The translations under genes were made by a program, and so were the position numbers. Positions 1 through 64,000 of a stretch of DNA of 64,000 bases are shown piece by piece. The notes under the pieces are model-generated. The model worked only from the letters and a program-made list of their open reading frames with translations, ran no database searches and was not told the origin of the DNA. Source of the DNA: an uncultured Clostridia bacterium (lineage in GTDB: Bacteria > Bacillota > Clostridia > Christensenellales > UBA1242); contig CAKVLQ010000001.1 of NCBI GenBank assembly GCA_934757845.1, positions 8,398 through 72,397 on the forward strand. The letters run 5' to 3'. Position 1 is the first letter of the stretch. Every line of letters begins with the position of its first letter.

Positions 1-108
1 GAAATTATGAAAAATATAAATGCTAATATTCAAAACAGTATGGAGTATAAAAACAAAAACGAAGAAATTAATAATTTGGCTAAAGAACTTTTGTTATTGC
101 TTTCTTAA
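1..108 (+). CDS. 3' end of an upstream CDS (partial, product unknown)
   Basis: Frame 1 is open from the window edge to TAA at 106-108 (...EEINNLAKELLLLLS*). A stem-loop terminator follows immediately. Confidence 0.4.
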   Translation, partial: EIMKNINANIQNSMEYKNKNEEINNLAKELLLLLS

Positions 109-110
109 AA

Positions 111-137
111 ATGAAGGAGTTTCCTTCATTTTTTTTA
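111..137 (+). terminator. Rho-independent terminator
   Basis: atgaagga (111-118) pairs with tccttcat (122-129) across a 3-nt loop, followed by a T8 run. Confidence 0.65.
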
Positions 138-240
138 TTAGAAAAACTTAAAAGATAAATATATTTTAAAAAGATAAAAAAGTTGATAAATAATTTTAAA
201 GGCAAACATTAAAAAATATTGTTAAATTTATAATTTTTCT

Positions 241-1596
241 TTAAAAAATTTTTGTTCTTGCAAAGTGGTCATAAACTTTTTCAAAGTCGATGTTTAATGC
301 CAGCAATTTTTCTCGAAGAGATTTTCCGTTAATTTTGGTTGAAGAAACAAATGCTTTATTGTTTTTTATAAATGCACCGAATGTGTTATAGTCAACAAAA
401 ATTTTAAAGCCAATTTCTTCAAGTTTGTTATAATAATCGTTGTTTTTGTTGCTTTCAAAAGGTGAAAAATAAATATTTATCATTCCAAAAATAGGAAGAA
501 TATTATTTTTTATAAACAAAATTTCTTCATCAAAATTTTCAATAGAATAAAAACTTTTGTCAAAATTTCCATAACCAAATTCATAACCAAGTGTTTTTAG
601 TTTTGAAACAAGTTTTTTTAATGCCACAGCGTCTTGGCTTGCGTTTGGGTTGGTTTTGTTAATGTTATACCCTAGTATTCCATCATTTTTGTCAAAACAA
701 ATAACGGCTTTTGAGTTGTTTAATGAAAAATCTTGATGATTGTCAATAAAATTTTCTAATATAGGGATAAAATCGGAGCAATAAGAAATTTGATTTTTTT
801 CAACTTGTTTGCTGTTATAACAAGCAATATTATCTTTTCCGTCTATAATAAATTTTTCAACAAAACAAGTTTCGTTTTCTGAATAATTTATATTGTTGAA
901 AATCAAAATTATAGGTGTTTTGTTTTGCGGAACATACAAATCCTTTTTAAAAACTTTATTGTCTTGAATTTCAACTAAATCAGACATATTAATCAAAACA
1001 TAATCGTTCAAATAAAGTTCGTCAAGCAAGTTTTGAAATTCTTTGCTTGTTAAGTATAGATTATCAAGTGTGTCGCAATTAACATTTTGGGGCGAAAAAG
1101 CAATTTCGGGGTAGGCGATTAGTTTGTTTAAACTTAAAATTTGTGGAGTTTTATCATAATAAAAAAGCCCGTCTTTAACAAAATATTTTGAATAGTGAGA
1201 AATAAGTGAATTTATGGTGGTTTTGTCTTTAAAAATTTCACTTTTGCTTTCCAAGAACTCAACAGCACCTTTAAAGTCATTGTTTCCAGCAAGTGAGCGT
1301 GCTTTCAAAATAATAAAACTTCGATAATCGTCCATAAGTTGTTCAATTTCTTTAATTTTGTAAGAAAAAAATTGGGTATTTTCATGGCAGATTAGGTCAA
1401 GATATTTATACATTTGCTCAATTTCTTTGTCAATGTTATTGTTTGAATTTTGAAGTTTGATTAAAAGTTTTTCTGCCAAAATTTCTTGATTTAGTGTTGT
1501 TTCAGGCGAAGCAAAAACTGTGCAAATATTTTTTGCACCAAAAAAAGGAAAAATACAAAAAATTAAAGCAATTATTATTGCAAAATATTTTTTCAC
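241..1596 (-). CDS. Secreted hypothetical protein (N-terminal signal peptide)
   Basis: 451-aa ORF. The N-terminus MKKYFAIIIALIFCIFPFFGAKNICTVFA has the form of a signal peptide. I recognise no catalytic motif. Confidence 0.6.
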   Translation of the reverse strand: MKKYFAIIIALIFCIFPFFGAKNICTVFASPETTLNQEILAEKLLIKLQNSNNNIDKEIEQMYKYLDLICHENTQFFSYKIKEIEQLMDDYRSFIILKARSLAGNNDFKGAVEFLESKSEIFKDKTTINSLISHYSKYFVKDGLFYYDKTPQILSLNKLIAYPEIAFSPQNVNCDTLDNLYLTSKEFQNLLDELYLNDYVLINMSDLVEIQDNKVFKKDLYVPQNKTPIILIFNNINYSENETCFVEKFIIDGKDNIACYNSKQVEKNQISYCSDFIPILENFIDNHQDFSLNNSKAVICFDKNDGILGYNINKTNPNASQDAVALKKLVSKLKTLGYEFGYGNFDKSFYSIENFDEEILFIKNNILPIFGMINIYFSPFESNKNNDYYNKLEEIGFKIFVDYNTFGAFIKNNKAFVSSTKINGKSLREKLLALNIDFEKVYDHFARTKIF

Positions 1597-1704
1597 AAAA
1601 TTATTATTTGTTAAAACAAAAATTTAATTTAAAAATAACAAAAAAACTTATTTTTCTATTATTTTTTTTATTTTTTATATATAAATTAATGTTATTTTAT
1701 TATT

Positions 1705-2769
1705 ATGGAAAAAAAGATTAACAAAAAAATTCAAAATGTTATCATAAAAAAAGAAGCACTAAAACTTTTAAATTCTGAACTTGAAAAATATGTTTTGAAC
1801 AGCAATGTTTTGGTGGTGGTTGATTTTTTGACATATAAAAATCATAAAGTTGAACTTGAAAATTTAAAATCTTGTGGGCTTAATAATTTGGTTATAAAAG
1901 TTTTGGTTAATAATTTTGATGATGAATTTTTAAAATTGATTGACGAAACTTTTTCGTTTGTGGTTGGAATTGGTGAAAATTGGCTTTTGGAAAAAACTAA
2001 AAATTTTGCCATAAAAAATAATATTAATTATGGTTTTGTTAATTTATTTTTGCCAAAAACCACTATTTTTTTGAAAAAAACAGTAAATTTTTGCTATTAT
2101 CCACCTTGTTTTGTGCTGATTGAAGAAAAAAAGTTTTCAAAACAAGAGCAATTTTTTATGTTATGTGATTTGTTTAAATATTCTTTTTTAATTGTGGAAA
2201 GTAGCTTTGATTTTGAAAACAAAAATCTTTTTGAGTTTTCAAAAAGATATGAAGAAGCATTAACAAATATTTGTTCAAGCAATTTTAAAAATTTTTGTGA
2301 AAACAGTTTTGATAGATTTTTAATTGAAAATTTGGTTGGTGTGGGGCTTTTGCTTCAAAAATATGAAATTGAAAAAGGTTTAAGTTCTTTTGAAAATGAA
2401 TTTAATAATTTAGCATCAAATTTTGTGCTTGGATATCAATATAAAAATATTTTTTTAAAATTAAATCCTTGCAATCTTTTTTTGGAAAGAATACAAAAAT
2501 TAAATTTAAATTTGTTTGAATATGAAAAAATTGACATTAAGTTTTATCGAATTTTTTTGCTAAATTTTAAAAATAAATTTCTAAAAAATGTAGAATTATT
2601 TTTGGGGCTTTGTTTTGATTTGCTTTCTTTTTTAAAACAAAACTTTTTTGAAGTGTTTTATCAAAATTCGTTAACCTTTGATTTTGAAATTAATAAAATA
2701 GATTATGATAAAACATTTTTGAAAAAAATGAGTTTTTTTGAAATTTTTAAAGTGGATATTAATATTTAA
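1705..2769 (+). CDS. Hypothetical protein
   Basis: 354-aa ORF in a coding-dense context. No motif I can name with confidence. Confidence 0.5.
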   Translation: MEKKINKKIQNVIIKKEALKLLNSELEKYVLNSNVLVVVDFLTYKNHKVELENLKSCGLNNLVIKVLVNNFDDEFLKLIDETFSFVVGIGENWLLEKTKNFAIKNNINYGFVNLFLPKTTIFLKKTVNFCYYPPCFVLIEEKKFSKQEQFFMLCDLFKYSFLIVESSFDFENKNLFEFSKRYEEALTNICSSNFKNFCENSFDRFLIENLVGVGLLLQKYEIEKGLSSFENEFNNLASNFVLGYQYKNIFLKLNPCNLFLERIQKLNLNLFEYEKIDIKFYRIFLLNFKNKFLKNVELFLGLCFDLLSFLKQNFFEVFYQNSLTFDFEINKIDYDKTFLKKMSFFEIFKVDINI

Positions 2770-2805
2770 AGTTTAAAAACAAACAAAAGCGTTAATGCTT
2801 TTAGT

Positions 2806-3291
2806 ATGAAAAAATTTATATTGCTTGTTTTAACATTATTATTTATAGTTCTTACATATAGTTTTAAGCCTGTTTTTGCGGGCGTGGTTAATCTTCATGG
2901 ATTGGTTTATAGTAATGCTGAATATTCGGTTTATTGCTTAAATTTGACCGAAAATTTGGCTAATTGCACAATAATAAAAAATGGTAATAGTAATATTATT
3001 AAAACTAACATTAACAATGCAAAATATGTTAAAAGCAAAGTTTCTATGGTTTTGGGAGAAAGTGTTAGTTTTAAGTCGTTTCAAACAAGTGTTGACAAAC
3101 TTATTAACTATTTTGATTTAAAAGTTGCAAAAAGCGAAAAAGTTGGCAATATTTATTGTGTTTATGGCTTTTGTGAAAACAAAAATTTTGAAAATTTAGT
3201 TGAAATAGAAGGTCAAAAAGTTAACATTCAAATTGCTTTTAATAACAATCGAATTACTATTGGAACTCCAATTATTTTGGGTGATTATTAA
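2806..3291 (+). CDS. Small secreted hypothetical protein
   Basis: 161-aa ORF with a hydrophobic N-terminus (MKKFILLVLTLLFIVLTYSFKPVFA). It lies directly upstream of the M23 peptidase gene. Confidence 0.55.
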   Translation: MKKFILLVLTLLFIVLTYSFKPVFAGVVNLHGLVYSNAEYSVYCLNLTENLANCTIIKNGNSNIIKTNINNAKYVKSKVSMVLGESVSFKSFQTSVDKLINYFDLKVAKSEKVGNIYCVYGFCENKNFENLVEIEGQKVNIQIAFNNNRITIGTPIILGDY

Positions 3292-3351
3292 AATTTAAAA
3301 TTTTGTGTTTAAAATTTTTTAAGTTGTTAATAATTTGCCTAGGAGGGAAAT

Positions 3352-3915
3352 ATGAAAGAAAAATTTATTAGAGGATTAAAAAAATATCGAAGTTACTTAT
3401 TTTCTGCTTTGGCAATAGTTTTGGTGGCAACTGTTATCACAATTTCGCTTGCAGTTAGTGGTAAAGACAATTCGGGAAGTGCGGTTGTTAATAATGACCC
3501 AATTAAATTTGTTTTGCCAGTTGCAAATGCAACAATTTCTATGGGATATGATGCAGAAGAACCGCAATACTATAAAGACCTAAATTGTTGGCAAATTCAC
3601 AAAGGCATCGACTTGGTTGCAACTGCTGGCGATGAAGTTTTGGCTTGCTATGACGGAAAAGTTAGCGAAATAACTTCAAATTATCTTGACGGAACAACAA
3701 TTACAATTACTCATGAAAATGGACTTAAAAGCGTATATCAAGGTTTAAGTGCTGACACAAAAGTTAAACTTAACGACACTGTTGTTACTAATCAAGTTTT
3801 GGGGACTGTTGCAAAAACTGATGACGGCGAAGAAGCTCATGTTCATTTTGAACTTATCAAAGACGGTGAAAAAGTTGACCCATTAAATTATATCGAAATT
3901 CGTGGCAAAGATTAA
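3352..3915 (+). CDS. Membrane-anchored M23/LytM family metallopeptidase (SpoIIQ-like architecture)
   Basis: SD aggaggg lies 5 nt upstream. One N-terminal TM helix (YLFSALAIVLVATVITISLAV). Intact LytM motifs are present: HxxxD (IHKGIDL) and HxH (HVHFEL), plus THENGLKSVYQGL. Confidence 0.8.
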   Translation: MKEKFIRGLKKYRSYLFSALAIVLVATVITISLAVSGKDNSGSAVVNNDPIKFVLPVANATISMGYDAEEPQYYKDLNCWQIHKGIDLVATAGDEVLACYDGKVSEITSNYLDGTTITITHENGLKSVYQGLSADTKVKLNDTVVTNQVLGTVAKTDDGEEAHVHFELIKDGEKVDPLNYIEIRGKD

Positions 3916-3987
3916 TTGCTTAAATTTGCTTTACTTTTGATTTAAAAAGTGATAAAATGAACTTGTAAATTAATAGGAGGACACTTT

Positions 3988-4218
3988 ATGACTTTTGAAA
4001 AAGTAAGAGATATAATTTGCAATCAACTTGGAAAAAATGCAGACAAAGTTACGCTTGAATCAACCATTGTTGAAGATTTGGGTGCAGATTCGCTTGATGT
4101 TGTTGAAATGCTTATGGCACTTGAAGAAGAATTTAATATGACACTTCCAGACGAAGCTTGTGCAAATTTAAAAACAGTTGGCGATATTGTAACTTTTATT
4201 GATTCTCATAAAAAATAA
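3988..4218 (+). CDS. acpP: Acyl carrier protein
   Basis: 76 aa. Contains the canonical LGADSLDVVEMLMALEEEF phosphopantetheine-attachment (DSL) motif. SD aggagg is upstream. Confidence 0.9.
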   Translation: MTFEKVRDIICNQLGKNADKVTLESTIVEDLGADSLDVVEMLMALEEEFNMTLPDEACANLKTVGDIVTFIDSHKK

Positions 4219-4222
4219 AAAA

Positions 4223-4246
4223 GTCCACCGAAAGGTGGTTTTTTTA
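4223..4246 (+). terminator. Rho-independent terminator after acpP
   Basis: ccacc (4225-4229), gaaa loop, ggtgg (4234-4238), then a T8 run. Confidence 0.75.
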
Positions 4247-4485
4247 TTGTCCTATTTTGGTGGATAATATTCACTTTTTTTATTTAAAAATTTTATAAAT
4301 TTAATTACTATTTCAAACTTAATTTTTTTATAAAACTTTTTATTTTTAGCATAGAAATATGCTTTTTTTTAATTACAAAAAATTTAAAAGTAATTTTATT
4401 GATTTTTTATAACAAAAAATAGATAAGTCAAATTTTGTAATAATTTGTCAAAACTGCTCATATTTTATACCACAAGGAGAAAATT

Positions 4486-4737
4486 ATGAGTGAACAAGAA
4501 ATTGAGTTTGTGGCAAATTTTATGCTTGACAATAATTTGACAATAAGAAAAGCGGGAAAGATATTTAACATTCCAAAAAGCACTCTTCACTATAACTTAA
4601 CAAAAAAACTTGAAAGTTTTAATTATTCGTTGTTTAAATCTCTTCACGAATTTTTGCAAATAAATTTTAATGAAAAACATATAAGGGGTGGGGAATCGAC
4701 CAAAAATAAATATTTAAAAATGCACCATAAAAAATAA
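4486..4737 (+). CDS. spoIIID: SpoIIID-family sporulation transcriptional regulator
   Basis: 83 aa. The HTH segment TIRKAGKIFNIPKSTLHYNLTKKL and the C-terminal HIRGGESTKNKY match the pattern of B. subtilis SpoIIID (VSKSTVHKDLT ... HLRGGEATKLKY). SD aaggaga is upstream. Confidence 0.75.
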   Translation: MSEQEIEFVANFMLDNNLTIRKAGKIFNIPKSTLHYNLTKKLESFNYSLFKSLHEFLQINFNEKHIRGGESTKNKYLKMHHKK

Positions 4738-4785
4738 TAGTTTTTGTTGGACTTTTTTAAAAAACCATTAAAAACATATAAAAAA

Positions 4786-4819
4786 CACCAAAAATTGTTT
4801 GTTTTTTTGGTGTTTTTTT
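4786..4819 (+). terminator. Rho-independent terminator after the spoIIID-like gene
   Basis: caccaaaaa (4786-4794) pairs with tttttggtg (4804-4812), followed by a T run. Confidence 0.6.
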
Positions 4820-5056
4820 GATTGTTTAGATAATTTAAGAATAATTAAAATATAAATTGTTAAAGAAAAATTTAATTATATTGAAATATTTAAAATAATT
4901 TTAAAAGAAAAAATTATAAAAAATTTTATTAAATTTAAAATAAACAACTTAAAAAATTTAAAAAGAATATTTAATATAGATTTTATAAAAAAATTAACAA
5001 AATAAAAGTCGGTCAACATTTATTTTTTAGTCGGTTGACTTTTATTTTTTATTGTT

Positions 5057-5614
5057 TTAAGTGCTTTTAGAGTTTTGAGCATTAAATTGTCTTTCTAAAC
5101 TATCAAGAGATTGATTTAGAAGAAAAATATAATCTCGTTTTAAATTTTTCATATTTTTAAGATAACTTTCAAGCCCGAGTTTCTCAAATTCGGGGATATA
5201 TTTAATATTGTTTAAAGCATCGTGAGCCGTGTTTTTTGTTTTGATAAATTTATAATTATTAATGTTTGTTAAAAACAATTTGTTTGCTTTTGGGCTTAAC
5301 CTAAAAAACAAATTAAGTTCACCATAATTTGCAACGCTTATAAAAACAAAATCTTCGTTTATTTTTTCAACTTTATATTCGGTGCTGTCTTGGTTACATT
5401 TTTTGAAAAATTCTTTTATTGAGATAAAAGTTTTTGTGTTTATACTATCGTCAACCATTAGTTTGTCTTTTATAATTTTTTTGTTTTTTTCGCTATAAGC
5501 TTCAACAAAATCTTTTCCTGCATCAAGGATATAAACAGGTTCATTAAAACAAGAATTTTTAACAAATTTTGTGTTTATAACAAAGTTTTTTTTAAGTTTT
5601 GTGATGTTTTTCAT
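5057..5614 (-). CDS. Hypothetical protein
   Basis: The ORF track gives 5057-5650. The internal ATG at 5614 (MKNITKL...) has an AAGGA SD about 10 nt upstream and sits 1 nt after the ttcA-like stop, so it is the more likely start. No recognisable motif. Confidence 0.5.
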   Translation of the reverse strand: MKNITKLKKNFVINTKFVKNSCFNEPVYILDAGKDFVEAYSEKNKKIIKDKLMVDDSINTKTFISIKEFFKKCNQDSTEYKVEKINEDFVFISVANYGELNLFFRLSPKANKLFLTNINNYKFIKTKNTAHDALNNIKYIPEFEKLGLESYLKNMKNLKRDYIFLLNQSLDSLERQFNAQNSKST

Positions 5615-5615
5615 A

Positions 5616-6368
5616 TTAATTTTTATCCTTTTTTGTTGTGTATTTGTCATATAAATTATAACTTTCTGGGCTGATTATTGCCCGAAATGCTCTGTCTGGT
5701 GCAATGGGAATATCCTTTTTTATTTGTTTTATCAAATTTTTGATATATTCTCTTTGAGTTTTGTGATTTGCTGGGCAACAATTAAAAAATACGGGCATGG
5801 TTTTTGACTCATTGATTGTTTCGTGTTCATCAATAAAAATCATTGGGCGAATAACAGTTATTCCAATGTTTGACAAAAACATTTTTGGTGCAAAAGTGGA
5901 AAGTCTGCCTTCATAAAACAAACTTAAAAAGAATGTTTCAAGCAAATCGTCTTTTGTGTGCCCCAAAGCAACTTTGTTGCAACCAAGTTCTTTTGCTTTT
6001 GTGTTTAACATTCCACGCCTTAATTTTGCACATAATGAGCAAGGATTTTTTTCTTTTCTTTCAGTAAAAACAATGTCATATATTTGGCTTTTAACAACAA
6101 CAAATTCAACACCCAAATTTTTGCAATAATCTTTAACTTTTTTATAATCACTGTTTCCGTTAAAAAGGTCAACAGAAATTGCAACAATATCAAATTTTTG
6201 TGGTGAAAAACGCTTGAAATTTGCAAGCAAAGTTAGCAAAACCAAACTGTCTTTTCCGCCCGAAAGACCAATGGCAATTTTGTCGCCATCTTCAATTAAA
6301 TTATATGTGTCTATGCACTTTCTGAACTTGCTTAAAAGTTTTTGTAACATAAGCATTATTTTAAACAA
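5616..6368 (-). CDS. ttcA: PP-loop ATPase, tRNA 2-thiocytidine biosynthesis protein TtcA family
   Basis: SGGKDS PP-loop (IAIGLSGGKDSLVLL) and the CSLCAKLRRG motif are typical of TtcA-type tRNA thiolases. The start is uncertain: TTG at 6368, or ATG at 6356 or 6350. Confidence 0.75.
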   Translation of the reverse strand: MFKIMLMLQKLLSKFRKCIDTYNLIEDGDKIAIGLSGGKDSLVLLTLLANFKRFSPQKFDIVAISVDLFNGNSDYKKVKDYCKNLGVEFVVVKSQIYDIVFTERKEKNPCSLCAKLRRGMLNTKAKELGCNKVALGHTKDDLLETFFLSLFYEGRLSTFAPKMFLSNIGITVIRPMIFIDEHETINESKTMPVFFNCCPANHKTQREYIKNLIKQIKKDIPIAPDRAFRAIISPESYNLYDKYTTKKDKN

Positions 6369-6429
6369 ATCTGCAAGTTTTGTAAAGGAATTTTGGCACT
6401 ATTTTTTATTATTTTGGCGTCTTTTTTGT

Positions 6430-6459
6430 TTGACAAAAAAAGACCTTATTGTTTATAAT
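6430..6459 (+). promoter_or_regulatory. Sigma-A type promoter of the first giant gene
   Basis: TTGACA (6430-6435), 18-nt spacer, TATAAT (6454-6459), about 80 nt upstream of the ATG. Confidence 0.5.
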
Positions 6460-6540
6460 TATATAAATTATAATATAAATAGAAAATTTGTGTTATAAAT
6501 ATCAAGTTATTTAGCAAAATAAAATTAGGAGAATTGTTTT

Positions 6541-9500
6541 ATGAAACTAAAAAAGATTTTAACAATTTTGATATTTTCGGTTTTATCTTTAACAGGTGTG
6601 TTTTTTGGCTGTAAAGATAAATATAAAGATTTTAAAATTTCGGTTAATGGAGAAAGTGAAATAACACTTTATTCGGGTGGAAGTCAATCTGACGATTATC
6701 CAAAATCTCAAACCGTTAGCATAAACATTGAAAATGCGCCAAACAATAATTGTCGCATTCTTTCATATTCAGTTTCACAAAACAATATTGTTACTGTTGA
6801 AGAACTAAAATCAAGCAGTGAAAATGTTAAACAATATTTAATCACCGCTCTTGATAATATTTCGGTTAACAGACCAACAACAGTTATAACTTTTAGGTCG
6901 CTTGAAGGAAACAGAGAATGCTCTTTAAAAGTTAATGTTGAAATTCCTATTCAAAGTTTAACAGTTTCAAAAAACTATACTCCTTATGCGGTTAATGATA
7001 ACAAACCTTATTACATAGATATTTCAAAGGCGTTTAATTTTATGCCTGCAAACACAACTCAACGAAATATTGAATTTGAACTTGTTGACGAAACACTTAA
7101 AGATTATGTTTCTGTTTCAAAAGAAGGTGCAATAACAATCAGCGAAAATTATTTTGACCAAGAAAAAGTTGAAAGCACTTTTCAAATTAAAGCCAAAAGT
7201 GCTGATAATGAAGCACTTCAATCAGTTACTCTTGATGTTAATGTTTTGAGAGATATAACTTTTGATGATATTACATTATCTTATGTGGTTGACGGGGTTA
7301 AAAATGCGTTTAGCGGAAAGGTTGAGAATGATAATAGCGAAATTAAATCTATTGACGAATTAATTTCTAACGGAATTAACCTTGCAAGCAACTGGGATAA
7401 CAGAAGAAATAGTGAGTTTCTTGTTGAAATTAAACAAACTTTTGGTTTAACTTTACAGCAAATTAATGTTGGGTTTGAAAGATTTAGTTTGACCAATGCT
7501 TTGATTGAACAAATGAATAATGGCGATAATCGAACGGCTAAATTCAATATTTATTCAACAAACCCTGGCAAAGATGAAATGGTTTTGGAAATTTCATATA
7601 AGCAAGTTGCTGACTATTCAAAACAAATTAAAATACCACTTAATGTTTTGGAATATCCAATTTCACTTGTTGTTAACAACAATGTGTCAAAAATAAGTTA
7701 TGATATTTTTGACTTTTACAAAACAAATTCTAAAGGCGAAGAATTTAATGTTGTTGTTGAAAAATCAGGTGCTTATGACAGAACCTTTAAAGTTGGTTTA
7801 ACTCCAGAAGATTTTGATTTGATTGAAGTTTATTATTTAGACGAAATGTTAAGTTTTGAAGATTTAACTTCACGAACTTTTAATAGTGGAACAAGATTAT
7901 TTATTAAAGCAAAAGATGTGACTGATGAAACCAAACCTATTAATATCAAATTCTATTCAAACATTCTTCAAAAAGATAATGAAGGAAACCTTGTTGTTAT
8001 AAGTGAAAATTTGGTTAAAGAAATTTCGCTTAATTTAATTCCTGGCATTAAAAGTTTAAATTTTGATGCAAATTTTGATAATGACAAATATTATCTTGAT
8101 AAAGATAGTAAGGTTGGGCTTGAAATTCCTTTTGTTGTTAATAATGGAGTAACATCACTTTCAAACTATGTTAGTCTTGAAATTGTTAAAGGTGCTAATC
8201 TTGTTGACATTGAAAAAGACGGCAATAGTTTTGTTTTGAAAGGCAAAGGCATTTGCGGAGATGTTGAGTTTTATTTGAAAAGCAATAACGGGCTTGAAAC
8301 TTCAACAAAAAAATTGTTTGTTTATTCGGGCTATAAAAAAGATGGTGAAAAATTTGAATTGATATTAAATTCAAACAACATTAAAACTGTTCAACAACAA
8401 AATAATAATGGAACTGTTGAATTAAAATATTATATTGGCACAACATTTGGAAAAAACAATGCAAATTTCAAAATTTCAAATCCACAAAAAGCAAGCATAT
8501 ACAATGTTGTTGCTCAATCAAATAATGAAGCAATTAATGTTGCTGTTTTAAACAAAGATGAACTTACATTCAGTTTGGTTGCAACCCAAAATGTTGACGA
8601 ACCTGTAACAATAAGTGTTATAATTCAAGTTTATAAAGATTTTGAAGAAATTAATAATTCAAACGAAATCTATGACGACATTGAAATCAATCCACTGTTT
8701 GAAATTAATACTTACAAACCATTAACAAGTGTAACTTTCAAAAATGGTGAATTGTCAGATAGTGTTTCTTTGATTGACGGCGAAGCCCTTGATATTGACA
8801 GTTTGGATAAAAAAATGAATATGCTTGATATTGAAAGCATGATTAATCTTGTGGGTGACACAAAAAACATTAAAGTTAAATATAATATGCCAAACTATTT
8901 GATTGAAGACGAATATGAAGCCATTTATGATAATGAAGGAAACAAAATTGGCATTAGCAACAAAGTTGTGGAAGAACATGATTATCACAGACAAAAAGCA
9001 AATGGCGTGTTTGACAAATTATATTTCCACACTGCAAAAAATCATAAGTTTGTGAACAATCAACTTGTGTTTGGAATAACCATTGAAATTTCCGATTTGG
9101 ACGGAAGCAATGAAGCATATTTATTAACTCTTAAAGTTGTTTTAAACTTGCAAGTTGAGCCAGAAGAAGTTGTTATTAAAAATGAAAATGGATATATTTA
9201 TATAAACAATACAGACCTTGATTTTGCAAAAATTGATGCTGAAGTTGTTGGCAAAAACGGAAAAGAAGCAACAAACAAAGCGTTAAGTTATGAAATTAAA
9301 GAAGGTTCAAGTGTTTCGGTTGACGAAAATGGTGTTTTAACTGCTGTTTCTGCGGGCATTACAAAAATAAGAGTTTATGCCAAAGCAAGCAAATATTCAG
9401 AAAATGGTGATTATTCAAAATATGCCGACATTTATGCGATTGTTGCTGACGGAAGCAAAAGTTATCCTTATTTGCTAACAAATGAAAATCAAATTTTAGA

Positions 9501-12500
9501 TGACAAATATTATTGTCTTGCAAATAATATTGTTTTGAACCAAACAATCACTTGCTCTATTGAAGGGCTTAATGGAAAAAATGTTTATGCAAAATATTCA
9601 ACTGCTTTAAGTGAAAATTCAGTTTATAATTTGATATTTAATGGCACTGGAAGCGTTTTTGATAAAGCAAACGAAGCCGATATAGAAAACTTAAACATTG
9701 TTTATAATCAAAATCAAATAACTATTAATTCTGATTTTGGATTAATTGCAAAAGAAAATAAAGGAACAATTAAAAATGTTAATTTGATTATTAATAACTT
9801 GCAAATTAATATTGAAGATACTAGCGATGAGAATTTTAATGTTGGTCTTATGTTTGCAACAAATTCGGGCACAATTCAAAATTGCAGTGTGGCAAGTGTG
9901 GCAAACGAAACAGCAAGTGTTGTTTTGAATAGTGTAGAAAGTGAAACAGCAAGTGTTGATTTGAAAGGAAAGAAAAAATCTTGCAACTTTGGTGGACTTG
10001 TAGCGGTTAACACGGGCGAAATTGTTGGAAACTTTAATTTCTTATCAAATAATATTTCGGGTGTTATTAACCTTAAAATTGTTGATAATATGATTGATAA
10101 TATTGTTGATGATGCGGCACAAAAACACATTCTTGGCGGACTTGTTGCACAAAACAGTGGAACAATTTTGGGAATAAAAGTTGACGCAAACATAACTTCA
10201 ACTGCAACTATTGTTGGTGGACTTGTTGGCAAGTTTGTTAGTGAGAATAACGAGAATAAAGAATATAAAAACCTATATTTCTCTGGAAATATAATTGCTA
10301 GTAATGCTGATTTTGTTGGCGGTATTGCGGGCGTTGTTGAAAGCAAAACATCATTTAATCTTGTGTTTGCTGAATTTGTTGACAGTGCGGACTATTTAGA
10401 AACTTCTAAAGCAGTTGGCGGATTGATTGGGGGAATTGCAGAAAACGCAGAAACTGATATTGCATTCTCTTATTCAAAAGGCTTTGCAACAAATGCTGAA
10501 TATAATTTGAAAGGCAACATTGTTGGCGGGCTTGTTGGTGAAACCAAAGCAGTTTTGTCATTAATGGCTGTTTATAGTGATGTTAAACTTGCTCTATATA
10601 ATGAAAATAGCGTGGGTGGGGCATTTGTTGGCAACATGAACAATGATATTGAAGTTGAAAATGCTTATTCTTATTCAACTGGCTCACAAAGTTTGATTGC
10701 AAAAAGAGAGAGTGGAAAACTTACTCTTAACAAAGTTTACTCAACAACTTGCAGTCAAAAAGAACAAAATGGCGATGAATTTAAATACTTCTATGATAAA
10801 ACAAATTATATAAATGCTATTTCACAAAAATATGAAGAAAGTGGCAAAACTGACCAATTTGTGTTTAATGATGATAAGTATTTTAGATATTCAAGTTTGG
10901 AAAATGGCGGACGACCATATTTGGTTTATAATGAGGCTGACGGTTACAAAAAACTTATGACTATTGTTAGCACAAACATTAATGCAAATTTGATTGTTAA
11001 AAACAAAGTTGGCAGTAGTGGAAACTATATTTATGGGGCAACAAATGATATTATTGTTGTTGATGACGGAGTTTTAAACAAAGCGGTTATTTATTATAAA
11101 AATAACCTTGAATTTAATATCAGCGACATTATCAACATTAATGTTACTCCTAGTGATGCTATAAAAGACTTTATAATTTCAAGTTCTAATAACGAAGTTA
11201 TATCTTTTGTTAAAAATGCTTTTGGACAAACACTTAAAATTAATGGCAAAGGAAATTGCGTTATTACAATTTCTGCAAGACATAACCAAAATATAAAAAC
11301 CTATGTTTATTTTAGCGTAATTGACCAAATTGAAAAATTCACTTTTGAAGAAAATATTACAATTTCAAACAAATCAACAAAACAAATTGATTATGAATTA
11401 ACTCAAAAAACAACTCAAAATGGTGTTATGTTTAAAATGACAGAGAATAATGATAAAATTCTTGTTAACAACATGGCATTTACTGAAAATCAAATTTTCT
11501 GCTTTGATTCAAGAATTTTAATAACTGGTCTTGATGTTTTTGAAAAAACCACCAGTATGACTGTTGCACCTTTTGTTGTGGTAAGGTTTGGAAATGAAGT
11601 TTATAATTTTGTTGACGAAACAAAACAAAAAGAAATTAAAATTAATGTTGTTAACAATGCAACAGTAATTTCAAGCACAGTAAATTATTTTGCTATTCCA
11701 GAAAATGAAACTGTAAGATTTGAAGTTTTTGTTGATAGCGGAAGTAGCAATCAAAGTCTTGAATTTGAAAGTTTAGACGGCGAAACCCTTTCGGAATATT
11801 TTGAATTTAAAGTTGAAAAACAAGAAATTGACAGCACAAAAAATCAAACTATTTTTGAAGTTACGGTTAAAGCAAACAATGTTAATCTTTCAAATGATAA
11901 ATTATTTAACATAAAAATTTCGCATAAAATTGGCGAAAATATTAACGAAAATATTTATGAAACATTAAGAATTTTGTTAAAGAGTTCAAAACTTAAAGGC
12001 GTTGAACTTAACCATTATTCTTCAACTGTTTATTATTACAACAATTATGATTTTATAATTAACAAAGAAACAACCCCAAGTTTTGTTATCACAAAAGGCA
12101 ACCTTGGTGTGCTTTCGATAAATTTATATCCAAGTTTTGCAAATATTAGAGACATTGAAATTTCAAGTTCGATAATAAACGGAAACAGGGTTAATTTTTC
12201 ACAACTTGCTTTAACTGAAAACAATGCTTTAACAGTTGTTCCACACAAAGCAAATTTATATAACGGAATTAAACTTAAAATAAGCAAAGAAGAAATTGAA
12301 AAAAATGGTGGAAACATTTATGTTTCAACATTACTATCAAGCAATGTTTTAGATGACACAATTTTCACAATAACAGTTAGTTGCTATTATGGCTTTGGTC
12401 AAAAGTATGAACCAGTAACCCTTGACCTTAAAGCAAAAGCATTAACAACAATTATTCTTTCGAATCCAAACGGAAGCGATAACTACTATGTTCCAAAGGG

Positions 12501-15500
12501 CGCAACAACCAGTTTTAACATAAATGCAATTAATATGGACGAAGATTTTAAGGTTGATTTGAGTAACTTTGAATTTTATGTTGGCGAAAATCAATTAAAA
12601 CTAACTGATTTGAAAGACGCAAGCGGACTTACATATTATGTTGACCCAGTTGGAAAATCTTTGTTTGGCTTTAAAATTGAAAATAACAAACTTGTTGTGT
12701 TTAGCGACCTAATGAACGCAAGAAACACAGCCCTTACAATTAAACCTGTTTATGAAACAAAAATAAACGGAAAAACAACCAAAAATGAAGGCGTTGAAAT
12801 TGTTGTTAAAGTTGTTGATTTCGTGGTGAACGATGTGTTTGCTGAAAATTCAGAAAGTGGCATTTTGACTAATTTCCTTGGAAATTCAACAATGCTTAAA
12901 GCCGATTTTGATGCTGACTATTGTTTGGATATTTTCTATCGTAATGAAAATGATGTGGCTATTGAAAAATATAGTTATACAAATGAAAATGGTGAAGAAA
13001 TAACTGTTTCGTTTGACACAACAAAACGACAACTTGAATTGTCAAATATAATGCTAAAAATAAAAGCACTTAAAGAGCAAATTTCAAAATCTAATTATTC
13101 TTGGAATATTATAACCAAAAATAGCACTGGAAATTTGATTTATAACAACATTAAAGACAGCACTAACTATTCAAATTTTGTTGTTAGTGTTGACGCTGAT
13201 GGATATTATAATGTTTATGGAAAAGTAATTTCTGAAAACAGAATGATGCTTAAAGTTAATTTGAGTTATGAAAATGGACTAGTAACTTTGAAACAAAATG
13301 CTGATAACGAACTTACAAGCGAATTTGTTTTGAATATAAAATCTAATTCAAGTTTGGATAATCCAATTCCTATTTCAACAAGCGAAGAATTTTTAACAAA
13401 AATGGAAGACGGCGGAAATTATATTTTGTTAAACGACATAACTTTGCCTGCTTCATTTGGCGGAATTGATGCAAAAATTTTAAGTTTTGACGGAAACAAC
13501 AAAACAATTAATATCGCTGGGTTTAGTTTAAGTAGTGCTAATCAAACAAGCCTTGGATTGTTTAACACTATAGACGAAAATGCTATTGTTAAAAATGTTA
13601 CAATAAACATTTTGCCAACTTTGTTTTATGCAGATGAATATCATTATGGTTTGAATGTAAACGCACAAGCGTGTGAAAACCTAAATTTTGGTGTTCTTTG
13701 CGGAACAAACGAAGGTGTTATAACAAATTGTAAAATTATAAATAACAACTATAAACTTGTTAATAATGAAAATGTTTATAAAGAAATTTATATAAATGTT
13801 AACGCTGTTGAAGATAGCAACATAAATGTTGGTGCTTTGGTTGGTGAAAACAATGGTTATATCACTCATTCAAGTGTTGGTGATAATAATTCAAATAGCC
13901 GTATTGCAATAATGTCAAAAGCCGTTATTGGTGGGCTTTGTGCAGTTAACAACAACAAAATTGCTTCAAGTTTTGTTGTTAATATTGCAATTTATAACAA
14001 CTCAAAAACCAAAATCACAGCAGGTTTTGTTGCCACAAACAGTAACAATTCTCAAATTACAACAAGTTATGTTCAAGGTTATGCAGACAAACCAAATGAA
14101 GTTAAAACAAGTTTAACTGATGGCGGAATTTTTGCAAATGGTTATGTTGGCGGATTTGTTGCAACAAATGACGGAAAAATTAAAGATTGTTATGCAAATT
14201 TGCAAATAACAACAAACAAGCGTTCAAGTGGGTTTGTTTATGACAATTCAAACGGAAATGTTGAAACTTCAATTTCGGCTTCAACCGCTTCAAACTCAAC
14301 TCAAAGTTTTAGATATTTTATTGGAAACAATGAAGAAAACATTGTTTTAAACAATCAAGGAGTTAAATATTGCTATTATATTGCTGGCGAAGATAAAAAC
14401 GGCGGAGAAGGCGAATATGATGAACCTGCAAACGCAATTTCATCATTTGATGATGCAAGTTTTTATGAAGGCTTTATTTGCGATGGGTCGTCAAGTTCGG
14501 TTTGGGAATTTAACAAAAATTCTATGCCAAAACCAGTTGACGCAAACCAAAAAATTGTTAGCGAACGAAAACTTTTGAATGCTGCGAACTCAAAAACAAC
14601 TGAAAAATATGAATATATATATATTAATAATGATATAGGTAGTATAAATAATCCTATTATCGTTAGCACAACTGAACAATTTTTTGAAGCACTAACAAGT
14701 GAAAATAATTTGTATAGTTATTATTATGCTGGAAAAGTTCAAAAAACACAAATTAACTATAAACACATAAGCGTGGTTAAAGACCTTGATTTGTCAAAAA
14801 TTATTGACAAAAATAATAACGAAATTAATACAACAAATGAAGTTCAAAAATTGCAAGACATTATTTTTGCGGGAAATTTGAACGGAAATGGAATGTTGTT
14901 TGAAAACATAACAATAACCGCCAAAAACGACAAAGTTAAATATTCGTCTTTTGGGCTATTCAAACAAATTGGTGTTGAAGCAACTTATAATTCTAGGGGC
15001 GAAATTAAAAATAGTTATCTTGATAGTGATAATTGCTCGGTTATTAAAAATGTTAATTTTGAAATTGACGGAATTTCGGCAACTATAACAAGAAATGTTG
15101 GAACATTGTCGGGCGAAGTTATAAATTCAAAACTTTATAATATTAACATTTACAGCAACAATAATGTTAGCGTTGAAGGCAACAACATTGTTGGTGGCGT
15201 TGCAGGAAGAATTAGCGGAAACAGTTTTGTTAAAGGTGTTTCAAGCAATTTGGGTGTTAAAGCAACATTTGAAAACAAAACAACTAATTATGAATATAAT
15301 GCACCACAAAGTGCAAAAGTTTATGCTAACGCAAGTGGCATTATTCAAGACGATTTGAACCAAAATGTTAACATTGTTGGTGGATTGTTTGGCGTTGTTG
15401 ATATTTACACAACCAAAATTGAAAATTTTGTTCAAAAAGCAGGAACAAATTCTTATTATGTTGATGCAAAAATTGTGAGAAGTAACGATTTTGTTGAAAC

Positions 15501-18500
15501 AAATGCTAATATTCAATTTACAACTGCAAGTGGTGACATAAGAATTATTGGCGATGTTGTTGGTGGAATGTTTGGTTATGTTGAAAGTGGAAGCAAAATT
15601 TATGATGCAAGATTTGTTCTTAACGAATCAAACTCTCAAAACCTAATTGCAAATTATGCAGTTGGTGGTATTTGCGGAATTAATAAGGGCTTTATAACCT
15701 ATTCAACTGTTGAAACTGGGCTTACTAGACAACGAGAAATTGACAAACTTGATTCTTACACAACAAGTTATTTGTTCTCAAACTCTGAAAACAAAGCAAA
15801 ATTTGTTGGTGGTCTGGTTGGAATTTTGAAAGATGGTTATTTAAGTTATTCATATAACAAAGCAAACATTATTGCAACGAAAAGCCAATTTGTTGGCGCA
15901 GCAGTTGGCGCGTTTGAAAATGCAAAAATGAATTATGTTTATGCAAATGCTTATCTTGAAGCACAAAAAGAAGTTAGCGAAAATGGTCTTGTTACAACTC
16001 AAAAAGGTTATGCAGGTTTTGTTGGAACAATAACTTCATTTGAAAATCAAAGTTTTATTTCTCATGCGGTTTCTATTTTAAGAAATAAAGAAACAACTGC
16101 TGATGGCTTTGACATTGCAAGCATGGTTGGATATAATAACGCCGATGATGCTAGTATTGTGGGCGAATATTCAAATAATGTTAATAGCATCACGGGTGGC
16201 AAAGAAATCAGCGAAGCAAAAATAAATGGCTATGAATATCAAGATTATATAAATCAAAGTTCTAGCACATTCAGTGGATATTCTTCTTCATCTGATGAAA
16301 ATGCTCATTGGGTTAGAACAAAAGATCTGGATACTTATTATAGATTAAGTTATAACAAAAAAGGTGCTATAAAAGAAATTGGCAGTGAAGATGACTTAAG
16401 AAATTTAACAAAAAATGGAACTTATACATTAACAAGTGATATTTACTTAACTCGTGTTTGGGACCCTATTTCGGAATTTAATGGTGAACTATCAAGTGCA
16501 AAACGAAAAGACAGGAAAGACGGACAAAGTGAATATTATATTATTTATAACTTAACAATAAACAACAAATCAAAAAATGTTGCAAACGATGTTGGCTTCT
16601 TTGCTTCACTTGGCGAAAAAGCACAAATAAACGACATAACCTTTGTTGTTGGTTCAAATTATAAAGACCCTGGTGATGGAAGCGACCCAACAGAAACTGA
16701 CACAAATTGGGACAATGGAACAACAAGAGGAATTAAAATATTCAATAGCAACTCAACAGCGCATAATCTTGGTGTTTTAAGCGGAAAAGCAAATGGCTCA
16801 ACTATAACAAACTTTACTTTAAAAATTGCTGATAGTGCCGAAGATGTTATCTATACAAATTTAGATGTTGTTGGCGGAGTTATTGGAGATGCAACAGATG
16901 TTAAGATAATCTCTAGTGCTGGGGCAGAGAATGGAAATGGTGTTTGTCTTGACAACATCAAAATGAAACGAGATTCAAACAAAAAAGTTTCGCAAAATGA
17001 CGGCAAAGACATTTATTTTGGTGGCGTTATTGGCAAGGCTAATGGTTGTGAAATTAAAAATGTAAACTTTAATAATCAAGTTAAAATTTCAAATTTGCAA
17101 AACATTCCAAACAACAACACTTATATTGGTGCAGTTTGCGGATATTCAGAATTATGTGATATTTCAAATGTTTTGGTTGCAAATGAAGATAAAACGCAAA
17201 TAACTCTTTCTCACACTACCGATTATAAAAGTTTTGGAGAATTAGAAAGTAAAATTTATTGTGCAGTTATTTCAGGCTATGCTAAAGGAACAAGTGCTAA
17301 AAATATTAATATTGAACACACAAATGTTTTGATTGAAAATAACTATACTAATCTATCAGAAATTTATGCGGGAACTATTTTTGGGGCAAACAACAAATTA
17401 AATAATTTCCCGAACGATATTCAAGATGTTGTTATAAAATCAACAACCAATTTGACGATTAATGATAGTTCAACTGATTTTAGAAACAATAATGGCTCTA
17501 AAATTAATTATATTGGCGGGCTTTGTGGTTATAGCGAAGAAGGAAATATTAAAAATGTTAATTCGGCTTTAAACTTAAATTTCACTTCGGCAGAAAAAAC
17601 AGGTTCAACATTCTTTGGTGGAATTGTTGGAAAAAATGGCGAAATTGATGGTGGCACAACAGTTGCAGGTTCAAACATTTCAAATGTAATTTGCAAACGA
17701 ACATTAACTTTAAGACACAAATCGCAAAAAGTTTATGCTGGCGGACTTTGTGGCTATAATTTAACAACAAAAGTAAAATCAAACAATGTTGAAAATTCAT
17801 TGTTTATTGGTTCATTAAAATATTTCTGCAACAACCTTAACTTTGTTGGCGGAATAGTTGGAAATAATGGCGATTTAAAAAATGGAAATCAAGAAGATAA
17901 AGAGAATTATCAAGATTGCTATTTCATTGAAGATTTGTCATTAACTCCATCACGAAGTGTGGAATATGGAACAGCAATAAGTTATGCTAAATTTGTTAAA
18001 ATGATAGAGAATAAAAGCATTTTAACAGATGATTTCTCGGCTTATAAAAATGACGAAGATATTGTGGAAAGTGCTGGTGAAACAATTAAATTTGTCGAAG
18101 GAAGCATTTATAATCCAATAGAGATTAATTCTAAAGCGGACTTTATTGCAAGCGATGAAGAAAATAGTTTAAAAAATGGAAAATATTATTTGCTAAATGA
18201 TAACCTTGATTTAACAAATGAAAATACCATTTCGGAAATTAATGGAAACATTATTGGCAATGGTCATGAAATTAAAGTTTCAAAAGGCTTTGCTGATAAA
18301 GTAAATAGCGATGCAATTTTGGCGGATTTAATATTTAACCTTGCTGGAACTGGTGAAACATATAACAATAAAGAATTTGTTGAAACTAGTTTTATTGTTG
18401 CAAAAAACAATTCGGGCGTTATTTATAACTGTGTTGTTAAAGGCAATATTACGGAATCAAGCACAAAAATTGCCCCAGTTGCAATAGAAAATCACGGCTT

Positions 18501-21500
18501 TATTAATGTTGTAACAAGCCTTGCACTTATTATTGCAAAAGGTGCTAACGCAAGCGATGCTGGAGTTTCTGGCTTTGTTTGTGAAAATAGCGGGGTTATA
18601 TATAATTCTCTTGCTGTTGGGACAATAGAAGTTATAAATATGGGCTCTAACTATTCGGTTTATGCAAAAATCAAAGAATCAAACAAGATTAGTGGTTTTG
18701 TTCTTTCAAACAAAGATATAATCACAAATTGTGCTTCAGGTGTTACACTTCCACTTATGATTAAAGATGCGGATGAAACTGATGCTTTAAATACAACATT
18801 TAAAAATTCAAGCTCTGGAACAATAAGCAACTGTGTTGTTGACTTTTACGCAAATGGGAATTATAAAGAACCATCGCCAAGCGAAGGAATTGTTTATACA
18901 GACAATTTAAATGTTGAAATTGTTGCTAAATTCTCAACAAATTTGTGGCAAAAAGAAGTAGCAGGCGTAATTTATGGATATAGATATCCAGTTCTTTCAA
19001 TTTTCAAAGAAACAAGTGAAAACGGCGAAGAAAACGAATTTTTGAAAAAAATTGAAGAAGTTTTGAACACAACTGAAACAAAAAATAACAAAGTTTATCA
19101 CAAAGTTAACAATTTCAGTTCATTAAGAAATGTTATTGATTTGTTGCAAAATGATGAAAATATTGAAAATGTTAACATTAAACTTGAAAATTCCTTTATT
19201 GGTTCAGTTCAAAAAGAAGAAGTTGACAAACAAATATACGACACTATTTACAATTCAACAATTTGCATAACAAAACCATTCACTCTTGATGGAAATAATT
19301 GTGTTATTTATAATTATAGCCTTCAAAATGAAAGTAAAGATGACGATGCTTATCTTGGCTTGTTCTGGTCAAATGTTGATGCAAAAGTTGCCACTTCTGG
19401 TAGTAATATTACTATTAACAGAAATATAATAATAGAAAATTTGGCACTAAAAAATGCTAATATAAAAATTAACCCTATCAAACAAACGGGCACTGATGGT
19501 GCTAATGATGAAGCCATTAAAAACATTTATGTTGGTGGCTTTGTTGCAAAAGCATCGTGCGGAGTTAGAATTTCGGGTTGTTATATTGACGGAAAAATTG
19601 AATGTAGCGAAAAAACTGCTTCCAAATATGACCCTGACAGCACAATCGTTATTGGCGGAATCGCTGGCGATTTGAGCGAAGGCGGAAGAATTGAAAATTG
19701 TGTTAGCAAGCTTAATATTGAGGCAGATTATTTAACTGCTTCAATGGAATGTAATGAAGGCATAGTTAACAAGTCTGGATATATTGCTTATGTTGGCGGA
19801 ATTGCTGGAAATACTTCTTATGTTGAAATAAATAATAACTATGTTTTTGGCAATGTTTCAATTTCAAGTGTTAAAGAATTAAAAATGGGCGGAATTGCTG
19901 GAAAATGGGCAAATAAGTCGGGTTCTAACAATGTTATGCTTGGTCAAGTTTATTATAAAGGTGCTTATCTTGGTTATTTTGCAGATTCTGCATCAGACGA
20001 TAAATTCTTCTATAACGTTAATGCAATAGTTGGTGAATGTGATGGCACAGGTTCTGGCAACCTTTATAATGAAGGAATAACATTAACCAAAGATAACAAA
20101 ATTGCTTCAATTAGCAATGTTCAAACAATTATTGATAAAGCAAACAATATAACAAATAACAGTTTTGTTTCAAACACTAATATTTTTGAAAAACCTGTAT
20201 ATGAAATATTGGACGATACAAATCAACTTAAAGTTCTTAATGATAATACAACTTATATTATACCTTATAGTGGCACAAGTAATATTTTGTTTAATGAAAA
20301 TCAAAAACGAGATTTAACAAATACAACAATCATATTTGCAAATCCAGCAAAAGTGAGCGTTACTAAAAACATATTTGACACATTAACAAATTGTGCAATT
20401 TCAAACCTAACAATTTGTGCAGATAATGGGCTTACAACAAGTGCACTTGCAAACAAAATTGAAACCACAAAACTTTATAACATTACTGTTGAAAATATCT
20501 ATTTTTCAAGAACAACTGGAACTTCAACACAAGGTGAAAATTCAGCAAAAGATAATCATCTAACTATTGGTGGTGTTGTTGATTACGCAGTTTCTTCAAT
20601 GTTGTTTAATGTTAAAGTTAACAAAGGAAGAATTGAAGCAAACTTTAAAGGAGAAACTTCAGATGCCAAAACTTTAAGCGTTGGTGGAATTGTTGGCTAT
20701 GGCAAGCAAACTTTGTTAAGCAGTTGTGAAAACAGTGCAACAATAACCACAAGTTTTGATGGAATTACAAGAAATGACGACTTTATAATTTCAACCGCAG
20801 GCTTAATGGGGCAATCAACTGCAGGATATATCTTTGGCTCAACAAATAGTGGCCTTGTTTATGCAAAAAATTTGAAAGACCAAAAAATTGTTATCCAAAC
20901 GGCGGGAATTACAAATACTTATAGTTCAGGCAATGTAATTTCTTTCTGCAAAAACTCTGAAAAAATTAAAGGTGTAAACACTTATAAAAATCAAAGTGTT
21001 AAAAACTATGTTGCGGGAATATCAGCCTATGATGGCTCTATTGATGGCTCTGTTGGTGATACGATAAGTTATTGCTATAATAGTAATAACATAACAGCAA
21101 TTTCTAGCACAACGGGTTCAACCAATGATGTTGCAACAGGTATTGGCGGAGCATCAGTTTATTATTCATACTTTATGGGTGGTGTTGTAAGTTCTTCAAA
21201 AATCTATACGCTTACTTGTAGTAACGCATTCTACTCATATAGTTTGGGAAGTGGCTACACAGCAGGGCAAAAAGGTGGTTCTAACCTTAGTCTTGCAGGT
21301 GGGGATTATAGCACAAGCGTTGGAACAGACACAATTCTTGCAGGAATTTCAGATGCAGAGAAAGACCAAAGAAAAGAACATTGGTTTGTTACAATTTCAA
21401 AAAATAACACCGATTTGGTTGTTTTGCCTGTGGCAGACACTACAAGAACTGATGACAAAGGAAATAAAATCCCAGACTGGGCAGACACCACTCTTCAATC

Positions 21501-24500
21501 AAACTTTGTTCGACCTACAATAAGATATTTTGGAGAAGAACAATTTAAATTGCCAGAAAATAATGAAGAATATCAAATTTCAACAGCATTTGAATTGTGG
21601 TATTGGTCAAAATTTGTTTGTGGAAAAGAAAACGTTGACAAAGATGTTGCATTAACAAACGATATAGACATGACTGGTTACACATGGCAAACCCCTGCAA
21701 AATTTGATAAAACCTTTAATGGAAATTTCCACACAATAACAAACCTAGTTATTGAAAAACGAGAAGATGGAAACTCCCAATTATGGGGCTTTGTTGGACA
21801 AAATAACGGAACAATTCAAAGTATTAACTTTGAAAATGCTAGTATTAAGATAGAAACTGAAAGTGAACAAATTAAGATAGAAACTGAAAGTGAACAATCT
21901 GATTTTGCAGAAAATGTTTATGTTTCTATTGTTGCGGGCATAAATAACGGAACAATTCAAAGCATTTTGGTAGGTCAAGTTGGCGAAAGCAATCGCACAA
22001 TTTCTATCTATAGTAAAACAGGAACTTTGCAAGGCGGATTGGAGCAACTAAATTTAAGAGTTGGAGTTATTGCCGCTAACAACAGTGGTGAAGGTAAAAT
22101 TCAAGATGTTGAAGTTATAAATTTGAGTGATAGTGCAATTTATTCTGATATTCAAATAACCAAACCAGTCACACAATTCAGACCTAACAATGTTTTGGTT
22201 GAACTTGGTGGTATTGTTGGATTAAATGAAGGATCAATAGATTCAGCGTATTATTTGTCATCAGTAATTTCTAAATTGACAAATTCAAACATGTATGGAC
22301 TTACTGGAATTTCAGATGACTTAGCTGGTGATGGTAGTGCGCAACTTGCGGGTGAGTTGCTTTATGGATTATATTCTCAAGCAAAACAACATGTTGGGCA
22401 AATTGTTGGACAAAATAATAAAGGAACGATTGATAACTGTTACTCTCCAACAGGTGACGAATTTAAATATATTGCAACCCAAAACTTATTGAGCTCAATT
22501 GCAATTGGGAAAGCTACGTCAATTGCACAAGGAAATGTTGATCAAATAAAACGAATAGCTAACTTTGCAAAATTTGGTCTTGTTGCCACTATAGATACGA
22601 TTAAATGGATTAAACTTGCAAAGACGGCAAAAAACGCTTTGTCGCTTGGGAAAGCTGCGGGGGCTGGTGCTAAAGCTGCTTTGGGTCCGATTGGATGGAT
22701 TATATTATGTGTTGATGTTGCTACCGCGGCGTCTCAATATTTCATTAATCAGGCAAGTTTTGAAAGTTCATTTAACCATCATGGAATAGGTGGTATGCCT
22801 GGCGATGCATTAAGTATTTCAAATTCGGACAATGAAATTTATATAAAACAATATTGGCAAGGCTTTGAGAATATTGAAATATGTTCCGCAGTTAGAAGTT
22901 TAGAAAAAATGCCTTATAATAAATCATTTAAAAACTTAAGTTCATCATTAGTCGCTCCAAAACAAGAAAATGGCATTTATTATGTTTATAATGTTAATGA
23001 ACTTGCTTATGCATTAACTAAACTAAATGGTGCGACAATAGAACTTATGGACAACATTGATATGACAACAAAAGTTTGGGACGAAGAAGGCGAAAACGGA
23101 CTAAAGACAATTAATAAATTAACTATTATTGATAATGGCTTTAAGATTGTTTATGGAAGCAATACAAATTTTGCAACAAAATTCACTACAGCAGAATATA
23201 GTTCTGATTTGTTAAAACAAAATTCAAAAGATGCAAATGAATACGGAAAATTTGAATCAGTTTCAAAAAATCAAAATCAAGTTGCAATGGAAAAATTTGA
23301 AGGAGTATTTGAAAAAGTATGGAAAAAAGAATTTGCAAATACACATTCAGAAGCCGAGGCTGAAAGTGAATATAAAAATCAAGGAATAATAACCACCTTA
23401 TCGAGCGGACAAAAATTATACAAAGTTGATTATGCAGAGCAATTGGAAGTTATTGCTGATGCAATGGCAACATACACAATAAATAAACAGTCTTTGCATA
23501 AAGGCATAAATTTTAGCGGTTGCACTATAGAAATAAGGTCTGACTTAACAATGCCAGAAACTATGATTTCTTTAAATCAATTTATTTATGATAAAGACGG
23601 AACAACAAAAGCACCAAGTTTTGTAGTTTCAGATTCAAATTCAAATACGATTGAGCTTGATGATGAACAAAGCAGGTATGAAGCTTTTGCGGGAACTTTA
23701 AAAGGCTATAATCACACAATAACTATTAATAAAAATCAAAATTTAATCTATTCAAGTTTGGGAACAATTCAAGATATTGTGATTGATGCCACAAAAGTGA
23801 AAACAATTTCAACAAGTCAAAATCTTGGAAGTTTGGGTGTTATGATTAATTTTGGCACCATGAAAAACATTAAACTAAAAACTGCCGAAAAGCTAACCTT
23901 TGAGCAAAAGATTTCATTTGCGGATAGTCTTGAAACCCCGAGCGAAAAATTAATAGTTTCATCTAATACCAATGCCGTGACACAATTTGGTTTATTTAGT
24001 GCTATTAATGATGGAAAAATTATAAATTGTTCTTTTAATAATGAAATTATTAATATAAAATATTCTTTGGACATTGATTGGGAAAGTGGCTTAAAAGAAG
24101 CTATAGAAGACATGAAAAAACAAACAGATGATGAAACATATTCAAATCTAGATTATTATAATTACACAACAAGGCAACTTGCATGGAGTATTAATGCTGG
24201 AATAATTTCTGGTGCGAATATCGGTTCAATTAACAATGTTAATATTTATAAAACTGAAATGCGCTTTATTTTGCCTGAAGATCAAGAAATTAAATATAAT
24301 ATAAAAAATGGCGAAAATGACCAAGAAATAACTGCAAAAACCTTGTTTATGTTGAATGTTGGCTTTATTAGTGGAAGAAATGAGTATTCACATGAAATGG
24401 CAACTGATAAAGAAAGGCTTGATCTTATAAATATTAAGATTATTGGAAGTAAATTAATTACTAAAAATAAATTTTTTGGTGCTGTTGGTTTGATTTCGGG

Positions 24501-25647
24501 TTATAGCAGTCTAGGTTTTAAAAAATGCAAAGTTTTAGATTCAAATATAAATATAAATTCAAATGATGCAAGTAATGTTGCTAAAGGAAGTTTATGTGGA
24601 AGCATTTCACCTTCAATATTTTCTATAAATAAAGTGGTTATGCAGGATAATATTTATGAAAGACAAGTGGAAATTTTTTCAGCATATATTCCAACAGTTG
24701 CCGAGATTATTTCTTCTGAAACAAATTGGTTTGGTGAAACTATAGAAATTAAAGTCGGCGCTAAAAATCAAAAATTGCGCATTTGTGATGATAAAGGCAA
24801 TGATGGAGATATCTATGTAAGCAAAATTTCTTATGGAGAAGGCGATGGAGCTCAAAGTATATTTGCGGAATTCTTCTATATATATAACAACTTGGGAAAG
24901 GCTGAAACTCAATATAATATTCCACTTGCTGGCTTTGGAACACGTGCAGTTGCAACTAATTATGACAATACAACAGAGTTAACAATTTCGCTTGATAATA
25001 GTTCAAAAAATTCAACCGTATTAACCCTAAAAGCATATATAGAAAACAATGTTAATGGAACGATAATTCCTGAGACTTGGTTTGAAGGAAAGCCAAATGT
25101 TAAACTTAAATTGACTTTATTGGACAATAGTGGCAAAATTTTAAAAGATGATGACGGAAACGAAATTTACTGCTATGCAACTGACGGAACTGAAGTTTAT
25201 ATCTCTGATGGCAAGTCTATTAAAGATTTTGTTAAACTTGCATTGGTGGATATTGACAGCGGAGAAGTGATTGAGAAGTTATCTGGACTTGAAAATCAAA
25301 CCATTACAATTAATGGCGTAAAATTTGTTGGGGATATTAGTTATGCTACTAGTGCAACAGAAGTTATAAATGACGGCAAGGTTGTTGGGCTTAAACTTGT
25401 TGTGACCTATTCAAATCTTTCTTATAATGTTAATTATAATGAAAAGCAGACTCTAAAACAATTTTTCAGTGATAAACATGGTTTTACAATTACGGATAGT
25501 AGTGGAACAGCGTTAGTTGATGGCGATTTAGGAATGACCATTGATGAAAGTTTTAATGATAAAAGATATAAAGCAAACTATTCATTTACAAAAGACGGGA
25601 AAACTTATACGATTAATGGCATAAACTTAATTTTTAATCAACTTTAA
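6541..25647 (+). CDS. Giant surface lipoprotein (6368 aa) with Ig-like domains and many GLUG-type Gly-rich solenoid modules
   Basis: - A 19,107-nt frame with no in-frame stop, and SD aggag upstream.
- Lipoprotein signal MKLKKILTILIFSVLSLTGVFFGC, with the lipobox Cys at residue 24.
- Big_2-like signature (VSVDENGVLTAVSAGITKIRVYAK, about 9314-9380).
- Dozens of GLUG-like repeats, for example NFGGLVAVNTGEIVGN, LGGLVAQNSGTILG, VGGIAGVVES and IGGLCAVNNNKIASS.
- No LPXTG, SLH or choline-binding motif seen. Confidence 0.85.
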   Translation: MKLKKILTILIFSVLSLTGVFFGCKDKYKDFKISVNGESEITLYSGGSQSDDYPKSQTVSINIENAPNNNCRILSYSVSQNNIVTVEELKSSSENVKQYLITALDNISVNRPTTVITFRSLEGNRECSLKVNVEIPIQSLTVSKNYTPYAVNDNKPYYIDISKAFNFMPANTTQRNIEFELVDETLKDYVSVSKEGAITISENYFDQEKVESTFQIKAKSADNEALQSVTLDVNVLRDITFDDITLSYVVDGVKNAFSGKVENDNSEIKSIDELISNGINLASNWDNRRNSEFLVEIKQTFGLTLQQINVGFERFSLTNALIEQMNNGDNRTAKFNIYSTNPGKDEMVLEISYKQVADYSKQIKIPLNVLEYPISLVVNNNVSKISYDIFDFYKTNSKGEEFNVVVEKSGAYDRTFKVGLTPEDFDLIEVYYLDEMLSFEDLTSRTFNSGTRLFIKAKDVTDETKPINIKFYSNILQKDNEGNLVVISENLVKEISLNLIPGIKSLNFDANFDNDKYYLDKDSKVGLEIPFVVNNGVTSLSNYVSLEIVKGANLVDIEKDGNSFVLKGKGICGDVEFYLKSNNGLETSTKKLFVYSGYKKDGEKFELILNSNNIKTVQQQNNNGTVELKYYIGTTFGKNNANFKISNPQKASIYNVVAQSNNEAINVAVLNKDELTFSLVATQNVDEPVTISVIIQVYKDFEEINNSNEIYDDIEINPLFEINTYKPLTSVTFKNGELSDSVSLIDGEALDIDSLDKKMNMLDIESMINLVGDTKNIKVKYNMPNYLIEDEYEAIYDNEGNKIGISNKVVEEHDYHRQKANGVFDKLYFHTAKNHKFVNNQLVFGITIEISDLDGSNEAYLLTLKVVLNLQVEPEEVVIKNENGYIYINNTDLDFAKIDAEVVGKNGKEATNKALSYEIKEGSSVSVDENGVLTAVSAGITKIRVYAKASKYSENGDYSKYADIYAIVADGSKSYPYLLTNENQILDDKYYCLANNIVLNQTITCSIEGLNGKNVYAKYSTALSENSVYNLIFNGTGSVFDKANEADIENLNIVYNQNQITINSDFGLIAKENKGTIKNVNLIINNLQINIEDTSDENFNVGLMFATNSGTIQNCSVASVANETASVVLNSVESETASVDLKGKKKSCNFGGLVAVNTGEIVGNFNFLSNNISGVINLKIVDNMIDNIVDDAAQKHILGGLVAQNSGTILGIKVDANITSTATIVGGLVGKFVSENNENKEYKNLYFSGNIIASNADFVGGIAGVVESKTSFNLVFAEFVDSADYLETSKAVGGLIGGIAENAETDIAFSYSKGFATNAEYNLKGNIVGGLVGETKAVLSLMAVYSDVKLALYNENSVGGAFVGNMNNDIEVENAYSYSTGSQSLIAKRESGKLTLNKVYSTTCSQKEQNGDEFKYFYDKTNYINAISQKYEESGKTDQFVFNDDKYFRYSSLENGGRPYLVYNEADGYKKLMTIVSTNINANLIVKNKVGSSGNYIYGATNDIIVVDDGVLNKAVIYYKNNLEFNISDIININVTPSDAIKDFIISSSNNEVISFVKNAFGQTLKINGKGNCVITISARHNQNIKTYVYFSVIDQIEKFTFEENITISNKSTKQIDYELTQKTTQNGVMFKMTENNDKILVNNMAFTENQIFCFDSRILITGLDVFEKTTSMTVAPFVVVRFGNEVYNFVDETKQKEIKINVVNNATVISSTVNYFAIPENETVRFEVFVDSGSSNQSLEFESLDGETLSEYFEFKVEKQEIDSTKNQTIFEVTVKANNVNLSNDKLFNIKISHKIGENINENIYETLRILLKSSKLKGVELNHYSSTVYYYNNYDFIINKETTPSFVITKGNLGVLSINLYPSFANIRDIEISSSIINGNRVNFSQLALTENNALTVVPHKANLYNGIKLKISKEEIEKNGGNIYVSTLLSSNVLDDTIFTITVSCYYGFGQKYEPVTLDLKAKALTTIILSNPNGSDNYYVPKGATTSFNINAINMDEDFKVDLSNFEFYVGENQLKLTDLKDASGLTYYVDPVGKSLFGFKIENNKLVVFSDLMNARNTALTIKPVYETKINGKTTKNEGVEIVVKVVDFVVNDVFAENSESGILTNFLGNSTMLKADFDADYCLDIFYRNENDVAIEKYSYTNENGEEITVSFDTTKRQLELSNIMLKIKALKEQISKSNYSWNIITKNSTGNLIYNNIKDSTNYSNFVVSVDADGYYNVYGKVISENRMMLKVNLSYENGLVTLKQNADNELTSEFVLNIKSNSSLDNPIPISTSEEFLTKMEDGGNYILLNDITLPASFGGIDAKILSFDGNNKTINIAGFSLSSANQTSLGLFNTIDENAIVKNVTINILPTLFYADEYHYGLNVNAQACENLNFGVLCGTNEGVITNCKIINNNYKLVNNENVYKEIYINVNAVEDSNINVGALVGENNGYITHSSVGDNNSNSRIAIMSKAVIGGLCAVNNNKIASSFVVNIAIYNNSKTKITAGFVATNSNNSQITTSYVQGYADKPNEVKTSLTDGGIFANGYVGGFVATNDGKIKDCYANLQITTNKRSSGFVYDNSNGNVETSISASTASNSTQSFRYFIGNNEENIVLNNQGVKYCYYIAGEDKNGGEGEYDEPANAISSFDDASFYEGFICDGSSSSVWEFNKNSMPKPVDANQKIVSERKLLNAANSKTTEKYEYIYINNDIGSINNPIIVSTTEQFFEALTSENNLYSYYYAGKVQKTQINYKHISVVKDLDLSKIIDKNNNEINTTNEVQKLQDIIFAGNLNGNGMLFENITITAKNDKVKYSSFGLFKQIGVEATYNSRGEIKNSYLDSDNCSVIKNVNFEIDGISATITRNVGTLSGEVINSKLYNINIYSNNNVSVEGNNIVGGVAGRISGNSFVKGVSSNLGVKATFENKTTNYEYNAPQSAKVYANASGIIQDDLNQNVNIVGGLFGVVDIYTTKIENFVQKAGTNSYYVDAKIVRSNDFVETNANIQFTTASGDIRIIGDVVGGMFGYVESGSKIYDARFVLNESNSQNLIANYAVGGICGINKGFITYSTVETGLTRQREIDKLDSYTTSYLFSNSENKAKFVGGLVGILKDGYLSYSYNKANIIATKSQFVGAAVGAFENAKMNYVYANAYLEAQKEVSENGLVTTQKGYAGFVGTITSFENQSFISHAVSILRNKETTADGFDIASMVGYNNADDASIVGEYSNNVNSITGGKEISEAKINGYEYQDYINQSSSTFSGYSSSSDENAHWVRTKDLDTYYRLSYNKKGAIKEIGSEDDLRNLTKNGTYTLTSDIYLTRVWDPISEFNGELSSAKRKDRKDGQSEYYIIYNLTINNKSKNVANDVGFFASLGEKAQINDITFVVGSNYKDPGDGSDPTETDTNWDNGTTRGIKIFNSNSTAHNLGVLSGKANGSTITNFTLKIADSAEDVIYTNLDVVGGVIGDATDVKIISSAGAENGNGVCLDNIKMKRDSNKKVSQNDGKDIYFGGVIGKANGCEIKNVNFNNQVKISNLQNIPNNNTYIGAVCGYSELCDISNVLVANEDKTQITLSHTTDYKSFGELESKIYCAVISGYAKGTSAKNINIEHTNVLIENNYTNLSEIYAGTIFGANNKLNNFPNDIQDVVIKSTTNLTINDSSTDFRNNNGSKINYIGGLCGYSEEGNIKNVNSALNLNFTSAEKTGSTFFGGIVGKNGEIDGGTTVAGSNISNVICKRTLTLRHKSQKVYAGGLCGYNLTTKVKSNNVENSLFIGSLKYFCNNLNFVGGIVGNNGDLKNGNQEDKENYQDCYFIEDLSLTPSRSVEYGTAISYAKFVKMIENKSILTDDFSAYKNDEDIVESAGETIKFVEGSIYNPIEINSKADFIASDEENSLKNGKYYLLNDNLDLTNENTISEINGNIIGNGHEIKVSKGFADKVNSDAILADLIFNLAGTGETYNNKEFVETSFIVAKNNSGVIYNCVVKGNITESSTKIAPVAIENHGFINVVTSLALIIAKGANASDAGVSGFVCENSGVIYNSLAVGTIEVINMGSNYSVYAKIKESNKISGFVLSNKDIITNCASGVTLPLMIKDADETDALNTTFKNSSSGTISNCVVDFYANGNYKEPSPSEGIVYTDNLNVEIVAKFSTNLWQKEVAGVIYGYRYPVLSIFKETSENGEENEFLKKIEEVLNTTETKNNKVYHKVNNFSSLRNVIDLLQNDENIENVNIKLENSFIGSVQKEEVDKQIYDTIYNSTICITKPFTLDGNNCVIYNYSLQNESKDDDAYLGLFWSNVDAKVATSGSNITINRNIIIENLALKNANIKINPIKQTGTDGANDEAIKNIYVGGFVAKASCGVRISGCYIDGKIECSEKTASKYDPDSTIVIGGIAGDLSEGGRIENCVSKLNIEADYLTASMECNEGIVNKSGYIAYVGGIAGNTSYVEINNNYVFGNVSISSVKELKMGGIAGKWANKSGSNNVMLGQVYYKGAYLGYFADSASDDKFFYNVNAIVGECDGTGSGNLYNEGITLTKDNKIASISNVQTIIDKANNITNNSFVSNTNIFEKPVYEILDDTNQLKVLNDNTTYIIPYSGTSNILFNENQKRDLTNTTIIFANPAKVSVTKNIFDTLTNCAISNLTICADNGLTTSALANKIETTKLYNITVENIYFSRTTGTSTQGENSAKDNHLTIGGVVDYAVSSMLFNVKVNKGRIEANFKGETSDAKTLSVGGIVGYGKQTLLSSCENSATITTSFDGITRNDDFIISTAGLMGQSTAGYIFGSTNSGLVYAKNLKDQKIVIQTAGITNTYSSGNVISFCKNSEKIKGVNTYKNQSVKNYVAGISAYDGSIDGSVGDTISYCYNSNNITAISSTTGSTNDVATGIGGASVYYSYFMGGVVSSSKIYTLTCSNAFYSYSLGSGYTAGQKGGSNLSLAGGDYSTSVGTDTILAGISDAEKDQRKEHWFVTISKNNTDLVVLPVADTTRTDDKGNKIPDWADTTLQSNFVRPTIRYFGEEQFKLPENNEEYQISTAFELWYWSKFVCGKENVDKDVALTNDIDMTGYTWQTPAKFDKTFNGNFHTITNLVIEKREDGNSQLWGFVGQNNGTIQSINFENASIKIETESEQIKIETESEQSDFAENVYVSIVAGINNGTIQSILVGQVGESNRTISIYSKTGTLQGGLEQLNLRVGVIAANNSGEGKIQDVEVINLSDSAIYSDIQITKPVTQFRPNNVLVELGGIVGLNEGSIDSAYYLSSVISKLTNSNMYGLTGISDDLAGDGSAQLAGELLYGLYSQAKQHVGQIVGQNNKGTIDNCYSPTGDEFKYIATQNLLSSIAIGKATSIAQGNVDQIKRIANFAKFGLVATIDTIKWIKLAKTAKNALSLGKAAGAGAKAALGPIGWIILCVDVATAASQYFINQASFESSFNHHGIGGMPGDALSISNSDNEIYIKQYWQGFENIEICSAVRSLEKMPYNKSFKNLSSSLVAPKQENGIYYVYNVNELAYALTKLNGATIELMDNIDMTTKVWDEEGENGLKTINKLTIIDNGFKIVYGSNTNFATKFTTAEYSSDLLKQNSKDANEYGKFESVSKNQNQVAMEKFEGVFEKVWKKEFANTHSEAEAESEYKNQGIITTLSSGQKLYKVDYAEQLEVIADAMATYTINKQSLHKGINFSGCTIEIRSDLTMPETMISLNQFIYDKDGTTKAPSFVVSDSNSNTIELDDEQSRYEAFAGTLKGYNHTITINKNQNLIYSSLGTIQDIVIDATKVKTISTSQNLGSLGVMINFGTMKNIKLKTAEKLTFEQKISFADSLETPSEKLIVSSNTNAVTQFGLFSAINDGKIINCSFNNEIINIKYSLDIDWESGLKEAIEDMKKQTDDETYSNLDYYNYTTRQLAWSINAGIISGANIGSINNVNIYKTEMRFILPEDQEIKYNIKNGENDQEITAKTLFMLNVGFISGRNEYSHEMATDKERLDLINIKIIGSKLITKNKFFGAVGLISGYSSLGFKKCKVLDSNININSNDASNVAKGSLCGSISPSIFSINKVVMQDNIYERQVEIFSAYIPTVAEIISSETNWFGETIEIKVGAKNQKLRICDDKGNDGDIYVSKISYGEGDGAQSIFAEFFYIYNNLGKAETQYNIPLAGFGTRAVATNYDNTTELTISLDNSSKNSTVLTLKAYIENNVNGTIIPETWFEGKPNVKLKLTLLDNSGKILKDDDGNEIYCYATDGTEVYISDGKSIKDFVKLALVDIDSGEVIEKLSGLENQTITINGVKFVGDISYATSATEVINDGKVVGLKLVVTYSNLSYNVNYNEKQTLKQFFSDKHGFTITDSSGTALVDGDLGMTIDESFNDKRYKANYSFTKDGKTYTINGINLIFNQL
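9907..9958 (+). repeat. 16-bp direct repeat inside giant gene 1 (gaaacagcaagtgttg x2, 36-nt period)
   Basis: 9907-9922 and 9943-9958 are identical. They encode ETASVV / ETASVD. Confidence 0.85.
21844..21897 (+). repeat. Perfect in-frame 27-bp tandem duplication (2 copies) inside giant gene 1
   Basis: attaagatagaaactgaaagtgaacaa at 21844-21870 is repeated exactly at 21871-21897, giving IKIETESEQ-IKIETESEQ. Confidence 0.95.
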
Positions 25648-25664
25648 AGCAAACAAAAAAAACA

Positions 25665-25706
25665 ATTTGTGCCTTGCAAAAAGAAATTTTATGCAAGGCC
25701 ACAAAT
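25665..25706 (+). terminator. Candidate terminator hairpin after giant gene 1
   Basis: atttgtgccttgca (25665-25678) pairs with tgcaaggccacaaat (25692-25706) with one bulged C. The following T run is weak (ggtttt). Confidence 0.4.
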
Positions 25707-25709
25707 GGT

Positions 25710-25738
25710 TTTAAAAAACTAAAAAAAATTGATATAAT
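25710..25738 (+). promoter_or_regulatory. Extended -10 promoter of giant gene 2
   Basis: TGaTATAAT (TG at 25730-25731, hexamer at 25733-25738) with a weak -35 tttaaa (25710-25715). This leaves a leader of about 185 nt. Confidence 0.4.
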
Positions 25739-25923
25739 ATTAAAAACCATGCAAATGGGCGTAAAACAAACTTACTTTTCTTGTTTTGAAAATTAAAAAT
25801 GTATCAATTAATTACAAATATACTAAACAATAAAACTAAATGAAAAATAAAAAACATTAAAACAAAAATATACAAATTATATGCAAAAAAAGACAAAATT
25901 AGCAAAAACTAATAGGAGAAATT

Positions 25924-28900
25924 ATGAAACTTAAAAAAGTTATTTTATCGGTTTTAATAATATTGCTTGGGCTAACGGGCTCTCTTTTTGGGTGTCAGGT
26001 TAAGCCCCTTGAATTATATACTGTGGTGGATAAACAAGAGGTTTCAAAAATTTCTCTTTATATTTTGTCTTCTAATTTGGGCGAAAGCCAAACTGGACAA
26101 GAACAAGAAGACAATCAAACAAGCGAAGAAGACCAAACAGATGAAAAAACAGACAAAAAAACAATTTTTGTTTGTGCAAAAAACGCAAACGATATGTTTA
26201 ATAAAGGTTTAGATATTAGTTTTAGTGAAGCAAACATTGTGTCTTGCACGCTAAATAAAGCTGAAACCGAAAAAGCCGAAGATGCCTACGCTTTTGACAT
26301 TGTGGCATATAGGGCAAAAAATGTTATAATTACTTTTGAAACAAAAGACAAAAAAACCAAAACTGTTTTGGAAGTTGAAGTTTTGCAAGATTGTGAAAAA
26401 ATTGAAAAAAACATACATAGTGAAAACTTTGTAATTAAGGGTGAAAACAAGCAACTATCAAGCACTATTGTAAATTTTTATCCAACCACTACCACAAACA
26501 AAAATTTGAAGTTTAAATTAAGGCAAGATTATGAGGGCAAAGGAATAACTTTGTCAGAAGACGGATTTTTAAGTTTTGATGAAAATTTTGATGCTAGTTT
26601 AACAGAATTTTATGTTAACATCACTCATGAAAATCATGAAACTGCAGGCGATAATGCTGGAAATTTTGTTGTAGAAGATATTAAATTTGATATTTTAAGC
26701 CCAGTGGAAGACATTGTGGCAATAGATTCTCAAACTGACCCAAATGGCAATTTTGCAAAAATTTCAAGCCTAGAATTTGCAACAAATTTGGAAGGAACAA
26801 ATTTTAATTTTAGAACCATTGCAATTAAAAAACTTCTTAAAGATAACAGCATAGAAAATATTGGTGATAGTTTTAAGATTGAATATTATTTGAAAAATGA
26901 AGCGGAAAAACTTGTTAGCATTGAAGAAGTTGAAAATTTTGAATTAACAATTTCGCAAAATGGACGGGACGGACAAGACACTCTTGTTGTGAAAGTTGTG
27001 AATTTGTTATATCCTTCATACTTTTCAAACGAATATGAAATTAACATTGTTGTAAAAACTTATCCAAACTATATAACAATTAATGGTCAAAAGAACTTTG
27101 ACGAAGTTGCTTTGTATGACAATGGACTTTCAAAAGAACTTGAAATTAAAGTTAGTGAAAGTTACAATACAAACTTTAAAATTTTAAGCATACAAAGCGA
27201 TAAAATTTCGCTTAAATATAAAAACGGAGTTAGCGTTCAATCTACTGACATTATCGAAAGTGGAACTACACTTGTGCTATCTTGTGCTGAATATATTGAT
27301 TTTGGAACTCAAAATGAAATTTCTACGCAATTTCAAATAATCAGCGAGGGGAACGATAACTTAAATGTTTGGATTAAAGTTAGAATAATTAAAAACCTTG
27401 TTGATGCTGAAATTTATGATGCTGATGATAATAATCAAAATGATATTTCTGGCAATGACATTACATTATACAAAACCGATGTTTCTGGAAATAGCACTAT
27501 TAAAAAATATGTTGTGAAATCAACTGGTAATGTTATTATTCCTGATTTTGATATTAATGTTGAAAATCCTAATGTTGTTAAACTTGAATCTATAAATAAA
27601 CAGGAAAAAAGTTTTAGTTTAAAAGCCTTAACAACGGGCGAAAGTTTGATAACTGTTGTGTTTGACAATGGGCTTCAAAAATATTTTAATATCAATGTTT
27701 ATACTGCAATAAAAGATGTTGAGGTTTTGTTTAGCGATTATTCAAAAACATATAATATTGGAAATATAGAACAAACAACTGTCGAAAATAAAACTTTAAC
27801 CAAGTATTCAATAAAGAATGGAACAAACAGCCAACTTTTGTTTGAAGCAAAAGATATTAATGGCAATATTGTTTATGACAAATATGTTATTAGTGCAGAA
27901 TATATATTAACCTATAGTGACAATCAGCAAGAAAATTATATTGCAGTTTCAAGTGCGGATAACAAACTTTATGCACTTAAAACAACGCCAAGCAACGAGT
28001 ATGTTAAGGTTACTTGCAATATAACGGCTTATGTTTATAATGATGGAAATTATGAACTAAAAACAAAGACAAAAGAATTTTTGGTTGAAGTTTATGAACC
28101 AATTAAAAACATTATTTTGAGTGATGAATATATTACTCTTTACACACAAGATTCATTAGGATATGAAGACTATGACAAAGCAACCAAAGAAATAACTTTA
28201 ACAATTTTGCCCGCAAGTGCAACAAAAATTGATTATAAAAATCTTATTGACAAAACTGGAAATGAATATAAAAATATTCGAAAGAACTTTAATGAGGCAA
28301 ATGTTGAATTTACACCACAAATTAATGAAAAAGGTTTAAAATTAACAATTACAGCAACTAAATTTTCTGATAACAGCAATAAACAGACCGAAACAGGAAC
28401 TATTACTTTTAGCATTCAAGAGTTTAATTTTGTTTACACAAAAAGAGTTACGGTTAAAGTAATGAAGGCTCAATCACCAGAAGGAATTTCGGTTGAAAAT
28501 GTGTCACAACAAACAAATAATGAAGGAAAAATTGTTGATTATTTATATTTTAACCTTGGTTATGATAATGAAGGAATTAAGATCAATCCAAAAGTTTATC
28601 CAATTTCTTGTTTAAACACTGATTATATATTTAAAATTGTAAGCGAAAGTGAAAATCAAGATGATATTATTAGTTTTGACAGAAACGAAAACACTGTAAA
28701 ACCATTAAAAGCGGGGAAATGCAAACTTATTTTAATGCCAAAAGGTTCAATAAAAAATCCTGATGAAATTTTAAGTTGGAAAGAGGGAAAGATAAAAGAG
28801 GAAAAGATAATTGAAATTGTTGTTGGTGATGGCGAAAGTGTTCCTTACAGAATTTCATCTAAAAACGAATTGATGAACTTGTGTGAAGAAACTGTTATTA

Positions 28901-31900
28901 ATGAAGATGACGAAAATGATTTTGTTAATAGGCTTAACAAAAATTATGTTTTGACAAATGACATTGATTTAAGTTTTGAAACGGTAGTGCCAATCGGGGT
29001 TTATACTTTAAAAATCAAATCAGGAAACCTTGAAAGAAAAGTTAAAGAATTTACTGGAAGTTTGAACGGAAAATTTGAAATTGGTGGCATTTCAAACAAC
29101 TATTCTATTAATGGAATAAGTTTGAAAATTAATTCTAGTTATAAATCAAGTTTGATAAATAATAATATGTATCTTGGCTTGGTTGCACAAAACAAAGGTA
29201 AAATTTTAAACTTGACACTAAATTATTCAAGTGTTCAAGCAATTGTTTCGAGATATGCAAATCCAGCCAATTATCAAAGTGAAAATCAAAAACTTGCTTT
29301 ATATTTTGGTGGAATTAGTGCACAAAATAATGGATTAATTGAAAATTGTGAAGTTAACTTGAACAATTTTAATATTGAAACATATTTTGGAAACAACTTT
29401 GTTGGCGCAATTGCTGGATTAAATGAAAGCGAAATAAACGAAAAGAGCGAAGTTGTTAATAAAGCACAAATAAAAAATTGTTATGCTCTTGGAAATATGA
29501 ATATTGTTGACGGATATGCAAATATTCTAAACAAAAATTCAGCAGTTAGTATTCTTTTTGGTGGACTTGCCGGTCAAAACGCAGAAAAAAGCGAAATTTT
29601 GGGCGATTTTAAAATTTATAATAACAATAGCGAAATATTTAACAAAAACATAATGAATGTTACACTAAATCTTTCTTCAATAGTTGACGGGAGTTTGGCA
29701 AAACTAGCAAACAATAGTGCTTTTGGGCTTGCTTGCGGACAAAATAACGGAATTATTAAAAATATTTCTTCTTATGGAAAGATTTTTGCAAGTTTAAATG
29801 CTGGCGGAATTTGTGGAATAAACAACGGCACTGTTGGTGGTGAAAAAGAAGACGGCTGTTTTAGTGCAAGTTTGATTTCTGGTGGCATAAATGTTGGCGG
29901 ATTGATTGGACAAAATGGAGAAAACGGCATAACTAAATATAATGCGGTTATGCTTTTGGACGACAACGAGTTTTTGGAAGAAAATTCAAAAACATATAAA
30001 ATTATTGGAAATGAATTTGTTGGCGGATTGATTGGAAAAATCAATGAGAAAAACACAGCAAATAATTTTGAAAACAACTTTGTAAGAAGTTATGTTAAAA
30101 AATATGATAAATATTTTGATATTGGCGTTAAAAAAGATAATTTTGGTCCACTTTGGACAGGAGATAATTTAAAAGATAGTCAAGACTGTGTTATTAATTC
30201 AAACTTTGCCGATAATCTTTTGATTGAATTTGGAGAAAGTCAAAGCAACAAATTGTTTAAAGGCAATATAAAAGGCGATATAGAAAATATTGGCATTGAT
30301 GCACCAGACAAAATTGAAGTTAAAATTAATAACAGCACTTTAACTGGCGAAGAAATGCTTTATTCTTATAACAAATTTATAAAAGCAAATGATAACACTA
30401 TTGTTTTGTATTATTATAAAAATAGTGACTATGCAAAATATAACTATTATTTGCAAAACTTATTATTTAAAATAAGTTATACTAAAAAAAATGGTAATAA
30501 TTATGATGGTATTCCTTTCACAAAAATTGAAAGTTTAACGCCTGACATTTTGACAGTTGATGCAAAAGGAAATTTTGTGGTTAACAAAACAGGTGATGCA
30601 AAACTTTTGATTTATAGTGCATTAAACAAAGACGCAAGCCAAGAAATTGCTATAAAGGTTGTTGATTTGATTGAAAACTTTGGTGTTTTTGAAGACGGAC
30701 TTTTAGACAAAAAAATTGAAACAATTTATGTTGAAAAAGGCACAAGCAAAAATGTTTATTTATCCGAAAGTGTGGTTCAAGAAGATTTGTTTGTTAAATA
30801 TACAATAACTGGAAATAGTGGCAAAGTTATTGAAATTAACACAAATGATAGTGAATACTATTCGGTTTTGAATGGACAAGTGTTTAAAGGTTTTGAAAGA
30901 GGAAATGTTGTTGTTAAAGCCGAATTATTTGTAAAAATTAATGGAAAATATTACAAAATTTTGGGTGAATATTCATTTAATGTTGTGGTTATTGAAGGGT
31001 TGAAAGAATTTTCAACAAGCATTGAAAGAGCAGAACTTGCTTCAACATCATTTGTTAACTTTGAAGCGACTGCTGTTACAGATTTGGCTAGCAACACAAA
31101 TATTGCAGTTAAGCAAAAAGTTGAGTTAGACGAAAAATGGGAAGACGGCGAATATTTGGATTTTGAATTTGAAAAAGTAATTGCGTCTTATGGCTTTAAA
31201 CTTTTGTTTAAAGTAAAACCTTCTTTAAACAAAGAATTATTAAAACAAATTTATGGAAAAACTATTTTGTTTGATATTTATTTGTATGACGATTTGGTTA
31301 GTTTAAAAGATATTGAACAAAATCCTGAAAAATATGATAACTATAAAAAAACAATAGAATTTATTATTAATGAAAATGGCGTTATTAATGCTGAAATGCA
31401 ATATTTTGCTGACGGCGAAGTTGTTAAAAACGAAGATGGTCAAGATGTTATTAACACAAACGAACTTGAAAGCGAATTTATAAAAATTGGCAAAATTGGA
31501 ATTTTGAAAATAAATTTGTATCCAAAAGAAATTTTGGCAAAAGAAAATAGTGTGGTTTTGACTTATCAAAATAGTGATAACTATAATTTGAATTTCCAAC
31601 AAGTTGAAAAAACAAGTGATGGTTATCAAGATGTTAACACATCAAAATTAACCACAAATGGAATTATTCTTGACAATCAATATTTAACTAGCGACCCAAA
31701 TGAACAATATTTGTATGTTAAACTTTTAACTGATAGCCCAATAAAAGAAGACAGCAAGTTTGTGTTAAATTTGAATATTTCGGGTTTTGACTATGAGTTT
31801 GAAAAAGTTTTGACTAGCACACTTGCTTCAAATCTTGAAATTGCTTTTGATGGAGCGGTGCTAAATGCACAAGGCTCGCTTGAAGGAGTTTATGCAAAAG

Positions 31901-34900
31901 GAGCATCAACAAGCCAAATTATAACTCTTACTGTTAACAGATTAACAGATTATGTTCCAAATGTTGTTGTTGATGTTTCAAATCTAAATCAAGCAAACTT
32001 TGTTGAAATATTGCCTGTTGAAGACCCAGTTATGATAGGAAAAAACAGCAAACGATATAGTTATATTATTAATGGGCTTAACTATTCGGGTGAAAATGAA
32101 AGCGTTGAGTTATATTTCTTTATTGAAAAAACCGTTAATGGAAAAATTGAAAAATACAATTCAAACAAACTAAAACTTAATGTAACCGATTTTGTTGTGA
32201 AAGACATAAGCGTTGAAAAAGTTGAAAATGGATATTTAACCAAACCATTTGGAACAAGTTATCCACTTAAAGTTTCACTTGGCACAATTAATAACGGAAG
32301 TGTTGAAGTTTTGAATTTGATTAATGCGTTTGAAGAAGATTTAGCAAAGAGTTCAACTGTGGCAAACGGAAAAATTGTTTCTAATATTTTTGTTTATAAC
32401 AATCAAAAATTGTATGCAGGAATGGAAACTACTAATTTCAAAATTGAAAAAAATAATTATTTTGAAATTAATCCAAATGTGGCAAGCCGAACTTCGGGTT
32501 TTGTTGCAGACTTTGCAATAAGTTATAATTATAGTGACGGAAATGATTATTATCCTGTTAAATTAATAAAAGATTATAAAAATCAAAACGACATTTTTAT
32601 AAATGGAAACCTTTATAGCGTGCGTTTTGTTCAAAACTTTGGAACGGATTTCTATATTCAAAACGACATTAACAATCCAATTCCTGTTTATAGCAGTGAA
32701 GAATTTGTTAATATGGAACAAAATGGAAACTACATTTTGATGAATGATATTGTTTTGGCACAAAACACTGATGTTGAACTTCTTAAAAATGGCTACACTC
32801 CATTTGTTGCAAATTTTGATAGCCTTGACGGAAATGGATATAAAGTTATAATAAAAAATCTTAATGTTGATTTATCAAACACTTTGGAAGAATATAACTT
32901 TGGATTGTTTAGCGAAGTTAGCGAAAATTGTTTGATAAAAAATTTGACCGTTAAATTTGATCTTCAAAATATTTCAACCGAAAGTAACTTTGTTGAAGAC
33001 TATAACATTTTGAATTTTGAAAATGTTTCAAGTTTAACTTTTGGTTCAATTTGTGCTGTTAACAAAGGTTTAATTTATAACTGTTTTGTTGAAAGTTTAA
33101 AAAATGGTTATCAAGAAGATTTGTTCTATGTTGTTGTTCAAAATATTGTGAATGATGCTCAAACAAGGGCAGTTATTGGTGGCTTTGTTGGAAAAAATGA
33201 AGGAATTATAACAAATTCAAGAACCGAACTTAAACTTTGTGCAAGCAAAGGATTTGTTGGCGGTTTTGCTGGTGAAAACAACGGAACAATAAGTTCATGT
33301 TATTTTAAAAATGTTATTGTTAAAAACTTGGGTGAAGATGAAAACACTTCAAGTTTGGCAGGTTTCGTTCACAACAACACAGGAACTATTAAATTTAGTT
33401 TTGTTGAGGGTGATTCAAGATTTGTTGACAGTGGCAGATATTTGTGTAACACAACGCTGTCAAATTATGCTTTAACTGCTCCAACTTCTGTTGGCGGATT
33501 TGTGTTTAATAACTCTGGAAATATTGAAGATTGCTACTCAAATTTAAGTTTAACAAGTCAAAGTTATTCTGGTGGATTTGCATTCACAAACTCTGGAAAA
33601 ATTTTAAGATGTTATGCTGCAACGCTAAATGAAAAAGAAAACAATATTGCTCATGCACCTTTTATTGCAACAAAAGTTCAAATTGACGAAGAATTTATGA
33701 AAACAAATGTTAAAGATTGTTTCTATCTTAACATAAATAAAACTTTGGTTAACGATGCTTATTGCAAAGGTTTGAGCCTTGAGAATATGAATGATGAATA
33801 TTATTTAACAAACTTCATATTTGACGGCAACGATAGTGTGTGGGCGTTTAGGGGGCAAAATTTGCTTCCAACTTTGGTTGAAGCAACAAATGTTGCCGTA
33901 AGCAAGCGTTCACTTTATAGCGTAACAGAAAGCCCTAACGGCGGAATTTTATATTCTTATGTTTATAACAATAATTGTTATGCGGGAAGCAAAATAAATC
34001 CAATTATTGTTTCAAATGAAGAAGAATTTATTGAATACTTTACTTCTCAAAACAAAACAAACAGTCAATATTATAGGTTAATAAACAACATTAATTTTAG
34101 TGATTATGCGGTTATTCCAACCTATAACTATACTTTTAGTGGAAGATTTGACGGAAATGGACTTGAAATTTCAAATGTTAGAATTTCAGCACCTTCAAAT
34201 TATTCAGGTGATAGTTTTGGATTGTTTGCTAAAATTGAAAAATACAAAAATGGTGAAACTCCGATTGTTAAAAACATTAACATAAAACCTTTGGAAGTTT
34301 ATGCAAACAACGCAAGTTTTGTTGGAACTTTGGCGGGAATTGTTAAAGACGCAAACATTGTTAATATTAATGTTGATGCGCAAGATGTTATTGTTCAAGG
34401 ACGAAATATTGTTGGTGGTGTTGTTGGGCTACTTTGTGGAAACTCTAATATGGTTAATGTTTCAAGCAATGTTTCGGCAAACTCAAACTTTTCAAGTTCG
34501 GCTACTAGTGGATATTATTTGTATTATTCAAATAACGGGGAAGCACAAAATGCAAATAGCGTTTCTTATGCGGGCTCAATTTGCGGTGTTGTTGACACCG
34601 AAAAAACAAGCACCAACAATGAAACTTCACGAAATATTGAAGTAAAAGTAGGCACAAAATCTATTGCTTGGTTTGCAGGCCTTGCGTTTGGTCTTGTTTG
34701 TGAAGATTCGGGAATAGATAATGTTAAAGTTTATGTTAACAATTCAAGTTATATAAACTCAACTTATGCCGGTGGATATATTTGCGGTGAAAATCGTGGA
34801 TATATTTCAAGAGCCGAAACGATAAACGAAGGCTACGGCGGGGCAAGTTTGTTCAAAAATAATTGCAAATTTGCAGGCGGAATAGTTGGATTTAATAACA

Positions 34901-37900
34901 ACGGAACTATCGTAAATTCGTTAAGCAATGTTGCCGTTATTGGAAATTCAAAAACAATAGTGGCGGGCGGAATTGTTGGCGTTTCAGTTGGCGGAGCAAT
35001 AAGCAGTTGCGTTGCAACAAACAGCGTTTATGCTTCAAGTGTTGTTGGCGGAATTTGCGGAATGACAGCAAGACGAGAAATGTTTACAACTTCAAATCAA
35101 CAATTTAGAATTTTGAACTTATTTGAAAATGATAACGCACTTTCATCTTCGGCTATAAAAACAAACAATATAATGTATATTGCAAATTGTGTTGCAATAA
35201 ATAACTTTAACGATGATGTTTTGAGTTATCTTGATAGTAATAATGAGGGACATTATGTTGGGGCAATTATTGGTGCTGTTCAAAACACACAAAATAACGA
35301 AAGTGGAACCATTGATGTTGCAAAAAAGATAAGTTATATAACTTATGAAAATTATTATAAAAAGCAATCTTATAAAAAAGATGGTGAAACTTTTGACCTT
35401 CAAGATTATGCAGTAAACAACATAAGTGATTTTGATGTGGGAACGCAATCTAAAAACACAAAATCAGAAAATTCTTGTGCGGAAGCATTTGACAGTTTAA
35501 AATCAAATATGTTTAGTAATTTTAGCAAGAGTGTGTTTGATTTTGATGGAGAAATCTCTGAAAGTAATCTTCCAAAACTTAAATCTGCAAACAACATTAA
35601 CACCAAAAAACTTGAAGGAAGCGGAACTTATGCTGACCCTTACAGGATAAATTCTGTTAGAGCGATAAATGAACTTTCAAGCCTTGTTGAAAATGGTGCG
35701 ACTGATGTTTATGTTAATGTAACCGAAAATATTGAAGCAACAGGAAAAGAATTTAATTCTATCGGTTCTTCTGTTCACAAATTTAATGGAACATTTAATG
35801 GAAACAATTATTTTATTAATGGTTTAACTTACTTTAATGTAGACAAATATAACACAAAAAATTATTTTGGACTTTTTGGCTATGTTTCAAATTTGTCAAC
35901 AATAAGAAACCTTAATGTTGTGGCTAACTTTGTTATAAATTTTGTTCAGCCACAAAATAACAATTCAAGCATAACATCAACAGGAATAATTGCAGGCTAT
36001 AACGAAGGATATATTGCAAATTGCAACACTTATGGTGGAATGATTTGCTCGTTAAAAGATTCGTCAAACAAAATGTCTATTGCTTATGTTGGTGCTATTT
36101 GTGGAATAAATGCGGGTCAAACCCAAGCGGGTCTATTGAATTGCAAAAACTATGCAACAATTTATATTTCAATTAGCGATGTTGAAAATAGCAATAGCCT
36201 TAAAGAAAATGTTAGTTTTTATGCAGGCTTTATAAGCGGGGCAAATTTGAATGGTGCAATTATAAACAAATGTGAAAACCTTGCAACAAAAAATATTGAC
36301 CTAAACAAAGGGGCAATAAGTGGAAGCGAAAATTATACGCTTATTGTTATTAACAAAAAGAGTTCAACTTGCAAAAATTATGTTGGAACTCTTGCGGGAT
36401 TTGTTTCTGATATTAACAATGTGTATGGCGATAATGCAAATCATGAAAATATTTATGAATTAAGCTATCACAGTATTGAGACACCCACAAATCCAACAGA
36501 CCCTACTGATCCAACGGAACCTACCGAACCAACACAACCAACATTAACGTTGACATTTGATGTCGATTCTCAACAGCTTGTTAATGATGTGATTTATGGT
36601 AAAAAAGGTGATGTTGTTGCTTTGCCAACAATTAATGCTGGAGAATATGGGTTAACTGGGTATATTGTGGAATATTGGTATTTAGAACCAACTTTTAAAA
36701 CAAAAGTAGAATTCCCATATAAACTTACAAGCGATACTATCCTTTATGGATATTGGACTTATAAGCCACACGATTCAATTGATGAAGGGTTTTATAAATA
36801 TTTAGACAAATTTAATAAACATTCTTCATCAAATATTATTACAATAAACTCTCGTGAAGAATTGATTGGGTGGACTGAATATATAATGTTTAAAGATGTA
36901 ACCGAATCAATTAGTGATGAGTATAAAATTAAAGTTACATATTTAAATAACCAAACAAAAGAGAATTGGTCTGCGGAATTTACCACTGTTTGGGATATTA
37001 AAAGAAATGCGGAAGACTTATTTCACAATTCTACATACTGGTATTGGTGTCAGGATTATGTAAAAATTTATGTTAAAGATAGTGATAGCTATATAAACAA
37101 TTTGGCAAAAGTTAATGTAAGCACTGATGGCGATGATACAACTGTAACATCTACATATTCACAATTAAATTATGCCCTTGAGTATAAGGCAAGCAAATCA
37201 AGAGAAGATAACTATGATGATTTTAAAATAAACAATCTTCCAAGTTCAAAGGAAATAAGGGTTTCATCATCAACTCAATTAGTTTATGCTCTTGAACATG
37301 GTCTAAAACCAATTTGCGAAGCTGGAACCACTGCGGAAACAGTTTATAACAAAGCAAAAGCAATTTTAAGAAGCATTTGCAATGATACCATGTCCGATTA
37401 TCAAAAACTTTATGCAATCTATGATTGGCTTGTTTCAAATGTTCAATATGAACATGGGGCTTTTGGTGATGACATTAATATAAGCGATTGGGGGAGATAT
37501 CAAGAATGGTTTGCTGAAGGTGCTCTTATTAATGGCAAAGCGGTGTGTGACGGATATAGCAAAGCAGCTATAGTTTTGGCTAAAATTGAGGGGATTCCCA
37601 TAATTCGAGCAATAGGAAATAAACATGCTTGGAATAAGGTTTATATTAATGGCAACTGGTATGTTTTTGACGCAACGCACGGAGATTTTGTTGCATCATA
37701 TTCAAAAGATGGAACTAGTTATAAATCTGAAATGCTTTCACACACTGAATTTTTAACCACAGAAGAATATAAAATATCTTGTGGTTATACAGATGTGAGA
37801 CATACAGAAATTGAATGTAAAACCAAATATGATTTTTATTCTAATGCAAAATTTAGTTATGGAACTTATAATTTTGATTTAAAAATTGACACAACAAATG

Positions 37901-38106
37901 ATTTTAATGGATTAATTAATTATGTAAATTATTATTCACTAGTTAATAAACAATTTATTATTGAATTTGTTGTTGCGGGAAGTTACACTCTCCAAAATGT
38001 CACAGATAAAATAATTACGCTTGATGGCTATAGTTATTATATTTATTTTTCTAAAAAAGAAGTTAATGGCTATACAAGATATAGTTTATTATTGTTTTTT
38101 AGCTAA
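25924..38106 (+). CDS. Giant surface lipoprotein (4060 aa): Ig-like domains, GLUG-type modules, PT linker, Listeria-Bacteroides repeat, C-terminal transglutaminase-like core
   Basis: - A 12,183-nt open frame with SD aggag upstream.
- Lipoprotein signal MKLKKVILSVLIILLGLTGSLFGC, paralogous to that of gene 1.
- Acidic tether (QEQEDNQTSEEDQTDEKTDKK).
- GLUG-like repeats (FGGLAGQNAEKSEILG, VGGLIGQNGENG, IGGFVGKNEGIITNS).
- PTNPTDPTDPTEPTEPTQPT linker (36481-36540).
- GYIVEYWYLEPTFKTKVEFPYKLTSDTILYGYW repeat.
- Transglutaminase-type core GKAVCDGYS...GIPIIRAIGNKHAWNKVYINGNWYVFDATHGD. Confidence 0.85.
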   Translation: MKLKKVILSVLIILLGLTGSLFGCQVKPLELYTVVDKQEVSKISLYILSSNLGESQTGQEQEDNQTSEEDQTDEKTDKKTIFVCAKNANDMFNKGLDISFSEANIVSCTLNKAETEKAEDAYAFDIVAYRAKNVIITFETKDKKTKTVLEVEVLQDCEKIEKNIHSENFVIKGENKQLSSTIVNFYPTTTTNKNLKFKLRQDYEGKGITLSEDGFLSFDENFDASLTEFYVNITHENHETAGDNAGNFVVEDIKFDILSPVEDIVAIDSQTDPNGNFAKISSLEFATNLEGTNFNFRTIAIKKLLKDNSIENIGDSFKIEYYLKNEAEKLVSIEEVENFELTISQNGRDGQDTLVVKVVNLLYPSYFSNEYEINIVVKTYPNYITINGQKNFDEVALYDNGLSKELEIKVSESYNTNFKILSIQSDKISLKYKNGVSVQSTDIIESGTTLVLSCAEYIDFGTQNEISTQFQIISEGNDNLNVWIKVRIIKNLVDAEIYDADDNNQNDISGNDITLYKTDVSGNSTIKKYVVKSTGNVIIPDFDINVENPNVVKLESINKQEKSFSLKALTTGESLITVVFDNGLQKYFNINVYTAIKDVEVLFSDYSKTYNIGNIEQTTVENKTLTKYSIKNGTNSQLLFEAKDINGNIVYDKYVISAEYILTYSDNQQENYIAVSSADNKLYALKTTPSNEYVKVTCNITAYVYNDGNYELKTKTKEFLVEVYEPIKNIILSDEYITLYTQDSLGYEDYDKATKEITLTILPASATKIDYKNLIDKTGNEYKNIRKNFNEANVEFTPQINEKGLKLTITATKFSDNSNKQTETGTITFSIQEFNFVYTKRVTVKVMKAQSPEGISVENVSQQTNNEGKIVDYLYFNLGYDNEGIKINPKVYPISCLNTDYIFKIVSESENQDDIISFDRNENTVKPLKAGKCKLILMPKGSIKNPDEILSWKEGKIKEEKIIEIVVGDGESVPYRISSKNELMNLCEETVINEDDENDFVNRLNKNYVLTNDIDLSFETVVPIGVYTLKIKSGNLERKVKEFTGSLNGKFEIGGISNNYSINGISLKINSSYKSSLINNNMYLGLVAQNKGKILNLTLNYSSVQAIVSRYANPANYQSENQKLALYFGGISAQNNGLIENCEVNLNNFNIETYFGNNFVGAIAGLNESEINEKSEVVNKAQIKNCYALGNMNIVDGYANILNKNSAVSILFGGLAGQNAEKSEILGDFKIYNNNSEIFNKNIMNVTLNLSSIVDGSLAKLANNSAFGLACGQNNGIIKNISSYGKIFASLNAGGICGINNGTVGGEKEDGCFSASLISGGINVGGLIGQNGENGITKYNAVMLLDDNEFLEENSKTYKIIGNEFVGGLIGKINEKNTANNFENNFVRSYVKKYDKYFDIGVKKDNFGPLWTGDNLKDSQDCVINSNFADNLLIEFGESQSNKLFKGNIKGDIENIGIDAPDKIEVKINNSTLTGEEMLYSYNKFIKANDNTIVLYYYKNSDYAKYNYYLQNLLFKISYTKKNGNNYDGIPFTKIESLTPDILTVDAKGNFVVNKTGDAKLLIYSALNKDASQEIAIKVVDLIENFGVFEDGLLDKKIETIYVEKGTSKNVYLSESVVQEDLFVKYTITGNSGKVIEINTNDSEYYSVLNGQVFKGFERGNVVVKAELFVKINGKYYKILGEYSFNVVVIEGLKEFSTSIERAELASTSFVNFEATAVTDLASNTNIAVKQKVELDEKWEDGEYLDFEFEKVIASYGFKLLFKVKPSLNKELLKQIYGKTILFDIYLYDDLVSLKDIEQNPEKYDNYKKTIEFIINENGVINAEMQYFADGEVVKNEDGQDVINTNELESEFIKIGKIGILKINLYPKEILAKENSVVLTYQNSDNYNLNFQQVEKTSDGYQDVNTSKLTTNGIILDNQYLTSDPNEQYLYVKLLTDSPIKEDSKFVLNLNISGFDYEFEKVLTSTLASNLEIAFDGAVLNAQGSLEGVYAKGASTSQIITLTVNRLTDYVPNVVVDVSNLNQANFVEILPVEDPVMIGKNSKRYSYIINGLNYSGENESVELYFFIEKTVNGKIEKYNSNKLKLNVTDFVVKDISVEKVENGYLTKPFGTSYPLKVSLGTINNGSVEVLNLINAFEEDLAKSSTVANGKIVSNIFVYNNQKLYAGMETTNFKIEKNNYFEINPNVASRTSGFVADFAISYNYSDGNDYYPVKLIKDYKNQNDIFINGNLYSVRFVQNFGTDFYIQNDINNPIPVYSSEEFVNMEQNGNYILMNDIVLAQNTDVELLKNGYTPFVANFDSLDGNGYKVIIKNLNVDLSNTLEEYNFGLFSEVSENCLIKNLTVKFDLQNISTESNFVEDYNILNFENVSSLTFGSICAVNKGLIYNCFVESLKNGYQEDLFYVVVQNIVNDAQTRAVIGGFVGKNEGIITNSRTELKLCASKGFVGGFAGENNGTISSCYFKNVIVKNLGEDENTSSLAGFVHNNTGTIKFSFVEGDSRFVDSGRYLCNTTLSNYALTAPTSVGGFVFNNSGNIEDCYSNLSLTSQSYSGGFAFTNSGKILRCYAATLNEKENNIAHAPFIATKVQIDEEFMKTNVKDCFYLNINKTLVNDAYCKGLSLENMNDEYYLTNFIFDGNDSVWAFRGQNLLPTLVEATNVAVSKRSLYSVTESPNGGILYSYVYNNNCYAGSKINPIIVSNEEEFIEYFTSQNKTNSQYYRLINNINFSDYAVIPTYNYTFSGRFDGNGLEISNVRISAPSNYSGDSFGLFAKIEKYKNGETPIVKNINIKPLEVYANNASFVGTLAGIVKDANIVNINVDAQDVIVQGRNIVGGVVGLLCGNSNMVNVSSNVSANSNFSSSATSGYYLYYSNNGEAQNANSVSYAGSICGVVDTEKTSTNNETSRNIEVKVGTKSIAWFAGLAFGLVCEDSGIDNVKVYVNNSSYINSTYAGGYICGENRGYISRAETINEGYGGASLFKNNCKFAGGIVGFNNNGTIVNSLSNVAVIGNSKTIVAGGIVGVSVGGAISSCVATNSVYASSVVGGICGMTARREMFTTSNQQFRILNLFENDNALSSSAIKTNNIMYIANCVAINNFNDDVLSYLDSNNEGHYVGAIIGAVQNTQNNESGTIDVAKKISYITYENYYKKQSYKKDGETFDLQDYAVNNISDFDVGTQSKNTKSENSCAEAFDSLKSNMFSNFSKSVFDFDGEISESNLPKLKSANNINTKKLEGSGTYADPYRINSVRAINELSSLVENGATDVYVNVTENIEATGKEFNSIGSSVHKFNGTFNGNNYFINGLTYFNVDKYNTKNYFGLFGYVSNLSTIRNLNVVANFVINFVQPQNNNSSITSTGIIAGYNEGYIANCNTYGGMICSLKDSSNKMSIAYVGAICGINAGQTQAGLLNCKNYATIYISISDVENSNSLKENVSFYAGFISGANLNGAIINKCENLATKNIDLNKGAISGSENYTLIVINKKSSTCKNYVGTLAGFVSDINNVYGDNANHENIYELSYHSIETPTNPTDPTDPTEPTEPTQPTLTLTFDVDSQQLVNDVIYGKKGDVVALPTINAGEYGLTGYIVEYWYLEPTFKTKVEFPYKLTSDTILYGYWTYKPHDSIDEGFYKYLDKFNKHSSSNIITINSREELIGWTEYIMFKDVTESISDEYKIKVTYLNNQTKENWSAEFTTVWDIKRNAEDLFHNSTYWYWCQDYVKIYVKDSDSYINNLAKVNVSTDGDDTTVTSTYSQLNYALEYKASKSREDNYDDFKINNLPSSKEIRVSSSTQLVYALEHGLKPICEAGTTAETVYNKAKAILRSICNDTMSDYQKLYAIYDWLVSNVQYEHGAFGDDINISDWGRYQEWFAEGALINGKAVCDGYSKAAIVLAKIEGIPIIRAIGNKHAWNKVYINGNWYVFDATHGDFVASYSKDGTSYKSEMLSHTEFLTTEEYKISCGYTDVRHTEIECKTKYDFYSNAKFSYGTYNFDLKIDTTNDFNGLINYVNYYSLVNKQFIIEFVVAGSYTLQNVTDKIITLDGYSYYIYFSKKEVNGYTRYSLLLFFS

Positions 38107-38158
38107 TATTATAATAAATCAAATTTAATATTTAAGTTATTTTATAACAAATATAAAA

Positions 38159-38186
38159 ATGCAAAAAATTATTTTGCATTTTTTTA
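38159..38186 (+). terminator. Candidate AT-rich terminator after giant gene 2
   Basis: atgcaaaa (38159-38166) pairs with ttttgcat (38172-38179), then a T run. Confidence 0.45.
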
Positions 38187-38205
38187 AAATATTTTTTTAA
38201 AATAA

Positions 38206-38234
38206 TTGACAAGTTGATTTTTATGTGTTATTAT
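38206..38234 (+). promoter_or_regulatory. Sigma-A type extended -10 promoter of rpoB
   Basis: TTGACA (38206-38211), 17-nt spacer, TGtTATTAT (hexamer at 38229-38234). Confidence 0.55.
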
Positions 38235-38341
38235 ACTATGAACTACAAGTAGTGATTTTTTGTCGTGAACTAAAAAGAATGAATGTTTTTGGGCGAAAGA
38301 ATGAATTGCTTAACTAAAAATTTAAGGAGTATAAATTTTAC

Positions 38342-41300
38342 ATGCTTGAAAAACCAAAAGTAAAAAAAGTAAACTATGGAAAAGCTGTTAGATACAGTTT
38401 TGCCAAAGTAGATGAAAAGGCACAGCTTCCTTATCTTCTACAAATTCAAAAAGACCCTTATAAAGAGTTTTTAACTAATGGTATCAAGGAGGTTTTGGAA
38501 GAAGTTTCTCCAATAGTTGACTATTCAGACAAAGCCGAATTGTATTTTTTGGAACATAGGTTAGAACCTGCAAAACATGATGAAGACTATTGCCGAAAAA
38601 GCAGGCTTTCATACACTATGCCATTAAAAGTTAAAGCGCGTCTTGTTATTAAAGAAACTGGCGAAGTTATTGAACAAGAAGTTTATTTGGGCGATATTCC
38701 TGTTATGAGTGATGAGGGATATTTTATTGCAAATGGTGTTGAAAAGGTTGTTATCAGCCAAATTGTTAAATCACCATCTGTATATTTTTCTAGCGAATTT
38801 GACAAAACAGGAAAACAAATAATTGAAGCAAATTTGTTTAGTCCAAGAGGAACAAGACTTTCAATAGAACTTGGAAATGCTGAAACACTAAAATTTATTA
38901 TTAATGCGTCAAGCAAAGTTAGTGCTGGCGTGTTCTTGAAGGCTTGTGGGCTTTCAAAAGACGAAATTTGCAAAATTTTTGATAACAATCAACTTATTCT
39001 TAACACTCTTGAAAAAGAGCCACAAGAAACTGAAGAAGATTGTTTGATTGAAATTGCAAAGAAAACTCGTCCTGCCGAAGTTCCAAGTGCAGAAGCAACA
39101 AGACAATATTTGCATGATACATTTTTTAGCAATGCTTATTATAACTTTGCTCGTGTTGGAAGATACAAATATAACAAAAAATTGGGTCTAGCAGGCAGAA
39201 TTGCTGGATTTGTGTCTGTTAATGATATTATTGTTAATGACGAAGTTGTTGTTTCAAAAGGCGAAATAATTTCAAAAGAAGTTGCCTTTAAAATTCAAGA
39301 CAGCGGAATTAATGAAGTTTATATTTATAACGAAGGCAAACCACACAAAATTATTGGCAATGCTCGTGTTAAACTTTCAAATGTTTTTCCTTGCATTGAA
39401 GAAGATTTGGGAATTAACGAACTTGTTTACTATCCACTTTTAAAACAAATTCTTGCCGAAAACAAAACAAAAGAAAAACGAATGGCTGCAATTAAAGCAA
39501 ATGCAAAAGAATTAATCACAACTCACTTAACTCTTGAAGATTTGCTTGCAACAATCAGTTATATTATTGACCTAACACAAGGTCTTGGCAATGTTGATAA
39601 TATTGACCATTTGGAAAACCGAAGAATTGCAACCGTTGGCGAACTTATGTGCAACGAATTTAGAAAAGGTGTTAACAAACTTAAAGACAATGTTCGAGAA
39701 AGTATGCAAGCACATGACCTTTCTGAAATGACACCTAACACTTTGGTTGCTGCAAGATTTGTTAACAAATTTATTAAAGACTTTATTTCTTCAAGCCAAT
39801 TATGTCAATTTGCAGAAGATTTTAATCCTGTAACAACCTTAACCAACAAGCGTAGAATTTCAGCAGTAGGTCCTGGCGGAATTAAAAAAGAGCGTGCAGG
39901 TGCTGAAGTGCGTGACGTTCACTATTCTCATTATGGAAGAATTTGTGCTATTGAAACCCCAGAAGGTAATGGTATTGGTTTGATTAACGGTCTAGCCGCT
40001 TATGCAAAAATAAATGAATATGGCTTTATTGAAACTGGATATAGAAAAGTTGATAAAGAAACTGGTTGTGTTGGAAACGATATAACATATATGATGGCTG
40101 GCGAAGAAGAAAAATATTATATTTGCCAAGCAGTTGAACCAACTGACGAAAACGGAAAACTTTTAAACGACAAAGTTCTTTGCCGTAAAAAAGGAATATT
40201 GTATGAATTAAAACCTACTCAAGTTGACTATATGGATATTTCTCCTCGTCAATTTATATCAGCAATCACTTCATTAATTCCGTTCCTAGAAAACGATGAT
40301 ACAGTTCGTGCACTTACTGGTTCAAATATGCAACGACAAGCAGTTCCACTTTTAAGAGCCGATAGCCCAATAGTTGCAACAGGTATTGAACACAAAATTG
40401 CTGTTGACAGCGGTGCGATGGTTATTTGTGCTGATGATGGCGTTGTTAGTTATGCTGACGGAAATAAAATTGTTGTTAAACAAAACAACGGAACAAACAA
40501 AGAATATATTTTAAAGAAATTTAGAAAAACAAACAAAGAAACTTGCTATAACCAAAAACCAATCGTAAAACATGGCGACATGGTTAAAAAGGGCGATGTT
40601 TTGGCTGATGGTTTTTCAACTCAAAATGGTGAACTTGCTCTTGGAAAAAATGTTACAATCGCATTTATGAACTGGGAAGGTTATAACTATGAAGATGCAA
40701 TTTTGATTAGTGAAAAACTTGTTAAAGAAGATACTTTCACTTCTATTGCATTAAAAGAAGAAGAATGTGCTTGCCGAAGCACAAAACTTGGTGATGAAGA
40801 AATTACTCGTGATATTCCAAATGTTTCTGAAGAAATGTTAAGAAACTTGGACGAAAATGGTATTGTTCGTGTTGGAAGTGAAGTTAGAAGCGGTGATTAC
40901 CTTGTTGGAAAAGTTACTCCAAAAGGTGAAACTGAACTTACACCAGAAGAAAGATTGCTTCGTGCAATTTTTGGAGAGAAAGCACGTGAAGTTAGAGATA
41001 ACAGTTTGAAAGTTCCACATGGAAGTGGCGGAATTGTTGTTGATGTTCAAGTATTCTCACGAAAAAACAAAGACGAACTTGACCCAGGTGTTAACACTCT
41101 TGTAAAAGTGTTTATTGCAAAAAAACGAAAAATTTCTGTGGGCGATAAAATGGCAGGTCGTCACGGAAACAAAGGTGTTGTTTCTCGTGTTCTTCCAGAA
41201 GCAGATATGCCATTTATGGCAAATGGTCAACCAGTTGACATCGTTCTTAACCCACTAGGTGTTCCTTCGCGTATGAATATCGGGCAGGTTTTGGAAGTTC

Positions 41301-42028
41301 ATCTTGGTTTAATTGCCAAAACTCTTGGCTGGAAAGTTGCAACTCCAAACTTTAACGGAGCAACTGAAAGAGATATTCAAGAAATGCTTGTTGAAAATAA
41401 ATTGCCAGAAGACGGAAAATTCCAACTTTATGACGGCAGAACAGGCGAAGCATTTGAAAACAAAGTTACTGTTGGAACAATGTATATGATAAAACTTGAA
41501 CACATGAGTGAAACCAAAGTTCACGCAAGAAGTATTGGAAGTTATGCAATGATAACTCGTCAACCACTTGGCGGAAAAGCAATGTTTGGTGGACAAAGAT
41601 TTGGGGAAATGGAAGTTTGGGCACTAGAAGCCTATGGTGCAAGTCATTTGCTTCAAGAAATGTTAACCGTAAAATCAGATGATTATATTGGAAGAACAAA
41701 AACTTATGAAGCGATTGTTAAAGGTGAGCCAATTCCTGAACCAGGAATTCCAGAAGGCTTTAAAGTTTTGGTTAAAGAACTTCAATCTATTGGTCTTGAT
41801 GTTAAAATCTTAACTGAAAATAATAAAGAAATTAATGTTAATGATATTGCTCCAAGCGACAGTTCTATGAGCGTTCAAAAGAATGTTGAAGAAGAATTGA
41901 AAGAACTTGACATTGACGAAGATGTGTTTAACTTATCTTCTCTTGAAGAAGGTGAACAAAACGCCGAAGAATCGCAAGACGAGTTTGATGAATCAAGTTT
42001 GTTTGACGATTTTGATGACGAAGAATAA
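38342..42028 (+). CDS. rpoB: DNA-directed RNA polymerase subunit beta
   Basis: 1228 aa with hallmark beta-subunit segments (NKRRISAVGPGGI, GRHGNKGVVSRVLP, GGQRFGEMEVWALEAYGA). SD aaggag is upstream. Confidence 0.97.
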   Translation: MLEKPKVKKVNYGKAVRYSFAKVDEKAQLPYLLQIQKDPYKEFLTNGIKEVLEEVSPIVDYSDKAELYFLEHRLEPAKHDEDYCRKSRLSYTMPLKVKARLVIKETGEVIEQEVYLGDIPVMSDEGYFIANGVEKVVISQIVKSPSVYFSSEFDKTGKQIIEANLFSPRGTRLSIELGNAETLKFIINASSKVSAGVFLKACGLSKDEICKIFDNNQLILNTLEKEPQETEEDCLIEIAKKTRPAEVPSAEATRQYLHDTFFSNAYYNFARVGRYKYNKKLGLAGRIAGFVSVNDIIVNDEVVVSKGEIISKEVAFKIQDSGINEVYIYNEGKPHKIIGNARVKLSNVFPCIEEDLGINELVYYPLLKQILAENKTKEKRMAAIKANAKELITTHLTLEDLLATISYIIDLTQGLGNVDNIDHLENRRIATVGELMCNEFRKGVNKLKDNVRESMQAHDLSEMTPNTLVAARFVNKFIKDFISSSQLCQFAEDFNPVTTLTNKRRISAVGPGGIKKERAGAEVRDVHYSHYGRICAIETPEGNGIGLINGLAAYAKINEYGFIETGYRKVDKETGCVGNDITYMMAGEEEKYYICQAVEPTDENGKLLNDKVLCRKKGILYELKPTQVDYMDISPRQFISAITSLIPFLENDDTVRALTGSNMQRQAVPLLRADSPIVATGIEHKIAVDSGAMVICADDGVVSYADGNKIVVKQNNGTNKEYILKKFRKTNKETCYNQKPIVKHGDMVKKGDVLADGFSTQNGELALGKNVTIAFMNWEGYNYEDAILISEKLVKEDTFTSIALKEEECACRSTKLGDEEITRDIPNVSEEMLRNLDENGIVRVGSEVRSGDYLVGKVTPKGETELTPEERLLRAIFGEKAREVRDNSLKVPHGSGGIVVDVQVFSRKNKDELDPGVNTLVKVFIAKKRKISVGDKMAGRHGNKGVVSRVLPEADMPFMANGQPVDIVLNPLGVPSRMNIGQVLEVHLGLIAKTLGWKVATPNFNGATERDIQEMLVENKLPEDGKFQLYDGRTGEAFENKVTVGTMYMIKLEHMSETKVHARSIGSYAMITRQPLGGKAMFGGQRFGEMEVWALEAYGASHLLQEMLTVKSDDYIGRTKTYEAIVKGEPIPEPGIPEGFKVLVKELQSIGLDVKILTENNKEINVNDIAPSDSSMSVQKNVEEELKELDIDEDVFNLSSLEEGEQNAEESQDEFDESSLFDDFDDEE

Positions 42029-42067
42029 TATACACCACAAAAAAATTTATTAAGAGGTAATAATTAA

Positions 42068-45000
42068 ATGTTTGAATTAAGCAACTTTTATGCAATGAAA
42101 ATTGGTCTTGCTTCACCAGAAAAGATAAGAGAATGGTCTTATGGTGAAGTTACAAAAAGTGAAACCATAAATTATAGAACACAAAAACCAGAACGAGATG
42201 GGCTTTTTTGTGAAAGAATTTTTGGACCACGAAAAGACTATGAATGTCATTGCGGAAAATATAAAAGAATAAGATATAAAGGCGTTATTTGTGATAAATG
42301 TGGTGTAGAAGTTACTGTAAGTTCAGTAAGGCGTGAAAGAATGGGTCATATTGAACTTGCAACACCAGTTTCTCACATTTGGTTCTTTAAAATAAATCCT
42401 TCAAAAATTGGACAATGCCTTGATATTAGCACAAAAAATTTGGAAGCAGTGCTATATTATGTTAATTATATTGTAATTGACCCAGGCAACACCGATTTTG
42501 AGAAAAAACAAGTTATTAACGACCGTGAATATCGTGACGCTATTGAAAAATTTGGTGCAGGAAGTTTTAAGGCTGGCATGGGTGCAGAAGCAATTAAAAC
42601 TTTGCTTAAAGAAATTAATCTTGAAGAAGAATGCCGAATTTTGAAAGCCGAAATGGAAAATTCAAAAGGTCAAAAACGATTAAAAATAATTAAAAGATAT
42701 GAAATTATGGAAAGTTTCCTTGAAAGTGGAAACCGTCCAGAATGGATGATATTAGATTGCATTCCAGTTTTGCCACCAGATTTAAGACCAATGGTTCAAC
42801 TTGATGGCGGAAGATTTGCGTCAACAGACCTTAACGATTTGTATAGACGAGTTATCAACCGTAATTTAAGACTTAAAAAACTTTTGGAAATTGGTGCTCC
42901 TGATGTTATTGTTAGAAACGAAAAAAGAATGCTTCAAGAAGCAGTTGATGCTTTGTTTGATAACGGAAAACGAGGAAAACCAGTTACTGGCGGAAGCAAA
43001 AACCGAGAACTTAAATCTATCACTTCAAGTTTGAAAGGAAAACAAGGTCGTTTCCGTTTGAACTTGTTAGGAAAACGTGTTGACTATTCAGGTCGTGCAG
43101 TTATTATTATTGGACCAGAACTAAAAATTTATCAATGCGGACTTCCAAAACACATGGCTCTTGAATTGTTTAAGCCTTTCATTATGAAACGACTTATCGA
43201 TATGAACCAAACTTATAATATTAAAAGTGCAAAAAGAATGGTAGACCGTGAAAAACCTATCGTTTGGGACGTTTTGGACGAAGTTATCAAAGACCACCCA
43301 GTTTTGTTAAACCGTGCTCCAACACTACACAAACTTTCTATTCAAGCATTTGAACCAGTGCTTGTTGAAGGAAATGCTATTAAACTTCACCCACTTGTTT
43401 GTGCGGGATTTAACGCCGACTTCGATGGTGACCAAATGGCAGTTCACGTTCCATTAAGTGCTGAAGCGTGTGCAGAAGCAAGATTCTTGATGCTTGCATC
43501 AAACAATATCGTAAAACCAAGTGATGGAAAACCTATTGTTACTCCACAACAAGATATTGTTTTGGGAACTTATTTCTTAACAATGCTTAACCCAAATGCA
43601 AAAGGTGCAAACAAAACTTTTATCAGCGAAGACGAAGCAATTATGGCTTATAGCCTTGGATATTTGAACATTCAAGCCCCAATTTTTGTTAGAAGAAGTG
43701 GTGAACTTAATGGCAAAAAATATTCAAAACTAATTCCAACTTCTGTTGGTAAAATTATTTTGAACAATGTTATTCCACAAGATTTGGGATATGTTGACCG
43801 AACCGACCCTGAACAATTTTTGGATTATGAAATTAACCACAAAATTGTTAAAAATGCAGATGGAACAATAACAAAATCAAATTTAATGGTTGGAAAAGAC
43901 CAACTTGGTGAAATTGTTGGTAAAGTTTATGCAAAACATGGAACAACTCCAACAGCCAAATTCCTTGATGATATTAAAGCACTTGGATATAAATATTCAA
44001 CATTAAGTGGAATTACCATGAACTTGTTTGATATGAATATCCCAGCCGAAAGACAAACAATTATTGATGAAACTCAAAAATTGGTTGACCAAAACGAAAA
44101 AATGTATAATCGTGGCTTAATCACATTAAATGAAAAAGTTAACAAAAACATTGATTTGTGGGCAAAAGCAACAGAAGATGTTTCTCTTGCTGTTAGAAAA
44201 AATTTGGGAGAATTTAACCCACTTAACATTATTGCAACATCAAAAGCCCGTATGAGCCCAGACCAGTTGAAACAAGTTTGCGGAATGCGTGGAATTTTGG
44301 CAGCGGTTGGTGGTGCTAAAATTGAAATTCCAATTAGGTCTAACTATCGTTTGGGTCTAAAACCATTTGAATACTTCATGAGTTCTCGTGGTGGACGAAA
44401 AGGTCTTGCCGACGTTGCACTTAAAACAGCAGATGCGGGATATTTGACAAGAAAACTTGTTGATGTTTCTCAAAGCGTTATTGTTAATGAAGAAGATTGT
44501 TTCAAATCTAATGGTGAAAAAATTAAAGGTGCAGTTGTTTCTGCAATTACTATTGACGACACATTGGTTACAACTCTTAAAAAACGAATTGTTGGCCGTG
44601 TTGCTGTTAATGATATTATCAATCCAAACACACAAGAAGTTATTGTTAAATCAAATGAAATGATAACTGATGCACAGGCAGACGAAATTGAAGCGTGTGG
44701 AATCAAAGCCGTTGAAATCCGAACTGTTTTAACTTGCCGATGCAAAAATGGTGTTTGTGCAAAATGTTATGGAAAAGACATGAGCAGTTCAAAACTTATT
44801 GGTGTTGGTGAAGCTGTTGGTATTATTGCCGCTCAATCAGTTGGTGAACCAGGAACACAGTTAACCATGAAAAACTTCCACACAGGTGGTGTTGCAACAA
44901 CAACCGATATCACAAGAGGTCTTCCTCGTGTTGAAGAATTGTTTGAAGCAAAAAAACCAAAAGGAATGGCCACTCTTGCCGAAGTTGCAGGAAAAGTTAC

Positions 45001-45706
45001 TGTTAACAAAGTTGACAAACTTGACGAAGTTGTTGTTCATTCAAACGAAGGTGATGTTTCTTATCTTCTTCCTTATGGAAGCGTTGTTAAAGTTAAAACT
45101 GGCGACAGTGTAGTTCCAGGAACTCCATTAAGTGCTGGTTCTATCTATCCTAACGACATTTTAAGAACACAAGGTGTTAAAGCCGTTCAAGATTATTTGA
45201 TAAGTCAAATCCTTTATGCTTATGCAAACAACAGCGTTGATATTAACACAAAACATTTGGAAGTTATAATCAGACAAATGTTAAGACGTGTTATGATTGA
45301 AGAACAAGGTGACACACAATTCCTTCCAAGTTCTTATGTTGACATTTTTGCTTATGAAGATGCAAACAATGAAATTTTGAAACAAGGCAAAGTTCCAGCA
45401 AGTGCAAAACGAACACTTCTTGGAATTACAAAAGCCGCCTTAAACTCTGAAAGTTTCTTGTCTGCTGCATCGTTCCAAGAAACCCCTATGGTTTTGACAG
45501 AAGCAGCAATCAAAGGCAAAGTTGACACACTTCAAGGCTTGAAAGAAAATGTTATTATCGGAAAACTTATTCCAGCAGGAACAGGCAATTTCAATCATAT
45601 AAATGTTTATCCAAAACTAAACAATGAAGCCCAAAATTTTGGTTTAGAAACTACTCAAAGTGATGAAACCGAAATCAGTGAAACTGAAGGGTCAAGTGAA
45701 GAATAA
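42068..45706 (+). CDS. rpoC: DNA-directed RNA polymerase subunit beta'
   Basis: 1212 aa. Zn-finger [23 protein letters not shown], catalytic [12 protein letters not shown] motif, LNRAPTLH. Confidence 0.97.
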
Positions 45707-45715
45707 TATTAAAAA

Positions 45716-45744
45716 GCGTTTAAACTTTTGTTTAAGCGTTTTTT
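45716..45744 (+). terminator. Rho-independent terminator after rpoC
   Basis: cgtttaaac (45716-45724) pairs with gtttaagcg (45729-45737) with one G-U pair and a tttt loop, then a T7 run. Confidence 0.7.
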
Positions 45745-45877
45745 TGTGAAAAACAAGATAAAAGTTGAAAAAAATGAATTAAAATTGTGATTTAATAATA
45801 GAAAAAGAAATAAAAATAAAAAATTGTTCACCCAAAATTAAAAATAAATAAAACTAAAAAAAATTTAAAAAAGGGTA

Positions 45878-45906
45878 TAGACAAACTTTAAATTTTGTGG
45901 TAATAT
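45878..45906 (+). promoter_or_regulatory. Extended -10 promoter of paralog 1
   Basis: TAGACA (45878-45883), 17 nt, TGgTAATAT (hexamer at 45901-45906). It is preceded by aaaagggtat, which is shared with the paralog 2 promoter. Confidence 0.5.
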
Positions 45907-45927
45907 ATTAATGTTTAAGGAGTTAAT

Positions 45928-46392
45928 ATGATTAAAGAACAAAAAAAATTAGAAGAAATTATGTATTTATCTTTAATTGGTAAATTTGAAAATGTTATTT
46001 TGTTTGGAGATAATAAACATTTTTGCTTTACAAGCCAATATAACAACAAATTTTCAATGAAACCAACTTTTGTTACAAACGAAAAAATTGCAAGTGATAA
46101 TGTTGCTCTTTTAAGACTAAAAGCATTTGAAAAGAAAATTTTTAATCCAGAATATTTTGAAAGCATTGTTAAAGCAACAAAAGAAAAACCAAACTATGGC
46201 AAACGAATAAAATTGTTTCTTGAAAATTTGAACAAGCAAGACTTAACAACAAGATATGAAACAAGGCTTTATTATGAAACAAACTTGCTTCATTTGTTTA
46301 ACAATCAAATTATTGATGTTGATTCATATCACTTGGCAAAAGAATTTGGCGCAAGTCAAATTAAAGGCAAACAAGTTGAACTTCAAAAATAA
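45928..46392 (+). CDS. Hypothetical protein, tandem paralog 1 (154 aa)
   Basis: SD aaggag upstream. Clearly homologous to the 46627-47121 product (MIKEQKKLEEIMYLSLIGKFE vs MIKGERKLEELIYFSLISNFE; RLKAFEKKIF vs RVKAFENKIF). Confidence 0.65.
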   Translation: MIKEQKKLEEIMYLSLIGKFENVILFGDNKHFCFTSQYNNKFSMKPTFVTNEKIASDNVALLRLKAFEKKIFNPEYFESIVKATKEKPNYGKRIKLFLENLNKQDLTTRYETRLYYETNLLHLFNNQIIDVDSYHLAKEFGASQIKGKQVELQK

Positions 46393-46394
46393 TA

Positions 46395-46423
46395 AAAACG
46401 AAACCTAGTGTTTCGTTTTTTTT
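46395..46423 (+). terminator. Rho-independent terminator
   Basis: cgaaac (46399-46404), ctagt loop, gtttcg (46410-46415), flanked by an A run and a T9 run. Confidence 0.75.
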
Positions 46424-46575
46424 AATTACCAATATTTAATGTTATTTTTTAACAATTCAAAAAATGTTATTTGAAATGTGGGTTATATTTTTCAAAATTA
46501 TAAAATTTAAAAAGCGTTTTAAAGTAGTTTTGATGTATTTATGTTTTGGTATCAAAACTTTTTTTGAAAAGGGTA

Positions 46576-46604
46576 TTTACAAAGCAGTTATTTTGTGTTA
46601 TTAT
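46576..46604 (+). promoter_or_regulatory. Extended -10 promoter of paralog 2
   Basis: TTTACA (46576-46581), 17 nt, TGtTATTAT (hexamer at 46599-46604). Same aaaagggtat upstream box as paralog 1. Confidence 0.5.
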
Positions 46605-46626
46605 ATAAGCAATTAAAGGAGATGCC

Positions 46627-47121
46627 ATGATTAAAGGTGAAAGAAAACTTGAAGAATTAATTTATTTTTCTTTAATAAGTAATTTTGAAAGCAAACATAT
46701 TAAAGACGGAGTTACTTACATTTCGTTTTGTTCAAAAGTTCAAGAACTTGGATTGAATCAAAACAACAAACCAGTTTGCAAGGTTGATTTAAGACCAATT
46801 TATTTAACAAGCGATGAAGAAACAAGCCCAAGAGTTTTGGAATTAAGAGTTAAAGCGTTTGAAAATAAGATTTTTGATGAAAATATGAAAGAGGCGATTA
46901 ATCAATATCTTAAAAATGAAATTTATTTTTCAAGAAGAATTGCTCTTTATATGAATAATGTTTATTTTAAGAAATCTCAAAAAGAACAAAAACAAGAAAT
47001 TGAAAATTTTGCAACTAATTTGTATGGTTTATATAACTTTAACATTATAGACAAACAACAATTTAAACTTTGCAAAAAGTATATGGAAGAATTTGTTGGA
47101 AAAAAAGAATTGGTTTTCTAA
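46627..47121 (+). CDS. Hypothetical protein, tandem paralog 2 (164 aa)
   Basis: SD aaaggag upstream. Homologous to the 45928-46392 product over its full length. Confidence 0.65.
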   Translation: MIKGERKLEELIYFSLISNFESKHIKDGVTYISFCSKVQELGLNQNNKPVCKVDLRPIYLTSDEETSPRVLELRVKAFENKIFDENMKEAINQYLKNEIYFSRRIALYMNNVYFKKSQKEQKQEIENFATNLYGLYNFNIIDKQQFKLCKKYMEEFVGKKELVF

Positions 47122-47200
47122 TTAAAATTTTTAAAAATTAACATAATAATTTTACATTTTATATAAAATATGTTAAACTAATTTTAGTTAGGAGAGAAAT

Positions 47201-47524
47201 ATGAAACAACAATTCGTTTATCCAGCAGTGCTATATTTTGATGAAGAAAACAATAATTATGCGGTGGCATTTAATGACCTTGACATTTTCACCGAAGGCG
47301 ACACCGTTGAAGATGCTTTTAAAAGTGCCAAAGAATATTTGATTGCTTATCTTGAATGTGCAAATCATATTAATAATGAAATTGAAAACCCAACAAGTTA
47401 TATTGTTGTAAAAAACAGTCATCAAGCCGACATTGTTCTTTTGGTTGACGGAGAACTTGATTTGGATAATCCACAAAGCAAATTTATGCCAGATGATTTG
47501 GATAGCGATTTGTTTGAAGAATAA
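47201..47524 (+). CDS. HicB-like (UPF0150/HicB_lk antitoxin fold) protein, no HicA partner
   Basis: FVYPAVLYFDEENNNYAVAFNDLDIFTEGDTVEDAFKSAKEYLIAYLE matches the N-terminal HicB-type pattern (YPA.f..de.ggY.v.fpDlpg..teGdT.eEA...AkeaL). It has an acidic C-terminus and no RHH or HTH domain. SD aggagag is upstream. Confidence 0.55.
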   Translation: MKQQFVYPAVLYFDEENNNYAVAFNDLDIFTEGDTVEDAFKSAKEYLIAYLECANHINNEIENPTSYIVVKNSHQADIVLLVDGELDLDNPQSKFMPDDLDSDLFEE

Positions 47525-47535
47525 ATATATAATTA

Positions 47536-47566
47536 AAAAAGTTGAACAAAGTTCAACTTTTTTTTA
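47536..47566 (+). terminator. Rho-independent terminator
   Basis: aaaaagttgaac, aaa loop, gttcaacttttt. The gttgaac/gttcaac stem spans 47541-47557 and is followed by a T run. Confidence 0.75.
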
Positions 47567-47694
47567 ATTCATTTTTTAAATTTATTAATTATTAACTCTT
47601 TTTATTTACAAAAACTTATAAATAAATATGCGTGCATATAAATATTATTTTTTAAATTAGAGTTTTGTTTTGTAAATGCTTTTTTAAAAACTTT

Positions 47695-48918
47695 TTATTT
47701 TTTATCTTTTTTGCTTTTTATAACTTCATCAAAAATTTCCAAAATTTGTTTTGAAACATTGTTCCAACCAACATTTAAGGTTTTAAAAGCGTTTTCGCTC
47801 ACTTTTGTTAATTTTTGTTTATCACTAAATATTTCAATTATCTTGTGTGCATAGTCTTCTTCATTCAGTTCACATGAATAGCCATTACAGTTGTCAACAA
47901 CATTTTCACAACTTGCCGAATTTTTTATTGCAAGTATTGGAGTTTTTTGGCTGGCTGCTTCAAATTTAACAACTGGACAATTATCAACCGTTGAAGGGAA
48001 GCAGAACAAATCGGCAAAATAATAATATTTTGAAAGCAAGTTTTTGTCGGTTATTTTCCCCGCAAAAATAATATTTTGCTCTAAACCCAAGTTTTTGCTT
48101 AAAGTTTTAAGATTTTCTTCATCAGTTCCACCACCAACAATAAGCATTTTAAAATCAAAATTTTTTTCTTTTAAAATTTTTAACGAATTAAACAAAAAAT
48201 CAAGGTTTTTGCATTTCATCTCAAGTCTGCCAACAAAAAGCAAAATTGGAATATTTTTTTCAATATTATATTTTGTTTTGAAATATTCAAAAATTTCATT
48301 TTCATTTGTGTTAAGTTCAAAATTGCTTGTGTTTGGAATTATGCTAATTTCAGGTTTTGTAACTTTATGGCTTAAATAATTTTGCTTTGTTCCGTTTGAA
48401 ACGGCAATAATTTTGTCAGTGTTGTTTGCGAATTTATAATTTCTTTTTATAACAATGTTTGAAATTAATTTGCTTTTAATAATAGTTGGCATTTCTTCGC
48501 TAAACTTGCTGTGAGCGTGAAATACTATTGGGATATTATGCTTTTTTGCAAATTTTTTTGCAAAACTTGCAAGACCATAAACGGTGTGAACATGAAAAAC
48601 ATCAATGTTCATTTTTTCAAGAAGTTTTTTAAATTTTTTATCCAAATTTGGAACAGGTTGACTTTCGCCCCACTTTTTTGGAATTTTTATGCTTTTTGTT
48701 CTTATAATCAAAAAATCTTCTTTATCTTCATATCCTTTTGCATTGCCTGTTATTAAAGCAATGTTGCATAGCCCATTTTTGTTATAGGCGTTGCATAAAT
48801 TTTGCGTAACATTTTCAACCCCGCCAACTGATGGTTCAAAAATGTCTGTGATTATTGCAACATTTGTTTTTTCATGGTTATAAAAATCTTCCAATTTTTG
48901 TGGATTATGAATTTTCAT
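47695..48918 (-). CDS. Glycosyltransferase family 4 (GT-B, group 1)
   Basis: 407 aa. N-terminal GGVENV motif. C-terminal GT4 signature region LLFVGRLE...KN, GGG, and FPSTVDNCPVVKFEAASQKTPILA. SD aggag is upstream. Confidence 0.75.
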   Translation of the reverse strand: MKIHNPQKLEDFYNHEKTNVAIITDIFEPSVGGVENVTQNLCNAYNKNGLCNIALITGNAKGYEDKEDFLIIRTKSIKIPKKWGESQPVPNLDKKFKKLLEKMNIDVFHVHTVYGLASFAKKFAKKHNIPIVFHAHSKFSEEMPTIIKSKLISNIVIKRNYKFANNTDKIIAVSNGTKQNYLSHKVTKPEISIIPNTSNFELNTNENEIFEYFKTKYNIEKNIPILLFVGRLEMKCKNLDFLFNSLKILKEKNFDFKMLIVGGGTDEENLKTLSKNLGLEQNIIFAGKITDKNLLSKYYYFADLFCFPSTVDNCPVVKFEAASQKTPILAIKNSASCENVVDNCNGYSCELNEEDYAHKIIEIFSDKQKLTKVSENAFKTLNVGWNNVSKQILEIFDEVIKSKKDKK

Positions 48919-48998
48919 TTGTGCTCCTATTTAATATTGTTATACTTTTATCAATTATATTAATTATAAAACATAGTTGTCAAATCTTTTAATTAAAA

Positions 48999-49027
48999 TT
49001 GATTTTTAAGTTAAGATTGTGTATAAT
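48999..49027 (+). promoter_or_regulatory. Sigma-A promoter of the second GT4 gene (possibly giving a leaderless mRNA)
   Basis: TTGATT (48999-49004), 17-nt spacer, perfect TATAAT (49022-49027). The first ATG of the ORF is at 49035, only 7 nt after the -10, and has no SD. Confidence 0.45.
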
Positions 49028-49034
49028 TATTGTA

Positions 49035-50396
49035 ATGAAAACTGAAATTGATAACAAAAAGAGATTAAAAATAGGAATTTTTAATGATTCGTTTTTTCCA
49101 ATGATAGACGGTGTTGTTAATGTTATTGACAACTATGCAAAAAGATTAAGCGAATATGCCGATGTAACAGTTTTTGTGCCCGCAGGAAGAGAAGATTTTG
49201 ACGATAGCAAATTTAATTATAAAGTTGTTAGATGTTCAAAAAAGATTAATGCAAACTTTTTGGACTATGACCTTCCAATGCCTGCGTGGGATAAAGAATT
49301 TTGCGATAAAATAAAAAATGCAAAACTTGATATTGTGCACATTCATTCGCCATTTTCTATTGGAAAAATTGGGCTAAAATATGCTCGAAAACACGACATT
49401 CCTGTTGTTGCAACACTTCACAGCCAATTTAAAAAAGATTTTTATCTTGCAACTAAATCAAAACTTTTAACTTCAATGCTTTTAAAAAATGTTATAAATG
49501 TTTTTGATAGTTGTGATGAGTGCTGGGCTGTTAACAAAGAAGTTGCAAAAATTTATTTTAAAGATTATGGTTTAAATCGCCTTGCAAAAGTTCAAAATAA
49601 CGGAACAGACTTAATTTATTATGATAATGACGAAGAAATTGAAAAACTAAAAATACATTACAACATTCAAAAAGACTGCAAAATTTTGCTTTTTGTTGGA
49701 AGAATAAACAGATTAAAAAATATATTTTTTATTGCTGATTGCTTAAAAATTCTTAAAGAAAAAAACTTTAATTTTAAAATGTTTTTTGTTGGAACAGGAC
49801 CTGATTTAGAAGAATTAAAAGAAAAAATAAAAGAATATAATCTTGAAGACTTTGTTATCTTTACGGGAAAGATTTGCGACAGGGAATTGCTTGTTAAGCA
49901 TTTTAGAATGGCGGATTTATTTGTTTTTCCATCTCTTTATGATTGTTCAAGTTTGGTGCAAATTGAAGCCGCAAGCCAAAAAACTCCAACAATATTTATT
50001 CGTGGTTCGGTAACAAGTGGAACTTGCACAGAAGATATTGACGCATTTTTTGCTGAAAATAATGAACTAGATTTTGCAAACAAAATTATTGAAATTTTTG
50101 AAAATCCAGATGAATATGAAAAAATAAAAAATGGTGCGTTCACAAATCTTTATATGCCATGGGATAATGCCGTAAAAAAGGTTTATGACGATTATTTGTT
50201 TGTTATTCAAAAATATAAAAATGGATATTATAAAAAATTTCAAACAAACAACTTTAAAGTTCGCAAAAGGAAAGTTAAACGAGTTGTTAAAAAACAAAGT
50301 TTAAAAAACAAACATATCGCCGAAAAGAAAAACCGCAAACGAAAAAAACAATTAAAAAAAATAATTAAGAAAACGAAAAATCTAGAAAATGAATAA
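49035..50396 (+). CDS. Glycosyltransferase family 4 with a poly-basic C-terminal tail
   Basis: The ORF track starts at TTG 48999, which falls inside the predicted -35, so ATG 49035 (MKTEIDNKK) is preferred. It is paralogous to the divergent GT4 (DGVVNV; LLFVGRINRLKN; FPSLYDCSSLVQIEAASQKTPTIF). The last ~55 aa are Lys/Arg-rich (KVRKRKVKRVVKKQSLKNKHIAEKKNRKRKKQLKKIIKK). Confidence 0.75.
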   Translation: MKTEIDNKKRLKIGIFNDSFFPMIDGVVNVIDNYAKRLSEYADVTVFVPAGREDFDDSKFNYKVVRCSKKINANFLDYDLPMPAWDKEFCDKIKNAKLDIVHIHSPFSIGKIGLKYARKHDIPVVATLHSQFKKDFYLATKSKLLTSMLLKNVINVFDSCDECWAVNKEVAKIYFKDYGLNRLAKVQNNGTDLIYYDNDEEIEKLKIHYNIQKDCKILLFVGRINRLKNIFFIADCLKILKEKNFNFKMFFVGTGPDLEELKEKIKEYNLEDFVIFTGKICDRELLVKHFRMADLFVFPSLYDCSSLVQIEAASQKTPTIFIRGSVTSGTCTEDIDAFFAENNELDFANKIIEIFENPDEYEKIKNGAFTNLYMPWDNAVKKVYDDYLFVIQKYKNGYYKKFQTNNFKVRKRKVKRVVKKQSLKNKHIAEKKNRKRKKQLKKIIKKTKNLENE

Positions 50397-50496
50397 GTAA
50401 GCACAAATGTTTTTTGCTGAAAAAATTTTAAACTATTAAAAGAAAAATTTTCATTTTAGAATATACAAAAATTTTTTAAAAAGATGTAAAACAATG

Positions 50497-50525
50497 TTGA
50501 CATCTTTTTTGTTTTTTGATAAAAT
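50497..50525 (+). promoter_or_regulatory. Extended -10 promoter of the rpsL-rpsG-fusA operon
   Basis: TTGACA (50497-50502), 17 nt, TGaTAAAAT (hexamer at 50520-50525). The -35 is embedded in a hairpin (aagatgt/acatctt) that may terminate the upstream GT4 gene. Confidence 0.55.
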
Positions 50526-50666
50526 ATGGCTATCACTTGTGTGAAAATATTTTTTTTGTGCAATGTGACCACTTGCAAATCTATTTTAATCGGGTTTGTA
50601 AGAGTAAAAATTAAGATTTACCCGTTTTTAGAAATTGGTAAGTTCAAATTTTAAAGGAGGAAAATT

Positions 50667-51038
50667 ATGCCAACAATTAACCAATTAATTAGGCACGGCA
50701 GAAAACAAGTTGAGAAAAAAAGCAAATCTCCAATCTTGGAAGAATGTCCACAAAAAAGAGGCGTTTGTTTGACTGTAACAACAACAACACCTAAAAAGCC
50801 TAACTCTGCGTTAAGAAAAATTGCTAAGGTTAAAGTTTCAAACGGCGAAGAAGGAACTTGTTATATCCCAGGAATTGGACATAACTTGCAAGAACACAGT
50901 GTTGTTCTTATTCGTGGTGGCCGTGTTAAAGACTTGCCAGGTGTTCGTTATCACATTGTTCGTGGTGCACTAGACACAGCAGGAGTAGCAAAAAGAAATC
51001 AAAGCAGAAGTAAATATGGTGCTAAAAAACCTAAATAA
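50667..51038 (+). CDS. rpsL: 30S ribosomal protein S12
   Basis: [13 protein letters not shown]...[10 protein letters not shown]...[14 protein letters not shown] are canonical S12 segments. SD aaggagg is upstream. Confidence 0.97.
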
Positions 51039-51076
51039 ATTTAAACTTATTATATTCTAAAAAGGAGAGATAAATT

Positions 51077-51547
51077 ATGCCAAGAAGAAATCAAGCAACA
51101 AAAAGAGAAATTTTGCCAGATCCAAAATTCAACAGCATTGTTGTTGCAAAACTTATCAACCAAGTTATGCAAGATGGCAAAAAATCACTAGCACAAAACA
51201 TTGTTTACAGTGCTTTTGATGTTGCAAATGAAAAACTAGGCCTTGAAGGTGCAAACTGTTTGTCAGTTGCTCTTGAAAATGTTATGCCAGTTGTTGAATG
51301 TAAAGCACGACGAGTTGGTGGAACTAACTATCAAGTTCCTATTGAAGTTCGTCCTGAAAGAAGACAAACACTAGGCATTCGTTGGCTTGTTAACAGTGCA
51401 AGAAACCGTAGCGAAAGAGAAATGGTAAATCGTCTTGCAATGGAAATTGTTGACGCTAACAATCAAACAGGCGGGGCTGTTAAAAAGAAAGAAGAAATGC
51501 ACAGAATGGCGGAAGCAAACAAAGCGTTTGCCCACTATAAATATTAA
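51077..51547 (+). CDS. rpsG: 30S ribosomal protein S7
   Basis: [20 protein letters not shown]...[16 protein letters not shown] are canonical S7 segments. Confidence 0.97.
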
Positions 51548-51565
51548 AATAAGGAGAAAAAATTT

Positions 51566-53653
51566 ATGCCAAGAGAATATAGCCTTAAAGATACAAGAAA
51601 CATTGGTATTATGGCGCATATTGATGCAGGAAAAACCACAACAACCGAAAGAATTTTGTATTATACAGGCATAAATCATAAAATTGGTGAAGTTCATGAC
51701 GGCGGTGCAACAATGGACTGGATGGAGCAAGAACAAGAACGTGGTATCACTATCACTTCTGCTTGCACAACTTGTTCATGGAAAGGCAAAAGAATAAATA
51801 TTATCGACACCCCAGGGCACGTGGACTTTACTGTTGAAGTTCAAAGAAGTTTGAAAGTTCTTGACGGCGCTATCACTGTTTTGAGTGCTCGTGAAGGTGC
51901 TCAACCTCAAAGTGAAACCGTTTGGCGTCAAGCAAATGATTATAAAGTTCCTCGTCTTGTGTTTGTTAATAAAATGGACCGTGATGCGGCAGACTTTTAT
52001 AAAGCTTGCGACAGCGTTAAAACAAGACTTAAAGGCAACCCAGTTCCAATTCAAATTCCTATTGGACAAGAAGCAAACTTTAAAGGCTTAATTGACCTTG
52101 TTGAAATGAATGCAATTATGTATCATGAAGACGATGGAAAAATCTTTGAAGTTGTTGAAATCCCAGAAGAATACAAAGCAAAAGCCGAAGAATATCGTGC
52201 AAAAATGATTGAATCAGTTGCTGAAACTGATGATGCTTTGCTTGAAAAATTCTTTGCTGGTGAAGAATTCACAAAAGAAGAAATTAAAGCAGGTTTAAGA
52301 AAAGGAACTTTGGAACTTAAACTTAACCCAGTTCTTTGCGGAACTGCATTAAGAAACAAAGGTGTTCAACCACTACTTGACGCCATTGTTGATTATCTTC
52401 CAGCCCCAACTGATGTTGACCACATTGTTGGTGTTAACCCAGACACAGGCGCAGAAGAAATAAGAGAAAGTTCTGACGAAGCACCTTTTGCTGGTTTAGC
52501 GTTCAAAATTATGGACGATAAATTTGTTGGAAACCTAACTTTCTTCCGTGTTTATTCAGGCACATTAAAAGCGGGTTCTTATGTTTACAATCCTCGAACA
52601 CAACGAAAAGAAAGAATTGGCCGTATTGTTAGAATGCACGCAAACGAAAGAAAAGAAATAGACGAAATTTTTGCAGGTGATATTGCTGCTCTTGTTGGTT
52701 TGAAAGACACAATCACAGCAGATACTTTGTGTGATGAAAATCACCCAATTATGCTTTCTGGTATGGAATTCCCAGCACCAGTTATTGAACAAAGTTTGGA
52801 ACCAAAAACAAAAGCCGACCAAGAAAAAATGGTTCTTGCATTAATCAAACTTGCAAAAGAAGACCCAACTTTCAAAACTTGGACAGACAAAGATTCTGGT
52901 CAAACAATTATTGCAGGTGTTGGTGAACTTCACCTAGATATTATTGTTGACAGATTAAGAAGAGAATTTGGCGTTGAAGCCAATATTGGTCGTCCACAAG
53001 TTGCTTATAAAGAAACTATCCGAATGCCAGTTGAAGCCGAAGGAAAATATATTCGTCAATCAGGTGGTAAAGGTCAATATGGACATTGCTGGATTAAATT
53101 AGAGCCAAAAGAAGATGGTGGCTATGAATTTATTGACGAAATTGTTGGCGGTGTTATTCCAAAAGAATATATCCCTGCAATCGACAAAGGTATTCAAGAA
53201 GCGGCTGCAAACGGAATTTTGGCAGGCTATCCAGTTGTAGACTTTAAAGTTCATGTATTTGATGGTTCATATCACGATGTTGATAGTAGTGAAATGGCGT
53301 TCAAAATTGCTGGAAGTATGGCATTTAAAGAAGCGGCACGAAAAGCAAATCCAGTTTTGCTTGAACCTATTATGAAAGTTGAAGTTGAAACACCAGATGA
53401 TTATCTTGGAGATGTTATTGGTGGTTTAACTGCTCGTCGTGGCATATTGCAAGGAACAGAAGCAACACTTGGCATTCAAAAAGTTGATGCACAAGTTCCA
53501 CTTTCAGAAATGTTTGGATATGTTACAGATTTGAGAAGTGCAACACAAGGTCGTGGAACATTCACAATGGTATTCAGCCATTATGCCGAAGTTCCAAAAT
53601 CAATCGCTGACAAAATTATTGGCGAAAGAGCAAAACGAAACACAGAAGAATAG
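51566..53653 (+). CDS. fusA: Elongation factor G
   Basis: 695 aa. G1 motif [24 protein letters not shown], and the EF-G domain IV/V pattern. Confidence 0.97.
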
Positions 53654-53655
53654 TA

Positions 53656-53690
53656 TTTTTATAGGGTTTTGAACAAAAATCCTATAAAAA
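53656..53690 (+). terminator. Long hairpin between fusA and tuf (partial terminator or processing site)
   Basis: tttttatagggtttt (53656-53670) pairs with aaaatcctataaaaa (53676-53690) with one G-U pair. The stem is symmetric with A/T flanks. Confidence 0.45.
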
Positions 53691-53714
53691 ATATTTTTAA
53701 TTTAATATTTTTGT

Positions 53715-53743
53715 TTGCTTTATTTTGATTTATATGTTAAAAT
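53715..53743 (+). promoter_or_regulatory. Extended -10 promoter of tuf
   Basis: TTGCTT (53715-53720), 17 nt, TGtTAAAAT (hexamer at 53738-53743). Confidence 0.5.
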
Positions 53744-53799
53744 AAAAGCAAGTGAAATAAAAAAATCAATTTCATAAAAATTAGGAGGAATTTTTAAAA

Positions 53800-55008
53800 A
53801 TGGCAAAAGCTAAATTTGAAAGAACAAAACCACATTGCAACATTGGAACAATTGGTCACGTAGACCATGGTAAAACAACTCTAACTGCTGCAATTTGTAT
53901 GACTTTATCAAAAATTGGCCATGCACAAGGTATGGAATATGCTGATATTGATAAAGCCCCAGAAGAAAAAGCAAGAGGAATTACAATCAACACTGCACAC
54001 GTTGAATATGAAACAGATAAAAGACACTATGCACACGTTGACTGTCCAGGACACGCAGACTATGTAAAAAACATGATTACTGGTGCTGCTCAAATGGACG
54101 GAGCAATCTTGGTTGTTTCTGCTGCTGATGGTCCAATGCCACAAACAAGAGAACACATTTTGCTTGCTCGTCAAGTTGGTGTTCCATACATTGTTGTTTT
54201 CATGAACAAATGTGATATGGTTGACGACCCAGAACTACTAGATTTAGTAGAAATGGAAATTAGAGAATTATTAAACAAATATGACTTCCCAGGAGACACA
54301 ACTCCAATTATTCGTGGTTCAGCTGCAAAAGCTTTGGAAGCGGTAAACAGTGGTGCAGATGTTAGAACTGCTCCAGAATGCAAATGCATTTTTGAATTGA
54401 TGGATACTATCGATAGTTATATCCCAGATCCAAAACGTGATGTTGATCAACCATTCCTAATGCCAGTTGAAGACGTATTTACAATCACTGGTCGTGGAAC
54501 AGTTGCAACAGGCCGTGTAGAACGTGGTGTTGTTAAAGTTGGTGACACAGTTGAAATCGTTGGTATGGGCGCTAAAAAACAAACAGTTGTTACTGGTGTT
54601 GAAATGTTCAGAAAACTTCTTGACCAAGCAGAAGCTGGTGATAACATTGGTGCTTTGCTTCGTGGTATTGAAAGAAAAGATATCGAAAGAGGACAAGTTC
54701 TTGCAAAACCAGGCACAATTCACCCACACACAGAATTTACTGCTCAAGTATACGTTTTGAAAAAAGAAGAAGGTGGTCGACATACTCCATTCTTTAATGG
54801 TTACAGACCTCAATTCTATTTCCGAACAACTGACGTTACAGGAACAATCGAACTTCCACAAGGCGTTGAAATGGTTATGCCAGGGGATAACATCTCTATG
54901 GATATCAAACTAATCACTGATATCGCTATTGAAGAAGGTTTAAGATTTGCTATCCGTGAAGGTGGCAGAACTGTTGGTTCAGGCGTTGTTACAAAAATTA
55001 TTAAATAG
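53800..55008 (+). CDS. tuf: Elongation factor Tu
   Basis: 402 aa. [24 protein letters not shown](A)K motifs. SD aggagg is upstream. Confidence 0.97.
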
Positions 55009-55028
55009 TTTTTGAAATCTTGTTATTA

Positions 55029-55059
55029 AATAAGCACACTTTTTGTGTGCTTATTTTTT
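55029..55059 (+). terminator. Rho-independent terminator after tuf
   Basis: aagcacac (55032-55039), ttttt loop, gtgtgctt (55045-55052), then a T run. Confidence 0.8.
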
Positions 55060-55163
55060 ATGTTTAAAAGATAAATTGCAATATAATTTAAGCAAATTTT
55101 AATGGCTTAATTAATTGTAAAATTAAAATTTTTGTGTTATACTAATTTTGTAAGGAAAAAATT

Positions 55164-56123
55164 ATGGAATTAATGCTTGCTGATTTAGAAAAAGAAAATG
55201 GTCGTTATCTTCGAAAAGACATTGATGGCGGAATATTAACCGAAAAATATGAAATAGACCGCTATAAACTTGAACAATATGCTAGTGTTGTTGACAATTT
55301 GATGCTTGGGAACTATAACGAGTTTGGTGATTATGTTGTTGAAACTGATTTACTTGACGAACTTTTAAAGTGTAAAAAAGTTATCACGGATAATTATGAA
55401 AATATTTTGTTTGTTGAAAGTGTAAATAGTGTTAATGCGTTTGGTAAATTAAATTTTGCTATTAAAGTTGTTGATTGTGAACAAGCAGGTTATAAAACTG
55501 CTGTTCTTGAACTTTTAGAGCCAATTTATAAGTGCAAAGGCTATATTGAAAACACACAAGCAACAATTATTAAAAAAATCAATTTGCCTTTTAATGATGC
55601 TTTTAAAAGTGAAGTTTATAAAGAATTTAATATTATAAGCATTGAAGGACTGGGGGCTGAAAAAGAACTTGAAAACAAAGACGAATTTCAAAAGTTGATT
55701 GACCGAAAAATCAAACTTTTGTATGTAAAAAAACACATTGAAGCTCAAGATGATTTTATGATGTGTTATAAAAAGAATGTTGACGAGTTGAAGAAAACGG
55801 ACGAAGGCAAAAAAGTTCTTGAAAACTATAAAAAAGAAGAAAAAATAGCAGAAAATTATTTAAAACTTGACAAAAATGACTACAAATCTAAAAACGAATT
55901 GTTAATCAAAAACATTGAAAGTGTTTTCAAAACAATTCCTATGCCAATAATAAACAACCTTGTTGAACTTCACAAAAAAACCGTTAATAAAATTCAAAAA
56001 GTTATGGTAAATGTAAAAAAGCAACAAGAAGAAAAAGCAAAACCAAAGAAAATTGTTATAGTAAAAAACACAGCCAAAGAAAAAGATAGATTAAGAAGCC
56101 TTGACGATGTGCTTGGAAGATAA
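55164..56123 (+). CDS. Hypothetical protein (Lys/Glu-rich C-terminal half)
   Basis: 319-aa ORF with SD aaggaaaa upstream. An upstream TGtTATACT extended -10 is present. No recognisable motif. Confidence 0.5.
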   Translation: MELMLADLEKENGRYLRKDIDGGILTEKYEIDRYKLEQYASVVDNLMLGNYNEFGDYVVETDLLDELLKCKKVITDNYENILFVESVNSVNAFGKLNFAIKVVDCEQAGYKTAVLELLEPIYKCKGYIENTQATIIKKINLPFNDAFKSEVYKEFNIISIEGLGAEKELENKDEFQKLIDRKIKLLYVKKHIEAQDDFMMCYKKNVDELKKTDEGKKVLENYKKEEKIAENYLKLDKNDYKSKNELLIKNIESVFKTIPMPIINNLVELHKKTVNKIQKVMVNVKKQQEEKAKPKKIVIVKNTAKEKDRLRSLDDVLGR

Positions 56124-56386
56124 GAAAAATAAAAAGATATATTATTATTTTATAAAAACCTAATATTTTTACAAAAACTCATAATATTTTAAATAATATT
56201 TAATTTTTTACAAAAATATCAACTATATGTTTAATATACGAAAATTTCTAAATTAGAATAATAAAAATGTAAATATTGAATAGGTGGGCAATAAGAAAAT
56301 ATAATTTAACCTATATTTTATTCTGAGACTTGCATTTTTCTATTAAGTATGTTAAACATATTTACGAAAAATTAGAGGAGGAAATA

Positions 56387-56707
56387 TGAAAAGAACTTTA
56401 AAAATTATCGGCAGTTTTTTAGGAATAATAGGTTCAATGATGCTTATTTATAATTCATTAACAGGCATTATAAACTCCGCAAATCATAGCACTTGGGATA
56501 TTTTTGACACAATTTTATTACCTTTTTCTGCAAAATAAATTTAAGACAAATAAAAATGTCATTAATATATTAACTATTATATTGTCGTTTGTTATTGGAC
56601 TTTTGTTTATTTGGTTTGCAATAGTAAAATCAGATAATAACTTATTTTATAGTATAACCGGTATTATAAATACTCTAACGGCTATTTTGCTTTTATATAA
56701 ATATTAA
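56387..56707 (+). pseudogene. Small multi-TM membrane protein gene disrupted by two frameshifts
   Basis: - A strong SD gaggagg (56376-56382) precedes ATG 56387, but that frame stops after 11 codons (MKRTLKLSAVF*).
- The reading continues in the -1 frame from the A4 run at 56401-56404 (IIGSFLGIIGSMMLIYNSLTGIIN...) to TAA at 56538.
- The original frame reopens at 56474 and runs to 56707 (...ILTIILSFVIGLLFIWFAIV...SITGIINTLTAILLLYKY).
- The two halves share the S(L/I)TGIIN(T) motif. Confidence 0.45.
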
Positions 56708-56737
56708 AAAAAGGAACTTGCAAGTTCTTTTTTTTTG
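56708..56737 (+). terminator. Rho-independent terminator
   Basis: ggaactt (56713-56719) pairs with aagttcc-like aagttct (56722-56728) around a gc centre, followed by a T9 run. Confidence 0.65.
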
Positions 56738-56860
56738 CAAGTTTCAATTTTTTTAGACTTTAATGTTATTCTTTTTGTTTAATCAAAAGTTAACTCTAAA
56801 TGTAATTTTGAGTTATAATTTTATGGGTAAAAATTTGGGTAATATTAAAAAATAATCGCC

Positions 56861-56890
56861 CACGATAATGAAACTGCTTCCATTATTGTG
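56861..56890 (-). terminator. Imperfect inverted repeat at the recombinase stop codon (terminator of the recombinase gene, or the ancestral tRNA terminator)
   Basis: cacgataatg (56861-56870) and cattattgtg (56881-56890) are inverted repeats with 1 mismatch, 10 nt apart. On the minus strand the hairpin is followed by ggcgattatttttt. Confidence 0.4.
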
Positions 56891-58409
56891 AGCGTATGTC
56901 ATTTTGGCTCCCCGTGTTATTAAATATTTGAACATGGCTATCTTGCTCTTTTAAATCATTTAAAACATCGTCAAATGTTATATTTTTATTATCAAATAAA
57001 TTGTAGTAAATTAATATTTTGTCATCAAAAACATAAACACAATTAACAAAATTGAATATTATTTCACGTTGAAAATTTATGTCGTTAACATTTCCATTTA
57101 AAAATTTATGCAATAAATTTTTAACATCGTTCTTTGATTTCGTCAACTCTTGCGTGAATTTTAGTTTTTCGATTTCGTTTTGTAAATCTTTTTTGTGAAT
57201 TGTAAGACTTTCAGCCCTTTCGTTTAATCTTTTTTGTAAATCTTCGTTTGTCGCCAAAACAAAACTATTAAAACATTTATCAATTTCATTTTCAATTTCA
57301 ACAATTTGCTTTTGCAATTTATCAATTTTTATTTTTACATCGCTTTTATTCCAAACATCTAAAAATGCGGTTGATATTTTCTCAATGTTCTCATCGGTCA
57401 AAATATAATTTAATGTTTGACCTACAACATATTTTTCTAAAAAATCTTTTTTTTCATTATTCTTTTTGCAAGAATGTTTTTTCCAACGATTAGAACAAGT
57501 ATAGTAATAATGCTTTGTTCCATCTCTACTAGTTCCGCTCACTCCAACTAACGAAGCCCCACAATGTCCGCAAAATGCTTTGCCTGTCAATAAAAATTCG
57601 GCTTTTGCTTTTTGTTTCGCTCCCAATCGTTTATGAAATTTTAAAATTTCTTGCACTCTGTCAAAAGTTTTTCTGTCTATAATTTGTGGGTAATAATCAT
57701 TTTTTTGAATTGTTCCGTTGTCGTAAACGCCTACATATTTGATATTTGACAAATTGTTTTGAAAATTACTTATAGTTAATAATTTCCCCTTTCGAGTTCT
57801 GAAACCTTTCTCGTTTAATTCTTTTATAATTTGCTTTTTAGGTTTGCCTTTTGCATACTCTTCAAATAAATATTTAATGGCTGGTGCGGTTTGTTCGTCA
57901 ACCATTATTTTTTTATCAACCACTTTATAACCATAAAGCATGTGTCCGCCAATTGTATTGCCTTTTAAAATGCTTTCTTTCATTCCGCGTTTAACTTTTT
58001 GTGATAATTCCGCCGAATAATATTCTGCATAACCTTCAAGCATGGCTTCCATAATAATTCCTTCGGGCTTTTCGCTTATGTATTCCGTTGCTGAAATAGT
58101 TTTAATTCCGCGTTTTTTCAATAATTCTTTATAAATAATGCTATCATATCGATTTCGAGCAAATCTATCAAATTTATAAACCAAAACACAATCAAATTTT
58201 TGATTTTTGCTATCACTAATTAATTTTTGAAAATTTTCTCGATTGTCATATTTGCCCGACAATTCTTTGTCGATGTAATAGTCAATTATTTTTAAATCAT
58301 TATTTTTAGCATATTCTTCACAAATTCGAAGTTGTCCCTCAATGCTTTGCTCCGTTTGTTTATGGCTTGAATATCTTGCATAAATAACAGTTTTAATCAT
58401 TGTTTTCAT
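56883..58409 (-). CDS. Large serine recombinase (resolvase/invertase N-domain + recombinase domain + zinc ribbon + coiled coil)
   Basis: - VIYARYSSHKQTEQSIEGQLR carries the catalytic Ser region, and VYKFDRFARN is present.
- Cys-rich zinc ribbon: CGHCGASLVGVSG...YYYTCSNRWKKHSCKK.
- Long coiled-coil C-terminal segment.
- The likely true start is ATG 58400 (MIKTVIY), with AAAGGA 8 nt upstream. Confidence 0.85.
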   Translation of the reverse strand: MKTMIKTVIYARYSSHKQTEQSIEGQLRICEEYAKNNDLKIIDYYIDKELSGKYDNRENFQKLISDSKNQKFDCVLVYKFDRFARNRYDSIIYKELLKKRGIKTISATEYISEKPEGIIMEAMLEGYAEYYSAELSQKVKRGMKESILKGNTIGGHMLYGYKVVDKKIMVDEQTAPAIKYLFEEYAKGKPKKQIIKELNEKGFRTRKGKLLTISNFQNNLSNIKYVGVYDNGTIQKNDYYPQIIDRKTFDRVQEILKFHKRLGAKQKAKAEFLLTGKAFCGHCGASLVGVSGTSRDGTKHYYYTCSNRWKKHSCKKNNEKKDFLEKYVVGQTLNYILTDENIEKISTAFLDVWNKSDVKIKIDKLQKQIVEIENEIDKCFNSFVLATNEDLQKRLNERAESLTIHKKDLQNEIEKLKFTQELTKSKNDVKNLLHKFLNGNVNDINFQREIIFNFVNCVYVFDDKILIYYNLFDNKNITFDDVLNDLKEQDSHVQIFNNTGSQNDIRSQ

Positions 58410-58740
58410 CCTTTATTTTTTGATTTTCGTCGCCTATTAGTCCCAAAATATAATATTTCAAACTTTCACACTGTATATTGTTTAAATTTTTTATTAAATC
58501 ACAACATTCCTGTTGTTCTTTGCTTAAACTTTTAAAATTTTCTTCATATCCAAGCAAAAATGACGGTGTAACATTAAAATATTTTGCCAATTTAACAATT
58601 GAACTACGTTTCATGTTTTCAACCATACCGCTTTCATATTTCCTTATGGCTGATTTTTGCACACCTATAATTTTGCCTAATTCTTCTTGAGTTAACCCCC
58701 GTTGTGTTCTTAAATTTTTTATTATTTCGCTCATTTCCAT
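58393..58740 (-). CDS. XRE-family HTH repressor (cI-like)
   Basis: NLRTQRGLTQEELGKIIGVQKSAIRKYESG is a classic HTH_3 motif. Its stop lies 2 nt before the recombinase ATG at 58400, implying an operon. It is divergent from the Cro-like gene. Confidence 0.8.
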   Translation of the reverse strand: MEMSEIIKNLRTQRGLTQEELGKIIGVQKSAIRKYESGMVENMKRSSIVKLAKYFNVTPSFLLGYEENFKSLSKEQQECCDLIKNLNNIQCESLKYYILGLIGDENQKIKDENND

Positions 58741-58822
58741 ATTTTATCATTTCCTTTATTTTTTAAATTATATATCAAAATGTCTTAAAAATCAACTTTT
58801 TTTTATATTTCTTAAAATTTGA

Positions 58823-58852
58823 TTGACAAAGCATAAAAATTTATGATAAAGT
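58823..58852 (+). promoter_or_regulatory. Rightward promoter of the element switch region
   Basis: TTGACA (58823-58828), 18 nt, TGaTAAAGT (hexamer at 58847-58852). The predicted start falls inside the 58856-58872 palindrome. Confidence 0.45.
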
Positions 58853-58855
58853 AAA

Positions 58856-58872
58856 GTGTCTTAAAAAGACAC
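58856..58872. promoter_or_regulatory. Operator candidate O1: perfect 17-bp palindrome GTGTCTTaaaAAGACAC
   Basis: 7-bp arms with a 3-bp centre, immediately downstream of the rightward -10. The same palindrome recurs at 59106-59122, and a half-site tgtcttaaaaa lies at 58781-58791. Confidence 0.6.
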
Positions 58873-58898
58873 AAACTAAAAAAGGGGGAGTAAATTAC

Positions 58899-59102
58899 AT
58901 GAATAAACGTCTTTTTGAAAGCAAGATGAAACTATTTGGCGATACAAATAAAACTCTTGCTAATTACTTAGGATTGTCTATTGCTTCGGTTTCCGCAAAG
59001 AAAAATGAAAACGGAACAGAGTTTACTAAAAGTGAAATTGATAAAATCAAGCAACGTTATAAATTAACCGCTGATGAAATTAATGAAATTTTTTTTGCTT
59101 AA
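58899..59102 (+). CDS. Cro-like small HTH regulator
   Basis: 67 aa with SD gggggag upstream. NKTLANYLGLSIASVSAKKNE resembles a short HTH. Its position divergent from the cI-like gene fits this role. Confidence 0.55.
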   Translation: MNKRLFESKMKLFGDTNKTLANYLGLSIASVSAKKNENGTEFTKSEIDKIKQRYKLTADEINEIFFA

Positions 59103-59105
59103 AAA

Positions 59106-59122
59106 GTGTCTTATGAAGACAC
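59106..59122. promoter_or_regulatory. Operator candidate O2: palindrome GTGTCTTatgAAGACAC
   Basis: Arms identical to O1. It lies 3 nt after the Cro-like stop codon and has no trailing T run, so it is not a convincing terminator. Confidence 0.5.
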
Positions 59123-59134
59123 GAAAGGAACAAA

Positions 59135-59320
59135 ATGCAAATCGGAACCATAGCATACAAAGACAAAGAAAAAATTTTAAAAACTATGCCAATTTTGGCA
59201 AAAGGAGAAGCAATGGAAGTAACAAACCAAATAGCAAAATTTTTTTGCGAAAAATTAAAAGAGTTTGACAAAGCCCCAACAAAAGAACCTACAAACCAAG
59301 AAAAGGGACAAAAGGAGTAA
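59135..59320 (+). CDS. Element small ORF (61 aa)
   Basis: SD aaagga lies 5 nt upstream of the ATG. Co-oriented with the rightward operon. Confidence 0.5.
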   Translation: MQIGTIAYKDKEKILKTMPILAKGEAMEVTNQIAKFFCEKLKEFDKAPTKEPTNQEKGQKE

Positions 59321-59325
59321 AAACA

Positions 59326-59532
59326 ATGTCAGAAGAGAAACAAGTCTATGACAAATTGCGGGTTGATGTTATATCTCTTCGAAAGCCTTACGAAGATATT
59401 AAAGGGTTAATAAACGACCTTGAAGAGATAGCAAACGACCAATTTTTGAACCTGGACGAAATTAAAACAATTGAAATACATTACAACAAAGAAACATTAA
59501 ATAAATTTATAAAAGATTTAAAAGGGATATAA
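59326..59532 (+). CDS. Element small ORF (68 aa)
   Basis: SD aaggag upstream. Tightly packed behind the previous ORF. Confidence 0.55.
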   Translation: MSEEKQVYDKLRVDVISLRKPYEDIKGLINDLEEIANDQFLNLDEIKTIEIHYNKETLNKFIKDLKGI

Positions 59533-59556
59533 AAACCCTACACAAAAGGAGTTAAC

Positions 59557-59742
59557 ATGACTACTATCGAAATTATAAAAAATATCAGATTAACAAACAA
59601 AACAAGTCTAGAAAAAATAAAAACCATATTTGAAATAATCGGCGGACTATGTTCATATAATTGCGGTGCACTTGCTTATGAAGCAGTAAAAAAAGAAGAG
59701 TTAAAAAGTAAATTTAAAGTTATAGGTGGTCAAAATGAATAA
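59557..59742 (+). CDS. Element small ORF (61 aa)
   Basis: SD aaggag upstream. Confidence 0.55.
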   Translation: MTTIEIIKNIRLTNKTSLEKIKTIFEIIGGLCSYNCGALAYEAVKKEELKSKFKVIGGQNE

Positions 59743-59899
59743 AGAAGAATTAAATAAAATCATTGAAGAAACTAGTTTTAAAATATCCCAACTTGCGGGG
59801 AATTTAATTTATTACATAGAAAAATATCAAAAACAATTTGAAAACAATCAAATTATAACAATCAATATAGAAAACAAAGGAGCAAAAAAACAATGTTAA
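59735..59899 (+). CDS. Element small ORF (54 aa; below the ORF-track cutoff)
   Basis: ATG 59735 overlaps the previous stop (ATGAATAA), with SD ggtgg upstream. My translation is MNKEELNKIIEETSFKISQLAGNLIYYIEKYQKQFENNQIITINIENKGAKKQC*. Confidence 0.45.
   Translation: MNKEELNKIIEETSFKISQLAGNLIYYIEKYQKQFENNQIITINIENKGAKKQC

Positions 59900-64000: not shown

Follow-up and report, generated by a model that had tools for sequence, protein, structure and literature searches.

Two giant genes stand side by side directly upstream of rpoB in an uncultured Clostridia bacterium, and they raise the question of what they encode, how they came to occupy this position and what their products might do for the cell. 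We examined them within a window of 64,000 nt (the whole stretch of DNA that was analysed). The two genes, here called A and B, are listed in Table 1 together with their parts and neighbours.

Table 1. Predicted features of the A/B locus, in order along the window (nt); amino-acid positions refer to the protein concerned.
Feature	Size or residues (aa)	Coordinates	Strand	Basis or remark
tilS-like PP-loop ATPase gene, conserved divergent left neighbour		5616..6368	-	PF01171, E 5.6e-19
Sigma-70-like promoter candidate, gene A (TTGACA-18-TATAAT)		6430..6459	+	12/12 consensus match only
Gene A (A-type giant lipoprotein)	6368	6541..25647	+	~697 kDa mature, pI 4.8, intact ORF
A signal peptide with lipobox (MKLKKILTILIFSVLSLTGVFFG, then C24)		6541..6612	+	PS51257-type pattern; P0126 has same signal
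A, first GLUG beta-helix block	~986-1386	9496..10698	+	core-module HMM, weak Glug match
A, pre-core conserved beta-rich region, family-specific	~1790-2251	11908..13293	+	aligned with B and P0001
A, conserved core module, two tandem GLUG beta-helices	2252-3068	13294..15744	+	HMM 545 bits
A, distal further GLUG-type beta-helix modules	~3280-5300	16378..22440	+	repeated weak core-HMM matches, GGxxG motifs
A, internal hydrophobic Ala/Gly-rich segment	5379-5398	22675..22734	+	Kyte-Doolittle 1.76
GC-rich terminator-like hairpin 3' of A stop		25667..25704	+	then TGGTTTT
Promoter-like site, gene B (TG-extended -10)		25710..25738	+	consensus match only
Gene B (B-type giant lipoprotein)	4060	25924..38106	+	~450 kDa mature, pI 4.8, intact ORF
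B signal peptide with lipobox (MKLKKVILSVLIILLGLTGSLFG, then C24)		25924..25995	+	PS51257-type and G+LPPv2 patterns
B, first GLUG beta-helix block	~995-1385	28906..30078	+	core-HMM matches
B, pre-core conserved region	1790-2232	31291..32619	+	
B, conserved core module, double right-handed beta-helix	2233-3059	32620..35100	+	HMM 730 bits, AF2 model
B, third beta-helix module, last ortholog-shared part	~3261-3500	35704..36423	+	core-HMM match aa 3261-3413
B, Pro/Thr-rich linker, fusion point	3521-3540	36484..36543	+	seen in sequence
B, lineage-specific C-terminal cassette: Flg_new-like repeat, transglutaminase-like core, C-terminal domain		36544..38103	+	
B, transglutaminase-like core (Transglut_core, PF01841)	3814-3917	37363-37674	+	E 1.7e-10
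AT-rich hairpin and T7 run 3' of B stop, terminator-like		38159..38185	+	
rpoB promoter-like site (TTGACA-17-TATTAT, TG-extended)		38206..38234	+	11/12 consensus match
rpoB-rpoC, conserved right neighbours		38342..45706	+	Pfam domains
rpoB		38342..42028	+	directly downstream of gene B

Each of the two reading frames ends in a single terminal TAA and contains no in-frame TGA, and the longest rival ORF within the region has 156 aa. At the ~29% GC of this region, ~8% of random codons would be stops, and stop-free frames of this length are therefore not due to chance. Long direct or tandem repeats were absent from the DNA of positions 6400-38300; the repeats present there are short GLUG-coding words (63-78% identity) and one 27-nt duplication. 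In an independent Logan assembly (ERR7738630) the 4060-aa B protein is identical, with a 6368-aa gene upstream of it. Since long repeats are lacking and the same pair recurs in an independent assembly, repeat-driven misassembly is unlikely. Thus, the claim of an earlier note on this DNA that the two giant ORFs are real and uninterrupted, over 31.3 kb, is borne out. Together A and B make up 5.7% of their 553-kb scaffold. Their GC content (28-33%) lies between that of the flanks (24-26%) and that of rpoBC (31-36%); given this and the conserved position described below, horizontal acquisition of the pair was rejected.

Both N-termini match the PROSITE PS51257-type lipobox pattern, and the first 240 aa of A and B align with each other, in agreement with the previous description of the two lipoprotein signals as paralogous. 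The stricter Gram-positive pattern G+LPPv2 is matched by B and failed by A, solely because of F at position -3. C24 of A does not vary across the N-terminal alignment; the lipobox Cys is retained in all complete A-type and B-type orthologs, and a lipobox is carried by all of P0123-P0127, L011, L013, L017 and L083-L118. Neither an LPXTG motif near the C-terminus nor a C-terminal hydrophobic segment was found in A or B, and SLH, CWB2 and choline-binding repeats gave zero Pfam matches in A, B and five orthologs; the standard Firmicute wall anchors are absent, as had been remarked before. By pattern, A and B are predicted to be SPase II lipoproteins.

The two proteins are 28% identical over ~1300 aa at the same positions in the chain (A 1839-3099, B 1842-2994). 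Among metagenome relatives, the mean identity of the cores is 34% for A-A, 38% for B-B and 28% for A-B comparisons; the cores cluster by position, which indicates that the duplication is old and that both copies were retained. The window's own A and B cores are too diverged for nearest-neighbour placement. On these alignments, we take A and B to be old paralogs.

What kind of module they are built from is best seen through their relatives. The Glug HMM (PF07581) scores 17.0 bits on A (E 0.0077) and 13.4 bits on B, both below the cut-off of 20.5, and scans of full-length A and B gave zero Glug matches at E<=0.01. Eight of 41 orthologous cores match Glug (best E 1.3e-10), and with a core profile we recovered 154 extracellular proteins, of which the listed ones mostly bear the PF07581 annotation; the GLUG link of the window proteins is confirmed by these two results. 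The GLUG proteins retrieved also carry dockerin, SLH, InlB-repeat, T9SS or M26_N domains. The earlier note had combined GLUG with Ig-like modules, and here the GLUG half is confirmed. For the other half, Big_2 (PF02368) gave one match, at A aa 905-949, with 16.5 bits against a cut-off of 22.8, and B aa 1790-1955 were modelled as a beta-sandwich at moderate confidence (pLDDT 55-80), so that Ig-like domains in A and B are weakly supported. An 'NFYP.TT..K' motif in the N-terminal part is conserved. As for the HMM matches that had been expected, Transglut_core was found above threshold, but Glug and Big_2 stayed below theirs and Flg_new (PF09479) gave no match in B at E<=0.01, its likeness at aa ~3541-3615 being visible by eye only.

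No Pfam or NCBIfam family was found above threshold in A, NCBIfam returned nothing on B either, and Pfam nothing above threshold on five orthologs; in PDB sequence searches with the A/B proteins or profiles, the transglutaminase tail of B alone found matches. We concur that neither protein can be assigned as a whole to a characterised family. A pre-core profile, which runs on into the GLUG core, matches 113 of 1.84 billion cluster representatives; about a dozen of these match the pre-core part itself, and nearly all of that dozen are giant proteins. A and B thus define a family that is dark to Pfam.

Structure prediction of individual modules, which had been recommended, gave for the B core a double right-handed beta-helix with periodic short strands (AF2, pLDDT 78, pTM 0.81). 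A second AF2 model, of B aa 1790-2240 from a 3-sequence alignment, reached a pLDDT of 39.7 and was left out of the fold search. The Foldseek neighbours nearest to the B core are 3n6z and 7uvk (probability 1.0) and 6xjb (0.94), with weak E-values of 1.4e-3 or worse; further neighbours are tailspikes, lyases, Ag43 and, at probability 0.6, the L. reuteri SRRP adhesin (PDB 5nxk). By this model, the GLUG helix of Gram-positive IgA1 proteases would be the nearest fold to the B core. In an M26 test, neither an HExxH motif nor a peptidase family match was found in A or B, and membership among the IgA1 proteases was rejected because HExxH is missing.

Conservation is distributed unevenly along A. Compared with P0126, a 6321-aa ortholog that is 62% identical overall, identity falls from 78-86% in the core (78-82% in the pre-core region and 82-86% in the core module, the most conserved part of A) through 50-61% in the distal modules to 37-44% in the last 1200 aa. 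Surface proteins whose exposed tip is under selection typically show such a conserved core and variable end. GGLVG-type motifs occur at aa 1151-1329, within the first GLUG block, and the structure model of the pre-core region is of low confidence. The segment at aa 5379-5398 is the sole such hydrophobic stretch besides the signal peptide by Kyte-Doolittle analysis, and P0126 has a hydrophobic segment at the aligned place though local identity is ~38%; if the segment of A were a stop-transfer signal, it would change the topology proposed below.

In B, GGxxG motifs occur at aa 1213-1367, and the pre-core region holds the most conserved 200-aa window relative to the orthologs L002 (69%) and L005 (61%), whose C-terminal ends align with the third beta-helix module. 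Orthologs of B in the closest relatives end right where its Pro/Thr linker starts (the linker bears an 18-nt tandem repeat at 36491-36539), and the C-terminal cassette beyond it is absent from L002, L005 and P0123-P0127. The PF01841 match within this cassette reaches 41.6 bits (cut-off 23), and its Cys (VCDGY), His (HAWN) and Asp (FDAT) are matched in alignments with PDB 9crn_A and 3isr_A; we found no literature on 9CRN. From this pattern of presence and absence, the transglutaminase-like tail is best regarded as a lineage-specific fusion. The protease-like effector domain that had been ascribed to one of the proteins exists as an above-threshold Transglut_core match in B, but it lies outside the conserved system, as the orthologs end at the linker.

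We used rpoB-rpoC to retrieve 80 related genomes; 69 related species genomes had enough sequence for the upstream slot to be judged. A giant gene, orthologous to B, ends 250-1750 nt upstream of rpoB in 52 of these 69 informative genomes, and a giant gene is missing from that position in the other 17. On metagenome contigs the order is tilS (minus strand), A-type gene (4,789-6,446 aa), B-type gene (3,183-3,835 aa), rpoB and rpoC; tilS homologs (45-59% identical) lie on the opposite strand directly upstream of the A-type genes in L104, L105, L106, L108 and L117. The arrangement tilS, A-type, B-type, rpoB is shared by a whole group and evidently ancestral. The earlier note had described the pair as wedged into the slot where rplK-rplA-rplJ-rplL normally precede rpoB, and had proposed a synteny comparison; that comparison shows a conserved arrangement and not a local oddity. 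In the relatives that have no giant gene upstream of rpoB, rplJL are absent there too, and the genes at this position encode HTH, Rce1-like, ABC/FtsX, SpoIIE and MurJ-like proteins. Insertion into the rplKAJL slot was rejected, since these genes are unrelated.

The window's rpoB is just 57-64% identical to that of most synteny-sharing genomes. For one genome pair, dN is 0.35 for B and 0.025 for rpoB (~14x faster), with a dN/dS of ~0.3. A word-indexed search with B aa 1800-3000 returned two matches only, all matches listed being <1,600 aa, and one with A aa 4900-6368 returned none; giant homologs may escape that index. A metagenome scan with A aa 2221-6368 gave nothing, and a search of the literature on giant genes in Christensenellales found nothing.

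Each gene had also been credited with its own Shine-Dalgarno sequence and promoter. AGGAG does stand 6-9 nt ahead of the ATG in both A and B; however, the separate promoters are consensus matches only. The hairpin that follows A has a minimum free energy of -22.4 kcal/mol (computed for 25648-25720). In relatives, the A-type and B-type genes are 10-25 nt apart or overlap, and this spacing suggests that the pair is transcribed as an operon.

Ca. Caccovivens (L037, L070), which has the same synteny as the window, belongs to the family UBA1242 of the Christensenellales (PMC8035907). UBA1242, a recently described family, has genomes of 0.67-1.6 Mb without pathways for making amino acids, nucleotides or lipids and without standard transporters; sporulation genes are retained, and an obligate symbiotic or parasitic life has been proposed for these bacteria (PMC12306168). 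How they acquire metabolites is posed there as a question, and a candidate structure is not named (PMC12306168). The gene spoIIID is present in our window. Among reduced-genome ectosymbionts, giant surface proteins recur (PMC10266531).

With a probability of roughly 55%, we infer that A and B are lipid-tethered fibrillar adhesins for attachment to a partner or host. This is the most plausible reading, as it was in the earlier note's proposal of a surface adhesion or host-interaction role, and it is consistent with the retained lipobox, the GLUG beta-helix rods and the lack of any other anchor. Both proteins would be exported by Sec, and Cys24 would be lipid-modified and cleaved by signal peptidase II, which would tether each chain to the outer face of the cytoplasmic membrane. 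The membrane-proximal ~1000 aa, with beta-sandwich-like domains, may form a stalk through the wall; beyond it would follow a chain of right-handed GLUG beta-helix rods (as modelled for the core), with the conserved ~1300-aa core, in A and B alike, ~1800-3100 aa away from the anchor, and with a fast-evolving distal part of variable length. A and B could in this way form long surface fibrils that attach a gut bacterium, probably one with a reduced genome, to a partner cell, host mucus or a particle. The conserved core may serve assembly, possibly A-B pairing, and the variable far end may set ligand specificity or provide escape from antibodies and phages. The transglutaminase-like domain of B (cysteine-protease or cross-linking) would have been added to the tip recently, and only in this lineage. 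Neither in A nor in B did we recognise a ligand-binding domain whose specificity is known.

A bolder version, which we consider unlikely when taken as a whole, would see in the pair an organelle dedicated to partner attachment, in a clostridial lineage (UBA1242-like Christensenellales) that lives as an obligate episymbiont or parasite; it would be the Firmicute equivalent of what giant surface proteins are in DPANN archaea and ultrasmall reduced-genome bacteria. The paralogs would pair by their conserved cores, the hypervariable tips would set host range, and the conserved hydrophobic segment near the tip of A would engage the partner membrane and so obtain metabolites.

Rapid evolution of a surface protein would suit a structural coat equally well, that is, a lipid-tethered protective or shape-giving layer that substitutes for an S-layer and does not act as an adhesin. 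The conservation of the pair, kept at one locus beside housekeeping genes, would then reflect envelope integrity; a strong consensus promoter lies ahead of A, the window shows neither SLH nor other S-layer genes, and A and B are acidic and fast-evolving, like S-layer proteins. The N-terminal profile also matches the surface-layer protein 4uid_A very weakly (E 0.27), a match that is not significant. However, S-layer proteins are usually of 40-200 kDa and self-assemble into lattices, and beta-helix rods of 4000-6400 aa with a hypervariable tip and lengths of 3183-6446 aa fit fibrils better, which makes a coat rather improbable.

The tail of B invites the suggestion that the rods are contact-dependent carriers of catalytic tips, or beta-helix enzymes in their own right that degrade glycans or walls, used for attack or feeding on neighbouring cells as proposed for predatory Omnitrophota giant proteins. 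Its Transglut_core has an intact Cys-His-Asp triad and sits distally, past the Pro/Thr linker; variability is highest in the C-terminal regions, as it is in polymorphic toxins; the Foldseek beta-helix neighbours include tailspike depolymerases, PL6 lyases and GH55 enzymes; and a giant-gene preprint ties giant proteins to cell-wall degradation (10.1101/2023.11.21.568195). Against this, none of the five closer B orthologs has the transglutaminase tail, nor do the more distant ones, enzymatic C-terminal tails were found in none of the orthologs examined, and the ~10,000 aa contain neither HExxH nor another catalytic family match. With the exception of the GH55 glucanase 5m5z_A (0.80), the Foldseek enzyme matches have probabilities of <=0.35, and the rmsd is ~20 Å. 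A test for polymorphic toxin or CDI systems revealed no pre-toxin domain and no immunity-like gene: B follows A, and rpoB follows B past a terminator-like hairpin. We therefore give this explanation only a small chance.

That the GLUG helices bind host IgA, as part of an immune-evasion factor related to IgA1 proteases, is highly improbable. The closest solved folds are indeed the GLUG beta-helices of Gram-positive IgA1 proteases, core-profile matches often bear PF05342 (Peptidase_M26_N), and the source is the gut; but the M26 catalytic domain and HExxH are absent, the helix of IgA1 protease gates the active site and does not act alone (PMC7695701), and GLUG modules are found in many non-host-associated bacteria and archaea. 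Finally, although the sequence comes from a metagenome scaffold, the view that the genes are an artefact of chimeric or collapsed assembly, or decaying pseudogenes, is effectively refuted by the stop-free frames, the absence of long repeats and the identical protein in an independent assembly noted above, together with colinear orthologs in dozens of genomes and a dN/dS below 1.

The pair, of ~7,000-10,400 aa in total and conserved beside rpoBC in genomes that include a UBA1242 genus, is a concrete candidate for the contact apparatus. Its layout is unusual for a Gram-positive-type bacterium: the chain is lipid-anchored at its N-terminus, its numerous GLUG beta-helices have diverged strongly, and the distance between the anchor and the conserved core is fixed. 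Because its site by rpoB is fixed, the pair is easily located in new assemblies, and the fast-evolving tip could act as a strain or host-range marker.

Among known systems, the GLUG domains (PF07581), which occur in the IgA1 metalloproteases of S. pneumoniae and Gemella (6xjb, 7uvk) and in BACOVA_03286 (3n6z), are the nearest in sequence signature and predicted fold: A and B share the repeat signature ...GGLVG.N.G.I.NC..., their modules begin alike (Y.L..DIDL...F.G.FDGNG..I), and they are likewise predicted to be extracellular right-handed beta-helices, although the window sequences score below the Pfam Glug threshold that defines PF07581 members. Unlike the IgA1 proteases, A and B have no M26 peptidase domain or HExxH, carry approximately ten or more helices per chain where those have one, and are anchored by a lipid where those use LPXTG or a membrane helix. 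The tail of B alone resembles the transglutaminase-like cysteine proteases (PF01841; 9crn, 3isr), by an above-threshold HMM match and an aligned Cys-His-Asp; it differs from them in being fused, through a Pro/Thr linker, to the tip of a 3500-aa rod, in this lineage only.

Giant fibrillar adhesins of Gram-positive bacteria, such as Ebh/Embp of staphylococci, are C-terminally anchored by sortase or a transmembrane segment. Like these and the SRRP adhesin (5nxk), A and B are very large, acidic, modular and beta-rich, and would extend as rods off the cell; the binding region of L. reuteri SRRP is a beta-solenoid, the one met above as a fold neighbour at probability 0.6. Such adhesins are highly repetitive in their DNA, whereas the A/B modules are too diverged to form DNA repeats; the A/B anchor is an N-terminal lipid, and the two are adjacent paralogs whose chromosomal site is fixed. 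The nanohaloarchaeal 'SPEARE'-type proteins (8,880-9,409 aa) and the giants of Omnitrophota are unrelated to A and B in sequence, belong to hosts of a different domain or phylum, and bear transmembrane regions and ATPase (VirB4-like or SecA-like) domains that A and B do not have; symbiosis of UBA1242, moreover, is only proposed, in contrast to that of the ectosymbionts. The likeness lies in scale and possibly in purpose, as those giants too take up several percent of a small genome and are thought to mediate contact with a partner (PMC10266531; 10.1101/2023.11.21.568195).

Both giant lipoprotein genes upstream of rpoB, here called A and B as are their products, were found to be intact open reading frames, as the earlier note had observed (see table). 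Each carries a single terminal TAA and no in-frame TGA. At the GC content of ~29%, stops make up ~8% of random codons, so a stop-free reading across 31 kb is not due to chance; the rival ORFs within the region reach at most 156 aa. Across the A/B region we found no long DNA repeats, direct or tandem, its repeats being short GLUG-coding words (63-78% identity) and one perfect tandem 27-nt duplication in gene A (21844-21897, encoding IKIETESEQ twice), the sole exact repeat in 31 kb, which suggests a recent in-frame slippage event. An independent assembly (Logan, run ERR7738630) contains the identical 4060-aa protein, preceded by a 6368-aa gene, as does the 553-kb ENA scaffold, of which A and B make up 5.7%. 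We therefore rejected misassembly, and likewise a pseudogene reading of these stop-free genes.

Features of the window in order of position (promoter- and terminator-like sites are consensus matches only)
Feature	Coordinates	Strand	Remark
DUF1779 gene	2806-3291		
M23 peptidase gene	3352-3915		
acpP	3988-4218		
spoIIID	4486-4737		
Promoter-like site before A	6430-6459		12/12 consensus match
Gene A ORF	6541-25647	+	6368 aa
Terminator-like hairpin	25667-25704		after A stop codon
Promoter-like site before B	25710-25738		
Gene B ORF	25924-38106	+	4060 aa
Terminator-like hairpin and T7 run	38159-38185		after B stop codon
Promoter-like site for rpoB	38206-38234		
rpoB	38342-42028	+	same strand as A, B; downstream of B
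rpoC	42068-45706		after rpoB
ORF without family match	45928-46392		
ORF without family match	46627-47121		
HicB-like antitoxin ORF	about 47201-47524		
GT4 glycosyltransferase gene	47695-48918	-	divergent from next gene
GT4 glycosyltransferase gene	48999-50396	+	divergent from preceding gene
Serine recombinase gene	56883-58409	-	overlaps HTH gene
HTH gene	58393-58740	-	
Second HTH gene	61035-61454	+	
tRNA-Asn	62208-62282	-	block 56883-62282 ends near it

Both proteins begin with MKLKK and a hydrophobic stretch, followed by FFGC in A and LFGC in B; the PROSITE-type lipobox pattern matches both and the stricter Gram-positive pattern matches B, so that the lipoprotein signal peptides proposed previously are again predicted. 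No LPXTG, C-terminal membrane anchor, SLH domain or choline-binding repeat was found in A or B, in keeping with the previous statement that standard Firmicute wall anchors are absent. AGGAG lies 6-9 nt 5' of both start codons; like the sites marked in the table, this and the lipobox signals are matches to consensus sequences only. In A, an amphipathic Lys-rich stretch leads into a hydrophobic Gly/Ala-rich segment (aa ~5330-5398, 22540-22734; GKAAGAGAKAALGPIGWIILCVDVATAAS), whose aa 5379-5398 form the single internal segment of this kind; in the 6321-aa ortholog P0126 the aligned position is likewise occupied by a hydrophobic segment, with local identity of only ~38%. This segment may be a stop-transfer signal, a partner-membrane-active segment or a buried helix.

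Pfam searches over the ~10,400 residues of A and B yielded almost no matches, and the NCBIfam search yielded none for either. Among the families that the earlier note had expected, only Transglut_core was solidly matched (B aa 3814-3917, E 1.7e-10); PDB sequence searches likewise matched only this tail of B, in which Cys, His and Asp aligned to 9crn_A and 3isr_A. The expected Ig-like Big_2 domain appeared as one sub-threshold match in A, the Listeria-Bacteroides repeat in B was seen by eye only, and GLUG was sub-threshold in both proteins, its family link coming instead through the orthologs. Visual inspection and a family HMM gave ~28 GGLVG-type coils for A and 11 for B; the internal repeats have diverged beyond the reach of BLAST or phmmer. 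A and B share 28% identity over ~1300 aa lying equally far from the N-terminus (A 1839-3099, B 1842-2994) and 24% over the first 240 aa, and by sequence are paralogs, as had been proposed for their signal peptides.

This shared region overlaps a core module, for which we built an alignment of B aa 2234-3060, A and 39 orthologs from related genomes. The consensus consists of two units, each beginning '…Y.L..DI.L…F.G..DGNG..I' and continuing in repeated 'AGFVG.N.G.I..(C/S)Y' coils. The derived profile retrieved 154 proteins at E<=1e-5, with PF07581 (GLUG) annotated on most of those listed and PF05342 (M26_N), dockerin, SLH, InlB-repeat, flagellin or T9SS sorting domains on many; these domains indicate that the matches are predicted extracellular proteins, from many phyla. 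Pfam Glug was matched directly by 8 of the 41 orthologous cores (best E 1.3e-10). An AlphaFold2 model of the B core (pLDDT 78, pTM 0.81) has periodic short strands, and its top Foldseek match was the putative IgA1 protease BACOVA_03286 (3n6z, probability 1.0), followed by the IgA1 proteases 7uvk (1.0) and 6xjb (0.94), the L. reuteri SRRP adhesin (0.6) and, lower, generic right-handed beta-helices (tailspikes, PL6 lyases, Ag43), all with weak E-values of 1.4e-3 or worse. The core is thus modelled as a beta-helix of GLUG type. The counterpart of this domain in the IgA1 protease of S. pneumoniae is a beta-helix gating the active site (PMC7695701). An M26 protease identity was ruled out, because HExxH and any peptidase domain are absent from A and B.

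We retrieved 80 species-representative genomes by their rpoB (RpoB identity 57-97%), all of them uncultured gut Clostridia / Christensenellales MAGs; 69 had at least 1.7 kb 5' of rpoB and were informative. The earlier note had left conservation of the position to synteny: in 52 of the 69, a plus-strand open frame, usually >3000 aa, occupies the available upstream sequence wholly or almost wholly, ending 250-1750 nt (mostly 250-550 nt) before rpoB. The full core module lies 200-450 aa before the C-terminus in 41 of these 52; the remaining 11 make up a subgroup of greater divergence (>3000 aa visible; L022, L024, L026, L029, L031, L033, L034, L047, L050, L053 and L068) in which the core is partly visible, at the edge or missing within the 10 kb available, and which probably encode far longer proteins, with long extensions at the C-terminus. 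At three loci the gene start is visible, with the lipoprotein signal MKKFLVIINIFILTLCAITLTA directly before the Cys. In some relatives, other genes intervene between the giant gene and rpoB or replace the giant gene: a 388-aa HTH_3 protein (L005:8429-9592), two Pfam-less genes of ~390 aa each (L007:894-3231), and Rce1-like, ABC/FtsX, SpoIIE and MurJ-like genes (L010, L012, L032, L052, L025). In all of these relatives rplJ and rplL are absent upstream of rpoB, and the idea that the pair is wedged into an rplKAJL slot does not hold for the group.

Whole-locus contigs, obtained by scanning metagenomes with the core profile, have the order tilS (opposite strand), A-type, B-type, rpoB, rpoC. A-type proteins span 4789-6446 aa and B-type proteins 3183-3835 aa, the B-type gene starting 10-25 nt after the A-type gene or overlapping it, and every complete ORF of either type starts with a lipobox signal peptide. 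Like the window, ERZ1643251.178 (loci L098, L111) carries a pair of cores, spaced by 19.5 kb. Cores group by position (mean identity A-A 34%, B-B 38%, A-B 28%), which argues that the duplication predates the radiation of these relatives and that both copies were retained; A and B of the window itself have diverged too far for nearest-neighbour placement. A HMMER search of 1.84 billion cluster representatives, with a profile running from the region just before the core into the GLUG core, gave no more than 113 proteins at E<=1e-3, of which 16 reached E<=1e-30. The pre-core part was matched by, among others, B-type proteins of 3390-3511 aa (P0123-P0125, P0127) and P0126; all five have a lipobox, and orthologs are as poor in Pfam matches as A and B. 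A distant member, P0004 (L082:1-6071, JGI 3300038395; 1255 aa visible, matching the core profile at E 1.7e-80), is encoded upstream of a RecD2-like helicase gene, not rpoB; outside the rpoB-linked group the family is therefore also found in different genomic settings.

In a comparison of the window with L002, its nearest relative, RpoB is 96.7% identical (dN 0.025, dS 0.71) and B is 58% identical (dN 0.35, dS ~1.2, near saturation); B has thus evolved ~14-fold faster at non-synonymous sites, with dN/dS ~0.3. A and P0126 are 76% identical at the N-terminus; their identity then runs at 58-73% as far as aa 1800, rises to 78-86% over aa 1800-3200 and falls to 50-61% over aa 3400-5200 and 37-44% over the final 1200 aa; conservation of B likewise peaks at aa 1800-3000. 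B orthologs (L002, L005, P0123-P0127) stop exactly where its Pro/Thr linker (aa 3521-3540) starts. Its last 540 aa, comprising the Listeria-Bacteroides-like repeat, the transglutaminase-like core and a C-terminal domain, are therefore a lineage-specific fusion.

Elsewhere in the window, six genes separate rpoC from rpsL (45928-50396), which are usually close neighbours. Several Pfam-less ORFs lie near the second HTH gene, GC skew goes negative at 56-60 kb, and 56883-62282 may be a small integrated element beside tRNA-Asn. The spoIIID gene lies near acpP, the M23 peptidase gene and the DUF1779 gene.

Two genomes with the same synteny (L037, L070) are labelled Candidatus Caccovivens, which is GTDB UBA11517 (family UBA1242, order Christensenellales; PMC8035907); window RpoB is only 57-64% identical to that of most synteny-sharing genomes, and placement of the window genome in UBA1242 is suggested by the common gene order. 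UBA1242 genomes measure 0.67-1.6 Mb, unexpectedly retain sporulation genes, with which spoIIID in the window agrees, and have been proposed to belong to obligate symbionts or parasites drawing metabolites from other cells; giant genes are not mentioned there (PMC12306168). The window genome is probably reduced as well. In view of these reduced-genome, putatively symbiotic relatives, the best-supported role for A and B is attachment, either to a partner cell or to the surface of a host, at a probability of roughly 55%. The analysis shows the lipobox signals with no other anchor, the GLUG-type core, the conserved pairing and position, and the conservation gradient; the mechanism proposed for the pair is as follows. 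Sec export, lipidation of Cys24 and SPase II cleavage would tether both proteins to the membrane's outer face; the beta-rich N-terminal ~1000 aa would form a stalk through the wall, and successive beta-helix rods a fibril whose length we estimate at tens to hundreds of nanometres. In both paralogs the conserved core lies at the same fixed distance from the anchor and might serve assembly, possibly A-B pairing; the variable far end might bind ligands or escape antibodies and phages.

A structural coat is a less likely alternative. That A and B carry an effector or enzyme is rather doubtful: the transglutaminase tail would fit such a role, and B orthologs lack it, so the emphasis of the earlier note on an effector domain is not valid for the whole group; with this and the slot idea set aside, its interpretation is partly supported. 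An IgA-directed factor, suggested by the fold match to IgA1-protease helices, is improbable without HExxH or a peptidase domain, and an artefact is practically dismissed by the lack of long repeats and the identical B protein in ERR7738630.

The GLUG beta-helix module type and giant fibrillar surface proteins as a general kind were already known, the latter also from reduced-genome ectosymbionts (PMC10266531; 10.1101/2023.11.21.568195). New here are a Pfam-dark family without a characterised member, a predicted N-terminal lipid anchor on proteins this large in a Clostridia lineage, the retention of an A/B paralog pair at a fixed site between tilS and rpoB in many genera, and the link of this pair to a group some of whose members are gut bacteria with reduced genomes and a putatively symbiotic way of life.

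Follow-up and report, generated by a model that had tools for sequence, protein, structure and literature searches.

A predicted transglutaminase-like thiol enzyme cassette at the C-terminus of a giant lipoprotein from an uncultured Clostridia bacterium

The prokaryotic members of the transglutaminase-like superfamily, as surveyed by Makarova, Aravind and Koonin in 1999 and summarised in PMC10318531, are said to be mostly predicted hydrolases. Among the PF01841 (Transglut_core) proteins of bacteria, TgpA of P. aeruginosa acts as a transglutaminase in vitro (PMC3507681), and the S. suis TGase (4XZ7) is reported to be important for virulence (PMC10318531, citing Yu et al., 2015). Both have an extracytoplasmic location, as is predicted for the protein region described here, the last 541 residues (the tail) of a giant lipoprotein from an uncultured Clostridia bacterium. 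They are nevertheless distant from the tail, with no direct PDB sequence match at E<=1, and are built and anchored differently: they have other accessory domains, and TgpA is a polytopic inner-membrane protein. The best solved relative of the tail, by sequence and by fold, is S. pyogenes TglA (9CRN, a 'transglutaminase-like domain-containing protein'). Its C..., HAWN and D.T motifs align with those of the tail, and its structure matches the tail model with a Foldseek E of 4e-8 over 413 columns. Unlike the giant lipoprotein, 9CRN has 379 aa, no Flg_new repeat and no giant carrier; it is 14% identical to the tail in the structural alignment, with sequence similarity confined to about 135 core positions. 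No function for it was found in the literature searched, where 'TglA' refers to 3-thiaglutamate biosynthesis or is unrelated.

Two further systems share single traits with this protein. The Mycoplasma MAG6410-family transglutaminase-related lipoproteins (NF045980) likewise combine a lipoprotein with a transglutaminase-like core. NF045980 is the best NCBIfam match of the tail, but at 57.5-57.8 bits against a cut-off of 450 and over positions 151-297 of 622; membership of this family was rejected, the equivalog score being far too low and only about 150 of the 622 positions being matched. LapG, a BTLCP, is a transglutaminase-like cysteine protease whose function is bound up with a giant surface protein, the adhesin LapA on which it acts. 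The parallel is no more than an analogy: LapG belongs to PF06035 and is a separate periplasmic Gram-negative protein that is not fused to its substrate LapA. PF06035 was absent among the Pfam matches of the tail at E<=0.01.

Relatives along most of the tail are found among Clostridia surface proteins that join Flg_new repeats to a Transglut_core domain. They are 34-45% identical to it over 80-90% of its 541 aa, the best relative reaching only 43-45%, and they repeat its order of a last Flg_new repeat, an accessory subdomain, the core and a C-terminal subdomain, with an invariant triad. Representative clusters related to the tail number 9450 at E<=1e-3, 1328 at 1e-10 and 229 at 1e-30, and species genomes hold at least 554 loci, almost all of them from uncultured gut or rumen Clostridia (mostly MAGs). 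The median length of the module-bearing proteins is 816 aa, with the module at the C-terminus. The usual architecture of the family is normally a membrane- or lipid-anchored protein of about 500-1200 aa in which the cassette comes last, after several Flg_new repeats. The combination of Flg_new with the 446-aa module is thus a large family without a characterised member, and a biochemical assignment for one of them would annotate thousands of proteins. Across 80 homologous loci, a search for conserved gene neighbours returned no operon partner, no hint of a substrate and no conserved small downstream ORF.

The protein considered here, giant protein 2, is encoded in a stretch of 64,000 nucleotides (the window) by an uninterrupted plus-strand ORF at 25924-38106 and has 4060 aa. 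It differs from the Flg_new and Transglut_core surface proteins, which have 400-2100 aa, usually two to five Flg_new repeats and an N-terminal anchor of their own, either TM or lipobox; the longest of them reaches about half the length of giant protein 2, whose tail holds one such repeat, the last. Genetic code 4 was considered for the window and rejected: no in-frame TGA occurs across 26 ORFs, which stop at 23 TAA, 2 TAG and 1 TGA. Ahead of the tail, giant protein 2 has two parts:

25924 to 25995, plus strand: signal peptide with lipobox (LFG-C24), translation MKLKKVILSVLIILLGLTGSLFGC; read as a pattern, without a predictor score.
25996 to 36480, plus strand: body (aa 25-3519), the carrier; Asn-rich, with GLUG-like motifs (Pfam and orthologue alignments).

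The N-terminus, MKLKKVILSVLIILLGLTGSLFGC, consists of MKLKK, a hydrophobic core and LFG-C24, so that residue 24 would be the lipobox cysteine; bacterial lipoproteins are characterized by a signal peptide of this kind, closed by a lipobox and its invariant Cys. Giant protein 1, the adjacent paralogue, starts almost identically (MKLKK...LTGVFFGC, lipobox FFG-C) and is likewise of lipoprotein type. The lipid tether that the initial annotation had proposed for giant protein 2 is therefore borne out as a sequence-based prediction, by its own lipobox and by that of its paralogue. The body is 28% identical to giant protein 1 across about 1300 aa. It was described initially as about 3500 aa of structural modules, a wording that could not be confirmed; the only signal in a Pfam profile scan was a sub-threshold GLUG motif (18.5 bits against 20.5). 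A single-sequence structure model of the end of the body had a pLDDT of 31. A word-index homology search with aa 2801-3519 returned only weak GLUG-motif proteins, a result we regard as a false negative because orthologues 37-46% identical to the body emerged through rpoB synteny.

The tail comprises a Pro/Thr (PT) linker, one B-repeat and a 446-aa module of three subdomains:

36481 to 36543, plus strand: PT linker TPTNPTDPTDPTEPTEPTQPT, aa 3520-3540, 21 residues; graft junction (coordinates and orthologue ends).
36541 to 36762, plus strand: single B-repeat or Flg_new-like beta-grasp domain, aa 3540-3613 (PF09479, AF2 and Foldseek).
36763 to 37230, plus strand: N-terminal accessory subdomain, aa 3614-3769; conserved with homologues, with motifs such as GFY.Y..KF.
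37231 to 37761, plus strand: transglutaminase-like catalytic core, aa 3770-3946, its Pfam part being aa 3814-3917 (nt 37363-37674) (PF01841 and model).
37762 to 38103, plus strand: C-terminal alpha/beta subdomain, aa 3947-4060 (model, pLDDT 62-90).

The linker is the sole Pro/Thr-rich one across giant proteins 1 and 2. Its presence had been noted correctly before; only the coordinates were off, in that the string quoted for it begins one codon after the start given, a trivial shift. The domain that follows had been called a Listeria-Bacteroides repeat, and here fold and profile score part ways. In Foldseek the AF2 model of the domain, which has a pLDDT of about 90, pairs with 2Y5P, an InlB B-repeat, at a probability of 1.00 and a TM of 0.62 over 75 columns, the family profile reaches 2Y5P with an E of 0.003, and the domain aligns with the last Flg_new-type repeat of the homologues; as modelled, it has the beta-grasp fold of InlB B-repeats. 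However, PF09479 falls short of its cut-off of 27 with 20.6 bits, aligned at profile positions 2-63 of 65 with an E of 5e-4, and TIGR02543 gives no match on the tail at E<=0.1, while homologues reach 26-102 bits. The curated Flg_new score is thus not attained, and the tandem array of Flg_new is missing as well, with one copy and no further Flg_new signal in the 4060 aa.

Within the module, the accessory subdomain has no Pfam match, and its model falls below a pLDDT of 50 at tail residues 141-211. The core, in contrast, carries the sole above-threshold Pfam match of the whole protein. With PF01841, whose gathering cut-off is 23 bits, a C-terminal fragment of 601 aa reaches 45.3 bits and the complete protein 41.6; the match covers profile positions 3-108 of 108 with an E of 1e-11. 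The profile search that had been proposed as a check thus agrees with the transglutaminase-like core that was read from the letters. The C-terminal subdomain is modelled as a beta-alpha-beta-alpha-beta-beta unit with weak, Alba/IF3-C-like fold matches only; it is present in most relatives, which extend a median of 15 residues beyond the module. Direct comparison of the core with the PDB as a single sequence gave 9CRN (E 1e-5) and 3ISR (E 2e-3), and the family profile reached 9CRN at an E of 2e-17. The AlphaFold (AF2) model of the tail has a pTM of 0.84 with a core pLDDT mostly above 90, and its Foldseek matches are 9CRN (4e-8), 3ISR (1e-4) and 4XZ7 (1e-3). The match to 3ISR, a putative cysteine protease from Cytophaga, has an rmsd of 3.7-4.1 A over 122 columns. 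A viral fold library returned nothing for the tail at E<=1e-3. Three codons specify the predicted active site:

37546 to 37548, plus strand: TGT, Cys3875, predicted nucleophile; in 164 of 164 relatives, aligned with the Cys of 9CRN and 3ISR.
37624 to 37626, plus strand: CAT, His3901, in the HAWN motif; kept by 164 of 164 relatives, located where strand 383-389 of the tail model begins.
37669 to 37671, plus strand: GAC, Asp3916, in the D-A-T motif; kept by 164 of 164 relatives, located where strand 392-396 of the tail model ends.

These lie exactly where the initial annotation had put them. The Cys-His-Asp set is invariant among all 164 aligned relatives, and its three residues line up with their counterparts in 9CRN and 3ISR. 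In the tail model Cys3875 sits at the N-terminus of helix 356-369, with the His and the Asp on neighbouring strands, which is the arrangement of a papain-like fold; the structure prediction called for earlier thus produced the canonical Cys/His/Asp topology together with transglutaminase-like fold matches. Of 29 positions conserved at 90% or more in the family, the copy in the window keeps 28, its differences being only conservative; of 48 conserved at 80% or more it matches 45, and it ranks 60th of 165 by conservation. From the invariant triad, the conserved surroundings and the modelled topology, the domain appears potentially active, as had been suggested, and bears no sign of lost activity.

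The position of this module on a giant carrier is not shared by close relatives. Eight species were compared, the window and seven relatives whose RpoB is 81-89% identical to that of the window. All seven have an orthologous giant gene upstream of rpoB, encoding 3390-3569 aa that are 37-46% identical to the body, and their alignments to giant protein 2 run out at residues 3492-3519, up against the start of the PT linker; in the C-terminal alignment the L083, L084 and L085 orthologues stop at the linker position. Six of the seven C-termini are bare and that of L086 bears an unrelated extension of about 110 aa, and tblastn with the tail against the giant-gene loci of the seven relatives found nothing. 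Among the eight species compared, only that of the window has the tail on its giant protein. Because the seven orthologues end where the linker begins and lack the tail, it is read as a lineage-specific C-terminal graft, gained in the window lineage by parsimony on unrooted sequence comparisons; alternatively, the tail may have been lost in the seven relatives. The tail has no similarity to the rest of giant proteins 1 and 2, and its 1.6 kb are not flanked by meaningful direct or inverted repeats of the kind left as mobile-element scars. Since the seven sisters carry no module on the giant protein, and the module otherwise sits on proteins of a median 816 aa, display on a giant carrier would be particular to this lineage and would have no share in how the module functions. 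That the body forms a long stalk holding the enzyme far from the cell, as the initial annotation suggested, is thus at most a possible geometry. The seven tail-less orthologues mark the exact junction and make the window a clean, datable example of domain accretion; as they do so, they also define the tail (aa 3520-4060) as a ready-made soluble expression construct.

The graft is followed closely by the rpoB promoter region. The spacer between the stop codon of giant protein 2 and rpoB has 235 nt and holds two elements:

38152 to 38193, plus strand: AT-rich hairpin with T-run, terminator-like; inverted repeat I5 (38152-38166 / 38172-38186, 93% complementarity).
38206 to 38234, plus strand: rpoB promoter-like site TTGACA-17-TATTAT, 11 of 12 positions with TG extension; end of the inserted segment.

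The hairpin fails a scan for GC-rich terminators. In three sister species the promoter-like site and the leader are conserved downstream of a giant gene that has no tail.

On balance, we consider it somewhat probable that the tail is a self-contained surface-enzyme cassette, an active thiol amidase or transamidase with hydrolysis favoured, that was grafted in the window lineage. The activity, reaction type, substrate and display geometry of the cassette, as we infer them, would be the following. Giant protein 2 would be exported and lipid-anchored at Cys24, with the PT linker presumably flexible and the B-repeat serving as a beta-grasp spacer ahead of the module. The thiolate of Cys3875, activated by His3901 and oriented by Asp3916, would attack the amide carbonyl of an extracellular protein or peptide and form a thioester. 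Water would then resolve the thioester, with a protease, isopeptidase or Gln-deamidase outcome as the favoured result; less probably, a primary amine would resolve it and yield cross-linking. Proteolysis, deamidation and cross-linking are also the roles that the initial annotation had considered. The amine route describes a true transglutaminase, in which Lys or a polyamine takes the place of water and host mucus, matrix or the cell's own coat is cross-linked so that the cell is anchored or shielded. We regard this as possible but unlikely. The tail has the fold and the HxW and D.T motifs of PF01841, and TgpA and the S. suis TGase, both assayed bacterial PF01841 proteins, showed or were described with such activity (PMC3507681; PMC10318531), 4XZ7 being moreover a structural match of the tail. 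On the other hand, neither calcium-site nor acyl-acceptor features were identified in the tail. Most prokaryotic members of the superfamily, moreover, are predicted hydrolases.

A hydrolase could in theory be directed at the cell's own coat, in the manner of LapG, with cleavage in cis or in trans releasing or maturing giant proteins 1 and/or 2. The fusion of a transglutaminase-like Cys enzyme to a giant lipoprotein that has an adjacent paralogue would fit this, as would the placement of LapG-type BTLCPs in the same structural cluster (PMC10318531). It is nonetheless very unlikely, as the N-terminal parts of the module relatives examined have no similarity to the giant body, the seven sister species have the giant protein and not the module, and no PF06035 match was obtained. 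Also very unlikely is a non-catalytic module for binding or adhesion. Inactive transglutaminase-like domains do exist, as in Cyk3 or Rad4 (PMC3386208), and the cassette includes an adhesin-type B-repeat, but a triad kept in 164 of 164 relatives amid strongly conserved motifs is the pattern expected from a maintained active site. The variable C-terminus of the giant family among close species (bare ends, the extension of about 110 aa in L086, and the tail of 541 aa) recalls polymorphic toxins with interchangeable C-terminal effectors against competing bacteria, in which papain-fold toxin domains are known (PMC10318531). This reading was rejected, and we see it as remote, because the 235-nt spacer has no room for a cognate immunity gene, the conserved rpoB promoter beginning about 100 nt past the stop. 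Moreover, the homologues are anchored surface proteins of an ordinary kind, encoded among housekeeping genes and not followed by a conserved small ORF, and a signature dedicated to secretion or delivery was not seen. That the junction of body and tail is a metagenome assembly chimera, with the tail taken from a separate gene, is scarcely credible, even though the junction is known from metagenome assemblies only and the protein stands alone in its 90% cluster. Two pipelines gave contigs encoding the identical 4060-aa product (42 kb in Logan ERR7738630 and a 553-kb ENA scaffold), the junction is in frame through the PT linker, the tail has the same GC and GC3 as the body, and the conserved rpoB leader follows directly. 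A free-standing gene would also need a start and a signal peptide, which the tail does not have.

Any annotation pipeline would give the label of a transglutaminase domain here, and what is unusual about this ordinary domain is its architecture. One may go on to suppose that the C-terminus of the giant lipoprotein is an accretion point at which tip modules are swapped, the body being a generic display scaffold and the tip, a complete cassette borrowed from short Clostridial surface proteins, a recently recruited activity directed at host or diet. We put this forward tentatively and think it rather doubtful; substrates at the tip would then be, for example, mucin, IgA or gluten-type Gln-rich gut proteins. 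If the enzyme were to deamidate or cross-link Gln-rich host or dietary proteins, it would, speculatively, have a bearing on gut ecology. Nearness to rpoB recurs elsewhere in the family: at six Christensenella-like homologous loci, rpoB lies 3-5.6 kb downstream. This is treated as coincidence or ancient synteny because those genomes are distant, their RpoB being 44-53% identical to that of the window.

The last 541 residues of giant protein 2 (aa 3520-4060), here called the tail, comprise a Pro/Thr linker, a B-repeat and a transglutaminase-like module. The relevant features of the window are as follows:

6541..25647, + strand: giant protein 1, 6368 aa, neighbour of giant protein 2
25924..38106, + strand: giant protein 2, uninterrupted ORF of 4060 aa
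36481-36543, + strand: Pro/Thr linker TPTNPTDPTDPTEPTEPTQPT, aa 3520-3540
38206-38341: promoter-like site of rpoB, TTGACA-17-TATTAT with TG, and a leader block (about 60 nt)

The N-terminus of giant protein 2, MKLKKVILSVLIILLGLTGSLFGC, is a lipoprotein-type signal peptide in which residue 24 is the lipobox cysteine, and the signal peptide and lipobox of giant protein 1 are nearly identical. The two proteins share 28% identity over about 1300 aa (residues 1842-3020 of giant protein 2 and 1839-3124 of giant protein 1) together with the first 250 aa. In giant protein 1, no Pfam domain passes its threshold and the C-terminus lacks a recognisable module, and in the body of giant protein 2 Pfam detects GLUG motifs alone, below threshold.

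The Pro/Thr linker, the sole one of its kind in the two giant proteins, had been located correctly in the initial annotation, but the string quoted for it was one codon off its start. The transglutaminase-like core claimed there was borne out by a profile search: Transglut_core (PF01841, gathering cut-off 23) matches aa 3814-3917 over the full profile with 45.3 bits in a 601-aa C-terminal fragment and 41.6 bits in the whole protein, and it is the only Pfam match across giant protein 2. The catalytic codons also lie where they were called, namely C3875 (TGT, 37546-37548), H3901 (CAT, 37624-37626) and D3916 (GAC, 37669-37671). The proposed Listeria-Bacteroides repeat is supported by its fold but not by sequence profiles, with PF09479 below threshold (20.6 bits against a cut-off of 27, E 5e-4) and TIGR02543 giving no match to this segment.

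An AlphaFold2 model of the tail, built from 19 sequences, has a mean pLDDT of 78.8 and a pTM of 0.84, with values of about 90 in the B-repeat, mostly above 90 in the catalytic core and partly poor in an accessory subdomain (tail residues 141-211). In this model, Cys lies at the start of helix 356-369, His before strand 383-389 and Asp after strand 392-396, and the predicted topology of the triad is the canonical one of papain and transglutaminases. The proposed core is likewise consistent with the transglutaminase-like folds retrieved with the model:

Foldseek matches of the tail model in the PDB
9CRN, S. pyogenes TglA: E 4e-8, 413 columns
3ISR, Cytophaga putative cysteine protease: E 1e-4, rmsd about 4 A, 26% identity
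4XZ7, TGase (from S. suis according to PMC10318531): E 1e-3
2Y5P, InlB B-repeat, matching the Flg_new part: probability 1.00, TM 0.62

The family profile also matches 9CRN (E 2e-17), and in that alignment the motifs C, HAWN and D.T are in register. TglA is the nearest solved relative of the tail's subfamily, and we found no function for it in the literature that was accessible. A viral fold library gave no significant match to the model.

Profile score, triad and fold place the tail in the Transglut_core superfamily, within which it falls in a Flg_new-associated subfamily that has no name. NCBIfam has no model for this subfamily, and its best match, MAG6410_fam_LP, was rejected as an identity (58 bits against a cut-off of 450), as was BTLCP/LapG; public sources gave no name for the relatives. 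A search of 5.8 billion proteins yielded 20 relatives with 30-40% identity, all of 548-947 aa; those aligned have a hydrophobic anchor or lipobox at the N-terminus, and most of them carry Flg_new repeats followed by Transglut_core. An exhaustive HMMER search over 1.84 billion cluster representatives returned 9450, 1328 and 229 matches at E<=1e-3, 1e-10 and 1e-30, respectively. The 165 proteins from both searches have a median length of 816 aa and carry the module at the C-terminal end, followed by 15 residues in the median; giant protein 2 is the longest, and the runner-up has 2116 aa. When one genome per GTDB species was scanned with a sequence pattern, at least 554 loci matched (best identity 43%), nearly all in MAGs of uncultured gut, rumen or caecal Clostridia or Christensenellales. 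All 164 aligned relatives have the Cys, the His and the Asp. The tail itself keeps 28 of the 29 positions conserved at 90% or more and 45 of the 48 at 80% or more; its differences are all conservative and its conservation score exceeds the family median. No conserved gene neighbour was found among 80 loci of relatives.

It is the architecture that is unusual: a lipoprotein of 3519 aa, specific to the lineage, carries the cassette at its end. Nothing else in the two giant proteins resembles the tail, and the giant bodies share no sequence with the 164 relatives of the tail. A set of MAGs, including one labelled Christensenellales and another from a Hadza gut sample, share 81-89% RpoB identity with the window. 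In seven of these relatives, rpoB is preceded, either immediately or with one small gene in between, by a giant ORF (3390-3569 aa) for which no Pfam match is recorded. Identity of these orthologues to giant protein 2 is 37-46%, the alignments end at its residues 3492-3519, where the Pro/Thr linker starts, and most of the proteins terminate 0-30 residues further on; tblastn with the tail gave no match in any of the seven loci. In more distant relatives, with an RpoB identity of 73-77%, this position lacks a giant gene. From these comparisons, we read the tail as a probable lineage-specific graft. Its composition (GC 0.309, GC3 0.192) matches that of the body (0.297 +/- 0.02 and 0.201 +/- 0.014) and no repeats flank it, so either the event is not recent by composition or the donor had a similar one; the nearest homologues lie in MAG loci with 29-42% GC. 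Two assembly pipelines produced contigs that encode the identical 4060-aa protein, and this speaks against a chimera. The C-terminus of the giant family is variable, since one sister-species orthologue runs on past the shared body into an unrelated extension of about 110 aa without a Pfam match (L086:9196-9735, ENA ERZ27297789 k141_2788595). That this end is a swap point for tip modules is a speculative and rather unlikely idea.

The tail is followed by an AT-rich hairpin and then by the TTGACA-17-TATTAT promoter and leader of rpoB, which are kept in the sister species behind the tail-less gene. The promoter-like site and the leader block, TGA.CTA...TAG.GATTTTTTG...AAGAATGAATGTTTTTG, are strongly conserved in four species, whereas the flanking intergenic sequence is divergent; the block may be a regulatory leader.

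Giant protein 2 combines a signal for export and lipid anchoring with a flexible linker, a spacer of the B-repeat type and a core of transglutaminase fold, the triad and surrounding motifs of which are strongly conserved throughout the family. The protein would be lipid-anchored at the membrane surface, and an extracellular amide substrate would form a thioester with the Cys3875 thiolate. Resolved by water, this intermediate would make the enzyme a protease, isopeptidase or deamidase; resolved by an amine, it would lead to cross-linking. We favour hydrolysis as the predicted outcome because most prokaryotic members of the superfamily are predicted hydrolases, according to the background summarised in PMC10318531. 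A cross-linking transglutaminase nevertheless keeps substantial weight, as transglutaminase is what was reported for the two bacterial members of PF01841 that have been assayed, TgpA (PMC3507681) and the S. suis TGase (cited in PMC10318531). A polymorphic toxin was rejected because there is no space for an immunity gene. Great distance from the cell does not demonstrably contribute to the mechanism, since elsewhere the module works on short carriers and sister species have the giant protein without it. Confinement of the tail family to strict anaerobes would fit an extracellular thiol enzyme that needs a reduced state.

Elsewhere in the window, the following genes were identified:

2806-3291 (+): DUF1779 (YwmB-like) protein, upstream of the giant genes
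3352-3915 (+): Peptidase_M23 protein, upstream of the giant genes
5616-6368 (-): PP-loop (TilS-like) ATPase, upstream of the giant genes
47201-47524 (+): HicB-like antitoxin (PF15919, 28.7 bits), downstream of rpoC
47695-48918 (-) and 48999-50396 (+): two GT4 glycosyltransferases, between rpoC and rpsL
56883-58740 (-): large serine recombinase (Resolvase, Recombinase and Zn_ribbon_recom, 508 aa) and adjacent HTH_3 regulator

The M23 peptidase, together with a Mur ligase in a related locus (L088), suggests that the lineage has a peptidoglycan wall. The HicB-like gene keeps its position in five sister loci (L083, L084, L086, L089 and L091). Other glycosyltransferases occupy the rpoC-rpsL spot in sister species (two GT4 in L086, GT2 and GT28-like in L089, one GT4 in L091), and these genes form a variable islet for glycosylation next to the genes of the giant surface proteins, which it might glycosylate. 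The 26 long ORFs of the window end in 23 TAA, two TAG and one TGA, with no in-frame TGA; this agrees with the standard bacterial code, even though the composition is Mollicutes-like (24-36% GC) and the best NCBIfam match is to a Mycoplasma family. The recombinase pair lies about 2 kb downstream of tuf, beyond the 55164-56123 ORF, and in this region GC drops and the GC skew changes sign, so that an integrated element may begin at about 56.5 kb.
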